NCBI GenBank assembly: GCA_965218975.1
Contig: OZ244717.1
Coordinates: 416,001 to 480,000 of the forward strand
Direction of reading: 5' to 3'
Source of the DNA: Candidatus Oxydemutatoraceae bacterium
GTDB taxonomy: Bacteria > Pseudomonadota > Gammaproteobacteria > Poriferisulfidales > Oxydemutatoraceae
Length of the DNA stretch: 64,000 nt
Shown here one piece after another: positions 1 through 64,000 of the stretch (positions within the stretch are counted from its first letter, which is position 1; every line of letters starts with the position of its first letter). The translations under genes were made by a program, and so were the position numbers. The notes beneath the pieces were generated by a model. The model saw nothing but the letters and a program-made list of their open reading frames with translations. It did not search any database and was not told the origin of the DNA.

Positions 1-203
1 TCGGCGATAGAATCGAAATAGCTAATGCTTTTATCCAAATACTAGAGGCGGTAGGTAGACCTCTAAGCGGTCAAGAATTGAAACACCGCTTATCTGACAT
101 CAGGGAAGTTTCAGAAAACATGCAGATACACGAAAATGAACGTTTGATCGTAGTTGGCCCAAACTTATGGGGGCTGAGTGATTGGGGCTATTCAAAAGGG
201 TGA
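1..203 (+). CDS. 3' end of a hypothetical protein, possibly with a HARE-HTH/RNAP-delta-like winged helix
   Basis: Frame from nt 3 reads GDRIEIANAFIQILEAVGRPLSGQELKHRL...GPNLWGLSDWGYSKG*. The stop lies inside IS-derived sequence. Confidence 0.45.
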   Translation, partial: GDRIEIANAFIQILEAVGRPLSGQELKHRLSDIREVSENMQIHENERLIVVGPNLWGLSDWGYSKG

Positions 204-966
204 CCGACATGCAATATCAACACATCGGCCACCGCATCAAAGGTTTCTATATGAGCCAATTTAACTAACAAAATGGAGGCTCATGAGCACTCTAATCTTC
301 AACAGAAATATGCTGCCCTCATTTTGGGAGGGTTGTAACTCCCGGGCACATTCAAGATCGGTCGCAGTACTTTGTACCGCTGGCGCCGGCGCTATCGCCG
401 CACTGAGCAGAGCGCCTTGCATGACCGCGACCCCGCTTGCGCGCCTCGGCGCGGGCAGGAAAGCGCCGCGCAAGAGGCGGCGGCGGATTGTGCCGGATTG
501 TCGGTAGGTTGTGCCGGATTATTAGCAAAGTACATGTCGTCCATGACGAAACTTCGTGCTGTCAACAAACCCCAGCCCCGACATCCTTGTCGGGTCGTTC
601 ACCGCTGAAAACCGTTCGGTTTTCCGGGCGCGTCTCATCCATGACGAAACTTCGTGCTGTCAACAAACCCCAGCCCCGACATCCTTGTCGGGTCGTTCGC
701 CGCTGAAAACCAATTGGTTTTCCGGGCGCGCCTCACCCATGACGAGACTTGGTGCTGTCAATGAACCCCAGCCCCGACGTCCTTGCCGGGTCGTTCACCG
801 CTGAAAACCGATCGGTCCTGCCTGTGCGGCGCACGCAGACAAGTTTCCGGGCGCGTCTCACCCTGCACCGCCCTCATGCCAGCAACGGACAGAAAGCACC
901 GGTCCGAATGTTACTGCCGAATACTTCTCCAGAAGATCTGCAAGAATCCCACTAGGGTGGCATCGT
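194..966 (+). mobile_element. Degenerate IS481-family element: transposase 5' remnant, internal palindromic module and 3' remnant
   Basis: Starts MQYQHIGHRIKGFY (also at 1116 and reversed near 27845). The 3' part LHRPHASNGQKAP matches copies that carry PKMNAHIKRFNRT integrase-core motifs. Confidence 0.75.
543..815. repeat. 98-bp tandem repeat (about 2.8 units) of the palindromic module
   Basis: Units start at 543, 641 and 739. Each has a CCGACA..TGTCGG-type hairpin; the first two also have a GAAAACC-N4-GGTTTTC palindrome. Confidence 0.9.
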
Positions 967-1210
967 TGCATAAGCTCAGAAACATTTGGCACTCCGCCCG
1001 ACATGAGGAGCAGCCATGCAAATCCAATATATAGGTTATCGAATCCGGGGGGTTGCCGGGTGTACGTGTCCGGATACATACCGGATTCTCGGACCTCAAT
1101 AAAAAGGTGACCGATATGCGATATCAGCACATCGGCCACCGCATCAAAGGTTTCTATAAAATAGCTAATTTTGCTTCAAAAATGGAGGCTCATGAGCACA
1201 GCTGCTCAAC
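967..1210 (+). mobile_element. Two abutting IS481-family left-end fragments
   Basis: 967-1060 (CATAAGCTCAGAA..MQIQYIGYRIRG) resembles the reverse strand at 40040-40110. From 1061, TGTACGTGTCCGGATACATA..MRYQHIGHRIKGFY resembles 8949 and the reverse strand near 27900. Confidence 0.7.
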
Positions 1211-1688
1211 AGAAACACGATGTCCTCTGAGCATGCGGCCAGGGGACATCACCATGATCGCCATAGACGCGATGAGCATGTGCATGATGAAGAGCGTCAT
1301 CACGACCGCCGCCAACGCGATATGCACATCTGGCTTGATCCGGAAAATGCCAAACAAATCGCGCGCGCCATTGCTGAAGAATTAAGCGCAGTCTATCCCG
1401 GCAACCGTGACGCGTACAAGGCTAATGCCGCCGATCTGATTAGCCGTATCGATACACTAGACGCAATGCTGCGGTCTGAGTTAGCGGAGTTGCGAGATAA
1501 ACGGTTCGTCGTTTTCCATGACGCCCATCAGTACTTTGAACGCCATTATGGATTGAGCGCGGTCGGGTCAATCGCATTTGATCCCGGCGCGGCGCCGTTG
1601 CCGAACCATATCCGAACAGCGCGCGCAGCTGCGGCAAACGGGCGCAAAATGCGTCTTTCGCGAACCTCAATTCTCAGACCGAGTAATC

Positions 1689-1711
1689 AATACCGTCATT
1701 GAAGGAACAGT
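1689..1711. repeat. 23-bp target-site duplication (second copy 3624-3646)
   Basis: AATACCGTCATTGAAGGAACAGT occurs on both sides of the IS. Confidence 0.95.
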
Positions 1712-3623
1712 CTTGACTTCGTAGGTTTTGACCTTTGGGCAAAAAATAAATCTTTTATTATCATAGGGTTACCCGGACGCTGCCGAAAAACCCTATTGTA
1801 GTGCCCCCAGGCTTGTTTTCACTTGGATTTTGGGTTATCATTCGGGTCTATGTACTTGCGTGAAAAATATGATCCCGAACGTGGCCGCACTCGCTTGCAG
1901 ATCGTGCGCTCCGTGCGCACTGCCGATGGTCCGCGTCAGCGTGTGGTTCGGCATATCGGCGCTGCCGACAGTCCCGAGCAGCTTGCATCTTTGCGCAAGC
2001 TCGGCGAGGTCACCTTGGAAGAGCTGCGCCAAGCCGGTACAGCACAACAGTCGCTGTTCACACCGAAGCAGTACGCGGATCTCGCAGCTGAGGCACGGCA
2101 CGCACCGCGTTTGGCGCGCTTCGGGGTAGATCTTGCCGAATGCCGTGAGGAGATGCGGCTGATACTTGGGGTGCGCGAGGCGTTCACGCAGATTTATTCG
2201 CACTTGGGTTGGAACCAGGTGTTGGGGGCGCGGCGCACAGTAGCGAACCGCATCCTGCGCGAGCTGGTACTGGCGCGTATCGCACAGCCGCAGAGCAAGC
2301 GCGCTACGGTGTGCGAGCTCGAACGAAGCGGCGTTTCGCTCAATCTCGACCGGGTTTACCAGACTATGGATCACCTTGAGGAGGCGGTGATCGCACGCAT
2401 CCGGGAACAGTCTCATCAGGCGGCACAGAAGTTGTATGATCAGCCCCTCAAGGTGTTCTTCTTTGATTGCACGACCCTGTACTTCGAGAGCGAGCAAGAG
2501 GACCCGTTGCGCGCGAAAGGTTATAGTAAGGACGGCAAGCCGCACCGCTGCCAGGTGTTACTGGCACTGATGACGACCTGCGACGGTCTGCCGGTGGACT
2601 ACGCACTGTTGCCGGGCAACACCTTTGAGGGCAAAACCTTGATGCAGGCAGTGACAAGTCTGCAACAGAGACATCCGGGTGCTGTATTTACAGTAGTGGC
2701 CGATGCGGCGATGCTGAGCCGTGAGAACCAGACATTCCTGCAGGAGCAGGGCTTGGCCTATGTGCTCGGCTATCGTCTCAAGTCGGCCCCGGCCAAGATC
2801 AAGCTGCAGGCCCTCAGTGCAGCAGACGATCAAGGCTGGCTCAAAACGCAGGACCTGCGTTACCGGATGATTCGCCACGAAGGCCGGCGGATCATAGTCA
2901 CCTATTCACGCCGGCGCGCGCGCAAGGATCAAGAAGTTCGGGAACGCATATTGTCACAGTTGCGCCGGAAGTATCAACGCAGCGAGCGCCCGGCAGGTTT
3001 CGTGGCGCGCGGCTATGCCTGTTACTTAAGCTTCCCCGCAAAGGGCCGGGTTAAGATTGATGCGGCCAAGGTGGCCGATGCGGCGCGTTGGGACGGCCTG
3101 CGCGCAATCATCGCACACGGCAACGAGGAGATGGCGCCAAAGGAATTGCTGTCGCAGTACCGTCGGTTGTGGGAAGTAGAACATTGCTTTCGCACTAACA
3201 AGCATGACCTTTGCATCCGCCCGATCTTTCACTGGAAGCCGCGGCGTATCCAGGCGCACATTGCGATCTGCTATATGGCCTTCTGCTGCTTGCAGCAGCT
3301 GCGCCGGCGGCTCAAAGCGCTGGGCTTCCCGATGAGCGCGGAGCGGATCCGGCGCGAGCTCGACACCTTGCAGTTGAGCATCTTGGTACGTACCGACACA
3401 CAGAAGCGGTATGCGATGCCGAGCCGCGCGAGCGCAGACGCCAACAGGATCTACCGTAGTGTCGGCCTGAAATGGAACGAAGCTCCGTTCCCGCTTCCCG
3501 ACAAGTCACGCCCTGGGGGAAGCTGAGCGCGGAGGGCTACAAACAACACCGTAATGTAGTGCCCTTGAGAATCCTGAAGGCAATAATATCAATCACTTAC
3601 GAGACAAAACCTACGAAGTCAAG
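1712..3623 (+). mobile_element. Complete IS1634-family element
   Basis: 19-bp terminal IR CTTGACTTCGTAGGTTTTG / CAAAACCTACGAAGTCAAG, flanked by a 23-bp direct repeat. Confidence 0.92.
1850..3526 (+). CDS. IS1634-family DDE transposase, intact
   Basis: Motifs FFDCTTLYFE, GYSKDGK, VVADAAM, YRRLWEVEHCFR and RPIFHW..RIQAHIAIC. ATG at 1850. Confidence 0.92.
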   Translation: MYLREKYDPERGRTRLQIVRSVRTADGPRQRVVRHIGAADSPEQLASLRKLGEVTLEELRQAGTAQQSLFTPKQYADLAAEARHAPRLARFGVDLAECREEMRLILGVREAFTQIYSHLGWNQVLGARRTVANRILRELVLARIAQPQSKRATVCELERSGVSLNLDRVYQTMDHLEEAVIARIREQSHQAAQKLYDQPLKVFFFDCTTLYFESEQEDPLRAKGYSKDGKPHRCQVLLALMTTCDGLPVDYALLPGNTFEGKTLMQAVTSLQQRHPGAVFTVVADAAMLSRENQTFLQEQGLAYVLGYRLKSAPAKIKLQALSAADDQGWLKTQDLRYRMIRHEGRRIIVTYSRRRARKDQEVRERILSQLRRKYQRSERPAGFVARGYACYLSFPAKGRVKIDAAKVADAARWDGLRAIIAHGNEEMAPKELLSQYRRLWEVEHCFRTNKHDLCIRPIFHWKPRRIQAHIAICYMAFCCLQQLRRRLKALGFPMSAERIRRELDTLQLSILVRTDTQKRYAMPSRASADANRIYRSVGLKWNEAPFPLPDKSRPGGS

Positions 3624-3915
3624 AATACCGTCATTGAAGGAACAGTCGTGAAAATCGGCACGCTCAATCCCCTGGGTGTTGAACTGCGAGCAGGGGCAGA
3701 CTTGTATTTCGAACTGCTGAGAAATCTGACTAACGACCTCAAAGCCTGTCTTGACTAAATTAAATAGAGATGACACTATCCTTGAAACTGCGGTGTGCTT
3801 ATGGATGGGTTCTCTCTTGCGACAGAAGCGGCAAAACCGCAGTAAGCGCTGTGCCGGAGACCGGAATAACAGCGCTAAAAGCAAGTTCAGTGCCAATATT
3901 TAAGGAGAACAGCGC

Positions 3916-4276
3916 ATGAATAACGAACAGGTTGCCGATAGCTTAAAAATGGTATTAGCGGATACATACGCTTTGTATCTTAAGACCCAGAATTACCATT
4001 GGAATGTAACCGGACCGAATTTTAAGTCTTTGCACTTATTGTTTGAGGAGCAGTACACCGATTTAGCGCAGGCGGTTGACAGCGTTGCGGAACGCATTCG
4101 CACTTGCGGTAGCGATGGTGCGGGAATTGGCCGATGATCAGGAAACCATTATCAACACGCTGAAACAAACGCTGGAGAAAGAGCAAACCGCGAATGACGA
4201 AGGCACGGTCAGTTTGATGGCGGACCGGATTGCCATACATGAAAAGACTGCCTGGATGCTATGCAGCAGCGTTTAA
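3916..4276 (+). pseudogene. dps: Dps-family protein with an internal deletion and frameshift
   Basis: [21 protein letters not shown], then in another frame ELADDQE..HEKTAWML. The middle segment is missing relative to the intact copy at 33807. Confidence 0.85.
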
Positions 4277-4503
4277 TCCGAGCATATAAACGGTCCGCTG
4301 CCCAGGCCGCAGCTCCGTCTTCCAAAATGGAACCTGGCGGAAAGGGGGCCTGCCGCCAGCAGTTTTCAGGGGCAGCCAGGACACTTCTTTGATTATCATT
4401 GACATGCCGATAAATATGCCCTTTATTCTGTCAGGAGCCTGCTTGACCAATCACGCGCCATCATGCGGTACCGTGTCAAACGGGGTGTGAATTGGGGCAC
4501 GAG

Positions 4504-5070
4504 ATGGCAAGGCTCTCGGTGCGCAAGGTCGGAACCGCGCAGACCTGGGTTCAGCGGCTCACCATCCGGAGGGCGCGGACGGACAACAGCATCGGGTGCT
4601 ATCCGGCCATGAGTTTGGCGGAAGCATGCACGGCAGTCTTCGGGCGTTGGAAGACCACCAAGGCGAGCAGCCAGATCGTGGCACCGACATTCGCGGAAGC
4701 TGCCGAGACCATCATCGCCATGCGCGAACCGACTTGGCGCAGTCCAAATTCCGGGCACCAATGGCGTGCCGGTCCCGAGACCTGCGTCTCTCCGAGCATC
4801 GGAAAGCTATCCGTGTCGGAAGTGACACTGGGCCGCGTTATGGCGATTCTGCTGTCGCTCCGGAGCGCGAGACACGAGACAACTCGATGCCGGCTCTAGC
4901 CTACCCTGAGGTTACCGACTACATCACCGGGACCCGGACCGGACGGCGGGTGGTCCTCGCATTGAAGCTGGCGCTCAAGTACTCGCTCCTGACGGCCACT
5001 TGGTCGGCCGAGATGCGCAAGGCGACATCGGCCAAGACCGACATGAACAGCACCATGCGGACGCTGCTGT
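4504..5070 (+). pseudogene. P4-like tyrosine integrase remnant
   Basis: Fragments WVQRLTIR..IGCYPAMSLAEA, PTFAEAAE and LALKYSLLTATWSAEMR lie in shifting frames. Confidence 0.7.
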
Positions 5071-5098
5071 ATCATTTTTTCAGTCGTGACGCATCGCT

Positions 5099-7231
5099 AT
5101 GAAGGGGGAATTGTACGCGTGGGTCCCGTGGTTCCAGGAACTCGCCAACAAGATCGCTGAAGGGAGCCCAGAGCAACTGGCTAAGCGCGCGCGACAGGTC
5201 AAATGGCGCGACAGCGACGACACACATCCACTTCTGAAGTATGGCCCGGACAATATTGACCCATTCTCGTTCATCTACACGCTTACGGCGAACTGCGGTA
5301 AGGTCGCGAGCCGAACGAGGGTCGTTGGAAGCGTCTCGACCGTCTTCGAACTGCAGGCTAAATTGCCCGTGGACCTTGACTATGCCTTCTATTTCCCACG
5401 TGCCAACCCGCAGAACACACTCTTCCACCAGGACGGCGTCGGCAATCCGAAGCTGCTCTGGGAGCTATTTCGAGACGCTGTACAGGGAATTGACTCGGTC
5501 CGTGCTGAGGTTTTTAGCGATGCCCTGCAGATCAAAAACGTGCGTATCACGAAACTCACACAGACGCTGTTCCTAATTGACGGGAAGGTTTTTATGCCGT
5601 ACGACAAATCAACGCGGCCGTTACTTGGGGACAAGGTGCCCAAAACGCCGGACTGGCAACATTACAGGCAAGCCATAGACGCAATGCGAGCCGCGTTCCC
5701 GGGTTGTGAGCTCTACGAGATTAACCTGTTCGCGTACTTAACACACAAGGGCATAATTAATAAGGTAGGAACAAAGATATTTCAGGTGAGCACCAACGTA
5801 TTTGACGACGGCGTGGACCATTGGGAAGACTTTGACCGGAACAGCTGGGTGTACACGAACGAAGTCGCGCCGGAAGTTGAATCCGAGCAGGATGGCACAC
5901 CGCCACCGCGCACGTACCCAGTCAATGCGCCCAATACAGGCGATGTAGTGCTGGCACACAATGGCGACGCAGGCAAAGGCATCGGGATCATCTGGCCGAA
6001 CGACTATCGGCATAGTCGGCTGCACGTGGTCTGGCTGAACAAGATGCAGACGTCGCTGGGCGCCAGGTTCACACCCCAGCGTGGTTTCACTCAAGCCCAT
6101 AAGATTGAGCAAGCGTTCCGCAGGTGCGAGGCGTATCAACCGACATTCGCTAAGATTGACGGGCTACAGGCAATCCATGAAGCGGAGTTGACGGAGGAAG
6201 GCAAAGCGGAGGTTCGGTCGGATCTTGGAATCTCTCAGCCGCTCAACCAGATTCTCTACGGTCCACCGGGCACGGGCAAAACATGGCATACGGTGAATCT
6301 GGCGCTCGCCATCGTTAATGGTCGCCCGAACGGCGACCACAACCTCGAGCAGTTTGAGGCTCTTCGGTTTGACCCGGCGGCGGGTAAGGGGACAGGTAAG
6401 GGCAACATTGCCATGGTAACCTTCCACCAGAACTTCGCCTACGAAGACTTCGTGGAGGGTATCCGTCCCATCCTCAAGGACGATGCGGAGGGAGGATTGC
6501 GGTACTGTCTCCACCAGGGTTTGTTCAAGCAGATTGCGACTGCCGCGCGCGAGCGGCCGAGCGAGCGTTTCGTTCTCATCATTGATGAGATCAATCGGGG
6601 TAACATCGCGAGGATATTCGGCGAACTCATCACTCTGATTGAAGACAGCCGACGGGTGGGCGGTCCTGAGGAGACGCGCGTGATGCTGCCCTATTCCAAC
6701 GAACAATTCGGTGTCCCAAAAAACTTATACCTCATCGGCACGATGAATACGGCCGACCGTTCAATCCAGCTGCTCGACACCGCGCTACGGCGCCGTTTCG
6801 CGTTCGTTGAGATGATGCCCGACCCGGATCATGACAGCATGGCCCGAATCGAGAACCTGAGCTGCGCCCAAATGCTGAGGACGATCAACAACCGGATTGC
6901 GCTGCTGCTGGACCGGGAGCACCAGATCGGACACACGTATCTGCTTGACGTGAACGACATAGAGACACTCGCGCACAGATTCAAGAGCCAGATTTTTCCG
7001 CTGCTGCAAGAGTACTTCTTTGACGATTGGTCAAAGATCAAGGCAGTGCTTGGCGCCAGTCCATTTGTTGAAGTTGATTCTGCGGCCGAAAAGAAGCTCC
7101 TTGACCCTGAGTTGACCGACGATGGCCGCAAGATTTTCACGCGACTTTCAGACAATGACCCGCAGTGGAAGTCCTCGGAATCGTACCGCAAAATCTACCA
7201 GACAGAGCCCGGTCCACCGGAAGAAAGCTGA
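5099..7231 (+). CDS. mcrB: McrB-family AAA+ GTPase (type IV restriction)
   Basis: GPPGTGKT, VTFHQNFAYEDFVEG, IIDEINRG and the McrB signature MNTADRS, with a roughly 380-aa N-terminal extension. Confidence 0.9.
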   Translation: MKGELYAWVPWFQELANKIAEGSPEQLAKRARQVKWRDSDDTHPLLKYGPDNIDPFSFIYTLTANCGKVASRTRVVGSVSTVFELQAKLPVDLDYAFYFPRANPQNTLFHQDGVGNPKLLWELFRDAVQGIDSVRAEVFSDALQIKNVRITKLTQTLFLIDGKVFMPYDKSTRPLLGDKVPKTPDWQHYRQAIDAMRAAFPGCELYEINLFAYLTHKGIINKVGTKIFQVSTNVFDDGVDHWEDFDRNSWVYTNEVAPEVESEQDGTPPPRTYPVNAPNTGDVVLAHNGDAGKGIGIIWPNDYRHSRLHVVWLNKMQTSLGARFTPQRGFTQAHKIEQAFRRCEAYQPTFAKIDGLQAIHEAELTEEGKAEVRSDLGISQPLNQILYGPPGTGKTWHTVNLALAIVNGRPNGDHNLEQFEALRFDPAAGKGTGKGNIAMVTFHQNFAYEDFVEGIRPILKDDAEGGLRYCLHQGLFKQIATAARERPSERFVLIIDEINRGNIARIFGELITLIEDSRRVGGPEETRVMLPYSNEQFGVPKNLYLIGTMNTADRSIQLLDTALRRRFAFVEMMPDPDHDSMARIENLSCAQMLRTINNRIALLLDREHQIGHTYLLDVNDIETLAHRFKSQIFPLLQEYFFDDWSKIKAVLGASPFVEVDSAAEKKLLDPELTDDGRKIFTRLSDNDPQWKSSESYRKIYQTEPGPPEES

Positions 7232-8490
7232 TGCCGCAGGTCCATACGGTCCGGGAGCACGATATGCTCAAAGCCGGACCGACGTTGTCGGCGGCCGAAG
7301 TCGACGAACTCTGCGCATTCACCCCGAAAGTGTTCAAGCGGCGCGACGGCGATCTGGTCGCTAGCAGTCACGTTGGCATCGTCACAACAAACCGCGGCAC
7401 GGTCGTGGAGATCCTGCCGAAGATTGATCTTGATGACAGCGGCGACGCGGGGTATGAGCGCACGAGGCAAGTGTTCCTGCAGATGTTACGGCACTGGAAG
7501 GGTCTCGGCGCGCCACTGCCGCCGAGCGACATTCGGGCGTTTTCCCGCTTCCCGATGCTCGAGGTGTTCGTGCGGCAGTTCCTCAAGCACGTGATCGAAT
7601 TGGCACGGCGCGGCCTTGCCAGACGCTACGTTGGGGTTGAAGAGAACCTGCCTTTTCTTCGCGGACGAATTGTCTTCGCGCGCCAGCTCCGGGAAAACAT
7701 CGTCAACCAGGCCCGGTTCCATGTTGCCCACGACGAACTAACCACCAACCGCCCAGCCAACCGCCTGATCCGCAGTACGCTACTACGACTCGCGGCGCGC
7801 ATTCGCGAGCCCGGGAACCGGCAGATGCTACGAGAGGCACTGGTTAGCCTGGCGGATGTACCACCTGCCGAGGACATCAATGCGGATTGGCGGAACCATC
7901 ACGTGGACCGTTCAATGCTGCACTATCATGCCGTAATGCAATGGGTTGGTCTGTTCCTGTTCGATCGAGGACTGACGACCTTCTCAGGGCCTCACACGGA
8001 CTTGTCCCTTTTGTTTTCGATGGAGCGGGTGTTCGAGGACTTCGTGACGGACAGTTTCCGGCGCTACCAGCGTCGCTACCGTGTCTGGGCACAGCGCCCG
8101 CAACGGCCAATGGCATCAATCGGCGGCCGCAGAGCTTTTATGATGAAGCCGGACATCTCGCTCCTGCGGGGAAGCCGGGGAGGCAAGGCTGCCTTTATCC
8201 TGGACGCCAAGTGGAAACGAATCAACGCTGGGCGCGATCACCCAAAACACGGCATTGATCAAGGCGATCTCTACCAGCTTTATGCGTACGGCAAACGCAA
8301 CGACTGCGACGCCGTTGCACTGGTCTATCCGCGAAATCGCGCATTCCGGAACACGCTGCATTATCGCTTCTTTGATGACCTGCCGCTACTTGCGGTTCCG
8401 TTTGACGTGACGCGACCGGAGGCAACAACGGTACAAGTCATTCAGGCGCTTGAGCAAAGTGTTGCACGAGATTCCAAAAGTTTGAGTTGA
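7231..8490 (+). CDS. mcrC: McrC-family PD-(D/E)xK nuclease
   Basis: Coupled to mcrB by a TGATG overlap. Motifs EILPKI, MERVFEDFV, KPDI..LDAKWK and DLYQLYAY. Confidence 0.9.
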   Translation: MPQVHTVREHDMLKAGPTLSAAEVDELCAFTPKVFKRRDGDLVASSHVGIVTTNRGTVVEILPKIDLDDSGDAGYERTRQVFLQMLRHWKGLGAPLPPSDIRAFSRFPMLEVFVRQFLKHVIELARRGLARRYVGVEENLPFLRGRIVFARQLRENIVNQARFHVAHDELTTNRPANRLIRSTLLRLAARIREPGNRQMLREALVSLADVPPAEDINADWRNHHVDRSMLHYHAVMQWVGLFLFDRGLTTFSGPHTDLSLLFSMERVFEDFVTDSFRRYQRRYRVWAQRPQRPMASIGGRRAFMMKPDISLLRGSRGGKAAFILDAKWKRINAGRDHPKHGIDQGDLYQLYAYGKRNDCDAVALVYPRNRAFRNTLHYRFFDDLPLLAVPFDVTRPEATTVQVIQALEQSVARDSKSLS

Positions 8491-8948
8491 TCACGCCTGT
8501 CATTGCCGCGCCGGCGGACAGTGACAGGCTGCTAAATCGCCCGAAGCGCCTGCAGCGACGCAGCTTGCTAAGCATGTTCCTTCGTGCCGAATTGATGATG
8601 CGGCATTCCGGCGTGATACATGCGTAGCAACTGTAGGCTACACATGGTAGCCGTGACCGGCCCGGGAAACCGACGTGGCGCCGAAGGATATTAAAGCGCC
8701 ATACCGCAGCATCGCGACCTGGAGGACGCACCGGGAGATGGTGCACCGGCACGTCACGTTGAGTAATTGACGAGCGCATCATAGGCGGCTTGGCGGCTGC
8801 AGAACGGAAGGCGCGCTGCATGACCAAGCAGCAATCCAGCTTGGAAGCCGACCTCGCCGTGGCATGACGGATCACGTGGATGCAAAACCCAGCGCGCAGA
8901 CAGCAAACCACACGCGTGAACTGATGCCCGAAACCGAAGATCGCGGCC

Positions 8949-9326
8949 TGTATAGTGCCAGATACATATGGGACTCACGGCTTAATCTAAATCGGTTTGC
9001 CGTTTCAGGGGAAACTACAGACCGGATGTCACCGGGCGCATTCTTGGCAGCCCTAAGCTCTTCGAACCGATGAAACCGTTTTGTGTTTGTTGTCGGATTG
9101 TTGGCAAAGTACATGTCGTCCATGACGAGACTTGGTGCTGTCAATGAACCCCAGCCCCGACATCCTTGTCGGGTCGTTCGCCGCTGAAAACCAATTGGTT
9201 TTCCGGGCGCGTCTCACCCGGCACCGCCCTCATGCCGGCAACGGACCGAAAGCACCGGCCCGAATGTTACTGCCGAACACTTCTCTCGAAGCGCTTCAAA
9301 AATCCCATTTAGGGTGGCATCGTACA
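8949..9326 (+). mobile_element. Non-autonomous IS481-family derivative (MITE-like) with both ends
   Basis: Runs 5' TGTATAGTGCCAGATACATATGGGA to TCCCATTTAGGGTGGCATCGTACA 3' (imperfect IR, TGT..ACA ends). Carries the palindromic module. No TSD seen. Confidence 0.8.
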
Positions 9327-9331
9327 AATGA

Positions 9332-9360
9332 TAGCCGAATCCGAGCAATTTGGTTATAAT
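9332..9360 (+). promoter_or_regulatory. Sigma70-type promoter of ssrA
   Basis: TAGCCG-N17-TATAAT, about 23 nt upstream of the tmRNA. Confidence 0.7.
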
Positions 9361-9382
9361 CCCTCGCGCTGATTAATTTCTC

Positions 9383-9751
9383 TGGGGCGATCTGGCTTCG
9401 ACGGAGATCACAAAACTTGAGGCGCATGCCGAGCCGGCAGTAAAACTCGTAAAACTGGACTGCAAAATATTAGTTGCCAACGAAGACAACTACGCACTGG
9501 CGGCCTAAGAAACCGTCCATGCCTCTTATGAATTAGGTGCTTGTGCCGGTTCAATAAGGGTCGTTTACACAAGATCGCAGCAAGATAGTCTGTGTTCTTG
9601 CTGTTAAACCTGGTAACAGGTTAATACAGAATCGTTGATGACAGCTCTTGTTTGGTCAGAAGTTATCAATTAAATTAAAGACGAAACTAAGCATGTAGGG
9701 CCAACAGCGGCGGATTTTCGGACGCGGGTTCAATTCCCGCCGCCTCCACCA
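9383..9751 (+). ncRNA. ssrA: tmRNA; tag peptide ANEDNYALAA* at 9476-9508
   Basis: 5' GGGGCGATCTGGCTTCGACGG, GCATGCCGAG, the tag ORF, and a 3' T-arm plus acceptor GCGGGTTCAATTCCCGCCGCCTCCACCA. Confidence 0.97.
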
Positions 9752-9862
9752 CTGAGATTTCCTATAAAGTCCGATAGCGTCTGAATATCCTTTATAAAAC
9801 AATATTCTAAGGTGTTTTATTGTCTTATAGTGTATAAAGCTATGTTGTAAAATCCAGCAGTT

Positions 9863-9915
9863 TTAGTAATACTCTTAGTAATACAGCACATGTTTACTTA
9901 GGAGCGTATTACTAA
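9863..9915. promoter_or_regulatory. Putative integrase arm-type binding sites
   Basis: TTAGTAATAC at 9863 and 9875, with the inverted GTATTACTAA at 9906. Confidence 0.55.
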
Positions 9916-9916
9916 A

Positions 9917-11158
9917 ATGCCACGAATAACCAAACCCCTCTGTGAAACAGAGGTCAAGCACGCCAAGCCCAAAGGCACTACTTATAACCTTGCAGATGGA
10001 AAAGGCCTATACCTCAAGATCAAGCCCAGCGGCTATAAGGTTTGGATATTCAACTATTACCGGCCATTCACCAAAAAACGAACTGTTGACACTCTTGGCG
10101 AATACCCCGTTATAACTCTCGCCAAGGCACGTTCTAGACGCAATGAATACTTAAAGCTGCTTGCTGATGATATCGACCCGATCGAGCACAAGCTTGAAAA
10201 GAAGAGAATTCATACAGAGAAAAGCAAAAATACACTGGAAGCTGTGACCAGTTGATGGATCAAGGTCAAAAGCAGCCAAGTCTCTGAGGCACATGCAAAA
10301 GATATCTACAGATCACTGGAACTGCATATCTTTCCCGCGCTCGGCAAATTGCCCCTTCACAAAATCAGAGCAAAGCAAGTTATTGAAGTATTAGAGCCTT
10401 TAGCGGCGAAAGGCTCCCTGGAAACTGTAAAACGTTTAATCCAGAGATTAAATGAAATCATGGTCTACGCAGTAAATACAGACCTGGTGGCTACGAACTG
10501 CCTTTCAGGAGTAAGCAAAGCATTTGCTTCACCGGAAAAAAATCACATGCCTACCCTGAAACCGGAGCAATTACCGGAATTAATGAGAGCCATTGCCAAT
10601 GCCAGTATCAAGAAAACTACTCGATGCCTGATCGAGTGGCAATTGCACACAATGACAAGGCCTGGCGAGGCCGCCGGTACAAGATGGGAAGAAATAGACT
10701 TTGAGAAAAAATTGTGGGCTATCCCTGCCATGCGCATGAAAAAGAAACGCCCTCATAAAGTGCCCCTCTCGCCACAAACACTGGTTTTGCTTGAAGTAAT
10801 GAAACCGGTTAGCGCGAACAGAGCATATGTATTTCCTGTGGACAGAAACCCTAGAACCCACACCAACCCAGCAACTGCCAACATGGCGCTCAAAAGAATG
10901 GGGTACGGTCGCTTGTTAGTTGCTCATGGTCTCAGAGCTCTAGCCAGCACTACGTTGAATGAGCAAGGCTTTGATCCTGATACCATTGAGTCGGCATTAG
11001 CCCATTCGGACAAAAACGACGTCAGAGACGCATACAACCATGCTGAATATCTGGAACGTAGGAGAGTCATGATGTGCTGGTGGTCTGAACATATAGAAGC
11101 TGCTGCAGAAGGAAACCTCAGCCTTTCAGGCACTAGAAAATTAAGAGCCGTCAACTGA
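9917..11158 (+). pseudogene. intA: P4/CP4-57-like tyrosine integrase with one in-frame TGA (10253-10255)
   Basis: Arm-binding domain (LADGKGLYL, LGEYPVITL), RPGE, HGLR, LAH and AYNHAEY. Both ORF halves are in the same frame. Confidence 0.88.
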
Positions 11159-11346
11159 TCCTGCTCTTCAGCATGGTGTCTGGATTCAATCCACTGGATC
11201 GCTGTATTTTCATGCTGCATGCGCTGGTGAATTCAAACTAAAATTTTTGCATTCAGTCTCAAGTTATACCGCATAAGTATCGACAAAACAAAAATATACA
11301 TGCTAAAGAGATTAGATCTCATTTATAGGGTATAAAGGCTAGAAAC

Positions 11347-12150
11347 ATGACTTCTAGGATGCGCAACACTCTGTATCAATTCCACAGTGATTCTGGTGCA
11401 CCATTGGATGCTCATTTCGAGATACAAGAAGGGCAACTAGTTCTACATTCGCGTGGTGGCGCTATTGGTACACCGCATGCAAGAAATACAGAATACGGCC
11501 AAGCATTACGTATTCTCCTTACAAGAATTGAGAAATTTAACCTGAAGCTAGCTGGTGTGTGGGTTGACAGCAAGCGGGTCCAAAGTCTACCAATGGAGAA
11601 GAGGTCAATACTCAATCCCGAAGACACTAGGAACTCACCTTCTGTGTTGTTTACGATGTTATCGAACAGAATGGGCGTTGTAGGCCGCGGACCAAATGTT
11701 CGAAGCAAATTTGGAAATTCAAACAAAAAACTTCGTTTTTCTTTTGCAGAAAATCTGTCTGATGAGAAAATCACTCTGATTGCAGGTTGGGGAGAAAACA
11801 ACAAGGACGCACTGATCTACAAAGCAGTTCCTCTATGCCCCAATGATCAAGAATGGGCCGAAGGGCGACCAAGGCTTGTAACACACCTCAGACGTGAACG
11901 TGGTTCGGGGCTCGCCTTGGCAAAAAAGGCGAGATTTAAATTCGAGCATGGTCGGTTGTTTTGTGAACGCTGTGGACTAGACCCTGCTAAAGTTTATGGC
12001 TCTGATGTCGGTGATGCATGCATTGAAGTGCATCACAAACTGCCAGTAGCCAACATGCTGACAGTGCACAAGACAAGACTGGAAGATCTAGTGTGCTTAT
12101 GCGCAAACTGTCACCGAATCACTCATCGTGAACTTCAGAATGAAGATTAA
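11347..12150 (+). CDS. HNH endonuclease with an uncharacterised N-terminal domain
   Basis: C-terminal CERCG..CIEVHH..CLCANCHR. Confidence 0.85.
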   Translation: MTSRMRNTLYQFHSDSGAPLDAHFEIQEGQLVLHSRGGAIGTPHARNTEYGQALRILLTRIEKFNLKLAGVWVDSKRVQSLPMEKRSILNPEDTRNSPSVLFTMLSNRMGVVGRGPNVRSKFGNSNKKLRFSFAENLSDEKITLIAGWGENNKDALIYKAVPLCPNDQEWAEGRPRLVTHLRRERGSGLALAKKARFKFEHGRLFCERCGLDPAKVYGSDVGDACIEVHHKLPVANMLTVHKTRLEDLVCLCANCHRITHRELQNED

Positions 12151-12194
12151 CTAAGTCCGAGTGCCGTGAAGCGACCTACTAGTAGAATTCGCAG

Positions 12195-13325
12195 ATGCAA
12201 AAAACGCAAGCTTATCCCGTCGTAGATATTTTTGCTGGCCCAGGCGGGCTTGGTGAAGGTTTTTCGTCTGTACTTGGCGAAAACGATCATCTCCGTTTCC
12301 GTAATATCATCTCTATTGAGCACGACAAATTCTCTTACAAAGCACTACATCTTAGACACTTCTACCGTTCATTTTTCCCTAGCAATATTCCTGAAGAGTA
12401 TTACGGTTATTTGCGAGGCGACATAGAAGCCGATGAGTTATTCTGCCTATATCCGGCTCAGTTTGAAGCAGCTAATAAAAGCGTATTGAAAATTTCCCTT
12501 GGCCGCCGGCCAGTGCTTGACTTCGTCGGCAGCGCCACGATCAAGGCGTCTCCTGCGACTGTCGCGGCAGTGATGCGCGCGACGCTGGACTTTGACCTCG
12601 CCGCTCAACGAACGTGCCCGACATGGACCGATGCGCTGCGGTTGTTCATCCGACAGGCCGACGAGGCCGGTGTCTTCGTCATGGTAAGCGGCGTCGTGAT
12701 GAGCAACAACCACCGCCGCCTCAATCCGGCCGAGTTTCGCGGCTTCGCGTTGTCCGACTCCCTGGCGCCGCTGATCTTTGTCAACGGCGCCGACACCAAA
12801 GCAGCACAGATGTTCACGCTTGCTCATGAACTCGCGCACATCTGGCTGGGAGCGTCGGCTCTATCGGACATTGGCGCCGTGCCGATGCGGGGCTTCCAAC
12901 AAGAGGAAGTGTGGTGCAACGCGGTAGCGGCGGAGCTCCTCGTGCCGCTTGACGCATTGCGAGCGGAGCTGCTAGCCGACGAGCCCGTAGCCGATGCCCT
13001 GCCACGGCTGGCACGCACCTTCAAAGTCAGCTCATTGGTTATTCTGCGGCGCTTACTGGATGCGAACTGGCTAACGCGCGAGCGTTTCGACGATGCTTGG
13101 GCACAAGATATCAAGCGCCTGCGGACCTTCGTTCAAGGCGGCAGCGGGGGCGGCGCTTTCTATCGCACGACGCTGGCGCGTGTGAGCCGGCGGTTCGCCC
13201 GCGCATTGGTTATGAGCACGCTTGAAGGGCAGACCCTCTATCGGGACGCCTTTCGCATGCTCGGCGTGTCTAGGACTGAGACCTTCAACAATCTCGGGCA
13301 CGAAGCCGGGGTGAAGCTGAGGTGA
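12195..13325 (+). CDS. Chimeric ORF: DNA C5-methyltransferase N-terminus fused to an ImmA/IrrE-family metallopeptidase C-terminus
   Basis: VVDIFAGPGGLGEGF (MTase motif I) but no PC motif, then FTLAHELAH..EVWCNAVAAELL. Composition shifts from AT-rich to GC-rich near 12500. Confidence 0.8.
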   Translation: MQKTQAYPVVDIFAGPGGLGEGFSSVLGENDHLRFRNIISIEHDKFSYKALHLRHFYRSFFPSNIPEEYYGYLRGDIEADELFCLYPAQFEAANKSVLKISLGRRPVLDFVGSATIKASPATVAAVMRATLDFDLAAQRTCPTWTDALRLFIRQADEAGVFVMVSGVVMSNNHRRLNPAEFRGFALSDSLAPLIFVNGADTKAAQMFTLAHELAHIWLGASALSDIGAVPMRGFQQEEVWCNAVAAELLVPLDALRAELLADEPVADALPRLARTFKVSSLVILRRLLDANWLTRERFDDAWAQDIKRLRTFVQGGSGGGAFYRTTLARVSRRFARALVMSTLEGQTLYRDAFRMLGVSRTETFNNLGHEAGVKLR

Positions 13326-13329
13326 TGAG

Positions 13330-13836
13330 ATGACCGACTATCTTCTCAATGCAAACGTCTTCATTCAAGCCAAGAATCTGCACTACGGCTTTGATTTCTG
13401 CCCCGCATTCTGGGACTGGCTGGTCAAGCAGAACCACACGGGAAAGGTTGCGGGCATTGAGAAAGTCGCTGACGAGCTCCACGCCGGCGAAGATGAATTG
13501 GCGACCTGGGCAAGGGAACGGGACGACGACTTCTTTCTGAGGCCGGATAGCGCTGTTGTGCCCGCGCTCCGCACCGTGAGTGATTGGGCAAGCGACAGTG
13601 GGTACCAGCCTGCTGCCGTCTCTACGTTCCTACAGGTCGCCGACTACTGGCTTGGCGCGCATGCGCTCGCTCACAGCTGCACTATCGTCACTCACGAAAT
13701 ACCTGCTGACACTATTCGCAAAATCAAGATCCCAGATGCCTGCATTGGCCTCAGTCTCCACTGCATGACTCCCTATGAGATGCTCCGTCGTGAACGAGCG
13801 AGATTCGTCTTGGGGCCGGGCAGAGAAATCGCCTGA
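13330..13836 (+). CDS. DUF4411-like PIN-fold protein
   Basis: YLLNANVFIQAKNLHYGFDFCPAFWDWL, ADYWL, VTHE and KIPDAC. This family typically sits beside ImmA/IrrE genes. Confidence 0.8.
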   Translation: MTDYLLNANVFIQAKNLHYGFDFCPAFWDWLVKQNHTGKVAGIEKVADELHAGEDELATWARERDDDFFLRPDSAVVPALRTVSDWASDSGYQPAAVSTFLQVADYWLGAHALAHSCTIVTHEIPADTIRKIKIPDACIGLSLHCMTPYEMLRRERARFVLGPGREIA

Positions 13837-13846
13837 TGGCTGGTTT

Positions 13847-15763
13847 CTTGACTTCGTAGGTTTTGACCTAGGGCAAGAAATAAATCCCTTATTTATTATA
13901 GAGTTAGCAAGCCTCCGCCGAAAAACCCCGTTGTAGTGCCCTCAGGCTTGTTTTATCTTGGATTTTGGGTTATCATTCGGGTCTATGTACCTGCGTGAAA
14001 AATATGATCCCGAACGCGGCCGCACTCGCTTGCAGATTGTGCGCTCCGTGCGCACTGCCGATGGTCCCCGTCAGCGTGTGGTGCGGCATATCGGCACTGC
14101 CGACAGTCCCGAGCAGCTTGCATCTTTGCGCAAGCTCGGCGAGGTCACCTTGGAAGAGCTGCGCCAAGCCGGCACGGCACAGCAGTCGCTGTTCACACCG
14201 AAGCAGTACGCGGACCTGGCAGCTAAGGCACGGCGTGCGCCGCGTCCGGCGTGCTTCGGGGCAGATTTGTCCGAATATCGTGAGGAAGCGCGGCTGATGC
14301 TTGGGGTGCGCGAAGCGTTCGCACAGATTTATTCGCACATCGGATGGAACCAGGTGTTGGGCGCGCGCCGGACCGCAGCCAACCGCATCCTGCGCGAGCT
14401 GGTACTGACACGTATCGCACAGCCCCAGAGCAAGCGTGCCACAGTGTGCGGATTGGAACGAAGCAGCGGCGTTTCGCTCAATCTCGACCGGGTTTACCAG
14501 ACTATGGACCACCTTGAGGAGGCAGTGATCGCACGCATCCGGGAACAGTCTCATCAGGCGGCACAGAAGTTGTATGATCAGCCCCTCAAGGTGTTCTTCT
14601 TTGATTGCACGACCCTGTACTTCGAGAGCGAGCAAGAGGACCCGTTGCGCGCAAAGGGCTACAGCAAGGACGGCAAGCCGCACCGCTGCCAGGTGTTGCT
14701 CGCACTGATGACGACCTGCGACGGTCTGCCGGTAGACTACGCATTGTTGCCGGGCAACACCTTTGAGGGCAAGACCTTGATGCAGGCGGTGACAACCCTG
14801 CGCCGGCGACATCCCGGTGCCGTATTCACGGTGGTAGCCGATGCGGCGATGCTAAGCCGCGAGAACCAGGCATTCCTGCAGGAGCAGGGCTTGGCCTATT
14901 TGCTCGGCTATCGTCTCAAGTCGGCCCCAGCCAAGATCAAGCTGCAGGCCCTCAGTACAGCAGACGATCAAGGCTGGCTCAAAACGCAGGACCTGCGTTA
15001 CCGGATGATTCGCGCCGGCGTGCACGCAAGGATCAAGAAGTTCGGGAACGCATATTGGCACAGTTGCGCCGGAAGTATCAACGCAGCGAGCGCCCGGCAG
15101 GTTTCGTGGCGCGCGGCTATGCCTGTTACTTAAGCTTTCCTGCAAAGGGCCGGGTTAAGATTGATGCGGCTAAGGCAGCCGATGCGGCGCGTTGGGACGG
15201 CCTGCGCGCAATCATCGCGTACAGCAACGAGGAGACGGCGCCAAAGGAGTTGCTGTTGCAGTACCGTCGGTTGTGGGAAGTAGAACATTGCCAGAACCCA
15301 AAGCGGATGCACCAACAAGCATGACCTTTGCATCCGCCCGATCTTTCACTGGAAGCCGCGGCGCATCCGGGCGCATCCGGGCGCATATTGCGATCTGCTA
15401 CATGGCCTTCTGCTGCTTGCAGCAACTGCGCCGATGGCTTAAGGCGCTGGGCTTTCCGATGAGTGCGGAGCGGACCCGGCGCGAGCTCGACACCTTGCAG
15501 TTGAGCATCTTGGTACATACCGACACACAGAAGCGGTATGCGATGCCGAGCCGCGCGAGCGCGGACGCCAACAGGATCTACCGTAGTGTCGGGCTGAAAT
15601 GGGACGAAGCGCCGTTCCCGCTTCCCGGCAAGTCACGTCCTGGGGGAAGCTGAGCGCAGAGGGCTACAAACAACACCGTAATGTAGTGCCCTTGAGAATC
15701 ATGAAGGCAATGGCACAATCATTCCTGGGCAATCACTTACGAGCCAAAACCTACGAAGTCAAG
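13847..15763 (+). mobile_element. IS1634-family copy 2 with a frameshifted transposase
   Basis: Same IRs as copy 1. Deletion near 15010 and indels near 15290-15380. No flanking TSD. Confidence 0.9.
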
Positions 15764-15954
15764 AGGTCTCAACAGCTTTCGTGAAATGCTTTCTCGCTTG
15801 TAGTGAGCGGGATAGTTGGGTGTGGTACTGGAAAGGGGAAGCTACCACCTACTTGATTTGTAGAAGTTCAGATTTGATTTAATAGCTACCGGCTCGATGG
15901 CGTAACTGTCAGTTAAAGTCCAGTGTGCAAGTTGCTACATTTCAGTGACGTAGG

Positions 15955-17223
15955 CTAACTCACGTTGCCGTGATTTAATCGAAAGCCAGGGTACACAAAC
16001 GCACTTGAGATCCGCTCGCAATCCTGTTCTGTAATGCCCTCGGCCCTTGCGATGTTGTACCAGCGGTCGCGCACAATCTGCTCCATGGCTCGGATCGTAG
16101 TGTCGGCATCATCACGATCTAGTAGAAATCGTGGGTGTTGTGATAACAGGTTGTTGACGTTTGCATAGCACCCTAAATCGCCACAGATGAGGGCAAGATC
16201 GCGTCGTTCGGTGCTGACGGGCATCGATGGGATCAAGTCATAGGCGGGTGACAACCCCCAGTCCGCATCCAGTGCGATGATGGCGTGATTTCGAGGATGA
16301 TCGTCCGTATTCGAGATCAACGCATTGAAGCACATCCGCCGGAAGAGTTCCTGAGCATCTTGTTGCGGCCGTGACGAGATTCGCCGCAGTTCTTCGACCA
16401 GCAGGATGTAGGACCATTTGTCCCGGTCTACATGAGAATCATCTGCGCGTAGTATTGTCAGGGCACTCAATAGTCGCGCACGGCGATAACCCGTTGCAAC
16501 TTTAGCACGATCAAAGCGCTTGACCATCAACACATCACGGCCACCAACCGTCTCGACGCGACTCTCCGCTGTCTGCAGACCGCATTCACGGGCAAGCATT
16601 AGCATTGAGTGCTCGACACGGGCGTGATTCCAGCGGTCCTCCGGGTGATTGAATTTCGCAACCCACAGGCTGTCATCATCTTCTATGACAGCTTTCGGGC
16701 GTGCACCTCCCATGGACGTGCCGGCGAGCAGTAATGCTTCAGCTTGTTCAGCGTTCGCATTGGCTGGCAGTTCTTCATCAGCAATGATTGCATCTGCCAG
16801 TCGCTGTAACTCGGCCAAACCCAGGGTGCGGGAGAATCTTCGCCGCGGCGCCGGCGGTTCCCGATTCAGGCCGAAGCTCATGGCACCGGTGCGGTCTTCC
16901 GGCGAATAAAGCAAGTAATCAAGTTCACTGAGATTCGCTTTGCCGGAATGTTTTTCGATTACCCGCCGGCCCCAGTAATCCGGACCCGCGTCGCGGAGTG
17001 CTCCGAAAATGCCTTTGAGCCGTCGCGTCTCGAATGTTTCGGTCGTGAGTTTGAGTTCGATCGGATCGATGGCGACGGCATTCGCGCGCCCGAGGTAACT
17101 TTGCCCATAGACGAATTTGCCGATCGGATATCTGTGCCGGTCAGTGGTGAGCACGAACTTTCCGGCCGTTACGAACCCCGTCTCGCCGGGCAGCACAATG
17201 TACACGTAGCACTCGCCGTTCAT
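15955..17223 (-). CDS. hipA: HipA-family Ser/Thr kinase toxin
   Basis: GTSMGGARPK, VKRFDR, NTDDHPRNH and LSPAYD. Confidence 0.9.
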   Translation of the reverse strand: MNGECYVYIVLPGETGFVTAGKFVLTTDRHRYPIGKFVYGQSYLGRANAVAIDPIELKLTTETFETRRLKGIFGALRDAGPDYWGRRVIEKHSGKANLSELDYLLYSPEDRTGAMSFGLNREPPAPRRRFSRTLGLAELQRLADAIIADEELPANANAEQAEALLLAGTSMGGARPKAVIEDDDSLWVAKFNHPEDRWNHARVEHSMLMLARECGLQTAESRVETVGGRDVLMVKRFDRAKVATGYRRARLLSALTILRADDSHVDRDKWSYILLVEELRRISSRPQQDAQELFRRMCFNALISNTDDHPRNHAIIALDADWGLSPAYDLIPSMPVSTERRDLALICGDLGCYANVNNLLSQHPRFLLDRDDADTTIRAMEQIVRDRWYNIARAEGITEQDCERISSAFVYPGFRLNHGNVS

Positions 17224-17231
17224 TCGACGAT

Positions 17232-17573
17232 CTAGAAATCGTTGTCCAGGCTTTCCGGTTGGCGGGCTCGAGCACGCTTGCGGTGCAGGGTGAGCGCTAG
17301 CCCCTCCTTGTCGAGTGCCGGATCTGCAATCTCTCTCAAGGCTTCCAGCAGGTCATACGCCCAAAGCAGCGCAATGTAGACTGCAACTCCGGTCGAAGGC
17401 TTGCCTTGCTCGGCATTGGACACTGGGCGCGGACCAGTACCGATCTTCTTGGCAACGTCCTGGATCGTGAGGTTCCTCTGGAGCCTTGCAGTTCGCAGGT
17501 TGGCACCTAATTGTTTCAGCACCTGTTCCACGGGATAGGGGGGTGCGGTTGTCAATGTGTTTCTAGCGGTCAT
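17232..17573 (-). CDS. XRE-family HTH antitoxin (HipB-like)
   Basis: LRTARLQRNLTIQDVAKKIG..VSNAEQG, directly upstream of hipA. Confidence 0.85.
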   Translation of the reverse strand: MTARNTLTTAPPYPVEQVLKQLGANLRTARLQRNLTIQDVAKKIGTGPRPVSNAEQGKPSTGVAVYIALLWAYDLLEALREIADPALDKEGLALTLHRKRARARQPESLDNDF

Positions 17574-17604
17574 ATGCTCTCAACTACCTCTGATGCAGGT
17601 TAAC

Positions 17605-17665
17605 ATGCTCTTAACAGCATACCTACTTTTGGCAGAGAAGCAAGCCTGTCTGCTCTAAAGAGCAT
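17605..17665. promoter_or_regulatory. Two palindromic operator candidates upstream of the HipB-like gene
   Basis: ATGCTCTTAACAGCAT at 17605 and TGCTCTAAAGAGCA at 17651. Confidence 0.5.
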
Positions 17666-17938
17666 ACTAAAGCGGTTAAAAGCTTTTAAATACACATGAA
17701 TCCAATGAAGCATTCGTCCTGCGGACTAGGATGCAGGGCCCCTTCCTTGACTGGTGTTCACCCCATAAACTAGTCCATAGCGTTTGCGAAAGCTGCCATG
17801 ATAATCCCTAGAATGGGGATGAGGGGCATGGTTAAGTATGTCTGGTAGTGACAAAGATAATTGATGAAATAATATTATTCTTATAGTAGTCTTAAATTTT
17901 AAGATAAGCGTAATATTTATTTACATAGGAAATATTGG

Positions 17939-18889
17939 ATGGAATATACAAACCAACAACTTCTAAACTACGTCAACCGTATTAAGCTCACTCAGGAAAA
18001 AAATCGTCTTACACACAACAAATCGACAATTTGAAAGAAAACGTTCTCAAAGCCATCAATGGCATGGTAGAACACTAAAGTCATAAAAGTCAAAAGAGCA
18101 GGCTCGTGGAAGAAAGGTACGGCTTTGGCACCGAAGGAGTACCATCCACTTGATATTGACATGATTTTCTACCTGGATGTTGATGATGATACCTCCTTTG
18201 ATGCCAAAGAACTCCGGGATGAAATTATTGACGTGCTCTGTGAAGCATATCCAAACAAAAAAAGATCAGACTTTACCGATGGTCAAAAAACTATCGGTGT
18301 TGTCTTCGGGGGCACTGGGCTTGAGGTTGATATTGTGCCGTTTATCCCAGAAAAAAGTAATACGACATATGGCAGGCAGCCCCGAAAAAAACTCAATTCG
18401 GGTGAGTTTAAAACCAGTGTTGATAAGCAATTGGATTTTATAAGCAAAATAAAAGACAAGCACCCGAATTTCACGTCTGTCGTCCGTCTCCTTAAAAGTT
18501 GGAGGAACTATCAGGAGCTGGAGCTATCCTCTTTCTCCATTGAACTTGCAGTAGCACACTTGATTTCTGAGGGCAGGATATCTGCTTCTTCGATAAACCG
18601 AGCTATCACAATGTTCTTCGAGTTTTTTGGGAACGATAGTGCCATACAGGTGTATTTCACTGGTGCTATTGGAGCAAAATCAAGCACATCCCCTTGGATA
18701 GCAGACCCAACAAACAATGAGAACAATACTGTTAGGTTATCAGACAGTGAATGGAACGAGGTTATAGAAGTGGCCGAGCTTGGCTTCGAAACAATTTCTT
18801 ATGCACAGACTGTGCAAGAAACTGGAAAAACATTGGATCTATGGAAAGAAATTTTTTGTCCAAGTTTCAACGTACAGGAGCAATATTGA
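17939..18889 (+). pseudogene. CBASS cyclic-oligonucleotide synthase (CD-NTase, CdnC-like) with 5' frameshifts
   Basis: Reconstructed as MEYTNQQLLNYVNRIKL..KRAGSWKKGTALAP..DIDMIF..EVDIVP..LLKSWR..SFSIEL..IADPTNNENN. There is a -1 in an A7 run (about 18000) and a +1 near 18068. Confidence 0.85.
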
Positions 18890-19370
18890 TGGGTACCATG
18901 ACGCAAACCTATACCCGAACAGATATTCGTAAGGTTTTCGAACAATTTCAGGCAGATTTACAAATGCTTGCAGTAAGAACGCAAGCAATGGAATTCAACC
19001 ATGCACAGGAGGGCGGCTACGATGTATACCTGATGGCCCGAGAAGAGTGTTTGACGCAGGTTCACATACAATTGCGAGATTCTTATGGAAATCTGGTAAG
19101 AGTTCATCGATATACCGTTCATAGAGACAGATTATTAGGCACCCAGCGACCAGGTGGGAATGGATGGCCATGTTTGCCTAACGGCACACTAAGCGTACTT
19201 GTTACACCCTCTGATCAACAAAAGCTAGAAAAGCTTAAAAAATCGGGGCGTTGAAACTAAGTTGGGGTCCTTCATCCTTGTCAACCGACTATCCTGGAAT
19301 GCGAAATGATAGGCCCAGACTTTATTCTAGCCAAAGCTATGGGCTACAGCGGGATTCATTTGTGAATTAG
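18889..19370 (+). pseudogene. Bacterial HORMA-domain protein (Cap7-like), frameshifted near 19248
   Basis: MGTMTQTYTRTDIRKVFEQFQADLQML. Adding one G gives ..LKLSWGPS..YSSQSYGLQRDSFVN*. It lies between the CD-NTase and Trip13 genes. Confidence 0.78.
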
Positions 19371-19383
19371 ATAGGACAAGATC

Positions 19384-20274
19384 ATGCAACAAGATACATT
19401 TGATGCTCAGCAAGAGCTCCCTTCACAAAAGCTAGAAAATATTGCTACAACACTCATTGACTTTGAGAGGCACTATGAAAAGTTGAAAAATCATTGGATG
19501 CTAGTGCTAATGCCCGATCGTGTTGATGGTTGGAGTAAAAAATACCACAAACAAATAATTCCCTTATGTGAAGTGGTCCAACAAAGATACCCGCTTTTCC
19601 TTTTTAGCGGTGATGTTGGGACGGGAAAAACTGTCACAGCTGAGTGCGCTGCAAATCGGCTGACTATGGACATGAAGAAGGAAGGATATCTGCTCAAAAT
19701 GAGCACCCGTGTAAGAGGAAAGGGATTACATGGAGAGATGAGCCAACTTATACAGGATGCGTTTGAAAATCTAAAAATCCAAGCAGGCAAAAAGCGTTTG
19801 TCCTTTTTATTGATAGATGAGGCAGACTCCATTGCATCGCTTAGGTCAACCGAGCAAATGCATCAGGAGGAAAAAGCGGCCGTGAACACCTTGATACAAA
19901 AGATTGACAACATACGTCAAGCTGGTGGCCGCGCAGTTGTGTTTCTATGCACAAATCGAGCAAGCGTCATAGATCAAGCTATCATCAGGCGCGCTGCACT
20001 ACACATCGAGTTTACCCGCCCAAATAAAAAGCAGTGCTTAGAATTGCTGAGACGTGATCTCGAAGGAATAAATCTGACAACTAAAGAGATGAATGAGCTG
20101 GCGTCACTGACATCAGCAGGTGGATATTATGGAGACAGCGGGTATACGTATTCAGACTTCCGCTTACGTTATTTTCCGGAAGCACTTGCACGTGCCTTTC
20201 CAGATCAAGGGTTGACATTTGATATTCTCAAGGAAACGGCATTGGCTATGAGACCAAGCCCGCGGGTTGACTGA
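19384..20274 (+). CDS. Trip13/Pch2-like AAA+ ATPase (Cap6-like)
   Basis: GDVGTGKT, VRGKGLHGEMS, LIDEADSIA, VNTLIQKID and IIRRAA. Confidence 0.88.
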   Translation: MQQDTFDAQQELPSQKLENIATTLIDFERHYEKLKNHWMLVLMPDRVDGWSKKYHKQIIPLCEVVQQRYPLFLFSGDVGTGKTVTAECAANRLTMDMKKEGYLLKMSTRVRGKGLHGEMSQLIQDAFENLKIQAGKKRLSFLLIDEADSIASLRSTEQMHQEEKAAVNTLIQKIDNIRQAGGRAVVFLCTNRASVIDQAIIRRAALHIEFTRPNKKQCLELLRRDLEGINLTTKEMNELASLTSAGGYYGDSGYTYSDFRLRYFPEALARAFPDQGLTFDILKETALAMRPSPRVD

Positions 20275-20275
20275 A

Positions 20276-20812
20276 ATGCAGGATAGTAATGTCCAGTCAG
20301 ATGAGGTACTCCTTAAAAAATTAAGAAGAAAGGCGGAACTTTGTCGATTTGCTCACTCGGAAGAAAAAGAAAAATTCAAACGGAATCGAAATTAGAAAGA
20401 ATTCACCGTTGTTTTGTTTTCTGTAATTTCAGCCGCATTGCTCGGATTTTATTTTCGAGGAATGCTGAAAGGTGATTTGGTGTTGTTAATAATTTTTATC
20501 TTATCTCTTGTCATAACGTTGTTACAGGGTCTGGGCCATACAGTATTTCAATGGACACACAAGCTAGCACGGCACGAATCAGCAGTTGCAATTTGGGGAG
20601 GTTGGATTAGGGAAGCAGATTTTTTTGAGAAGCGTATCCACCAGTATTCAAGTGTGGCGAACGAAAAGATGCAAAACTTACAAGAAAAATATAGTAGTTG
20701 TATGAGTAGTACAGAACAAATACCGAACAGCAAGTTCCTCAAATACAAAAAGAAATTCTACCAGTATAAGTCTCAGTCCAAAATTCTTGATCAGACGATT
20801 AGAGATCGGTAA
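20276..20812 (+). pseudogene. Two-TM (SLATT-like) CBASS effector with an in-frame TAG at 20393
   Basis: N-terminal helix ..CRFAHSEE, two hydrophobic helices, then ARHESA..W and a helical tail. Occupies the effector position in the operon. Confidence 0.62.
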
Positions 20813-20817
20813 ATAGA

Positions 20818-21648
20818 ATGAAGACCAGTGAAGATCCGACAGTTGCACAAATGGAAAAGTTGCAGTTTGTCGAGCTTCTTGCCTATTTCCATGGTGCTAT
20901 AAATCGCGAAGACCTTATAAATAGATTCGGTATATCTAAGGCATCGGCAACCAATGTATTGGCTGCCTATAACCGAATGGCGCCTGAAAACCTAAGGTAT
21001 GACATACGCCTCAAACGTTATGAGATCAGTAATGTTTTTAAACCTGTTTTCAATGTCCGCATACTGATTGAGCGTATCCCAGTGTACACAATGCCGAAGT
21101 TACATAAACCGGCTGATGATGAAGCAATTGAAAGAATTGCTTTGATATCAAGAGCAATTCAGAGAACACAATTGCTGATGATCACCTATACTTCAGCTAC
21201 TAGTGGAATAAGTACAAGGTAGATTATTCCTGTTGCGTTTGCTGATAATTTGCTTCGATGGCATTTGCGTGCATACGATAGAAAACGGGAAAAGTATGTC
21301 GATTTTGTTTTCGCAAGAATTCGAAAAGTTAATCTGATTAAACATGATGCTATCGAGCATCATGAACACCCGGATAATGACAAGCAGTGGCATTCGTTCG
21401 TTGAGTTGAAAATAAAAGCACACCCACATAATTTGGTTGATACTCAGTCATTTGATATGGGGAATGATATTCATTGTGTCAGGATGCGTGCTGCCATGGC
21501 TGGTTATTTTCTTAAGCTTTGGAATGTTGATTGTTCACAAGATGCAAGTTTGAGAGGGAAAGAATATCAGTATATGTTAGAAAATATGACAGAAGTCTCC
21601 GAAGTGGCGGATTTAGAGTTAGCTCCGGGGTATGCCAGAGAAACTTAA
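20818..21648 (+). pseudogene. WYL-domain transcriptional regulator (CapW-like) with an in-frame TAG at 21220
   Basis: wHTH (INREDLINRFGISKASA), WYL core (RWHLRAYDRKREKYVDFVFARI) and C-terminal RAAMAGYFLKLWNVDCS..LAPGY. Confidence 0.85.
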
Positions 21649-21727
21649 CGCTCATGTCTATGAATCACACACATAAAGTCTGGTCCAGTTTTTGCGGAGA
21701 ACACCACGTAACTAGACAGGGGTAACA

Positions 21728-21985
21728 ATGAGTAAAGACGACAACATGATCCCGTTCTACAAAAACCACGGATTCATCGGTGAATGGTCGAATGTTATTG
21801 AGAGCACATACGACCTACTCAGAATCCTAGAATATTGCGTTTCAAACGAGATGAATTACACCCCTGAGGCCAAGCAACAGATCCAAGAACTCATCGACTG
21901 GTTACGTGCGGCGGCGAATGATGAGGGAAAACTGACCGCCGCATCTAACCAACCCGGGTTTAGAAATGTACATAAAGAACGGTAA
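21728..21985 (+). CDS. Hypothetical protein
   Basis: 85-aa ORF with a purine-rich upstream region and no recognisable motif. Confidence 0.4.
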   Translation: MSKDDNMIPFYKNHGFIGEWSNVIESTYDLLRILEYCVSNEMNYTPEAKQQIQELIDWLRAAANDEGKLTAASNQPGFRNVHKER

Positions 21986-22253
21986 GTTTCTTAATTTAAT
22001 CTTTCAGTACACCCCAGTACAATTTCTAGATTAAACTACTTATGTTGGTCTGGGCAAACATATTAAATCAACGAGAATTGTACTGAGTATTCTCCACTTC
22101 TACATAATTAGTAGGTCACTAGTTATTCCGGCTCTGAAGTACACACATATTCAATTAATCTATTCCGTAAACTTCTCTCATTGCTATTCCGTAAGCCCTA
22201 ATTTGGGTACACTCTCGGCACACTGCCCTGTTTTCGCTGCTTACGCTAAACTT

Positions 22254-22780
22254 CTTGACTTCGTAGGCTTTGACTCGTAAGTGATTGATATTATTGCCCT
22301 TAGGATTCTCAAGGGCACTACATTACGGTGTTGTTTGTAACCCTCTGCGCTCAGCTTCCTCCAGGGCGTGACTTGTTGGGAAGCGGGAACGGAGCTTCGT
22401 TCCATTTCAGGCCTATGCTACGGTAGGTCCTGTTGGCGTCCGCACTCGCACGGCTCGGCATCGCATACCGCTCCTGTGTGTCGGTACGTACCAAGATGCT
22501 CAACTGCAAGGCGTTGAGCTCGCGTCGGACCCGCTCCGCGCTCATCGGGAAGCCCAGCGCCTTGAGCCGCCGGCGCAACTGCTGCAAACAGCAGAAGGCC
22601 ATGTAGCAGACCGCAATGCGCGCGCGGATGCGCCGCAGCTTCCAGTGAAAGATCGGGCGGATGCGCAGATCATGTTTGTCGGTGCGAAAGCAATGTTCTA
22701 CTTCCCATAACCGGCGATATTGCAACAGCAACTCCTGCGGTGTCATCTCTTCGTTGCCTTGATTTCGTAGGTTTTAACCT
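22254..22780 (-). mobile_element. IS1634 3' fragment (reverse) plus an isolated IR stub at 22758-22780
   Basis: Right IR at 22254 and the transposase C-terminus. CTTGATTTCGTAGGTTTTAACCT abuts the pyrR stop. Confidence 0.85.
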
Positions 22781-23283
22781 CAGCGAATCGCTAGTCGCAG
22801 CGGTTCCGGGCCTCGCAGTTTAATGTTTTGCGTAGCAAGCAGTCGGACGGTTTTTCCGATGATATCTGCGCAGATGGGTAATTCCCTACCGCCGCGGTTT
22901 ATCAGAACAACCAGTTTAATGTCGGCAGGTCTGCCGTAATCAAAAATCTCATTCAGCGCGGCACGGATTGTCCTACCGGTATGTAACACATCGTCAATCA
23001 GAATAATGTGCCGGTTGTCTACCGATACCGGCAAATTCGAGGCGCCGACTTTTGGGTGTAACCCGATTTGACTGAAATCATCGCGATAGAAGTTAATATT
23101 CAATTCCCCTAATGCTTCAGATAAGCCTAGCATTTGATGCAGTCGTTGCGCGACCCACACGCCACCGGTACGAATGCCGATTAGCAAGGGATTATTGATC
23201 TTCTCACGATGTAATAGCTCCTTTAAGGCAATGTTGATCCGTTCGAGCAGAACCGCCACTTCCGGATTTTTCATCTGATCCAT
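22780..23283 (-). CDS. pyrR: Pyrimidine regulatory protein / uracil phosphoribosyltransferase
   Basis: GIRTGG, FYRDD, LIDDVLHTGRT and RELPI. Confidence 0.93.
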   Translation of the reverse strand: MDQMKNPEVAVLLERINIALKELLHREKINNPLLIGIRTGGVWVAQRLHQMLGLSEALGELNINFYRDDFSQIGLHPKVGASNLPVSVDNRHIILIDDVLHTGRTIRAALNEIFDYGRPADIKLVVLINRGGRELPICADIIGKTVRLLATQNIKLRGPEPLRLAIR

Positions 23284-23307
23284 TCCGTCATCTCCTTCAT
23301 TCTATCG

Positions 23308-23745
23308 CTATGCCGATGTTTTCAATGCAAGCCAAGTATCTAAAATTAAAGCGGCGGCAATTTTATCAAGCTTGCCGGTGTGGTTTTTTCCGACCAGTCC
23401 GAGCTTGCGTTGCTCAGTCAAATGATATTTCGCTTCGGTGGAAGTATATGCTTCCTCGACAAAATTTACCGGGCATTGATAACGTTCCTGCAGTTGCATG
23501 GCAAATAGCGCGATTTTCTTTTGTAAGGTATCGGATGCTTTGCCGGTTTTACCGACGACAAACAATGCGGGGTGCCAAGTTGTAACAAGTTGAGTAATCT
23601 GCTGCCAATCGGGTCCGTTCGCTTTGTTGTTGACGGTTGCCAATGGTTGTGTGTGCGAAGTCGCTTGGTTTGTGACGGCGATTCCGATGCGTGCTTCTCC
23701 GAAATCAAACCCCATCACGCAATTTTGATCTGAGATGAGTGTCAT
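23308..23745 (-). CDS. yqgF: YqgF/RuvX pre-16S rRNA nuclease
   Basis: GFDFGEARIGIA, VEEAYTS and DKIAAALIL. Confidence 0.92.
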   Translation of the reverse strand: MTLISDQNCVMGFDFGEARIGIAVTNQATSHTQPLATVNNKANGPDWQQITQLVTTWHPALFVVGKTGKASDTLQKKIALFAMQLQERYQCPVNFVEEAYTSTEAKYHLTEQRKLGLVGKNHTGKLDKIAAALILDTWLALKTSA

Positions 23746-24743
23746 TGAGTGAGTTTGCTTTCAATCGCTGCGATGACGTCATTACCGATGTCCATCATAT
23801 ATAGGCGGTTTAGTTCACGCATACATGTCGGACTTGTCACATTGATTTCGGTTAAATATCCGGCAATGACGTCAATACCGACAAATAACAAGTCCATTTT
23901 AATAAGCGCCGGTCGGATACGGCGGCAGATTTCTTTGTCATGCTCGTTCAGACCGACACCTTCGCCGCGGCCTCCGGCGGCAAGATTCGCACAGAACTGT
24001 CCCGGCGGCGGAACACGCAGTAATGCTTTCTCTACCGGTTCGCCATCAATCATTAGGATACGTTTGTCGCCGCGGGCGTAATCTTTGATTGTTTGTTGTG
24101 CGATAATCGTGCACTTGCCATAATCAGTTGCCGAGTCAATCGCTTGAGTAAATGAAGCATCAGCCGTACTGATACGGATAATTCCGGTTCCTCCCATTTG
24201 ATTTAGCGGTTTCAGTACCACATCGTTATATTCACGCGCAAAATCAATCAATTGAGGCCTACATTTACTGACGATGGTTGGCGGTGACAGATGGGCAAAC
24301 TGCTGAGCAAATATTTTTTCGTTGATGCAGTGCAAACTAACCGGATTATTAACAACCAACGTGCCATCCCGGCTTGCGGCTTGCAAAAGATGACAAATAT
24401 TTAAGAACTCAAGGTCTACCGGCGGGTCTACCCGCATCAAAATAACTGCGAGAGTATTCATCGCCATATCGTGTTCTTCATCATCGAACCGGAACCAATC
24501 GGTACGATCTAACGTGACCGAAAGCGGTTTGCCGTAACCGCGCGTGCAACCATCACGTAAATATAGGTTGTTAGGTTCAAAGTACATTAAATTCCAACCG
24601 CGCCGCTGCGCTGCTTCAAGTAAACCTAGCGTGGTGTCTTTATCGGGATTAATTTCTGCGATGGGATTCATTACAACTCCCATGGTTGCGGCGGCAAAAT
24701 TCTTTTGCGGAAGCGTAGTAGCCGATTGAGTATTGAGAGCCAT
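23742..24743 (-). CDS. gshB: Glutathione synthetase
   Basis: KDTT, MRVDPP, NEK, GDKRI, NLAAGG and EINVTSPT. Confidence 0.95.
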   Translation of the reverse strand: MALNTQSATTLPQKNFAAATMGVVMNPIAEINPDKDTTLGLLEAAQRRGWNLMYFEPNNLYLRDGCTRGYGKPLSVTLDRTDWFRFDDEEHDMAMNTLAVILMRVDPPVDLEFLNICHLLQAASRDGTLVVNNPVSLHCINEKIFAQQFAHLSPPTIVSKCRPQLIDFAREYNDVVLKPLNQMGGTGIIRISTADASFTQAIDSATDYGKCTIIAQQTIKDYARGDKRILMIDGEPVEKALLRVPPPGQFCANLAAGGRGEGVGLNEHDKEICRRIRPALIKMDLLFVGIDVIAGYLTEINVTSPTCMRELNRLYMMDIGNDVIAAIESKLTQ

Positions 24744-24827
24744 ATTCAAGATATTATAAATTCAAGCGGCGGTAATTTACCGGAGGCTATAATTGTAAAT
24801 TATCAATTGAATAATGCTGAATTACAA

Positions 24828-25829
24828 ATGTTTGCTTCTTACCGCTTGTTGCTTTTCTTCTCGCTGTGTATCGTTTCCGAATGGGTTGCGCCGGATAAAA
24901 AATATATACTGTCCGATACGCCGGTAATCAGTCGCTCGTTGCCAGCCTCTACTGTCAGGGGTACTACAAAATCAACAACGGTAGGCTTACCCTCGGTCAT
25001 AGGTAAAGCGAAATCAACCACGCCCACCGAATCAACCGTACAACCTGAGCCGAGAGCAAAACCTGAGCCGAGAGTACAACCTGAGCCGAGAGTACAACCT
25101 GAACCTAGAGTACAACCTGAGCCTAGAGCAAAACCTGAGCCTAGAGCAAAACATGAGCCTGAAAAATTCGAGCGTAGCGGGTTTTTTATTCCGCAGCACT
25201 CCACCAATATTGAAGCGGCTCGTGCCGGTACCATATTGCGCTTGCGCAAGGAGACCGGGCAATATTTCGAAGCAGATGAAATTTTAGTGGAAATGAGTTG
25301 TTTGCACGAACATGCACAGCTTGAAGAACTGCGATTATTGCATCAGGAAGCAAAGATAAAACGCAAGCAGATGATTGCCGCACGGCAGAAGAATGAGATT
25401 ACACCTGAAGAAATGTCGCTGGCGGGTCTTGCGGTTGAAATATCGCTTGCGCGTTTGAATCGTTTACGTACGGAAATGAAAAGCTGCATGATTAAAGCGC
25501 CTTTTGCCGGCTTGGTGCAAAAGACGTATGTGCGACAGGGGCAAAATGTAGGGTTTTTATCGCCCTTACTGGAAATTATTTCAGATAAGCCATGGCATTT
25601 TACCGTTGAAGTGCCGGCTGTTTGGTTGCGGCATATTCGGGTTGAAATGCAGTTTATCGTTCATCCCGATGCGGCGGGGCGAGATTATTCGGCAAAAGTA
25701 CTACGGATTGGCAATGAAATTGACATTGCGACACAAACGGTAACAGTTATCGCGGAAATAATGCAAAACGACACAATCATAAGGGGTGGAATGCATGGCG
25801 TGGCAAAATTTGATTTTGCGGATAAGTAA
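24828..25829 (+). CDS. HlyD/RND-type periplasmic adaptor with a Pro-rich repeat linker
   Basis: N-terminal hydrophobic segment, a coiled hairpin, IKAPFAGLV and IDIATQT. Confidence 0.75.
   Translation: MFASYRLLLFFSLCIVSEWVAPDKKYILSDTPVISRSLPASTVRGTTKSTTVGLPSVIGKAKSTTPTESTVQPEPRAKPEPRVQPEPRVQPEPRVQPEPRAKPEPRAKHEPEKFERSGFFIPQHSTNIEAARAGTILRLRKETGQYFEADEILVEMSCLHEHAQLEELRLLHQEAKIKRKQMIAARQKNEITPEEMSLAGLAVEISLARLNRLRTEMKSCMIKAPFAGLVQKTYVRQGQNVGFLSPLLEIISDKPWHFTVEVPAVWLRHIRVEMQFIVHPDAAGRDYSAKVLRIGNEIDIATQTVTVIAEIMQNDTIIRGGMHGVAKFDFADK
25041..25160 (+). repeat. 18-bp coding tandem repeat, (Q/K)PEPR(A/V) x about 6.7
   Basis: CAACCTGAGCCGAGAGTA-like units. Confidence 0.92.
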
Positions 25830-25868
25830 TTATGACATTTCAGCCAATTGATTCTCCGGAGGAATTTT

Positions 25869-26768
25869 ATGAACTTAAAATACGCCACGTTGAGTTATGC
25901 ATTCTCGGCTAACTATGGTGATGAGATTCAAAGCATTGCCGCTGCTCGGTGTTTACCAAAGGGGGAGAACACAACGATTGATCGTGGACGGCTAAATGTA
26001 TTTTCCAGCGCAACGAAACACATATTGTTGATGAATGGCTACTTTGGTTTAGGCAAAAGGGGCTGGGACGGCTTTCCTCCTTCGGAAGACATTATCCCAA
26101 TTTATTTTAGCTTTCATATTGCGCAAAAAGCGGCTGCGCTTTATACCAGCCCCGAATGCCTTGAACATTTCAGGAAATGGCAACCGATCGGGTGCCGTGA
26201 CCGGGGCACCGCTGCGCTATTAAAAAATAAAGGGATTGATACCTTTTTCGCTAAGTGCTTGACTTTGACGTTGGAGAAGAGGGCCCGTTCGCCCGCGAAC
26301 GGTAAATTATTCATTGTCGACGGGGAAGATCTTCCGGTCCCACGGTCACTGAAAAGAACGGCGGAATGGGTGAGACAGTCGCCTCATCCTGACGACCCGC
26401 TTGGCCATCAAGCTAAACTCAAGCGGGCTTTGATGTTGTTAGAGCGATACCGAGACGAAGCAAACTTGGTTATCACCAAGCGAATGCATTGCGCTTTGCC
26501 GTGTCTCGCGATGGGCGTTCCGGTTATTTTTATGACGATGCGCCCACCGACGGATTATCGGTTGAACTTATATTCGGATATAGGCGGAACAGTACATCGT
26601 CTTTTACCGATGACCAAGTTGTTGCGATTATCCATCGGACGTCTCATTCACAAACTGCAAGTGCGTCATTTTTCATGGCAGGGAGACGTACTGGATTTAA
26701 GCGACGAAAAGCGGAAAATTCGCGTTGCTTTGCAGCAGCAAATCGACAGACAACTTGCCAAGCTTTGA
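25869..26768 (+). CDS. Polysaccharide pyruvyl transferase family protein
   Basis: NYGDEIQS, IGCRD, CLTLTL and VITKRMHCALPCLAMGVPV. Confidence 0.78.
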   Translation: MNLKYATLSYAFSANYGDEIQSIAAARCLPKGENTTIDRGRLNVFSSATKHILLMNGYFGLGKRGWDGFPPSEDIIPIYFSFHIAQKAAALYTSPECLEHFRKWQPIGCRDRGTAALLKNKGIDTFFAKCLTLTLEKRARSPANGKLFIVDGEDLPVPRSLKRTAEWVRQSPHPDDPLGHQAKLKRALMLLERYRDEANLVITKRMHCALPCLAMGVPVIFMTMRPPTDYRLNLYSDIGGTVHRLLPMTKLLRLSIGRLIHKLQVRHFSWQGDVLDLSDEKRKIRVALQQQIDRQLAKL

Positions 26769-26959
26769 AATAAAAAAGTCGATGTAATCGATCAATCGGT
26801 TCGTTCCCGGGCAGACATTCTGTACTGATGTCGGCGATAGCTAGGGTACGGCGTATCTCTTCCCGTTTCGGGCGTGCGTTTTTACTCAAACATCGGTTCC
26901 GGTAAGATCGTAGTTACCGGGATGTTTTACAAACGGCATCGGCTTATTATTGCCCGCGC

Positions 26960-27311
26960 TATCGTGTGCCTGATTGTGGATACATCGAATAGAATGCTAC
27001 CGTCCCTACCCGCTCAGCACCAAAGAATTATGCAAACCGCAGACACAAGTATAAACACTTCAAAGCACAATCCGGAGCATTGGGTCGCCCTTGATACTAG
27101 CGTGCGCTTTCAGCGCGAGGATGCGCGCCATTCTTAAACACTATTGATATCGATTCATGCCTTGAGTTGCAACGGCAACCGATAGCGGGTGAATCACATT
27201 TGAAGCGGTATGACATGTGCCGACCGCATACCGGTTTAGGTTCAACAGCCCCGTGCCGAATGTTGATTCCAAACAACCCTAAAAAAATCCGGAATGTATT
27301 GGTATCGTACA
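26960..27311 (+). mobile_element. IS481-family fragments ending in ..GGTATCGTACA
   Basis: HWVALDTSVR and RPHTGLG remnants. Confidence 0.6.
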
Positions 27312-27344
27312 TCCGGCGCTTCCGGAATCAGTTATACTTATCGC

Positions 27345-27623
27345 ATGAGCGCGATTGATCTCTATAACCTGTTCCGGCGTATTCCGAATGCAACCGAAGC
27401 AGAAGCCCGCGCGGCCGCGGATACCATCGCGCATACGGACGATTTCGCTACTAAAGACGATCTGAGCGAATTCACAACCAAAGCGGATTTGAAAGCGGGA
27501 TTGGCTGGGTTAAAAGCTGAGTTAAAAGCTGATTTGGCTGAGCTGGAAAATCGGTTGACCAAGTGGATTGTCTTCGCGAACGGCATCGTCATCGCCATCC
27601 TGGGACTAATAATTAGACTTTAA
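27345..27623 (+). CDS. DUF1640/CCDC90-like short coiled-coil protein with a C-terminal TM anchor
   Basis: ATKDDL/TTKADL repeats, heptads, then KWIVFANGIVIAILGLII. Confidence 0.65.
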   Translation: MSAIDLYNLFRRIPNATEAEARAAADTIAHTDDFATKDDLSEFTTKADLKAGLAGLKAELKADLAELENRLTKWIVFANGIVIAILGLIIRL

Positions 27624-27639
27624 TCATCCCGTCACTGAC

Positions 27640-27902
27640 TATAACCGCGATAACGCTACCGCCGGCGGCACAAAGTACTGCAACTGAGATCGAATGCATC
27701 CAAAGTTGCATCCGGCCCGTGTTTATCCCAAAATGAGGGCATCATATTTCTGTTGAAGCTTAGAGCGCTCATGAGCCTCTATCTTTGAAGTTAAACAGGC
27801 TCATATAGAAACCTTTGATGCGGTGGCCGATGTGTTGATATTGCATATCGGTCACCTTTTGGAGTCGTGCCGTGAGTCCCATATGTATCCGGCACTATAC
27901 GC
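27640..27902 (-). mobile_element. IS481-family left-end fragment
   Basis: Reverse strand reads GTATAGTGCCGGATACATATGGGACTC..MQYQHIGHRIKGFY. Confidence 0.75.
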
Positions 27903-28051
27903 GCACCACATAGCCTGAGAGAAAAAAGAATAGGGGAAAATCAGTGCGTTCATAATGTACAATTTCCCTTGCCGAAATTGCAAGATTCCGCGACAATAGC
28001 CGTTTCTTATCGTAATCCGTGCACGATTTACATATACTTTCAGTGAATTAG

Positions 28052-30064
28052 ATGTCTTTAGCTAAAGTCTCGCACGAGGCGTTGTCAAATGCGGTCCGTG
28101 TTTTGAGTATGGATGCGGTTGAGAAAGCGCGGTCCGGTCACCCAGGTGCGCCGATGGGGATGGCGGATATTGCCACAGTGCTTTGGAAAGATTACCTAAA
28201 GCATAATCCAAGTAATCCGGCATGGGTTGATCGCGATCGTTTTGTGCTGTCAAACGGTCATGCGTCAATGCTGTTGTATGCGTTGTTACATTTATCCGGC
28301 TATTCGATTTCAATTAATGATATTCAAAACTTTCGTCAATTAGGCTCTAAAACGCCGGGTCATCCCGAGTACGGATGCGCTCCCGGAGTTGAAACGACCA
28401 CCGGTCCTTTGGGTCAGGGAATTGCTCATGCGGTCGGGATGGCATTGGCGGAAAGAACTCTAGCGGCGCAATTTAATCGTCCGGAATACAAAATTGTCGA
28501 CCACTATACGTATGTCTTTGCCGGTGACGGCTGTTTGATGGAAGGGATTTCACATGAAGCATGTTCATTGGCAGGGACCTTGAAATTATCCAAGTTGATT
28601 GTATTTTATGACGACAACGGTGTTTCGATCGATGGCAATGTTCAAGGATGGTTCACCGATGACACGGCGACAAGATTTCGCGCTTACGATTGGCATGTCA
28701 TTGAGAAAGTAGACGGTCATAACTCCGTACAGGTTGATCGAGCGATTCGGCAAGCGCGTGCGCAAACACAACGGCCGACATTTATTTGCTGTCAAACGAG
28801 TATTGGTGCCGGTGCTCCGAATAAGGCGGGTACCGCCGATTGCCACGGCGCGCCGCTTGGCGCCGACGAAGTTGCTCAAACACGTGTTGTATTGGGGTGG
28901 CGATATCCTGCATTTGAAATTCCTAAGAACATTCGAGCACAATGGAATGTACGGGATAAAGGACAAGCGGTTGAAGAACGGTGGCAGAAATTGTTTTCGG
29001 CGTATCGCGAGAAATACCCCGATCTTGCCGTAGAGTTTATCCGCCGCACGCGAGGTGATTTGCCTGTAGACTGGGCGCAGCGGTCCGCCAAGTATATTCG
29101 CAAGGTTTGTGCCGCTAATGGAAAGATGGCGACGCGTAAGGCCTCGGGGAAAACGTTGCGTGTCTATAGTTCTCTTCTGCCCGAATTGATTGGCGGGTCT
29201 GCGGATCTTGCCGGCTCAAACCTTACTTTATCGGAATTATCGCAACCGGTAACTGAAAACAGCGCCGGCAATTATATATATTTCGGTGTGCGTGAATTCG
29301 CAATGACTGCGATCGCAACAGGGTTTGCATTGCACGGCGGATTTATTCCTTATACCGCTACATTTCTGACTTTTTCCGACTATGCACGCAATGCGGTGCG
29401 TCTGGCAGCATTAATGAAGCAGCGTGTCGTTATGATTTATACGCATGACTCTATCGGCTTAGGCGAGGACGGTCCGACTCATCAGCCGGTGGAACACTTG
29501 GCGTCATTGCGGTTGATTCCGAATCTGGATGTATGGCGTCCCTGTGACGAAGTTGAAACGGCAATTGCGTGGAAAGTTGCGCTTGAAAATTATCGCCGTC
29601 CAAGCGCTTTGGCATTGTCGCGCCAAAGTTTGTCGCCGCAAGCACGCTATGCCGAGCAAGTCGCTAATATCGCCCGGGGCGCCTATATAATTGGCGAGTG
29701 TGAAGCCTCGCCGGATTTGCTGCTGATCGCTACCGGTTCCGAAGTGGCGCTTGCAATGGGGGTGAAACAGCGGCTTGAACAAGCCGGCAACTGTCAAATC
29801 CAAGTTATTTCCATGCCTTGTTGTGAAATGTTTGACCGTCAGACCGACGATTATCGTAGCTCGGTTTTACCGCCGGCAATTACAAAACGATTGGTGATCG
29901 AAGCGGGCGCAACCGGCGGATGGTATAAATATGCTGGCACTTACGGTCAGGTGTTTGGCATTGATTGTTATGGCGAGTCGGCGCCCGGCAATGTTTTATT
30001 CGAGCACTTCGGATTTTCGGTGGCAAACTTATCAAGATTGGCAATGGGATTGCTCAATGAGTGA
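28052..30064 (+). CDS. tkt: Transketolase
   Basis: [17 protein letters not shown] and [15 protein letters not shown]. Confidence 0.98.
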
Positions 30065-30102
30065 TATATTAAGTTGTTCTATTAAAAAAGGGGAAACATC
30101 TA

Positions 30103-31113
30103 ATGCACGCTAAAGTTGCGATCAATGGCTATGGACGTATAGGGCGTAGTATTTTGCGTGCGTTGTACGAGTCCGGCATGAATAAGAAATTGCAGTTGGT
30201 TGCGTTAAATAATCGCGGTGATATCGACGCCTGCGCCCAGGCCACGTGCTACGATACGACACATGGCAGATTTAATTTTGACGTCAGTATTGAAGGTGAC
30301 CATTTGATTATAGGCCGGGATAGAATTCGTTATCTTTCAGAAACTGACCCGGCAAAACTTCCTTGGCGCGAGATCGGGGTTGATATTGTTTTTGAGTGCA
30401 CGGGAAAATTTAATAGTAAAGAATGCGCTCAAGTGCATCTTGATTCGGGTGCGGGAAAAGTTTTGTTGTCTGCTCCGGGAAAGGGGGTGGATGTGACGGT
30501 GGTATTCGGAGTGAATCATCAGACGATTCAAATGAGCGATCGGTTGGTTTCAAATGCATCGTGCACCACCAATTGTTTGGTGCCGGTCGTCAAAGCACTC
30601 AACGATAGTATCGGCATTGTTCGGGGATTACTTACAACTGTGCATGCCTATACGAACGATCAAGTTTTAATTGACGGCAATCATAAAGATTTGCGCCGGG
30701 CACGTTCGGCGACCACGTCAATGATTCCGACGAAAACCGGTGCGGCGCAAGCAGTGGGGCTTGTGCTGCCGGAGCTTGCCGGTAAGTTACACGGATATGC
30801 AATTCGTGTTCCGACTCTGAATGTTTCATTGATTGATTTAACGCTTGATGTGGCGCGTCAAACGACCATTGACGAAGTCAATACCGTGATTAAACGAGCG
30901 GCGGAAGGCGCGATGAAAAATATTTTGGAATATTGTGACATGCCGTTGGTATCAATTGACTTTAATCATAATAGCGCGTCAAGCATCTATGATGCTACTT
31001 TGACACAAGTAATGGACGGCACTTTAGTGAAGGTGTCTGCGTGGTATGACAATGAATGGGGCTACGCCAACCGAATGTTGGATACCGCACTCTTTATGTC
31101 GTCAATCTCATGA
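30103..31113 (+). CDS. gap: Type I glyceraldehyde-3-phosphate dehydrogenase
   Basis: [19 protein letters not shown] and WYDNEWG. Confidence 0.95.
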
Positions 31114-32324
31114 CTGTTGTACGAGATACAGAGGTATCTTCCGCGGTAAAATTGCCATGTGTTGATGATTGCGCGCTCGGCGGTCAGCGTGTGCTGATTC
31201 GGGCTGATTTGAATGTTCCGATAAAAGACGGCAAGGTAGCTAATAACCAAAAAATTATTGCATCGCTGGCGACGATTCGGTTTGCGCTAAAGCAGAATGC
31301 GGCGGTAATTTTACTGTCGCATCTGGGCAGGCCGGAGGTGGGAGCGCTTGCGTCTGAGTTATCGTTATATCCGGTTGCTGTTAGACTTGCCGAATTACTT
31401 TCCTTGCCGGTACGGTTTGAAACGGATTATCTGGCAGGGATTCAAGTTGCACTAGGAGAAGTGGTTTTGTGTGAGAATGTTCGGTTTAACATCGGTGAGA
31501 CTACCGACGATGAAGCGTTGTCACGACAATTAGCCGGATTGGGAGATGTGTTTGTAATGGATGCTTTTGGTAGCGCGCACCGCGCTCATGCTTCAACGCA
31601 TGGGGTTGTGCGGTTTGCCAAGCATGCGTGTGCCGGCCTTTTGTTTACAAAAGAAATAAAAGCACTCTCGCAAGCGATGTATGTTGCGCGACAGCCGATG
31701 GTTGGGATTGTCGGAGGGTCGAAAATATCAACGAAACTAAATGTGCTGGAAGCATTAGTCGCCAAAACCGATTACTTGGCGCTCGGCGGCGGGATTGCCA
31801 ATACGCTGCTTGCCGCGGCGGGCCATCGAATCGGGCGGTCGTTATGTGAGAAAACCATGCTTGAGCAAGCAAAGCGCCTGCTGGAGTTTGCCGAACAACA
31901 TGCGTGCGTTTTGCAGCTACCTAAGGATGTGGTCTGTGCCTTGACGCCCGAAGCAAGAGATACCATAGAGATACGTGAAGTGGATGAGGTTGCGGCAGAT
32001 GAAATGATTCTTGACATAGGTCCGCGCAGTTGTAGAGCAATTGCAGAGAATATTCGACAAGCGGCAACAATACTGTGGAACGGTCCTTTGGGTCTGTTTG
32101 AAGAGCCGTCATTTATGGCGGGCACACGATGCGTAGCGCAAGCAATTGCGGAAAGTGGCGCTTATTCAATTGCAGGAGGCGGCGATACCTTAGCAGCAAT
32201 CGATCAACTGAATCTGGCACAGGAAGTTTCGTATATTTCAACCGGCGGCGGGGCCTTTCTTGAATTTGTTGAAGGCAAGCCGCTTCTTGCCGTTGCAGCA
32301 TTAAGCGAGCATGTTATCCAATGA
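31110..32324 (+). CDS. pgk: Phosphoglycerate kinase
   Basis: RADLNVP, SHLGRP, WNGPLG and ISTGGGA. The start probably overlaps the gap stop. Confidence 0.97.
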
Positions 32325-33787
32325 CGGAATTTAGCAAAGGAAAAGCGCCACGGCAAACGAAGATTATTGTAACTCTAGGGCCTGCCACAGATGATCCGGC
32401 AGTGATTGAAGCGTTGGTCCATGCGGGCATTGATGCGGTGCGAATTAATTTTTCACATGGCGATGCGGAAGAGCATCTTGCTCGTGCGCGCATAGCTAGG
32501 GATATGTCCAAGCGGGCGAAATATCATCTCGGATTGATTGGCGATTTACAGGGACCGAAGATTCGGATAGAGCGATTTGTCGAGGGGAAAGTACTGTTAA
32601 AAGCCGGTCAACAGTTTGTTTTGGATGCGGGGATGGACCAGAATGCCGGAACTGCCGCCGGCGTGGGTTTGACTTACACTGATTTGTGCAAAGATATCCG
32701 CAGCGGAGATGTTTTATTGGTTGACGACGGTCGGGTTGAGTTGCTTGTTTTATCGTCGGATGAAGAACGGATTGTTACCAAAGTGCGGCATGATTCGGTG
32801 TTGTCAAGCAATAAAGGCCTCAACCGCAGGGGCGGCGGTTTATCCGCGCCGACTATCACGCAAAAAGATCACAAAGATATTCAGCTTGCCGCAAAGATGG
32901 GTATTGATTACTTAGCCGTTTCTTTTCCAAAAAGCGCCGACGATATTTTATGTTCAAAAAAACTCTTGGAAGAAGCGGGTTGCGATGCCGGCATCATTGC
33001 AAAAATTGAACGTGCCGAGGCATTGGATGCAATTGATGAAATTATTGAAGTATCCGACGGCATTATGATCGCGCGCGGCGACCTGAATCTTGAAATCGGT
33101 GATGCCGCTTTGATTGCGGTACAAAAACGATTGATAAGGCTGGCTCGCAAGGAGCAAAAAATCGTGATTACCGCGACCGAGATGATGCAATCAATGATCG
33201 AAAATCCACGTCCGACGCGTGCTGAAATATCAGATGTCGCGAATGCGGTTCTTGATGGTACTGATGCTGTGATGTTGTCGGGTGAAACCGCGATCGGGAA
33301 GCATCCGGTTACTGCCGTTAAGACAATGAGTAGGATTTGCTACGGTGCTGAGCAGAGCGACTATCATCAATCCGGCGTTGAAGATATAAACCAAATTCCC
33401 CACCGCATTGATCAAGCAATTGCAATGGCGGCAATTCGTACCGGTAGAGATTTGCAAGCAACGGCGATTGCGGCGCTAACCGAGTCAGGTTCTTCGGCAT
33501 TATGGATGTCGCGGGTGCGTTCGTCAATTCCAATTTATGCGCTAACGCGGCATATAAAAACCTGTCGCAAAGTGACTTTGTATCGAGGTGTGTACCCTGG
33601 CGACTTGAACAGTTTGAATAAGCGGCATACACAGATCAATCGTGAGGTGATTGAGACTCTGCTTCGCTGTAAAGCGGCAGAAGACGGCGATTTAATCGTC
33701 ATCACCAAAGGCGATTTAATCGGAGTGCACGGCGGTACCAACGCAATGAAGGTTCTACGAGTCGACAATTTGCAAGAGAGAATCTAA
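32321..33787 (+). CDS. pyk: Pyruvate kinase
   Basis: TKIIVTLGP, NFSHG, AKIE, ARGDL and PTRAE. Confidence 0.97.
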   Translation: MTEFSKGKAPRQTKIIVTLGPATDDPAVIEALVHAGIDAVRINFSHGDAEEHLARARIARDMSKRAKYHLGLIGDLQGPKIRIERFVEGKVLLKAGQQFVLDAGMDQNAGTAAGVGLTYTDLCKDIRSGDVLLVDDGRVELLVLSSDEERIVTKVRHDSVLSSNKGLNRRGGGLSAPTITQKDHKDIQLAAKMGIDYLAVSFPKSADDILCSKKLLEEAGCDAGIIAKIERAEALDAIDEIIEVSDGIMIARGDLNLEIGDAALIAVQKRLIRLARKEQKIVITATEMMQSMIENPRPTRAEISDVANAVLDGTDAVMLSGETAIGKHPVTAVKTMSRICYGAEQSDYHQSGVEDINQIPHRIDQAIAMAAIRTGRDLQATAIAALTESGSSALWMSRVRSSIPIYALTRHIKTCRKVTLYRGVYPGDLNSLNKRHTQINREVIETLLRCKAAEDGDLIVITKGDLIGVHGGTNAMKVLRVDNLQERI

Positions 33788-33806
33788 ATACTTACCGTTT
33801 TATTAC

Positions 33807-34274
33807 TTACTCAAGAAGACTTCTCAGCATCCATGCATTTTTTTCATGCGCGGTCATGCGTTGTGTCAGTAAATCAACGGTCGGTTCATCATTTGCTTCT
33901 ATAGCGATAGGCAAGCTTTTGCGAGCGGTTTTAATTACCGCTTCCTGCCCGCTGATCAGCTGATTAATCATTGCTTTAGCATTGGGAACACGGGTTTCCT
34001 CCTTGATACTGGTCAATTTACTGAATTGTTGATAAGAACCGGGGGCCGCTACCCCTAAAGCGCGAATTCTTTCGGCAATTTGATCAACTGCCATGGCAAG
34101 TTCGTTGTATTCCTCCTCAAATAAAAGATGCAGCGTGTTGAACATAGGGCCAGTAACATTCCAGTGGAAGTTATGCGTTTTTAAATAGAGGGTATAGGAA
34201 TCGGCGAGTAAGTGAGCAAGCTGTTGAGCGATGCCTTTACGTTGTTTTTCTGGTATGCCAATATTGATTTTCAT
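33807..34274 (-). CDS. dps: Dps DNA protection protein
   Basis: [20 protein letters not shown] and HEKNAWML. Confidence 0.96.
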
Positions 34275-34351
34275 AGTTGTTTTTCTATAAGCTTGTTGTC
34301 CGAATTTAAGTTTTGATAGTATATATCATTAGTAGTATATATCAATTCAAG

Positions 34352-34625
34352 TGTGCACGATGCCACCCTAAATAGGATTTTTGAAGTGCTTCGAGGGAAG
34401 CGTTCGACAGTAACATTCGGATCGGTGCTTTCTGTCCGCTGCCGACATGAGGACGGTGTAGCTTATACCAGGCTAAATACTCCCATAATCGGTCATTGAA
34501 TGCTTCCGTATCAGTGAATAGCAGGTCTTCCGCATGATCGATACACTCTTCTTGGACCGTACGGTTGAAGCGTTTAATGTGCGCATTCATTTTCGGATAC
34601 TTGGGATAGGTCAGCCACTGCTCAT
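34352..34625 (-). mobile_element. IS481-family 3' fragment without the palindromic insert
   Basis: TYPKYPKMNAHIKRFNRTVQEE..WEYLAWYKLHRPH..LGWHR. Confidence 0.85.
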
Positions 34626-34758
34626 TGAAACTCACTGCCGCTACGCTCGCGCCGGATGACCGCCAAAACTGCATTTTAGCTTTTGTTCTCCGGAAAGCTT
34701 CAAGGCAATAATAGTCATAAATCCTGCATAGCTTATAACGGCCACAAATACCGGCTAT

Positions 34759-35305
34759 TCACCTCCACCTCGCTCTCATCGCAGACACTTCCCGCGCAGA
34801 AAAGAAATGTTGCGTGTGTTTATGGTTGCATATTTGATCTATATATTCAGGGGAGAACTTAATTCTTTGTTTCATTTCCTGGTTAAACCATTCCAGCGAT
34901 CGCGTTATTCTATGTTTGGTCCGCCGTTTCCACACGCTGATGTCTGTGGAAGGCGTACTTCCCCTTTTATTCCTCTCTGGAATCATAAAGAAGAATACAG
35001 CCGACAAGGCTCTCTCAATCGGATTTCGCACCAAACTGATCAAGTAGTATGTATCGGAATAAACAAACACTTTTTTCGGGTCCATAATTCTTTGAAAATC
35101 ATGTGCTTGCGCTACTGTGATTAGCTTTGTATGACTTAAAGATCTTTTAATGATATGAGGATTGACGTCGAACCGGCTTTTGGTACCGTATAGACAATGA
35201 TTGAGCTATGATTGAATATTTTACAAATAGCCCTGAATATCCGGGGCCTCCATGGTCGTAATACATTTTTAAGTACTTTAATGCCCGAGTTGTGTGAAAA
35301 AAACA
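34759..35305 (-). pseudogene. Sulfotransferase-like / capsular polysaccharide synthesis family protein, broken
   Basis: VYTVPKAGSTS (5'-PSB-like) and LVRNPIERALS (3'-PB-like) lie in separate ORFs. Confidence 0.6.
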
Positions 35306-35326
35306 TATAAGCCAAACAGTTATATA

Positions 35327-36112
35327 TTAAACGAGTGCCGTTTCGGCGGAAAATTCTGCAACGACCGGTACGTGGTCGGAAGGACGCTCCCAAACGCGCG
35401 GTTCTCGATCGATATATGCTTGCTTGCACTTACGTGTTAGCACGCCACTGGCCAGAATTAAGTCTATTCTCATCCCTTCGTTGCGCCGATAAGCGCCACC
35501 GCGATAATCCCACCAGCTGAACGTTTTAGGTGGCTGTCGGAATAAGCGAAACGTATCCGTGAGCCCTAAACCCATCATCTGTTTTAACGCATCGCGCTCG
35601 GGTTTGCTGCATAAAATTTTTCCCTGCCAAAGAGCCGGGTCATACACATCTTCATCAGCCGGTGTAATATTGAAGTCCCCTACAATCACTGTTTGCCGGT
35701 ATCGTCTTAGTTCTCTTTTGATCCACGCGGTCACGTGTTGTAACCATTCCAGCTTTGCAGCATATTTATCCGAACCCACTTCGCCGCCATTGATTACATA
35801 CAAGTTAATTATACGTACACCTCTTACAGTTGCCGCTAAAGTACGTTTTTGTGTCGTATCAATTCCTGATGGCAATCGCTCAACTTCGTCCGGCGGTTGA
35901 CAGCACAATAGAGCAACTCCATTGTAAGTCTTCTGCCCGGAATAAACGGCATGATAGCCTGCCTCACGAACTGCTTCGATAGGAAATTCCTCGTCGATAA
36001 CTTTAGTTTCCTGCAATGCCAGCACATGCGGTGTTGCTAACTTAAGCCAATCCAATACATGCGGTAGACGCACACGCAATGAATTGACGTTCCATGAAGC
36101 GATTTTCACCAA
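35327..36112 (-). CDS. xth: Exodeoxyribonuclease III
   Basis: SWNVNS, LQETK, GDFN, WWDYR and SDH. Confidence 0.96.
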   Translation of the reverse strand: MVKIASWNVNSLRVRLPHVLDWLKLATPHVLALQETKVIDEEFPIEAVREAGYHAVYSGQKTYNGVALLCCQPPDEVERLPSGIDTTQKRTLAATVRGVRIINLYVINGGEVGSDKYAAKLEWLQHVTAWIKRELRRYRQTVIVGDFNITPADEDVYDPALWQGKILCSKPERDALKQMMGLGLTDTFRLFRQPPKTFSWWDYRGGAYRRNEGMRIDLILASGVLTRKCKQAYIDREPRVWERPSDHVPVVAEFSAETALV

Positions 36113-36116
36113 ACAG

Positions 36117-38570
<2,454 letters not shown>

Positions 38571-38575
38571 ATAAT

Positions 38576-39300
38576 TGTACGATTCCACCTTAAATGGGAT
38601 TTTTGAAGGGCTTCGGGGGAAACGTTCGGCAGTAACATTCGGATCGGTGCTTTCTGTCCGTTGCCGGCATGAGAGCGGTGCAGGGTGAGACGCGCCACTG
38701 AAAACCGATCGGTTTTCAGTGGCGAACGACCCAACAAGGACGTCGGGGCTGGCGCTCATTGACAGAACCGAGTCTCGTTATGAACGACAGGCACTTTGCT
38801 AGATTGCGGCAGTACCGACACTATACACACCAGGGTCAGGCGCAGGAATGCGGCTGCGTTGCGGCTGTTACAGCGATTGGTTGCTACTGCTATTGCCATT
38901 CAGGTATAGACATCAATGGCCGTTAAGACGTAGCGGCGCACTCCGTGCTGATCACGCACAATCGTATCCAGGGCGATGCAATGCCCTGGATACTGTGCTT
39001 TGAAGTGTTTCGGCTTGCGTGCCCTGCAACGGCGCTTAAACGGTCGTTTTGTTTGTCCTTTGGCATTCAGCCGCTGCGGAATACAGCGCATTTTATCCGG
39101 CGCATCTGCGGTCAGGCGCTTTGCCGCGGTCATGCAAGGCGCTGAGCCCAGTGCGGCAATAACGTTAGCGCCAGCGGTACAAAGTGTTGCAACCGACCTT
39201 GAATGCGTTATAGAGCATCATGTTTTTGTTGAGCCATTGTGTTCATAATAGCTTCTATTTTTGAAGTGTACATATCCAGTACATTACCGGGTTTTTTTGG
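38576..39300 (-). mobile_element. Degenerate IS481-family element (transposase fragments, palindromic module, right end)
   Basis: PGHCIALDTIVR..YVLTAIDVYT and LHRSHAGNGQKAP. Ends ..GGAATCGTACA at 38576. Confidence 0.8.
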
Positions 39301-39500
39301 GTTGTTTGGGACCAACATTTGACACGGCGACTGTTAACCTAATCCGGCTGTAGTGCGATTGATATAGCTGGCAGTGACTACCGTACAACTCCAAAGCCGC
39401 GAGTCCACATCAATCACGTTCAGGATATAACGGCATGCCCTAGAAAGTATTTGTTGATATATATTCAGCATATAGAGAGTGAAAAGATGGTTTTCTAAAT

Positions 39501-39516
39501 TGTTTCACGTGAAACA
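39501..39516. promoter_or_regulatory. parS: parS centromere-like site
   Basis: Perfect consensus palindrome TGTTTCACGTGAAACA near dnaA; parAB is in the window. Confidence 0.93.
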
Positions 39517-39570
39517 ATATCCGCTGATAGATTCGACTGGGCTTATTTAACCGGATTCCCTATTATAAGG

Positions 39571-40113
39571 TGTATTAGATCCATAACATTTGGTACTCCG
39601 GGTGGTGAGTCAGGAGCGATTGTATCGGGAGATTGCAACCCCAGTGAATGATGGGGCGTTGGGTGTTGTAAAACACCGGCCATTGCGCCAATTCCCAATC
39701 AAAACAGAGGCCACATCAATGAACAGGAGCCTCTCGCAAAGAGCTGCGCGGTTGTCCGTGAATGATTCCTGCAAGCTACGGTTGAAGCGCTCGACGTGCG
39801 CGTTCATCTTTGGCGACTTCGGATAGGTCCACCAGTGGGTGGTCCGGCGCTGTTTCAACTCGGTCTCGAAGTCCTTCATAAACTCCGAGCCGTTGTCGGA
39901 CAAGATATAGCCGATCGGTTTCGGCACCAGTTCTGCCTTATCGCAGGCAGCGGCCATGCCATGGCTTTCCTGGAAGGTGAGAATTTTGAGTCTTTGTTTT
40001 GCATCGTAAGTCATAGTATCCCAACTATGCCTAATTTCAGCAACCCGGTAAAATCCCCGGATTCGATAGCCTATATGTCAGATTTGCAAGGCTTCTGAGC
40101 TTATGTATACACA
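39571..40113 (-). mobile_element. Internally deleted IS481-family element (second subfamily)
   Basis: TGT..ACA termini, ILSDNGSEF and YPKSPKMNAHVERFNRSLQE. Confidence 0.8.
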
Positions 40114-40185
40114 AAAGATATGTGACTCTTAACTGCGGTTATTTATCATGTTCTGTATCTAATTGTTCTTATATGTAGCTATCTT

Positions 40186-41298
40186 TTAGACCTGGGTCGG
40201 CATAATAATGTTTTTAGTCGCATCTGTGTTCTCTTCACGAATTTGCGCTCCGCTATTACTATCCCTATATTCAAAATAGAATTTTTCACTTTCGGTTACC
40301 GTTAACACGTCTAATAAATATTGTGCATTAAAAGCAATTTGAAACTCCGTACCTTCATAGTTAATCTCTTGTTCAACCTCTGCTTTTTCCCCCTCCTTAT
40401 TCTGTGTAACTGCAAGGAGTCTGTGCTTACTAAAATCCAAACGGACATTCGAGGTCCTATCTTCTCTAATTACACATGCAGCTTCCAGTGTTCGACGAAA
40501 TATTGCTGTATCAATCAGTACTGTCTCAGTAAACTTTTGAGGGATTACTCGCTGATAATCCGGATATTCTGCTTCGATCAACTGCGCTGTAATTGTTATA
40601 TTCTTATATGTTACGCATATTTGTCGCTCCGATATCTTTATTTTTGCGCTGTCATCATCTTTACTGTCAAGAAGCTTCTGTAACTCTAAAACAACTTTTC
40701 GCGGAAGAATCACTTGTCTATTACTATCATTTCCTGCTATCGCTTTTGGGAGCTGGCAAAGCGCTAAACGGTGTCCATCTGTCGCAACTACCGTCACTTC
40801 TTCCTGGTCCACAGACAATAAAGCACCATTTAAGTAATAGCGTGAATCATTTTGAGCCATAGCGTGAGAAATTTTCTCTATCAGATATTTCATATCGCCG
40901 GACTTTACTACCACCTCCATAGCATCTTCAGCACTCTTTTGTTTTGGAAACTCATCTGCCGATATTGTATTTAGCAGATAGTTCTGCTTTTCAATTTGCA
41001 GCATCACATTTTGTTGATTATTACTGAGAGAAACCCGAGCATCTTTAGGACTATTCCGACAAGCGTCCAATAATTTTTGGCCTGAGACCAAAACAGGCGA
41101 GTTTTCTTCTAATGAAACATCACTAACAAACCACCGAATTTCAATTAGGTGATCTGTCGCTGTTAAAACACATCCTCCGGATGGGGCTGCTTCAATCAGA
41201 ATCATGCTTAGGGATGTTAGCGTTTGGCGTCTCTCAATGATATTACAAAGTGTTGAAACAGCCGGCAAGAGAGCATTATTTGAAACAGAAAATTTCAT
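40186..41298 (-). CDS. dnaN: DNA polymerase III beta clamp
   Basis: RYYLNG, VATDGHRLA, YPDYQRVIP and FNAQYLLDVL. Confidence 0.96.
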   Translation of the reverse strand: MKFSVSNNALLPAVSTLCNIIERRQTLTSLSMILIEAAPSGGCVLTATDHLIEIRWFVSDVSLEENSPVLVSGQKLLDACRNSPKDARVSLSNNQQNVMLQIEKQNYLLNTISADEFPKQKSAEDAMEVVVKSGDMKYLIEKISHAMAQNDSRYYLNGALLSVDQEEVTVVATDGHRLALCQLPKAIAGNDSNRQVILPRKVVLELQKLLDSKDDDSAKIKISERQICVTYKNITITAQLIEAEYPDYQRVIPQKFTETVLIDTAIFRRTLEAACVIREDRTSNVRLDFSKHRLLAVTQNKEGEKAEVEQEINYEGTEFQIAFNAQYLLDVLTVTESEKFYFEYRDSNSGAQIREENTDATKNIIMPTQV

Positions 41299-41299
41299 G

Positions 41300-41532
41300 T
41301 TTTTACCTTTCTTATTATTTATTATAAATTCTGAGAAGCTTTCTTATATTTATGATTATATGATGATTTCACTTGCCATTCACCGTTAGATTTATTTCTT
41401 ATCTATTGTCTTTCCGCGATTTTATCTATTTATTGTTTTGTGATTTACTTGTGGAAACAAGGCCTGTTTTTTGTTGACAGTTTTTCCATTATAGATAAGA
41501 TTAAGAATTCTATATTTTTTTCCACAGTTTAT
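41300..41532. other. Candidate oriC (AT-rich dnaA-dnaN spacer with DnaA boxes)
   Basis: TTTTCCACA at 41518-41526, TGTGGAAAC at 41450-41458, and very AT-rich sequence. Confidence 0.5.
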
Positions 41533-42945
41533 CTACCGGTTCTCTTCCTGTTGTAATTTAAGTTTGATCTCCTTATATTTTTGGTGAAGATGCGAATCTG
41601 CTTTTAGTATCGCTTTAATTTTGCGACAGGCGTAAATTACAGTTGTATGATCACGTCCTCCAAAGGCGGCTCCAATCTCAGGGAGGCTTTTGTCAGTTAA
41701 TTTTTTGCAGAGGTACATTGCTATTTGTCGCGGTCTTACTAAAGAACGAGTTCGCCGTGGGCAGGATAAGTCTGCAGTACTGACCTGGAATGAACGTGCA
41801 GTTGCGTTCTGAATCTTTTCAATCGAAAAGAGCGTTTCATTGGGGGCAATTAAATCTGCAACCGCATTTTGTGCAAGAGCAAGGGTAATAGGGGCCTGCT
41901 GCTGGAATTCGCTACAGGCTTTTAACCGTTGCAGTGCTCCTTCAAGGGCACGAACAGTGTGAATTTTGTTTGAAATGTAGTTTGCTACTTCTTTTGGAAC
42001 AGAAAAGTTTTGTCGGCGGCCTTTCTGCTGCAAAATTGCAATTTTGGTTTCAAGTTCCGGAGGGCTGATGGATTGTAGAAGGCCGGAAGAGAAACGTGAG
42101 CGCAGGCGTTTTTCAATAAAACCCATTTCTTGCGGGTACATATCGCCAGCAAAAATTATTCGTTTGTTGAACTCAAATAGGGTGTTGAAAAGATGAAAGA
42201 ATTCTTCTTGACAATGCTTTTTATCTTTTAGCATCTGTACGTCATCAACAAGCAAAACATCAACGGTACGTAATCGTCTTCGTAAGGCCTCGATTTGCTC
42301 ATGGTTATTTTGGCGGCTACAAAGAGCTTTTACAACTTGTCGGACGAACAGAACAGAATGCAGATATAGCACTTTTACGTTGGGGTCTTGGCTGATAACC
42401 TTATTTCCAACAGCATGAAGCAAGTGTGTTTTTCCTAGGCCGACACCACCGCGGATGAAGAGTGGATTATATGAAGTCTGTCGATTCTGTGCTACTTCCT
42501 TTGCTGCGCTTAAAGCCATTTGGTTGGATGGTCCGGCAATGAAGTTTTCGAAGGAATAATTTGAGATTAATAAATCTTGCCAGTGAATGTTTCCGTACAC
42601 TGCAGCGTGTGTACGGCTGTTTGTTTGAGATGAGTTTATGCCTGGATGTTGTTCGGCGCATCCCTTCAGCGAAGTTGAGTCTGTGTAGCTTGAGCTTGAG
42701 CCGACTGCAAAAGAGAGGTGAATCTCTTGGTTAGTTAAGCTTTTTAAGGCGGCTTTAATTTGCGGTAAGAAACATTCTCTAATTTTATTTAGGACGAATT
42801 GGTTCGGAGCAAATAAGGTTAAACGGTTGTTATTTTCTCCTTTGAAATTTCCTACTGCTTGTAGCGGACGGATCCATGTATTGAGGTTTTCTTCCTCAAT
42901 ATTGTGAGAAAGTTCACCGACACATTGCTTCCAAAGATCAAACAT
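41533..42945 (-). CDS. dnaA: Chromosomal replication initiator
   Basis: YNPLFIRGGVGLGKTHL, QEEFFHLFN, RQIAMYL and GGRDHTTV. Confidence 0.98.
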   Translation of the reverse strand: MFDLWKQCVGELSHNIEEENLNTWIRPLQAVGNFKGENNNRLTLFAPNQFVLNKIRECFLPQIKAALKSLTNQEIHLSFAVGSSSSYTDSTSLKGCAEQHPGINSSQTNSRTHAAVYGNIHWQDLLISNYSFENFIAGPSNQMALSAAKEVAQNRQTSYNPLFIRGGVGLGKTHLLHAVGNKVISQDPNVKVLYLHSVLFVRQVVKALCSRQNNHEQIEALRRRLRTVDVLLVDDVQMLKDKKHCQEEFFHLFNTLFEFNKRIIFAGDMYPQEMGFIEKRLRSRFSSGLLQSISPPELETKIAILQQKGRRQNFSVPKEVANYISNKIHTVRALEGALQRLKACSEFQQQAPITLALAQNAVADLIAPNETLFSIEKIQNATARSFQVSTADLSCPRRTRSLVRPRQIAMYLCKKLTDKSLPEIGAAFGGRDHTTVIYACRKIKAILKADSHLHQKYKEIKLKLQQEENR

Positions 42946-43192
42946 AAATGTAAAACTAGGTCTATTCGTTTACAACGAAGATTTTTTTGCGACTCTATTA
43001 GGGTAGAAAGTTTAGCCGATGTTTTGATTAAGAGTCGTTATGTAATAAAAAAGCAGCAGAAAATAAGAAAGAAAAAAACTTCAATTTTTATAACCGAAGC
43101 GACACTATAAAAAGGTGTTGATAAACCGAAAGTTTGTTTTGAACATTTTGTACAGGTACTGCTCACTGGCAGCAGTAAAGTCTTTGAGCTGA

Positions 43193-43469
43193 TGAGACTG
43201 TTTTGTGTTTGTTGCCGGATTTTCGGCGGATTGTGCCGGATTATCGGCAAAGTGCCTGTCACCCATGACGAGACTTGGTTCTGTCAATGAGCACTAGACC
43301 CGACATCCTTGTCGGGTCGTTAGCCGCTGAAAACCGATCGGTTTTCCGGGCGCGTCTCACCCTGCACCGTCCTCATGCCGGCAACGGGCAGAAAGCACCG
43401 ATCCGAATGTTACTGCCGAACGCTTCCCTCGAAGCCCTTTAAAAATCCCATTTAGGGTGGCATCGTACA
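43193..43469 (+). mobile_element. Palindromic module plus IS481 right end
   Basis: TGAGACTGTTTTG..GCGTCTCA, then ..TTTAGGGTGGCATCGTACA. Confidence 0.85.
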
Positions 43470-43474
43470 ACTAA

Positions 43475-43503
43475 TTGACAAAACGGTTAAAAAGTCATAT
43501 TTT
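43475..43503 (+). promoter_or_regulatory. Sigma70 promoter of rpmH
   Basis: TTGACA-N17-TATTTT. Confidence 0.7.
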
Positions 43504-43541
43504 ACCCCACAAGAGAGCGGTGAATTTTGATTGCATATCTA

Positions 43542-43676
43542 ATGAAAAGAACCTTTCAACCAAGCAAAGTTAAACGGAAACGGGCTCATGGATTTCGTGC
43601 ACGGATGCGTACCTGTAGCGGGCGTGCAATTCTAACTGCACGCCGGAGAAAGGGGCGGGCGCGCCTATCCGCATAG
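43542..43676 (+). CDS. rpmH: 50S ribosomal protein L34 (not in the ORF track)
   Basis: [44 protein letters not shown]. Confidence 0.98.
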
Positions 43677-43763
43677 CAGTCGTTAATTATTATTGTGTAC
43701 ATAGGTTATCGGGATGCCTACCCAAGTATGGAGCGATACCGACAAGCTATGTGATGTATCTGT

Positions 43764-44174
43764 GTGTCCGGTAGAGTGGCACACTTATTTCCTGCTTCAG
43801 CCTACCGGTTACGGAAACACAGAGAATTTGATCGAGTGCTATATAACTCACAATCAGTGCGGATTTCACACCGAACGGCTATTATTTATGCATGCCCGAA
43901 TGCTTATCAATACCCGCGGTTGGGAATAACAGTTTCGCGCAAAGCTGCAAAAAAAGCTGCCGCGCGTAATCGAATCAAGCGTCTTATCCGTGTCAGTTTC
44001 ATGCGGAACCGCCAACGCCTTCTGTGTGTTGACACAGTTGTGATTTGCCGGCACGGTAGCGCCACACGAACATCTGTCGAGTGGCTCCATACGCTTGAAC
44101 AAATGTGGATAAAAGTAGCGAAGGGAGTGCAACAGCAATGTGTGTTTCCGCCGCCGACAGGAAACAGTCTGTAA
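43764..44174 (+). CDS. rnpA: RNase P protein component
   Basis: RLRKHREF, RLGITVSRK and ARNRIKRLIR. Confidence 0.93.
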   Translation: MSGRVAHLFPASAYRLRKHREFDRVLYNSQSVRISHRTAIIYACPNAYQYPRLGITVSRKAAKKAAARNRIKRLIRVSFMRNRQRLLCVDTVVICRHGSATRTSVEWLHTLEQMWIKVAKGVQQQCVFPPPTGNSL

Positions 44175-44176
44175 TT

Positions 44177-45856
44177 ATGGATCAAGCACGGCCGCTTCTG
44201 TACGTTTCATTAGGGTTTGTATTGCTATTGTTGTGGCAAAGCTGGACAACGTTTACCGATCCCACACCGTCGCCGATCTCTCCGGTAACCCCATCCGATT
44301 CATCGAACAAACCACAGAAATTTCCTGAAGATTTACCGGCATCAGTAACATCCGAACAGCCGCGCCCCGCAGAATTAGAGCAAAACGTTACGCAGCAAGT
44401 TGATTCTCCGACAATAGAGGTACGGACGGATGTTTTATCCATGACTATCAGCACTCGTGGCGGTGATGTCATCCGTGCCGATTTAAGCAAGATACCTGTG
44501 CACCTCGGGGACCCGACCCCGTATCATTTGTTCCATTATGACGCTAAAGGCAGTTATTTGATGCAAGCGGGGCTGCTTCATGACCATTTGCCAGACATGT
44601 CCGGCACTTTGGCAGATTACGCCCCGTCGCATCACGCGAGATATAACAGCGCTTCGGCCCACTATCAAATGACCTCAGAGCAAGACGAACTACACATTCC
44701 GCTCGTTTGGCAAGGTCAAGGGATTGAGGTAAAAAAAGTATTTATATTTCGCCGAGGGAGATATTTAATTGATATTGAGCATTGGGTACGCAACAACCGG
44801 GAGCGCGCATGGGTCGGACGTCAATATACACAATTGCGCCGCAGCGACGAGGCGCCAGAAAATGAGAATCGGTTTCTCTATACATTCACGGGTGCAGCGT
44901 ACTATGACGGCACATACACCAAGCAAGGCTTTGCCGATATTGTAGAAGAACCAATGTCACAAGCAATACACGGCGGTTGGGCGGCAATGCTTGAACATTA
45001 CTTCGTTAGTGCCGTCGTCCCTGATCAAACACAGGCACATGATTATTATTCAAAAAGCGTTTCCGGCAATGCCGGTGCTGAGTATATCATCGGCATTCGT
45101 TCTCCGGCTTTGACTATCGCGCCCTGGCAGGAAGAGAGATTTCACACGCAATTGTACGTCGGACCGAAACTGCAGAGAAAGTTGGAACATATTGCACCTG
45201 GTCTCGAACTGACCACAGACTATGGTATTTTCACGGTAATTTCCAAACCATTATTTTGGCTGTTGGAGCGTATTTACCAATACTTAAGGAATTGGGGTTG
45301 GTCGATCATTATGTTGACGCTGTTAATTAAGTTGGTGTTTTATAAACTCTCGGAAGTTGGTTATCGTTCTATGGCACGAATGCGAAAATTTCAACCGCAA
45401 CTGACACGGCTACGCGAACGCTATAAAGATGACCGCCAACGAATGAATCAGGAAATGATGGGGCTTTATCGCAAAGAAAAAATTAATCCGCTTGGCGGAT
45501 GTTTTCCAATCTTAGTGCAAATTCCGGTTTTCATCGCGCTATATTGGGTTCTTTTAGAGAGCGTCGAGTTACGCCAAGCACCGTTCGTTCTCTGGATTCA
45601 AGACCTTTCCGCCAAAGACCCTTATTTTGTTTTACCGGTATTAATGGGAATCAGTATGTTTTTGCAAAACCGCTTAAATCCGACACCGCCGGATCCGATA
45701 CAAGCAAAAGTTATGATGTTCTTACCGTTCATTTTCACTGTCTTTTTTGCTTTCTTCCCTGCGGGGTTGGTACTGTACTGGCTTGCCAACAATGTGTTGT
45801 CCATCGCGCAACAATGGATGATTACGCGACGGATCGAGCGCGCCGTCGTCAGCTAG
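44177..45856 (+). CDS. yidC: Membrane protein insertase YidC
   Basis: DYG, NWGWSI, NPLGGC and GLVLYW. Confidence 0.97.
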   Translation: MDQARPLLYVSLGFVLLLLWQSWTTFTDPTPSPISPVTPSDSSNKPQKFPEDLPASVTSEQPRPAELEQNVTQQVDSPTIEVRTDVLSMTISTRGGDVIRADLSKIPVHLGDPTPYHLFHYDAKGSYLMQAGLLHDHLPDMSGTLADYAPSHHARYNSASAHYQMTSEQDELHIPLVWQGQGIEVKKVFIFRRGRYLIDIEHWVRNNRERAWVGRQYTQLRRSDEAPENENRFLYTFTGAAYYDGTYTKQGFADIVEEPMSQAIHGGWAAMLEHYFVSAVVPDQTQAHDYYSKSVSGNAGAEYIIGIRSPALTIAPWQEERFHTQLYVGPKLQRKLEHIAPGLELTTDYGIFTVISKPLFWLLERIYQYLRNWGWSIIMLTLLIKLVFYKLSEVGYRSMARMRKFQPQLTRLRERYKDDRQRMNQEMMGLYRKEKINPLGGCFPILVQIPVFIALYWVLLESVELRQAPFVLWIQDLSAKDPYFVLPVLMGISMFLQNRLNPTPPDPIQAKVMMFLPFIFTVFFAFFPAGLVLYWLANNVLSIAQQWMITRRIERAVVS

Positions 45857-45868
45857 CGGAGATTTTCG

Positions 45869-47236
45869 GTGCGTTATGCATCAAACGACACAATTGCGGC
45901 AGTCGCCACCCCAGCCGGCAAAGGCGGGATTGGCATCATTCGAGTCAGCGGTTTATCGGCGGAGCCTCTTTTGCGACAAATCATTGGAAAGACTATTACG
46001 CCGCGCCGAGCATGTTTCACATGTTTTTTTGATCACGATCGCCAGGTTATTGACGAAGGTATCGTGTTATGGTTTAAAGGCCCGGCTAGTTTTACCGGTG
46101 AAGATCTGTTTGAATTGCATGCTCACGGCAGTCCGGTAGTGCTGGATTTGCTATTGCAAACATTGATCAAAGCCGGCGCGCGGTTGGCGCAGCCCGGTGA
46201 ATTTAGCCGGCGTGCATTTGAAAACAATAAGTACGATTTATCTCAGTTGGAAGCAGTTTCGGAACTGATTCACAGCACAGGCGTACAAGCCGCGCGTAGT
46301 GCGCAGCGTGTATTGCAGGGTGAATTTTCGGCGCGAATCCATGCGGTGGTTTCAGCGCTCCGTCACTTACGAGTATCGGTTGAGGCGGCAATAGATTTTG
46401 CCGATGAAGACATTGAACATGCGACAACAAAAGATTGGCAGGCACAGCTTCAAACTACTTGTGATCAGCTTACACAACTCCAACAATCCGCCACTGAAGG
46501 CGCGCGGTTAAGCGCCGGTGCGCAAGTTGTCATTATCGGCTGCCCGAACGTGGGTAAATCTAGCTTGTTGAATCGATTGGCACAATGTGATGCGGCAATT
46601 GTCAGTGATATCGCCGGTACCACCCGCGATGTTTTAACAACGGCAATATCCGTCAGAGGGTTGACGTTGTCAATCATGGATACCGCTGGGCTGCGTGACA
46701 AGAAGGCTGTAACAGGCGACCCAATCGAAAGAGAAGGTATGCGACGTGCTCGAGCGGCAATGGCGACGGCAGATGCAGCGCTTATTGTAATAGATGCAAG
46801 CATTGATTACTGCGGGCAAGAACGCACGCTGGCAAACGATCTTTCCGCTAGCGATGTCCCATGTTTATGGGTTTTAAATAAAATTGATTTGATTACGCCG
46901 ACACAACGCACCGCATTGCTTGAGAAGGTAAAAACGTGCACGGTTTTAGTCTCGGCAAAAACCGGTGCCGGGATAGGTGAACTAGGCCAACGTTTAATCA
47001 AGGAATTGGGATTGACGGATAGCTGCGAAGATACACTCATAGCTCGTCGTCGCCACTTGATAGCCTTAAATCAAGCAGCAACCCATCTGCGCGAAGCCAA
47101 AGGAGTCGTCAGCTCAAACGAGCTATTTGCCGAAGAGTTGCGTCTGGCTCAGACCGCACTTGAAATAATTACCGGCGAAACGAGCAACGAGGACCTGCTT
47201 GAGGAGATTTTTGCCACATTTTGCATAGGAAAGTGA
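45869..47236 (+). CDS. mnmE: tRNA modification GTPase MnmE
   Basis: SFTGED, GCPNVGKSS, GTTRD, DTAG and FCIGK. Confidence 0.98.
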   Translation: MRYASNDTIAAVATPAGKGGIGIIRVSGLSAEPLLRQIIGKTITPRRACFTCFFDHDRQVIDEGIVLWFKGPASFTGEDLFELHAHGSPVVLDLLLQTLIKAGARLAQPGEFSRRAFENNKYDLSQLEAVSELIHSTGVQAARSAQRVLQGEFSARIHAVVSALRHLRVSVEAAIDFADEDIEHATTKDWQAQLQTTCDQLTQLQQSATEGARLSAGAQVVIIGCPNVGKSSLLNRLAQCDAAIVSDIAGTTRDVLTTAISVRGLTLSIMDTAGLRDKKAVTGDPIEREGMRRARAAMATADAALIVIDASIDYCGQERTLANDLSASDVPCLWVLNKIDLITPTQRTALLEKVKTCTVLVSAKTGAGIGELGQRLIKELGLTDSCEDTLIARRRHLIALNQAATHLREAKGVVSSNELFAEELRLAQTALEIITGETSNEDLLEEIFATFCIGK

Positions 47237-47782
47237 ATGAGGCCCGCAAACGGGTACTTTGAGGGACACCGGTGATGAATACCTCGCTAGGTTATTCTTT
47301 ACAACTTCTTTCTAAAACCACTTTAAGCTCGTCCGCCAATTTAGGTACAGCCAAAACGGACAAGATGGTCGTCTAAATATAAGCTCCGACCTTGAAATTG
47401 GCACCCCGCCAAAGTTATATACTGCAGCACTAACTACCATATATACATGAGCTTGAATACGACCTGCAATGAAACCACCAAAATTCGGTTGCATTCGATG
47501 ATACGGCGGAATAGGTTGGACCGATCAATGGCCCCTATGTCATAGAGTATAGCCGATTCCGGAGGTACAAAGAGTGAATGAGCAAATAAAAACCCGGCCT
47601 CCCGATGTAGAACCTAATATAGGCCGGATTCAACAGATTGTTTGAGATCGCATTCCTGATGAGAACAAATCGGCGCGAAATTCATCCTGCCCAGAGAGAA
47701 AAGCAGCCCTCAACAGCAGCCTTGCTTTTCAAACTGGAGCGGATCGTATATACCGGCGTTGCGAGATTTACTGCGGTATCAA

Positions 47783-48250
47783 CTAAAGCCCTAACTCGGT
47801 TAAACCGGGATAATCATCCGGGCGCGGGCCCGGCTCCCATAAAAATTTTCGTTCGGATGCCTGGATCGGTACATCGTTGATACTGGCTTCACGTCGGCGC
47901 ATCAGACCTCGTTCGTCAAACTCCCAGTTTTCGTTCCCGTGTGCACGAAACCAGTTTCCGGAGTCGTCACGCCATTCGTATTGAAAACACACTGCAATGC
48001 GATCGTTCTGGTACGTCCAAAGTTCCTTGATCAGGTGATAGTCTAATTCATGTGCCCACTTGCGCTTTAGAAATGCGACAATCTCTTCGTGACCCTGGAA
48101 AAACTCGGCGCGGTTGCGCCAACGGCTGTCTTCAGTGTACGCTAGCGAGACCTTTTCCGGGTCGCACGAGTTCCATGCGTTTTCAGCCATTCGGACTTTC
48201 TGCGTGGCAGTCTCAAGAGTAAACGGTGGGAATGGAGGACGTTCAGACAT
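47783..48250 (-). CDS. DUF1348 / SnoaL-like NTF2-fold protein
   Basis: [38 protein letters not shown]. Confidence 0.88.
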
Positions 48251-48388
48251 GATTTCGACTCCTTCTATTAAGTGCTGATCAGTACAGTATATACCAAATG
48301 GGACAAGAGTAATGAGATTGTACGTAACCGATATATACCGGAAAAGTCACAGTATAACTCGCGGTATAATACATTTTCGGCTTAAAAA

Positions 48389-50290
48389 ATGATGGTAAAG
48401 AAAAACACAGTTGAAGTGATCGTGGTTGGTGGCGGTCATGCCGGCGTTGAAGCAGCGCTTGCTTCGGCACGAGCGGGCGCACGTACGTTACTGCTTACAC
48501 ATGATATTGAAACGATCGGACAAATGAGCTGTAACCCGGCAATCGGAGGGCTGGGCAAAAGCCATTTAGTGCGTGAAATAGACGCACTCGGCGGGATTAT
48601 GGCTTGTGCCGCTGATGCAGCCGGAATTCATCTGCGGGTCTTAAACACACGCAAAGGCCCCGCGGTTCGTGCGACGCGTGCCCAAACTGACCGGCAATTA
48701 TATCGACAAGCAATTCGTCATGCGGTCGAGACCCAGCCGCGACTCCAAGTTTTCCAGCAATCAGTTGAGGATTTGATCATTGAAAACGAACAGATTAAAG
48801 GTGTGGAAACACAGATTGGCTTGCATTTTTATGCATCTGCGGTGGTATTGACAGTAGGAACGTTTCTCGGTGGTAAAATTTACGTCGGACAGAGCCATCG
48901 CCCCGGCGGTCGTGCCGGGAATCCGCCGGCAAACGCATTAGCGAAGCGATTGCGTGCATTGCCGTTTACTGTCGGGCGCTTAAAGACGGGAACACCGCCG
49001 CGCTTAGATGGTCGCAGTATTGATTTTTCAGCGCTCGCAGTGCAGTCCGGCGATATTCCGCGTCCAATGATGTCGTTTTTATCGCCGGAAAAGTATTATC
49101 CCGAACAAGTTCCGTGTTATTTGGCGCAAACGAATGCAGATACCCACGCTATTATTACTGCCGCGCTGGACCAATCGCCGATTTACAGCGGCGTGCTTGA
49201 AGCAAAAGGCCCGCGGTATTGCCCTTCGATTGAAGATAAAGTTGTGCGCTTTGCCGATAAACCTGCGCATCGAATTTTTCTTGAGCCGGAAGGTTTGCAG
49301 ACGCGCGAGCTTTATCCGAACGGCATTTCTACAAGTTTACCGTTTGATGTGCAGCAGCGATTTGTGCGCACCATTCGAGGTTTTGAAAAAGCGCATATTA
49401 CTCGTCCGGGGTATGCTATCGAATATGATTATTTTGACCCGCGCGGTTTGCAACGTGGTCTGCAAACGAAGTCGGTTGACGGGTTATTCTTTGCCGGACA
49501 GATTAACGGCACTACCGGTTATGAAGAGGCGGCGGCACAGGGTTTGCTTGCCGGAGTGAACGCCGCCCGCTATGCCGATCAAAAAGGGCTGTGGGTTCCC
49601 TTACGTGAAACTTCCTACCTCGGTGTATTAGTCGATGATCTGGTGACACAAGGAGTTAGCGAACCGTACCGGATGTTTACCAGCCGTGTTGAATATCGCC
49701 TGCTATTGCGCGAGGATAATGCCGACCTGCGCCTGACACCGATCGGGCGCGAACTCGGGTTGGTAAATGACGTTCGCTGGCAGGCATTTGAGTGCAAACG
49801 TAAAGCGGTCGCAAAGATACAAGATATGCTGCGTACCACGCAAATTTCGGTCACGCAAGCACTGCGGGAAGGAATTGTGCTTGATCAGTCATGTTCCGCC
49901 GAAACGTTATTGCGTCGTCCCGAAATGACTTGTGCTAAAGTGATGACGGCAGCAGGACTGACACTGTCGGATGTGACCGCCGAGGTGATTGAGCAAGTGG
50001 AAATTCAAGCGCGTTACGCAGGCTATATGCAGCGTCAGGCTGAAGAGATAAAACACCTGCACGCTCAAGAAAACCGACGTATTCCACCGAATTTCGGCTA
50101 CTGCGACATACCGGGTCTATCGAATGAATTGCGTGAAAAGTTGACACAAATTCAGCCGGAGACCATCGGTCAAGCAGGACGCATTCAAGGAATGACCCCA
50201 GCGGCGTTATCACTGCTTCTGATTCGGCTGAAAGCAATCGGAGATTGGCATCGAGACATATCGGAACCGGTGAAGCAACAATCGGCATGA
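48389..50290 (+). CDS. mnmG: tRNA modification enzyme MnmG (GidA)
   Basis: [26 protein letters not shown] and [12 protein letters not shown]. Confidence 0.98.
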
Positions 50291-50760
50291 TACGGCAACG
50301 CTTTCTTATCTTTGTTTGTATGGTGAGTCTGATTTGCATACCAGCGCTGGTATCGGCATCCGTTCCAAGTTCCGACGGAGTATTCAACACGAAAAGCAAA
50401 TACAATGTTGCGGATACAGTCGAGCGGGCCAAGCGAATAATCCGGTATCACGGCTTTCGATTGCTCGGAGAAGTTAACCACGGCAAACGAGCTAAAAGTG
50501 TCGGCACGGCTCTTGCACCGACTCGCCTAATTGTTTTCGGCAATCCGCAAACAGACTCTAAGTTGATGCGGAAAAGCCGACTGATGGGATTGGATTTACC
50601 AATGAAGCTATTAATTTGGGAGGATGATGCCGGGATTGCTTGGGTCAGCTACAACAGTGCCGAGTATCTTGCCTTGCGACATCGTTTATCGCCCGATGCC
50701 GCCATTATTATCAAGACGGCAAAAGTTCTGCGCGAACTTGGTGCGGAAGTCGCAAAGTAA
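50287..50760 (+). CDS. DUF302-family exported protein
   Basis: Signal peptide, LIVFGNP and [13 protein letters not shown]. Confidence 0.8.
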
Positions 50761-51387
50761 GTGAGCCGACAAGCACAGAAACTACAGGCAGGACTGGAAC
50801 GACTCGGCATTGCGGCAAATGAAAGCCAAGTGCAACAGGCGCTGCAATGGTTGAACTTGTTAGAGCGGTGGAATCAAGCGTACAATTTGACCGCCATTCC
50901 CCGAGCACGGCGGATAGCGCAATTGGTCTGGATGAGTGTTGCGGCAATTCCGTATTTACATCCGACCCGGGTTTTAGATGTGGGTAGCGGCGCTGGGGTG
51001 CCGGGGATTGCGCTGGCAATTTTCGCCCCGCAATTTTCCTATACTCTGGTGGACAGTTGTTTTAAGAAAATACGATTTATGCGGCAGGCAGTGCTAGAAT
51101 TGAATCTATCTAACGTCGCTGTTCTGCATCAGAATATTGAGGCGCTGCCTGCCGAACGATTGTACGATACGATTATTTCCCGCGCGTTCACGGATATGCG
51201 GCGGTTTTTTGATGCGACTCAATGTTACGGGGCACGGCAGGCGCACTGGTTGACATTTAAAGGAGCAAGAAGCGGAGCGAAAGAAGCGGCATTGCTTTTG
51301 CAAGAGCAAATACAGTGCAGCACGTTTCCGCTTGCCGTCCCGGGATTGAACGTCGAAACCGTGTTATTGAAAATACAAACAACGTAA
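50761..51387 (+). CDS. rsmG: 16S rRNA m7G527 methyltransferase
   Basis: WNQAYNLTA, LDVGSGAGVPG and SRAF. Confidence 0.95.
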   Translation: MSRQAQKLQAGLERLGIAANESQVQQALQWLNLLERWNQAYNLTAIPRARRIAQLVWMSVAAIPYLHPTRVLDVGSGAGVPGIALAIFAPQFSYTLVDSCFKKIRFMRQAVLELNLSNVAVLHQNIEALPAERLYDTIISRAFTDMRRFFDATQCYGARQAHWLTFKGARSGAKEAALLLQEQIQCSTFPLAVPGLNVETVLLKIQTT

Positions 51388-52160
51388 TGAGCAATATCTA
51401 TGCAATTACCAACCAAAAAGGCGGTGTTGGTAAAACGACGACCACAATCAATCTTGCCGCATCGCTTACTGCGACCGGGCAACGGGTATTGCTGATAGAC
51501 ATTGATCCGCAGGGTAACGCAACTATCGGCAGCGGAATTGATAAAAGCGCATTAGATGTAACCGTTACCGACTTGTTGTTGGCACAACGAGCGTCGCAGG
51601 ATGCAATTGTCCGTGCCGAATACGGCGGGTATGACGTCATTGGCGCCGATAGCATGCTTACGGTCGCTGAGGTTCGTCTGTTAGAAATGGATGAGCGCGA
51701 ATATCGGCTACGCAAAGTATTGTGGCCATTAACCGGGCGGTATACATTTATTTTGCTGGATTGTCCGCCGACATTAAGCACTTTGACAGTCAACGCGCTC
51801 GTTGCCGCCACCGGTATCATTATTCCGGTTCAGTGCGAGTACTATGCGCTGGAAGGGTTATCGTCATTACTGCAAACTATCCAACGAATCCGGGAAACGG
51901 TTAGCCCCGAACTGAAGATTGAAGGAGTATTACGCACCATGTTTGACCCGCGCAATAATTTGTCGCGTGATGTGTCGGAGCGTTTGCGTGAGCGTTTTGG
52001 CGACAGCTTATATCAGACGATTATACCGCGCAATGTCAGCCTTGCCGAAGCGCCAAGTCACGGAATGCCGACGTTGCAGTATGATAAACGCGCGCGAGGT
52101 GCGCAAGCCTATTTAATGTTGGCGGGTGAAATTTTGAGCCGTGCTGCCGCCACAAAATAA
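51387..52160 (+). CDS. parA: ParA/Soj ATPase
   Basis: NQKGGVGKTT, DPQGN and QCEYYALEG. Confidence 0.97.
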   Translation: MSNIYAITNQKGGVGKTTTTINLAASLTATGQRVLLIDIDPQGNATIGSGIDKSALDVTVTDLLLAQRASQDAIVRAEYGGYDVIGADSMLTVAEVRLLEMDEREYRLRKVLWPLTGRYTFILLDCPPTLSTLTVNALVAATGIIIPVQCEYYALEGLSSLLQTIQRIRETVSPELKIEGVLRTMFDPRNNLSRDVSERLRERFGDSLYQTIIPRNVSLAEAPSHGMPTLQYDKRARGAQAYLMLAGEILSRAAATK

Positions 52161-52178
52161 CGATTAAACGGAGGAGTG

Positions 52179-53057
52179 ATGGCAAAACAACGTAAAGGTC
52201 TCGGCAATTTGGGCGTGGATGCCTTATTGTCGACCAAATCGCTTGAGACATACACCAAACCTTACAGCACATCAGATAGCTATGAGTTCACTTATCTGGG
52301 GGTCGAACGAATCCGTCCCAACCGCTACCAGCCGCGTATCCGTATAGATGAACAAGGATTGGAAGAATTGGCGCGGTCAATGCGAGAGCAAGGCTTGATT
52401 CAGCCGGTAGTCGTTCGCGCCCTTCCGGGTAAGCCCAACAATTATGAATTGATTACCGGTGAGCGACGCTGGCGCGCAGCGCAACGCATCGGATTGGAAC
52501 AAATCCCGGCGGTAATCCGACAGGCCGACGAGCAGCAAGCCGCTATATTGTCATTGGTTGAAAACATACAGCGTGCCGAACTAAATGCACTGGAAGAAGC
52601 AGCGGCACTACAGAATACTATCGAGCAGTTTTCTTTGACGCATGAAGCGGTGGCGGCTTTGATCGGACGTTCGCGAACGACAGTAACCAATTTGATTCGA
52701 CTACTGGAGCTAGATGACCGGGTACAGCAGTTGCTCAACGAAGGCATGCTTGAGATGGGGCACGCGCGCGTATTGTTGCGATTAAAGAAAAACAAGCAAG
52801 CGGCGGCGGCGCAGAAAATCGTGCAGCAAAAAATGACGGTACGTCAAACCGAAATATACGTCGCGCATTTGCTTAAAGGAAAACCGCCATCCCCAAAGAC
52901 AACGCGCGCTCCTGAGATCACCGCTTTGGAGCGTAAACTAACCGAACGGTTGAACACACCGGTACAAATTAAGCATCAGGAATCCGGCGGCGGAAAATTG
53001 ATAATTCGCTATACAAATTTAGCAGTGCTGGATGGGATTCTGGAAAAAATTCGCTGA
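52179..53057 (+). CDS. parB: ParB/Spo0J
   Basis: QPR, GERRWRAA, ENIQR and an HTH. Confidence 0.97.
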   Translation: MAKQRKGLGNLGVDALLSTKSLETYTKPYSTSDSYEFTYLGVERIRPNRYQPRIRIDEQGLEELARSMREQGLIQPVVVRALPGKPNNYELITGERRWRAAQRIGLEQIPAVIRQADEQQAAILSLVENIQRAELNALEEAAALQNTIEQFSLTHEAVAALIGRSRTTVTNLIRLLELDDRVQQLLNEGMLEMGHARVLLRLKKNKQAAAAQKIVQQKMTVRQTEIYVAHLLKGKPPSPKTTRAPEITALERKLTERLNTPVQIKHQESGGGKLIIRYTNLAVLDGILEKIR

Positions 53058-53082
53058 ATATTTATATTGAAGAAGGGGAAGA

Positions 53083-54021
53083 ATGCGACTGTTTCGTAAT
53101 GGCGATGGTTTACATCGCGCCCAAGCCGCAAGTGCGGCGACAATCGGTGGGTTTGATGGAATGCATTGCGGCCATCAGGCGGTGTTTGCCAGACTACATG
53201 AAATCGCCGCCGCTAAAAAATTGCCGACAACGGTAATCCTTTTTGAACCGCTGCCGCATTCATTTTTCCATCAAAATACGGCACAACGGTTGGTTTCGTT
53301 ACGCGACCGTTTGGAATTTTTGCAGGCAGCGGGAGTGGACCAAGTCGTTTGTTTGTCATTTAATCAACGGCTTGCGACACGTTCGGCGCAAGAGTTCATT
53401 GATGACATTTTAGTGCGCGGATTAAAGATTCGCTGTTTATTAACCGGCGATGATTTTCGCTTTGGGAAAAATCGTGAAGGGAATTTTGCTTTGTTGCAAC
53501 AAACGGGTCAAAAATACCGATTCTGTGTTGAGCAAGTTCCGCCATTCGTTCAAGGAGAAAGACGGGTGAGTAGCACATGGATTCGTGAAGTGTTGGCCGC
53601 AGGTGATTTTACTATGGCGGCAAGGTTACTCGGGCGCGCATATACCATTACGGGACGAGTCGGTTACGGGGACGGAAGGGGTCGGCAATTGGGATTTCCC
53701 ACGGCCAACTTGATAACTGGCAAGTATCCCTTATCATTGCGCGGTGTATTTGTCGGCGAAGTGCGGGATCAATCATTATCCGAAGCCGCACCGGCAAAAC
53801 CATGTTTGTTAAATGCCGGATATCGTCCGACGTTCAATAAGCAAATATATCGCTTGGAAGTGCATATCATGAACTTTGAAAGTGATTTGTACGGGCATCA
53901 TCTGCAAGTCCGCCCGTTAAAAAAACTACGTGATGAAAAACGCTTTGACAATCATGCCGTACTGCAGGCAAATATGCGGCAGGATTTAGAACAAGCGATG
54001 GAGTTTTGGGCGGTTGGCTGA
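53083..54021 (+). CDS. ribF: Riboflavin kinase/FAD synthetase
   Basis: [18 protein letters not shown] and GFPTAN. Confidence 0.96.
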
Positions 54022-56824
54022 TTACAAGGGCACCTTAAATCTACCGCGAACTGATTTTCCGATGCGAGCAAATCTTGCGCTACGAGAGCCGGAAATATTG
54101 CGGCGTTGGCAAGCAATGAAACTCTATGAAAGCTTGCGTCGAAAGCGTCGCGGAAAGCCGCAGTTTATTCTGCATGACGGCCCGCCGTATGCGAACGGTG
54201 ACATTCATATGGGTCATGCGGTGAATAAAATTCTAAAGGATATTGTCGTCAAAAGTCGTTTGCTTGACGGAATGGATGTGCCCTATGTGCCGGGATGGGA
54301 TTGTCATGGGCTTCCGGTCGAGATGGAAGTTGAAAAAACTCACGGCGCTCCGAAGTCCGCTGCGGATGCCAAACGATTTCGTCTTCAGTGTCGCGAATAT
54401 GCCGGCAAGCAAGTTACTGTGCAACGTGAGAATTTTATTCGCTTGGGGATTCTCGGTGATTGGGAGAATCCTTATTTGAGCATGGATTATCGGACCGAAG
54501 CAGATATTTTACGCACTCTTGGGCGGATCATTGACAACGGTTACTTCTATCGGAGTGCGCGTCCCGTCTATTGGTGCCCGGAGTGCGAATCATCGCTGGC
54601 GGAGGCAGAGGTAGATTATGCCGAAAAAGAATCCGTCGCAGTAGATGTTTTGTTTCGTGCGGCGAATGTTGAGGAGATGGCACGGCGCTTTGGGACCGCG
54701 CCCGATCAACCCATAGGAGTTGCGGTTTGGACAACGACACCGTGGACCCTGCCGGCCAATCGTGCAGTTGCACTTCATCCCGACTACGATTATGTTCTGG
54801 TAGATGTGCCTCAGGGCAGAGTTATTGTTGCGGCGCCGGTATTAAAGGCGTGGCTTGCGCGTTGTGTTATTAACGATCATCGGATTATCGCGCGATGTCG
54901 GGGCAAACAGCTGCAAGGGCATCGCTTGCAGCATCCGTTTTATGCGCGCGAGGTGCCCGTAGTACTTGCCGATTACATCACCTTGGATATCGGCAGCGGT
55001 GCGGTACACATTGCGCCTGCGCATGGCGAGGATGACTACCGCACCGGTCTTGTGTATCAGTTGGAGGTTGATAATCCGGTCGATTCGCGCGGAGTGTTTC
55101 TCCCGACGACTCCTCAGTTCGCCGGATTGCCGGTACGCAGTGTCCACACCGCGATCATTGAAGCATTAAAACAAAAAAATACATTATTGTTTACTCATCG
55201 GTATACGCATAGCTATCCGCACTGTTGGCGGCATAAAACGCCGATCATTTTCCGGGCCACCGCGCAATGGTTTTTGCAACTGAGTTCAAATAATAATACT
55301 GGCATGCAAAGTTTGCGTGAACAAGCCCTAAGCGTCTGTGAATCGGTATGTTGGACACCCGATTGGAGTCAGTCAAGAATGCGTAATATGCTTATTAACC
55401 GGCCTGATTGGTGCTTGTCGCGCCAGCGCAAATGGGGCGTGCCGATCGCGGTGCTTATTCACAAACGTACCCGCTTATTGCACCCGAAGACAAGCCAAAT
55501 CCTCGAACAGGTGGCGCAAAGGATTACGCAAGAGGGAGTTCAGGCATGGTTTGACTTATCCGCTGAAGATCTCATCGGTGATGAGGCCTCAGATTATGAA
55601 AAAGTATGTGACATTCTAGACGTATGGTTCGATTCGGGTTCGACATGTGCAAGCGTGTTGCGCACTCGCGAGGAATTGCAAGCACCGGCGGATTTGTATC
55701 TGGAAGGGTCGGACCAACACCGCGGATGGTTTCAGTCATCATTGCTGACATCGCTTGCGGCGTACCGTGAAGCGCCGTACCGCGGTGTTCTAACTCATGG
55801 ATTTACTGTGGACGCTGAGGGACGGAAGATGTCAAAGTCGCGCGGAAACGTTATTGCTCCGCAAAAAATTATTCGCACACTCGGTGCCGACACGCTACGC
55901 TTATGGGTTGCGGCATCCGATTTCGGCAATGAAATAACCGTTTCGGATGAAATCCTCAAGCGGACGACCGAAACATATCGCAGAATGCGCAATACGGCTC
56001 GTTTTTTATTGGGGAACTTGTTCGACTTTGATCCGGCTACGGATATGCTAGCGGTTGACCGATTGCTGTCGCTGGATTGGTGGGCATTGGATTGTGCCGC
56101 CAAGTTACAAGCGGAAATTCGGCAATATTACTCCGAGTATAAATTCCATCAGATTTACCAAGGTATTCATAACTTCTGTAACACTAAAATGGGCGGGTTT
56201 TATTTGGACATCATAAAAGATCGTTTATATACGACTCAGGCGAACGGACACATCCGCCGCTCGGCGCAGACGGCGATGTTTCATATTGTTCATGCGCTGG
56301 CACGTTGGTTAGCGCCGATTATGAGCTTTACCGCCGAAGAGATTTATCGTGCGATTCCCGGTGATATCGCCGACAGTGTTTTTTTCTGCGAGTGGTATCC
56401 TTTGCCATCGACAAGCAACGCCACGGGGCTATCGACAAGCGAATGGGAAACGATTATTGCGATGCGTGAACAGGTTGCCAAACATCTTGAGAAGCTTCGT
56501 ATCGAAAAGCAAATCGGTTCGCCGTTGGATGCAGAAATCACGTTGTTTTGTGATGATCAACGAAGACAAACTTTTGTCAAGCTGAAAGATGAATTACGCT
56601 TTGTGCTGATAACCTCGGCAGCGGAAATATCTTCGACCTGTCTGGCGGATTCATACCGGATTGACAGCGGGTTGTGGCTGAAAGCGGTCGCAAGCAAGGC
56701 GAAAAAATGCGTGCGGTGCTGGCACAAGCGGGATGAAGTCGGAACCATTGCACAATTCGCGGGTTTATGCTGGCGATGTCATGATAACGTCAACGGTGAC
56801 GGCGAGCAACGGTTCTATGCATAA
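54014..56824 (+). CDS. ileS: Isoleucine--tRNA ligase
   Basis: [27 protein letters not shown] and a C-terminal zinc finger. Confidence 0.98.
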
Positions 56825-57284
56825 GTGGTTATGGTTATCTGCCGTTATCGTTGTGCTTGATCAGTGGAGTAAAGCAGTCGCCGCCGGGCAACTGATTCTA
56901 CATCAGCCGGTTGCCGTACTGCCGCAGCTGAATTTTATGCTGGTTTACAATGCGGGCGCATCGTTCGGATTTTTAAGTTCCGCAGGCGGCTGGCAACGCT
57001 GGTTTCTTATTACACTCGCCTTGGCGGTGAGCGGGTATTTGTATATGTGGCTGAAGAAGCTGACTGCCGAAGCGGTCATCATGGCGGCGGGAATTGCTTT
57101 GATTATCGGGGGGGCGATCGGGAATGTGATTGACCGCGTGGTTTATGGCTACGTTATTGACTTTATTGATATATACTACGGTGCTTACCATTGGCCGGTC
57201 TTTAATCTTGCCGATAGCGTAATTACACTAGGCGCCGTGATGATTGTAATGACAGCATTGTTTGATAGTAGGGTGACTTCATGA
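56817..57284 (+). CDS. lspA: Lipoprotein signal peptidase
   Basis: NAGASFG, GNVIDR, VIDF and FNLAD. Confidence 0.96.
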
Positions 57285-58231
57285 TGGTTATCTTGGCGAA
57301 TCCCAGAGGATTTTGCGCCGGCGTAGACCGCGCGATTGAAATTGTTGAGCGTGCGGTGGCAATATTTGGGATGCCGGTTTATGTACGCCACGAAGTTGTG
57401 CACAACAAATATGTGGTTGCGCAACTACGTGACAAAGGCGTGGTGTTTGTCAAAGAGTTAGATGAGATTCCCGACGAAGCGGTAGTCATTTTTAGCGCGC
57501 ATGGTGTCGCGCCGCAGGTGCGGCATGATGCTGAGAAACGACGCCTGCGCGTGCTGGATGCCACCTGCCCGTTAGTAACAAAAGTACATTTGGAAGTGAT
57601 TCAATACGCTCGTCAAAGACGCGAAGTGATTTTGATCGGACACGCCGGGCATCCTGAAGTCTTGGGCACGATGGGACAATACTATGACCATATAGCGACC
57701 GAAGAAGGAAGGATGCGCCTAGTTGAGTCAATTGATGATGCTCAAACGCTACAAGTAAAGGAGCCTCAGCAGCTCGCGCTGGTTACGCAAACCACGTTGT
57801 CGGTTGATGATACGCGTGAAATTATCGCCGTACTGCAAGCACGGTTTCCACAAATGGTTGTGCCGCGCAAAAAGGATATTTGTTATGCCACGCAAAACCG
57901 CCAGGATGCGGTGAAGAAATTGACTGAAACATGCGATTTAATTTTAATTGTCGGTTCTCCGAATAGCTCTAACTCAAATCGATTACGCGAAATTGCCGCG
58001 CGTGAAAAGATTGAATCGTATCTGATTGAAAATGCGAAAGCCATCTCGCCCGCTTGGCTGAAGGGCAAGCGATGCATTGGTGTTTCAGCAGGAGCGTCGG
58101 CTCCTGAAACATTGTTGCTACAGGTTGTTGATACGCTCAAAGAACAAGGCGCCGACGACATTATTGAACAGGAAGGCACGATAGAAGATGTGACTTTTTC
58201 ATTGCCGCGCGTGTTACGTGCGGTCCTGTAA
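57281..58231 (+). CDS. ispH: 4-hydroxy-3-methylbut-2-enyl diphosphate reductase
   Basis: [19 protein letters not shown] and SSNS. Confidence 0.97.
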
Positions 58232-58440
58232 AAAAGTAATTGCGGCGATTTAATTTGGGGCTCATTTTCCCTCTGCTTGTATCGTTTCTGTTCTCATGCG
58301 AGTAAAGTAACGGAAGAACGAGAGATAATCAATCTTAAAAATCCGCTATAGCTATATATCGGTCACGCACAGAGATTTTCTTACAATATCGGAGATAGTG
58401 TATAATCTGTCGAGGATTTAACTGAGAAGAGAGAAATGCA

Positions 58441-59475
58441 ATGCCGCCAAAAATAGGAGGAGCGTCCCCTCCGGTACCTTTACCGGATTCACAATCAAGG
58501 GCTTCTCAGCATCAAACATCCGAGGTAACCGGCAGTCTTGGAGGTTTAAAAGTGAAAGTCGGAACAAACGATACCGGGTCGGGAGTTCCTAGCACTCACC
58601 TACTGCAGGGGTCTACGCACGGAGGATTGGGAAACGCGACCCTCGGCGCGGAACAATTTATTAATCGCCCCTCTGGCAACATCCGCCAAGGGGATACACG
58701 TAAGGCCGGTCGTTTGGCGCGTGTCGGGAGATTTTTATCTTGGATGAAACGAGGAATGGTGAAACACTTTTTTAAGCAGCGAAATAATGTGGCACAGCAT
58801 ACGCCGCAAGCAGGAAGCTTGTCTGCACCTACTCCGGCGGATATGACTGTGTTGTTTGCGCAAAGCGCACGCCAAGGAATTGATGCCACCAAGAATATTT
58901 TGAATCAACAGGTGGTAGGTGAGCAACACGATACCGCAGCGGTGCTAAATTTGTTGGTTGGCGGAGACGGAGGCTTGCGCCGTGCGATGACGGCATTGTT
59001 AAATATTTGCAAACATTTGAAACCGGAGCAATCTCCACCGGAATCTTTACCGGGAACTCCTGAACAGTGGCGGGCGCAGACCGAAGCAATATCGCAGATG
59101 GCGCAACAAATCGGGAGGGCCGAATTTAGTGAGAATGTGCAGGGAGAGTTTACTCAGTACGGCACTCCAAGTAACAACCCTTTCACTGCTGTCGCCGACC
59201 GCTACCCGCAACTGGATCATTCGGTACGAAATTGGCTTGCGGAAGGAGTTGACTTGCTTGATCAATTACTTACCGCTCAAGAACGGGCAGGCAAAGGCTT
59301 GCCGCCGTTAACAAGTAAAGAATTGGCTGAATTGAAAGAACAGGTTGAAAAATTTACTAATCCCGGGTTGCGTGACGGGCAAACTGAAACACCCGCCTTC
59401 ACATCGAAAATGGGAATGGACGATGCGGTTGAAAAGATCGATAAAGTTTATCAGGGTCATAAAACGCAGACGTGA
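58441..59475 (+). CDS. Putative type III secreted effector with a YopE/ExoS/SptP-like Rho-GAP domain
   Basis: S/P/G-rich N-terminus, GDGGLRRAMTAL (arginine-finger motif, R180), FTQYGT (QWGT-like), and an adjacent chaperone gene. Confidence 0.72.
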   Translation: MPPKIGGASPPVPLPDSQSRASQHQTSEVTGSLGGLKVKVGTNDTGSGVPSTHLLQGSTHGGLGNATLGAEQFINRPSGNIRQGDTRKAGRLARVGRFLSWMKRGMVKHFFKQRNNVAQHTPQAGSLSAPTPADMTVLFAQSARQGIDATKNILNQQVVGEQHDTAAVLNLLVGGDGGLRRAMTALLNICKHLKPEQSPPESLPGTPEQWRAQTEAISQMAQQIGRAEFSENVQGEFTQYGTPSNNPFTAVADRYPQLDHSVRNWLAEGVDLLDQLLTAQERAGKGLPPLTSKELAELKEQVEKFTNPGLRDGQTETPAFTSKMGMDDAVEKIDKVYQGHKTQT

Positions 59476-59557
59476 GGAGCATCCGGTGAAACGTAGAGAT
59501 TATTAATCCGACGTAATATGTTAAAAATCAACCAAAAACTTGGGGAAAAGCGGCGCG

Positions 59558-60025
59558 ATGAGCAAATTTGAAACTCTATTGGAAGGGCTTTCTCTACAAA
59601 TAGGCATCCCTAAAGAACAGGTTTGCGGAGAGGGGCAGAGAACGGTCAATCTAATTTTTGATGAGAAAACCGGCGTGGAAATAAGCAATGATGCCGTCAA
59701 CGGAAAAATTCGCTTATCTTCCAAATTGTTTCAGGTGAATGATGAAGAGGATATGGGGGCAATCGCACTTTTGCTCACACAAGCAAATTTTGAGCAGAAA
59801 GGGCTTTACGGCGCACATCTTGCTATGAGCGAGGAAGGGCTGATTGTCTTAATGCGCCGTGTGTCTTTGCAATCGCTTAATGGCACCGCTTTCGGCGATC
59901 TGATAAAAGAGTTTGTTAATGCTGCGGCGCAGTGGTCGGATTCGGTCACGCTAATGTCTAAGCTATTGAAGTCTGATCTCAATCACACTGCCGGCGGAGA
60001 ATCGGAAGTGAGGATGAAGGTCTGA
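59558..60025 (+). CDS. CesT/SycE/SicP-like class I T3SS chaperone
   Basis: 155 aa and acidic, with LLTQANF..GAHLAM and a C-terminal amphipathic helix FGDLIKEFVNAAAQW. Confidence 0.8.
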   Translation: MSKFETLLEGLSLQIGIPKEQVCGEGQRTVNLIFDEKTGVEISNDAVNGKIRLSSKLFQVNDEEDMGAIALLLTQANFEQKGLYGAHLAMSEEGLIVLMRRVSLQSLNGTAFGDLIKEFVNAAAQWSDSVTLMSKLLKSDLNHTAGGESEVRMKV

Positions 60026-60232
60026 TAGATACATGCAGTGGGTTGCATATCTTGGCAATTACATACGTAAATCGTATCTAGAGCGTTGATAATGTTGCAA
60101 TGAGATCGGAAGGCTTGGGTTCGGGCAAAAGTAAAATGGCCTGATTTCATCGCGTGCTAACCGCTATGTTTCCGGTCGTTTTCCTTATCTTCTCACAACT
60201 TCTCAGCACGCTTTGCATTCAGGACACGATTT

Positions 60233-60818
60233 CTTAACTTCGTAGGTTTTGGCTCGTAGGTGATTGAAATTACTGCCCTCATAATTCTCAGGGGCACTAC
60301 ATCACGGTGTTGTTTGCAACCCTATCGCACTCAGATTCCTCCAGGACGTAGCTTGCTCGGAAGTGGGCAACGGAGCTTCGTTCCATTTCAGGCCGACGCT
60401 ACGGTAGACCTTGTTGGCGTCTGCGCTCGCGCGGCTCGGCATCGCATACCGCTCCTATGTGTCGGTATGTACCAAGATGCTCAACTGCAAGGTGTCCAGC
60501 TCGCGCCGGGTCTGCTCCGTACTCATCGGGAAGCCCAGCGCCTTGAGCCGCTTGGCGCAGCTGCTGCGAGCAGCAGAAGGCCATGTAGCAGATCACAATG
60601 TGCGCGCGGATGCGTCGCGCCTTCCAGTGAAAGATCAGGCGGATGCGCAGGTCATGCTTGTTGGTGCGAAAGCAATGTTCTACTTCCCATAACTGGCGAT
60701 ATTGCAACAGCAACTCCTGCGGTGCCATCTCCTTCGTTGCCGTGCGCGAGGATTGCGTGCAGACCGTCCCAACGCGCCGCATTCGCCACCTTGACCGTAT
60801 CAATCTCGACCCGGCCCG
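60233..60818 (-). mobile_element. IS1634 3' fragment, degenerate
   Basis: IR variant CTTAACTTCGTAGGTTTTGG and YRQLWEVEHCFRTNKHDL. Confidence 0.85.
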
Positions 60819-61359
60819 GTGCAGGGTGAGACGCGTCCGGAAACCTGTCTGCGTGCACTGCACAGGCAGGACCGATCGGTTTTCCGAGCGCGTCTCACCC
60901 TGACAGACGGTGGTAGCGAGTTTCAAGGACAGTTTGCACAGCTCATCCGGGAGTCACCCGGAATTGAGCAGTGGCTAACTTATCCCAAGTGTCCGAAAAT
61001 GAACGCGCACATCAAGCGTTTTAACCGTACGGTCCAGGAGGATTGTGTTGATCATGCGGAAGACCTGCTATTCACCGATACGGAAGCATTCAATGACCGG
61101 TTATGAAACCGTTTTGTGTTTGTTGCCGGATTTTCGGCAAAGTGCTTATCGTCCATGGCGAGACTTGGTTCTATGAATGAACCCCGGCCCCGACGTCCTT
61201 GTCGGGTCGTTCGCCGCTGAAAACCGATCGCTTTTCCGGGCGCGTCTCACCTTGCACCGCCCTCATGCCGGCAACGGACAGAAAGCACCGATCCGAATGT
61301 TACTGCCGAACGCTTCTCCCGAAGCGCTTCAAAAATCCCATTTAGGGTGGCATCGTACA
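60819..61359 (+). mobile_element. IS481-family 3' half with the palindromic module inserted
   Basis: TDGGSEF, YPKCPKMNAHIKRFNRTVQED, the module at 61084-61248, and the end ..GCATCGTACA at 61359. Confidence 0.85.
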
Positions 61360-61596
61360 GACCCTTGTGCGAGCTGGACAAGAAAGTTTATGATGCGACC
61401 GAACCGAAGGAGGAAACCGTTAATCCATGAAACCCGAACCGACGTGTGTCAACTAATCTTTATAATTCCCCACCGATTGGTCGGGTAACCATTTTCGTTA
61501 TAATATAAAAGGTTTCTTAATCAATTCCCTGTTTGTCGCATTTGCACCTTCCGCTGGAGTGCATATTCATTTCGACAGGGCAACCCGGCATATGCT

Positions 61597-62502
61597 ATGA
61601 ATGTCAATATACATCCGTTACTGCACGGCAAATATTCGTCCGGAACATATACGGTTGTTTCCGGTTTGCAGGGAACGAATAAACTGATTGAATGGATCAA
61701 GCGGGGAGAATTTCGGAATTTTGAGCGAGGCCAATTTATTATTTCAAATAAAGGTCATCGTTCTTCTAATGTAAAGGTTGTTTATGCTTTTTTTCTGCCG
61801 CACTATCCGGCCAAGTTGGTAATGAAAAGAAAAATTGTTAAGAGGATTAGGAGAATTAGAACATTGTATAACTATTTGTCGGGGAACCCTGCCCGCAGAG
61901 CATTTTTCGCCTCTTGCCTGTTTTTTGATAGAGGTATTTCAGTGCCGCGTCCTTTGGCATATTGGACTTTTCGGCATGGCTGGAAGAAAGGGTTTATCAC
62001 GGGCAATTATTTTTTATACGAATACCAGCACGGCGAGACAATTGGCAGCATCATAAAATGTTTAAGGCGATGCGGAAGAAAAGAAGATATCCATCAATGG
62101 CATTGCAAAATTTTTTCTTTTATCAAACTGGTCCATCTTGCCGGTCTTCGTCACGGTGACATGCATGGCGGTAATTTTATCGTCAGCGCTCCGCAGCAAA
62201 CCGGATGTTTTCCTGATATAAAACTTGCATCAATGTGTTTAATTGATATGGATTATGCCAAACGATCCAAACGTTGGCATACTCTAGTACCTGCAGTGAA
62301 AATATTTTTTGATTTCAAAGACTTAGCAAAAAATTTTACTACAGAGTATGACAAGGTTGTTTCACTGTTGCGAGTCTATTTTGGCAGAGAGCCGACCGAT
62401 TATGACCTATGGTTACTGAGATTCTGGGAAAGCGGCGGCATACGTATTCGGAAAAGATTAAGGTGGCGGATTATGAAGTGGCGCAAACATGGCGGAGATT
62501 AG
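61597..62502 (+). CDS. LPS kinase (Kdo/WaaP/InaA-like) family protein, paralogue 1
   Basis: LVMK, GISVPRPLAY, HGDMHGGNFIV and LIDMD. Confidence 0.75.
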   Translation: MNVNIHPLLHGKYSSGTYTVVSGLQGTNKLIEWIKRGEFRNFERGQFIISNKGHRSSNVKVVYAFFLPHYPAKLVMKRKIVKRIRRIRTLYNYLSGNPARRAFFASCLFFDRGISVPRPLAYWTFRHGWKKGFITGNYFLYEYQHGETIGSIIKCLRRCGRKEDIHQWHCKIFSFIKLVHLAGLRHGDMHGGNFIVSAPQQTGCFPDIKLASMCLIDMDYAKRSKRWHTLVPAVKIFFDFKDLAKNFTTEYDKVVSLLRVYFGREPTDYDLWLLRFWESGGIRIRKRLRWRIMKWRKHGGD

Positions 62503-62546
62503 CCGCGTAGCATGCCAGACTTTTTCGAGGCAACCCGGCATATGCT

Positions 62547-63473
62547 ATGAATGTCAATATACATCCGTTACTGCACGGCAAATATTCGTCCGGAACATAT
62601 ACGGTCGTTTCCGGCTTGCAAGAAAAGAATAAACTGATTGAATGGATCAAGCGGGGAGAATTTCGCGAATTTGAGCAAGATCAATTTAAGATTTCGTTCC
62701 TGTATAGTCCTCATAATACCATTTATGCTTTTTTTCTTCCGTATCATCCGACTAAGTTGGTAATGAAAAGAAACATAGTTAATCCTCGTTCTCTTTTGCT
62801 TAGGAGGATTCAAGTATGGTTTAATTGTTTGCTGGGGACATATGCACGCAGGGCATTTGTTGGTTCTTATCTGTTACACAACAAAGGAATTTCAACGCCG
62901 CGTCCTTTGGCATATTGGACTTTTCGGCATGGCTGGAAGAAATGGTTTATCACGGGCAATTATTTTTTATACGAATATCAAAACGGTGAGAAAATTGAGG
63001 AGATCAGGAGGCGAGCCGCTCAAGATGATCAATATCAATATATCAATCAATTGTATTGCAAAATGTTCGCTTTTATCAAACAGATTCATATTGCCGGTCT
63101 TCGCCACGGTGACCCGCATGCCGGCAATTTTCTCGTCAGCGTTCCGCAAGGAACCGAAAGCTTGCCTGATATCAAACTTGCGTCGCTGTGTTTACTTGAT
63201 AACGATAAAGCCGAACGAGCTAAACGTTGGCATATTCGAGTACCTGCGGTGAAACATTTTTTTGATTTTGACGACTTGGCGAGAGCGATTCCGAAGAAAT
63301 ATACTGCGATTGTTTCACCGTTACGAGTCTATCTCGGCAGAGAGCCAACCGGTTATGACCTATGGTTACTGAGATTCTGGGAAAGCGGCGGCATACGTAT
63401 TCGGAAAAGATTAAGGTGGCGGATTATGGAGTGGTACAAACAAAGAAAGAAGCGCAAGCATGGCAGAGATTGA
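62547..63473 (+). CDS. LPS kinase (Kdo/WaaP/InaA-like) family protein, paralogue 2
   Basis: LVMK, GISTPRPLAY, HGDPHAGNFLV and LLDND. Confidence 0.75.
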   Translation: MNVNIHPLLHGKYSSGTYTVVSGLQEKNKLIEWIKRGEFREFEQDQFKISFLYSPHNTIYAFFLPYHPTKLVMKRNIVNPRSLLLRRIQVWFNCLLGTYARRAFVGSYLLHNKGISTPRPLAYWTFRHGWKKWFITGNYFLYEYQNGEKIEEIRRRAAQDDQYQYINQLYCKMFAFIKQIHIAGLRHGDPHAGNFLVSVPQGTESLPDIKLASLCLLDNDKAERAKRWHIRVPAVKHFFDFDDLARAIPKKYTAIVSPLRVYLGREPTGYDLWLLRFWESGGIRIRKRLRWRIMEWYKQRKKRKHGRD

Positions 63474-63716
63474 CCGCGTAGTATGCCGAAGCATGCCGGA
63501 CCTTCTCTTCATAAAAGGAAAAGGAATCTTTGTTATAGCGTTCTTGCTCCGATCAAGCAGGCGGAGAGGTTTCGCTTCCGGGTTTGCGCACGAACAGAGG
63601 AAATAGAAAGCGGATTAAGGCGATTTGGAACGAATTGATTGCGGATATGCACAGAACGCTTAAACGCGGGTTGTTCGGTGAGTAAGATTGTTGTGTATAG
63701 TGTTAGATACGTTATG

Positions 63717-64000
63717 GGGCAAATACCTGGAATCTTAGGAAGTTAAGCGCTATTTGACAGATGTTCATCTTCTGAAATGACTAATAAAAAAAACAGGCAT
63801 TGCCGTCGTTCCCGAATTGCGCAGAAGACATTTCGTCGTATTACACGCTATTTTGCCCCGGATTTCTCAGCTTCCGATGCCGACTCGCTTGACCGGAATC
63901 AGTATACACTCTATTAACACGATGTGTATTAAAATTCGCCAACGTGTCACAGAAGAATGCGTACAACTTCCGTGTCTTGTCGGTCGGCTTGAGGTAGATG
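63717..64000 (+). mobile_element. IS1595-family transposase remnant, frameshifted and running off the window
   Basis: From 63777: MTNKKNRHCRRSRIAQKTFRRITRYFAPDFSAS, then shifted LTGISIHSIN..KIRQR..GRLEVD. Confidence 0.65.

Follow-up and report, generated by a model that had tools for sequence, protein, structure and literature searches.

To our knowledge, the TnGBS/ISLre2/ISKra4 group is the only group of bacterial transposons described as choosing promoters. The IS481 family, whose prototype is IS481 of Bordetella pertussis, is defined by one long ORF that lacks IS3's programmed frameshift, and its reported target is NCTAGN. Host factors act as tethers for retroviral integrases and Ty3, e.g., LEDGF for HIV integrase and B56 for deltaretrovirus integrase, and Ty3 is found at Pol III start sites. 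The passages of PMC3942029 that deal with TnGBS and ISLre2/ISKra4 (p-MULT 3 and 4) place these elements, in an orientation that is conserved and puts the right repeat on the promoter side, upstream of sigmaA/sigma70 promoters, and give the distance for TnGBS/ISLre2 as 15-17 bp upstream of the -35. An initial annotation of the DNA studied here likened its repeats to TnGBS/ISLre2, a comparison that is apt as far as those passages go (PMC3942029), and was aware of no report of promoter docking by IS481-type elements; our literature searches likewise found none.

Here we analysed a window, i.e., the whole stretch of 64,000 nucleotides, along with its host genome and related genomes. We conclude that a divergent IS481-like clade, when active, very probably integrates in one orientation and with a 5-bp stagger immediately upstream of the -35 of sigma70-type promoters, and that the copies found here are its dead remnants. 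Within the window GGTGGMATCGTACA is matched six times with at most two mismatches, compared with 0.65 matches expected from shuffles, and none of 100 shuffles reached six; the match at 36319 falls within gyrB and is due to chance. All five element ends claimed by the initial annotation are present in the sequence as given, save that the end at dps is shifted by 2 nt: alignment places it at 34354 (..CGTGCA) rather than at 34352, and from that end TATATA lies at +29 to +34. The copies, the genes behind them and the promoters between, which are in each case promoters predicted from sequence, are as follows:

192..966, plus strand: copy lacking a terminal left repeat, with a 98-nt hairpin unit present three times (491-836); right repeat truncated at about 965, at which point a second IS481-like type begins with its left end (TGCATAAGCTCAGAAAC..)
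1061..1226, plus strand: left-end fragment of a third subfamily (TGTACGTGTCCGGATACAT..)
8949..9326, plus strand: ssrA copy, IS481-like, dead and internally deleted, left end 8949 (TGTATAGTGCC..), right end 9326 (..GGCATCGTACA)
9327..9360, plus strand: predicted ssrA promoter, AATGA (in the position of the target duplication), -35 TAGCCG (9332-9337), 17-nt spacer, -10 TATAAT (9355-9360)
9383..9751, plus strand: ssrA (tmRNA gene), 3' of the docked promoter
27644..27900, minus strand: left-end fragment; another fragment at 27053-27180, plus strand
33807-34274: dps, ferritin-like ORF
34320..34353, minus strand: weak promoter match upstream of dps, CACTT, poor -35 GAATTG, -10 TATATA (34320-34325)
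34354..34624, minus strand: right-end fragment facing dps, variant end ..CGTGCA
36117-38546: gyrB, listed ORF
38542..38575, minus strand: predicted gyrB promoter, ATTAT, -35 TAGTAA (38565-38570), 17-nt spacer, -10 TATGAT (38542-38547)
38576..39266, minus strand: decayed copy facing gyrB, right end 38576; another fragment at 39766-39837
43168..43469, plus strand: right-end fragment facing rpmH
43470..43503, plus strand: predicted rpmH promoter, ACTAA, -35 TTGACA (43475-43480), 17-nt spacer, -10 TATTTT (43498-43503)
within 43527-43676: rpmH, L34 ORF
60871..61359, plus strand: decayed copy with a C-terminal transposase remnant, right end 61359
61360..61394, plus strand: predicted promoter after end 61359, GACCC, -35 TTGTGC (61365-61370), 18-nt spacer, -10 TATGAT (61389-61394)
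61597-62502 and 62547-63473: tandem paralogues downstream of the preceding promoter, one with a weak ABC1 kinase-like match

Because the ATG of the listed gyrB ORF falls in the proposed -10, the true start of this gene is probably further downstream.

Across the host genome 89 right ends of the dead element were found, of which 85 were non-redundant once four whose flanks duplicate another copy had been removed. In 36 of the 85 the -35 of a promoter match begins at exactly offset 5, with 3, 6, 15 and 4 matches at offsets 3, 4, 6 and 7, respectively, and 0-3 at each of the remaining offsets in 0-59. The genome-wide peak of -35 and -10 motifs on which the initial annotation had made its proposal depend is thus present. 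It is also visible in the columns of 82 host right ends, which hold T in 60 at +6, T in 42 at +7 and G in 42 at +8, followed on the -10 side by T in 42 at +29, A in 42 at +30 and T in 47 at +34. A good promoter match at offsets 4-6 is missing for about half of the host ends (41/85). Past the end, the flanking sequences of the copies are unrelated to each other save for the hexamers. The 5-nt gap between the end and the -35 is the target-site duplication, which, like the death of all host copies, had escaped the initial annotation; 5 of the 41 left/right pairs in the host genome have a perfect 5-bp duplication that is the same as the spacer (about 0.04 expected by chance), the duplication is missing in the other 36, and the host copies are old and rearranged. 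As the host genome has no active copy, all of its copies being dead, and there is no genome of the same genus, direct proof comes from relatives.

Sister genomes of the same family, and also Nitrospirales MAGs, contain intact relatives of 1.08-1.14 kb, and it is there that the intact transposase sought by the initial annotation was found; the host genome has fragments only. Our set of relatives comprised 69 copies (68 unique) from seven other genomes, i.e., from the same family and two Nitrospirales MAGs. Perfect 5-bp duplications flank 47 of 63 copies, and a promoter match lies at offset 5 in 40 of the 68 unique ones. T at +6 is the strongest column (61/68), with T in 48 at +7, G in 46 at +8, T in 46 at +29, A in 45 at +30 and T in 50 at +34, and the extended -10 TG appears at +26/+27 (T in 32, G in 35). 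The same rule therefore holds in recently active relatives of at least two phyla, and copies that are 96-100% identical to one another already follow it. The fixed spacing was attributed from the outset to target choice, and this is borne out by these near-identical intact copies, which have perfect 5-bp duplications at the same position. When read by eye, three of three Uhrbacteria copies have the order end, 5 nt, TTGAC, in which TTGAC is clear and the -10 boxes are weak; another Patescibacteria record, Harrisonbacteria, Binatia and a third Nitrospirales MAG, each with one copy or a few, have a matching junction. The clade has at least 912 relatives in databases at E <= 1e-20, and its hosts include Gammaproteobacteria, Nitrospirota, Binatia and candidate-phyla bacteria.

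Comparison with empty sites, as had been recommended, was possible for four insertions in the sister genome G003, all four of which are uninterrupted at the orthologous sites in G007, G015 or G017. The empty sites have the 5 nt in one copy, followed directly by the same -35, and TTGCAC-17-TATAAT and TTTCAT-17-TATAAT are conserved in all empty orthologous sites compared. The promoters are, as first supposed, host DNA and not IS DNA, since the empty sites of sister species carry them already.

Insertion is oriented, promoter-targeted transposition and not the outcome of selection alone. The right repeat adjoins the promoter and the promoter peak is confined to right ends, with no promoter at offset 5 of any left end (0/60 in the host genome and 0/63 in relatives). 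A single promoter has also been struck twice, in the host genome at 1255776 and at locus L065 of G015; the second hit was made when the upstream DNA was already IS DNA, which means that recognition requires only the downstream side.

With regard to the target itself, the insertion position is set by the -35 hexamer. Both hexamers are well defined at 40 of the 68 relatives' sites, and the 34 of these that hold the -35 at offset 5 have spacers of 16, 17 or 18 nt (6, 22 and 6 sites). Of the IS-adjacent TTG sites, 20 of 25 in the host and 31 of 35 in relatives are followed by TAnnnT at spacer 16-18; for non-coding TTG the figure is 641 of 13,840 (4.6%), a background drawn from the host genome alone, also where relatives' sites are compared. 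IS-adjacent sites without TTG still have TAnnnT in 27 of 60 cases in the host and 23 of 33 in relatives, compared with 4.4% of random positions. The site thus calls for a whole promoter, i.e., a -10 at promoter spacing, yet the -35 alone can sometimes suffice, as some recent insertions (e.g., L045 of G003) adjoin TTGACA without a -10 at 17 nt, a finding compatible both with direct DNA reading and with a sigma tether.

The element is IS481-like, as initially annotated: the host transposase fragments match NF033577 best (E 1.4e-21; 77 and 75 bits), and the inverted repeats are of the TGTA...TACA form, with host termini TGTA(T/C)A...CGTACA. Intact relatives score 193.4 and 161.4 bits against NF033577, followed by IS3 at 124.9 and 91.6, and do not reach the curated NF033577 cut-off of 224 bits, which points to a divergent sister clade or to a cut-off that is overly strict for this clade. 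Pfam rve and rve_3 match the intact relatives and rve matches the host fragments (E 5.7e-7); a Mutator-type transposase domain was not found by Pfam, which returned only rve, rve_3 and helix-turn-helix domains. The relatives' transposase is one ORF of 346-373 aa without a stop codon inside the element. Across 77 sequences residues D181, D239 and E274 vary little or not at all, the last two being separated by 35 residues (DD(35)E), and the region that NF033577 matches is preceded by a conserved extension at the N-terminus (MQIxHxGYRIxGF..), about 37 residues long. The top structural matches of the predicted fold are retroviral intasomes, IstA and TnsB.

In the mechanism that we propose, a 5-bp staggered cut would be made directly upstream of the -35 of a sigma70-type promoter, and the duplicated bases would be roughly -40 to -36. 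Integration would always proceed one way, so that the promoter would adjoin the right repeat and the transposase gene's 3' end. The promoter core would stay intact, as would the gene that follows, making the site a safe harbour, which would account for the copies in front of essential genes (ssrA, gyrB and rpmH). There is about an even chance that the transposase, as the initial annotation proposed, finds its site via the promoter-bound RNA polymerase holoenzyme, contacting sigma region 4 or the DNA that it bends, which would be akin to the tethering of retroviral integrases and Ty3. Indirect support for such a guide comes from the need for a whole promoter instead of TTG alone and from the setting of the position by the -35 hexamer. 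The fuller proposal, that a widespread IS481-like clade is physically guided by the holoenzyme sitting on the promoter, most likely by sigma70 region 4 on the -35, and integrates just upstream, is put forward tentatively, with the balance slightly against it. Under this proposal the promoter hexamers would be borrowed as the stop codon of the element's own transposase gene, and bacteria would have, in a lineage of evolution separate from that of TnGBS, their own counterpart of integration tethered by LEDGF or TFIIIB.

It is rather unlikely, but far from negligible, that the transposase reads the DNA itself, one of its helix-turn-helix domains recognising a TTGACA-like hexamer, perhaps for its resemblance to the element's terminal TGTACA, and cutting 5 bp upstream with no host protein. 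The -35 hexamer sets the position whatever the spacer length, T at +6 is the strongest relatives' column, some targets (L045; Uhrbacteria) are TTGACA without a correctly spaced -10, and the ends TGTACA agree with TTGACA at four of six positions, insertion beside end-like sequences being known for IS911 and IS30. However, a reader of the hexamer would not account for a -10 at 16-18 nt accompanying 31 of 35 sites when only 4.6-5.6% of other TTG or TTGACA-like sites have one, for the over-representation of the extended -10 TG, or for the correctly placed -10 at sites without TTG (23/33 and 27/60); furthermore, almost none of the host's TTGACA matches (at least 5/6; 1,528 non-coding and 8,924 coding) has a copy.

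Two further explanations would do without target choice. Long open frames fill about 85% of these small, gene-dense genomes, so survivors of random or weakly biased insertion must be intergenic, and selection against gene and promoter disruption could spare copies just upstream of promoters; this we regard as extremely improbable, as selection cannot yield a single-nucleotide peak at offset 5 (36/85 and 40/68), one fixed orientation or repeated insertion at exactly the same point of one promoter, and copies that are 96-100% identical already obey the rule. The window copies also measure about 270-775 bp, which is short, have no coding capacity and abound in 98-nt hairpin units, as would intergenic mosaic repeats of the BIME or BOX type, or repeats that carry the promoters themselves. 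There is hardly any likelihood of this either, given that longer copies have IS481-type transposase remnants, terminal inverted repeats and 5-bp duplications, that flanks after the end are unrelated apart from the hexamers, and that sister species' empty sites have the promoter without the element; a BIME/BOX/REP-type identity was rejected on the remnants, inverted repeats and duplications, which are all present.

Promoter-targeted transposition by this clade would provide a second, unrelated transposase family with a promoter habit, one that follows a sharper rule and spans a very wide range of hosts, and would mean that promoter targeting has evolved at least twice. It would explain how a small symbiont genome can accommodate a massive expansion of insertion sequences while its essential genes survive. 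For annotators, an element end followed by 5 nt and then a -35 is a promoter marker in unculturable organisms, while a 1.1-kb single-protein system is well suited to asking whether RNA polymerase or sigma can tether a transposase, and may serve as a tool for inserting cargo beside active promoters.

The element resembles the IS481 family in its single-ORF DDE transposase of about 1.1 kb with an N-terminal helix-turn-helix and rve core, its TGT..ACA ends and its short target duplications, but unlike IS481 with NCTAGN, its target is a promoter. With TnGBS/ISLre2/ISKra4, as far as the passages cited describe them, it shares an intact gene behind the promoter and a conserved orientation. In contrast to these Mutator-like elements, its transposase is rve/retroviral-integrase-like and belongs to an unrelated superfamily; its distance is 5 bp, with a 5-bp duplication abutting the -35, and not the 15-17 bp given there for TnGBS/ISLre2; and its hosts are Gammaproteobacteria, Nitrospirota and candidate-phyla bacteria, whereas theirs are mainly Firmicutes. 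Like retroviral integrases and Ty3, it has landing sites set by the transcription machinery and not by a long DNA sequence, and its predicted catalytic fold is one that it shares with the retroviral integrases; the tethering proteins of retroviruses and Ty3 are known, whereas the tether here is one that we infer.

The right-end sequence GGTGGMATCGTACA of the element, a dead IS481-like insertion sequence whose right end faces a host gene, occurs exactly at four places in the window, with ends at 9326, 38576 (minus strand), 43469 and 61359, while a variant with one mismatch ends at 34354. Six matches were found in total, compared with 0.65 expected; one with two mismatches, lying within gyrB, was rejected as a chance match. 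In agreement with the initial annotation, each end is followed by five unrelated bases and then a pair of hexamers, the first -35-like and the second -10-like, 17 or 18 bases apart; at the dps site the -10 is good and where expected while the -35 is poor. The genes behind the five docked promoters, which like all promoters reported here are sequence predictions, and the repeat units of the dead elements are as follows:

9326: right end, exact; predicted promoter with the tmRNA gene (ssrA) behind it
34354: right end, one mismatch; predicted promoter with ferritin-like dps behind it
38576, minus strand: right end, exact; predicted promoter with gyrB behind it
43469: right end, exact; predicted promoter with rpmH behind it
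61359: right end, exact; predicted promoter with two tandem paralogues behind it, one with a weak ABC1 kinase-like match
491-836, 9070-9219, 43213-43362 and 61103-61252: 98-nt unit with two small hairpins, in tandem within dead elements

The paralogues (61579-62489 and 62529-63442) are 80-93% identical in DNA, the weak Pfam match being confined to the second. In the interval 9355-9385, the predicted ssrA -10 precedes the mature tmRNA 5' end by 24 nt; in seven family relatives (loci L013-L019) the distance is only approximately 10-12 nt, and these promoters could not be aligned with that of the window. Two further repeats were recorded. A stretch of approximately 1.8 kb occurs twice, 90-96% identical and approximately 12.1 kb apart (1711-3542 and 13846-15669), with a long ORF at 1823-3526 that is split in the second copy (13958-15133 and 15192-15653). 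A repeat of approximately 365 nt, 89-92% identical and 38 kb apart (22385-22749 and 60366-60731), overlaps ORFs on both strands and lies outside the IS family under study.

The copies in the window measure only about 270-775 bp. Longer ones elsewhere in the same genome (G000; 1.2-2.0 kb) retain parts of a transposase gene, for which the best-scoring model was the IS481 family (E 1.4e-21). The left end, TGTA(T/C)AGTGCCAGATACAT.., is an imperfect inverted repeat of the right end and falls into three subfamilies in G000. Every copy inspected in this genome was broken, the transposase gene being interrupted at several places by arrays of the 98-nt hairpin unit, which is at times in frame with leftover ORF pieces, and rve-matching open frames in G000 did not exceed 246 aa. 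A perfect 5-bp direct repeat is kept in 5 of 41 left/right pairs, and since this repeat is identical to the 5-nt spacer between right end and -35, the spacer is the target-site duplication. The elements of G000 are fossils, with living examples in related sponge-associated bacteria.

The window sits in one 2.08-Mb contig (C1; G+C 47.7%). BLAST with the terminal 60 nt of the element as query returned 89 right ends in G000, of which 85 were kept after removing four whose flanks duplicate another copy. A site counted as a promoter match if it agreed with TTGACA/TATAAT at 8 or more of 12 positions, had nAnnnT as its -10 and left 16-18 nt between the hexamers. The genome-wide peak of -35/-10 motifs downstream of ends, proposed at the outset as a test, was present: the -35 starts exactly 5 nt past the end in 36 of the 85, and 44 have a match within offsets 4-6, counted from the right end. 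Offsets 4 and 6 gave 6 and 15 matches, partly overlapping with offset 5 through the spacer tolerance, offsets 3 and 7 gave 3 and 4, and each other offset up to 59 gave 0-3. Left ends, tested in both reading directions, showed no promoter peak (0/60 at offset 5). Of the 85 right ends, 44 are followed on their own strand by a gene start no more than 300 nt away, a count that misses RNA genes and short genes, compared with 20% of random positions and 24/60 left ends reading outward, which gives only modest support to an association between right ends and genes. The downstream flanks of the ends at G000:C1:842098, 880374 and 1839328 are identical (TTGACT-17-CTAAAG..); a larger segment that takes in the element end has therefore been triplicated; an identity as rRNA promoters was dismissed, with no Rfam match, and the ORFs downstream resemble a protein made of repeats.

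Transposases 40-51% identical to the G000 fragment occur in ten genomes of the same family, and are intact and multi-copy in six. The intact elements measure 1,081-1,141 bp and copies within one genome are 94-100% identical to each other, which indicates recent movement. A pattern scan of a species-representative genome collection returned these loci again in metagenome-assembled genomes (MAGs) of Candidatus Porisulfidus, Ca. Oxydemutator and Ca. Oxydemutatoraceae, clade members 41-43% identical in Nitrospirales MAGs (23 and 7 copies), and further copies in Uhrbacteria, other Patescibacteria, Binatia, Ca. Poriferihabitaceae and Ca. Spongiihabitans.

Our pooled set of relatives comprised 69 copies (68 unique) from seven genomes. 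The six copies of the relative G006 were kept outside the pooled counts because their boundaries were set by eye; also outside the end analysis were seven loci of G012, two of G004 and L024 of G011, for which BLAST to a reference element did not define the ends, and the truncated L069 and L079 of G015. Perfect 5-bp duplications flank 47 of the 63 copies having both ends. A promoter match stands at offset 5 in 40/68 copies, with at most two at any offset beyond 4-6, and at none of the 63 left ends. The pooled columns (n = 68) read T in 61 at +6, T in 48 at +7 and G in 46 at +8 for the -35, T in 32 at +26 and G in 35 at +27 for an extended -10 TG, and T in 46 at +29, A in 45 at +30 and T in 50 at +34 for the -10. 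A second, more distant lineage in G006 has ends of TGCAAAAG..TTGTACA, with 5-bp duplications in 5/6 copies followed by TTGCAA, TTGACA and others (by eye, with boundaries moved 1-2 nt), and single copies in further phyla read end-5 nt-TTGAC(A/G/T), also by eye. This second IS481-like lineage (window ~965-1060; G006 loci L028, L036 and L075-L078) has a left end of TGCA(T/A)AAGCTCAGA(A/C)AC..TTGGCACTC, which truncates a main-element copy at window 965; by eye, its intact G006 copies appear to obey the 5-bp rule beside -35 boxes.

No genome of the same genus as G000 was present among the 30 relatives searched, and when these were searched for empty counterparts of G000's own insertions, nothing but the tmRNA gene aligned. 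Another relative, G003, has eight unique insertions; the flanks of four were searched in four genomes of its genus, and all four insertions had uninterrupted counterparts. At L034 the filled site reads ..AAGGTTCCCC, the element, and then TCCCC TTGCAC-17-TATAAT, and G007, G015 and G017 carry ..AAGGTTTTCCC TTGCAC-17-TATAAT with no element; in G011 a related element end stands at this same promoter with a different 5 nt. For L043, three sister genomes have an unbroken ..AAAGG TTTCAT-17-TATAAT. L045, which lacks a -10 at 17 nt, and L042 also have empty counterparts, although orthology is less certain for both as they lie within repeated sequence. Comparison of empty and filled sites shows that the element duplicates the 5 bp abutting the -35, and since the empty sites carry the same predicted promoters, these are host DNA that predates insertion, in agreement with the earlier claim that they do not belong to the IS.

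It could be argued that the target is simply TTG. A TAnnnT at 16-18 nt accompanies 4.6% (641/13,840) of non-coding TTG sites in G000 and 5.6% (86/1,528) of non-coding sites with at least 5/6 identity to TTGACA, compared with 20/25 element-adjacent TTGs in G000 and 31/35 in relatives. Even ends without TTG at +6 to +8 have a well-placed TAnnnT in 27/60 (G000) and 23/33 (relatives) cases, compared with 4.4% at random non-coding positions, so a TTG-only target cannot account for the data. Mimicry of the element's own end by the promoter was rejected as well: TGTACA and TTGACA agree at 4/6 positions, and since nothing resembling a -10 stands at promoter spacing in the repeats, mimicry cannot explain the -10 enrichment. 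A role for the right repeat as an UP element was likewise set aside, its A/T tracts being too far upstream (approximately -56 to -69) and absent from the relatives' repeats. The distance ruler starts at the -35. Both hexamers are well defined at 40/68 of the relatives' sites, and 34 of these have the -35 at offset 5 while the spacer varies (16, 17 and 18 nt at 6, 22 and 6 sites); the remainder lie at offset 6, five with a spacer of 16 and one with 18. The corresponding G000 sites have offset 5 in 30/41 cases. Two promoters were each hit twice at one spot, the second time with an element end already upstream, and only the downstream side therefore matters. Tandem pairs on one promoter lie at G000:C1:1255760-1255790 and 1862860-1862880 and at L065 of G015, where a right end is followed by 5-6 nt and the next copy's left end, and the latter copy's right end is 5 nt from the -35.

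The promoter-docking observation of the initial annotation is thus confirmed, and its interpretation, the polymerase or sigma guide apart, is well supported. Given that the target consists of three promoter modules measured from the -35, the simplest explanation would be that the element recognises polymerase holoenzyme, or sigma, at the promoter. The cut sites flank roughly -40 to -36, beside the point where sigma region 4 contacts and bends the -35, a stretch also occupied by class II activators and the alpha C-terminal domain. The main rival is direct reading of the -35 by a helix-turn-helix domain of the transposase. In a complex prediction, transposase residues 1-343 (12-row alignment) and 86 residues of sigma70 region 4 (5-row alignment) scored 0.01, a value that counts neither for nor against binding. 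A search for RNA data over window 43300-46000 returned none. The predicted transposase structure is confident (mean pLDDT 86.6) and matches retroviral intasomes, IstA and TnsB, and several such enzymes choose targets with host or accessory proteins. An N-terminal extension of approximately 37 residues (MQIxHxGYRIxGF..), modelled with low confidence, is conserved across phyla and lies outside the IS481 model, and may be a candidate specificity determinant.

In L025:1003-2058, L028:994-2091 and every other intact relative, the element itself supplies no stop codon for the transposase ORF, which continues as ..W-H-R-T across the right repeat and on into target DNA; in the window this frame runs through 9312-9326. 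With the 5-nt offset, TGA within TTGACA (+7..+9) and TAA within TATAAT (+31..+33) are both read in frame. The earliest in-frame stop codon falls at +7 in 19/68 copies and at +31 in 11/68, and a stop falls within 33 nt in 47/68 copies in the transposase frame versus 30 and 26 in the other two.

The best match of the intact relatives, NF033577, scored 193 and 161 bits, under its 224-bit cut-off, and by sequence the elements form either a diverged offshoot of the IS481 family or a group sister to it. Our full-text literature search, which ran outside ISfinder/TnPedia and many journals, found no account of IS481-type elements that target promoters, and a prior description is possible. According to PMC3942029, TnGBS, ISLre2 and ISKra4 land upstream of sigmaA promoters at a distance of 15-17 bp, their right repeat beside the promoter. 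On that account they are the closest functional parallel of this clade; however, their transposases are Mutator-like, unlike the IS481-like enzymes here, and the likeness is therefore convergent.
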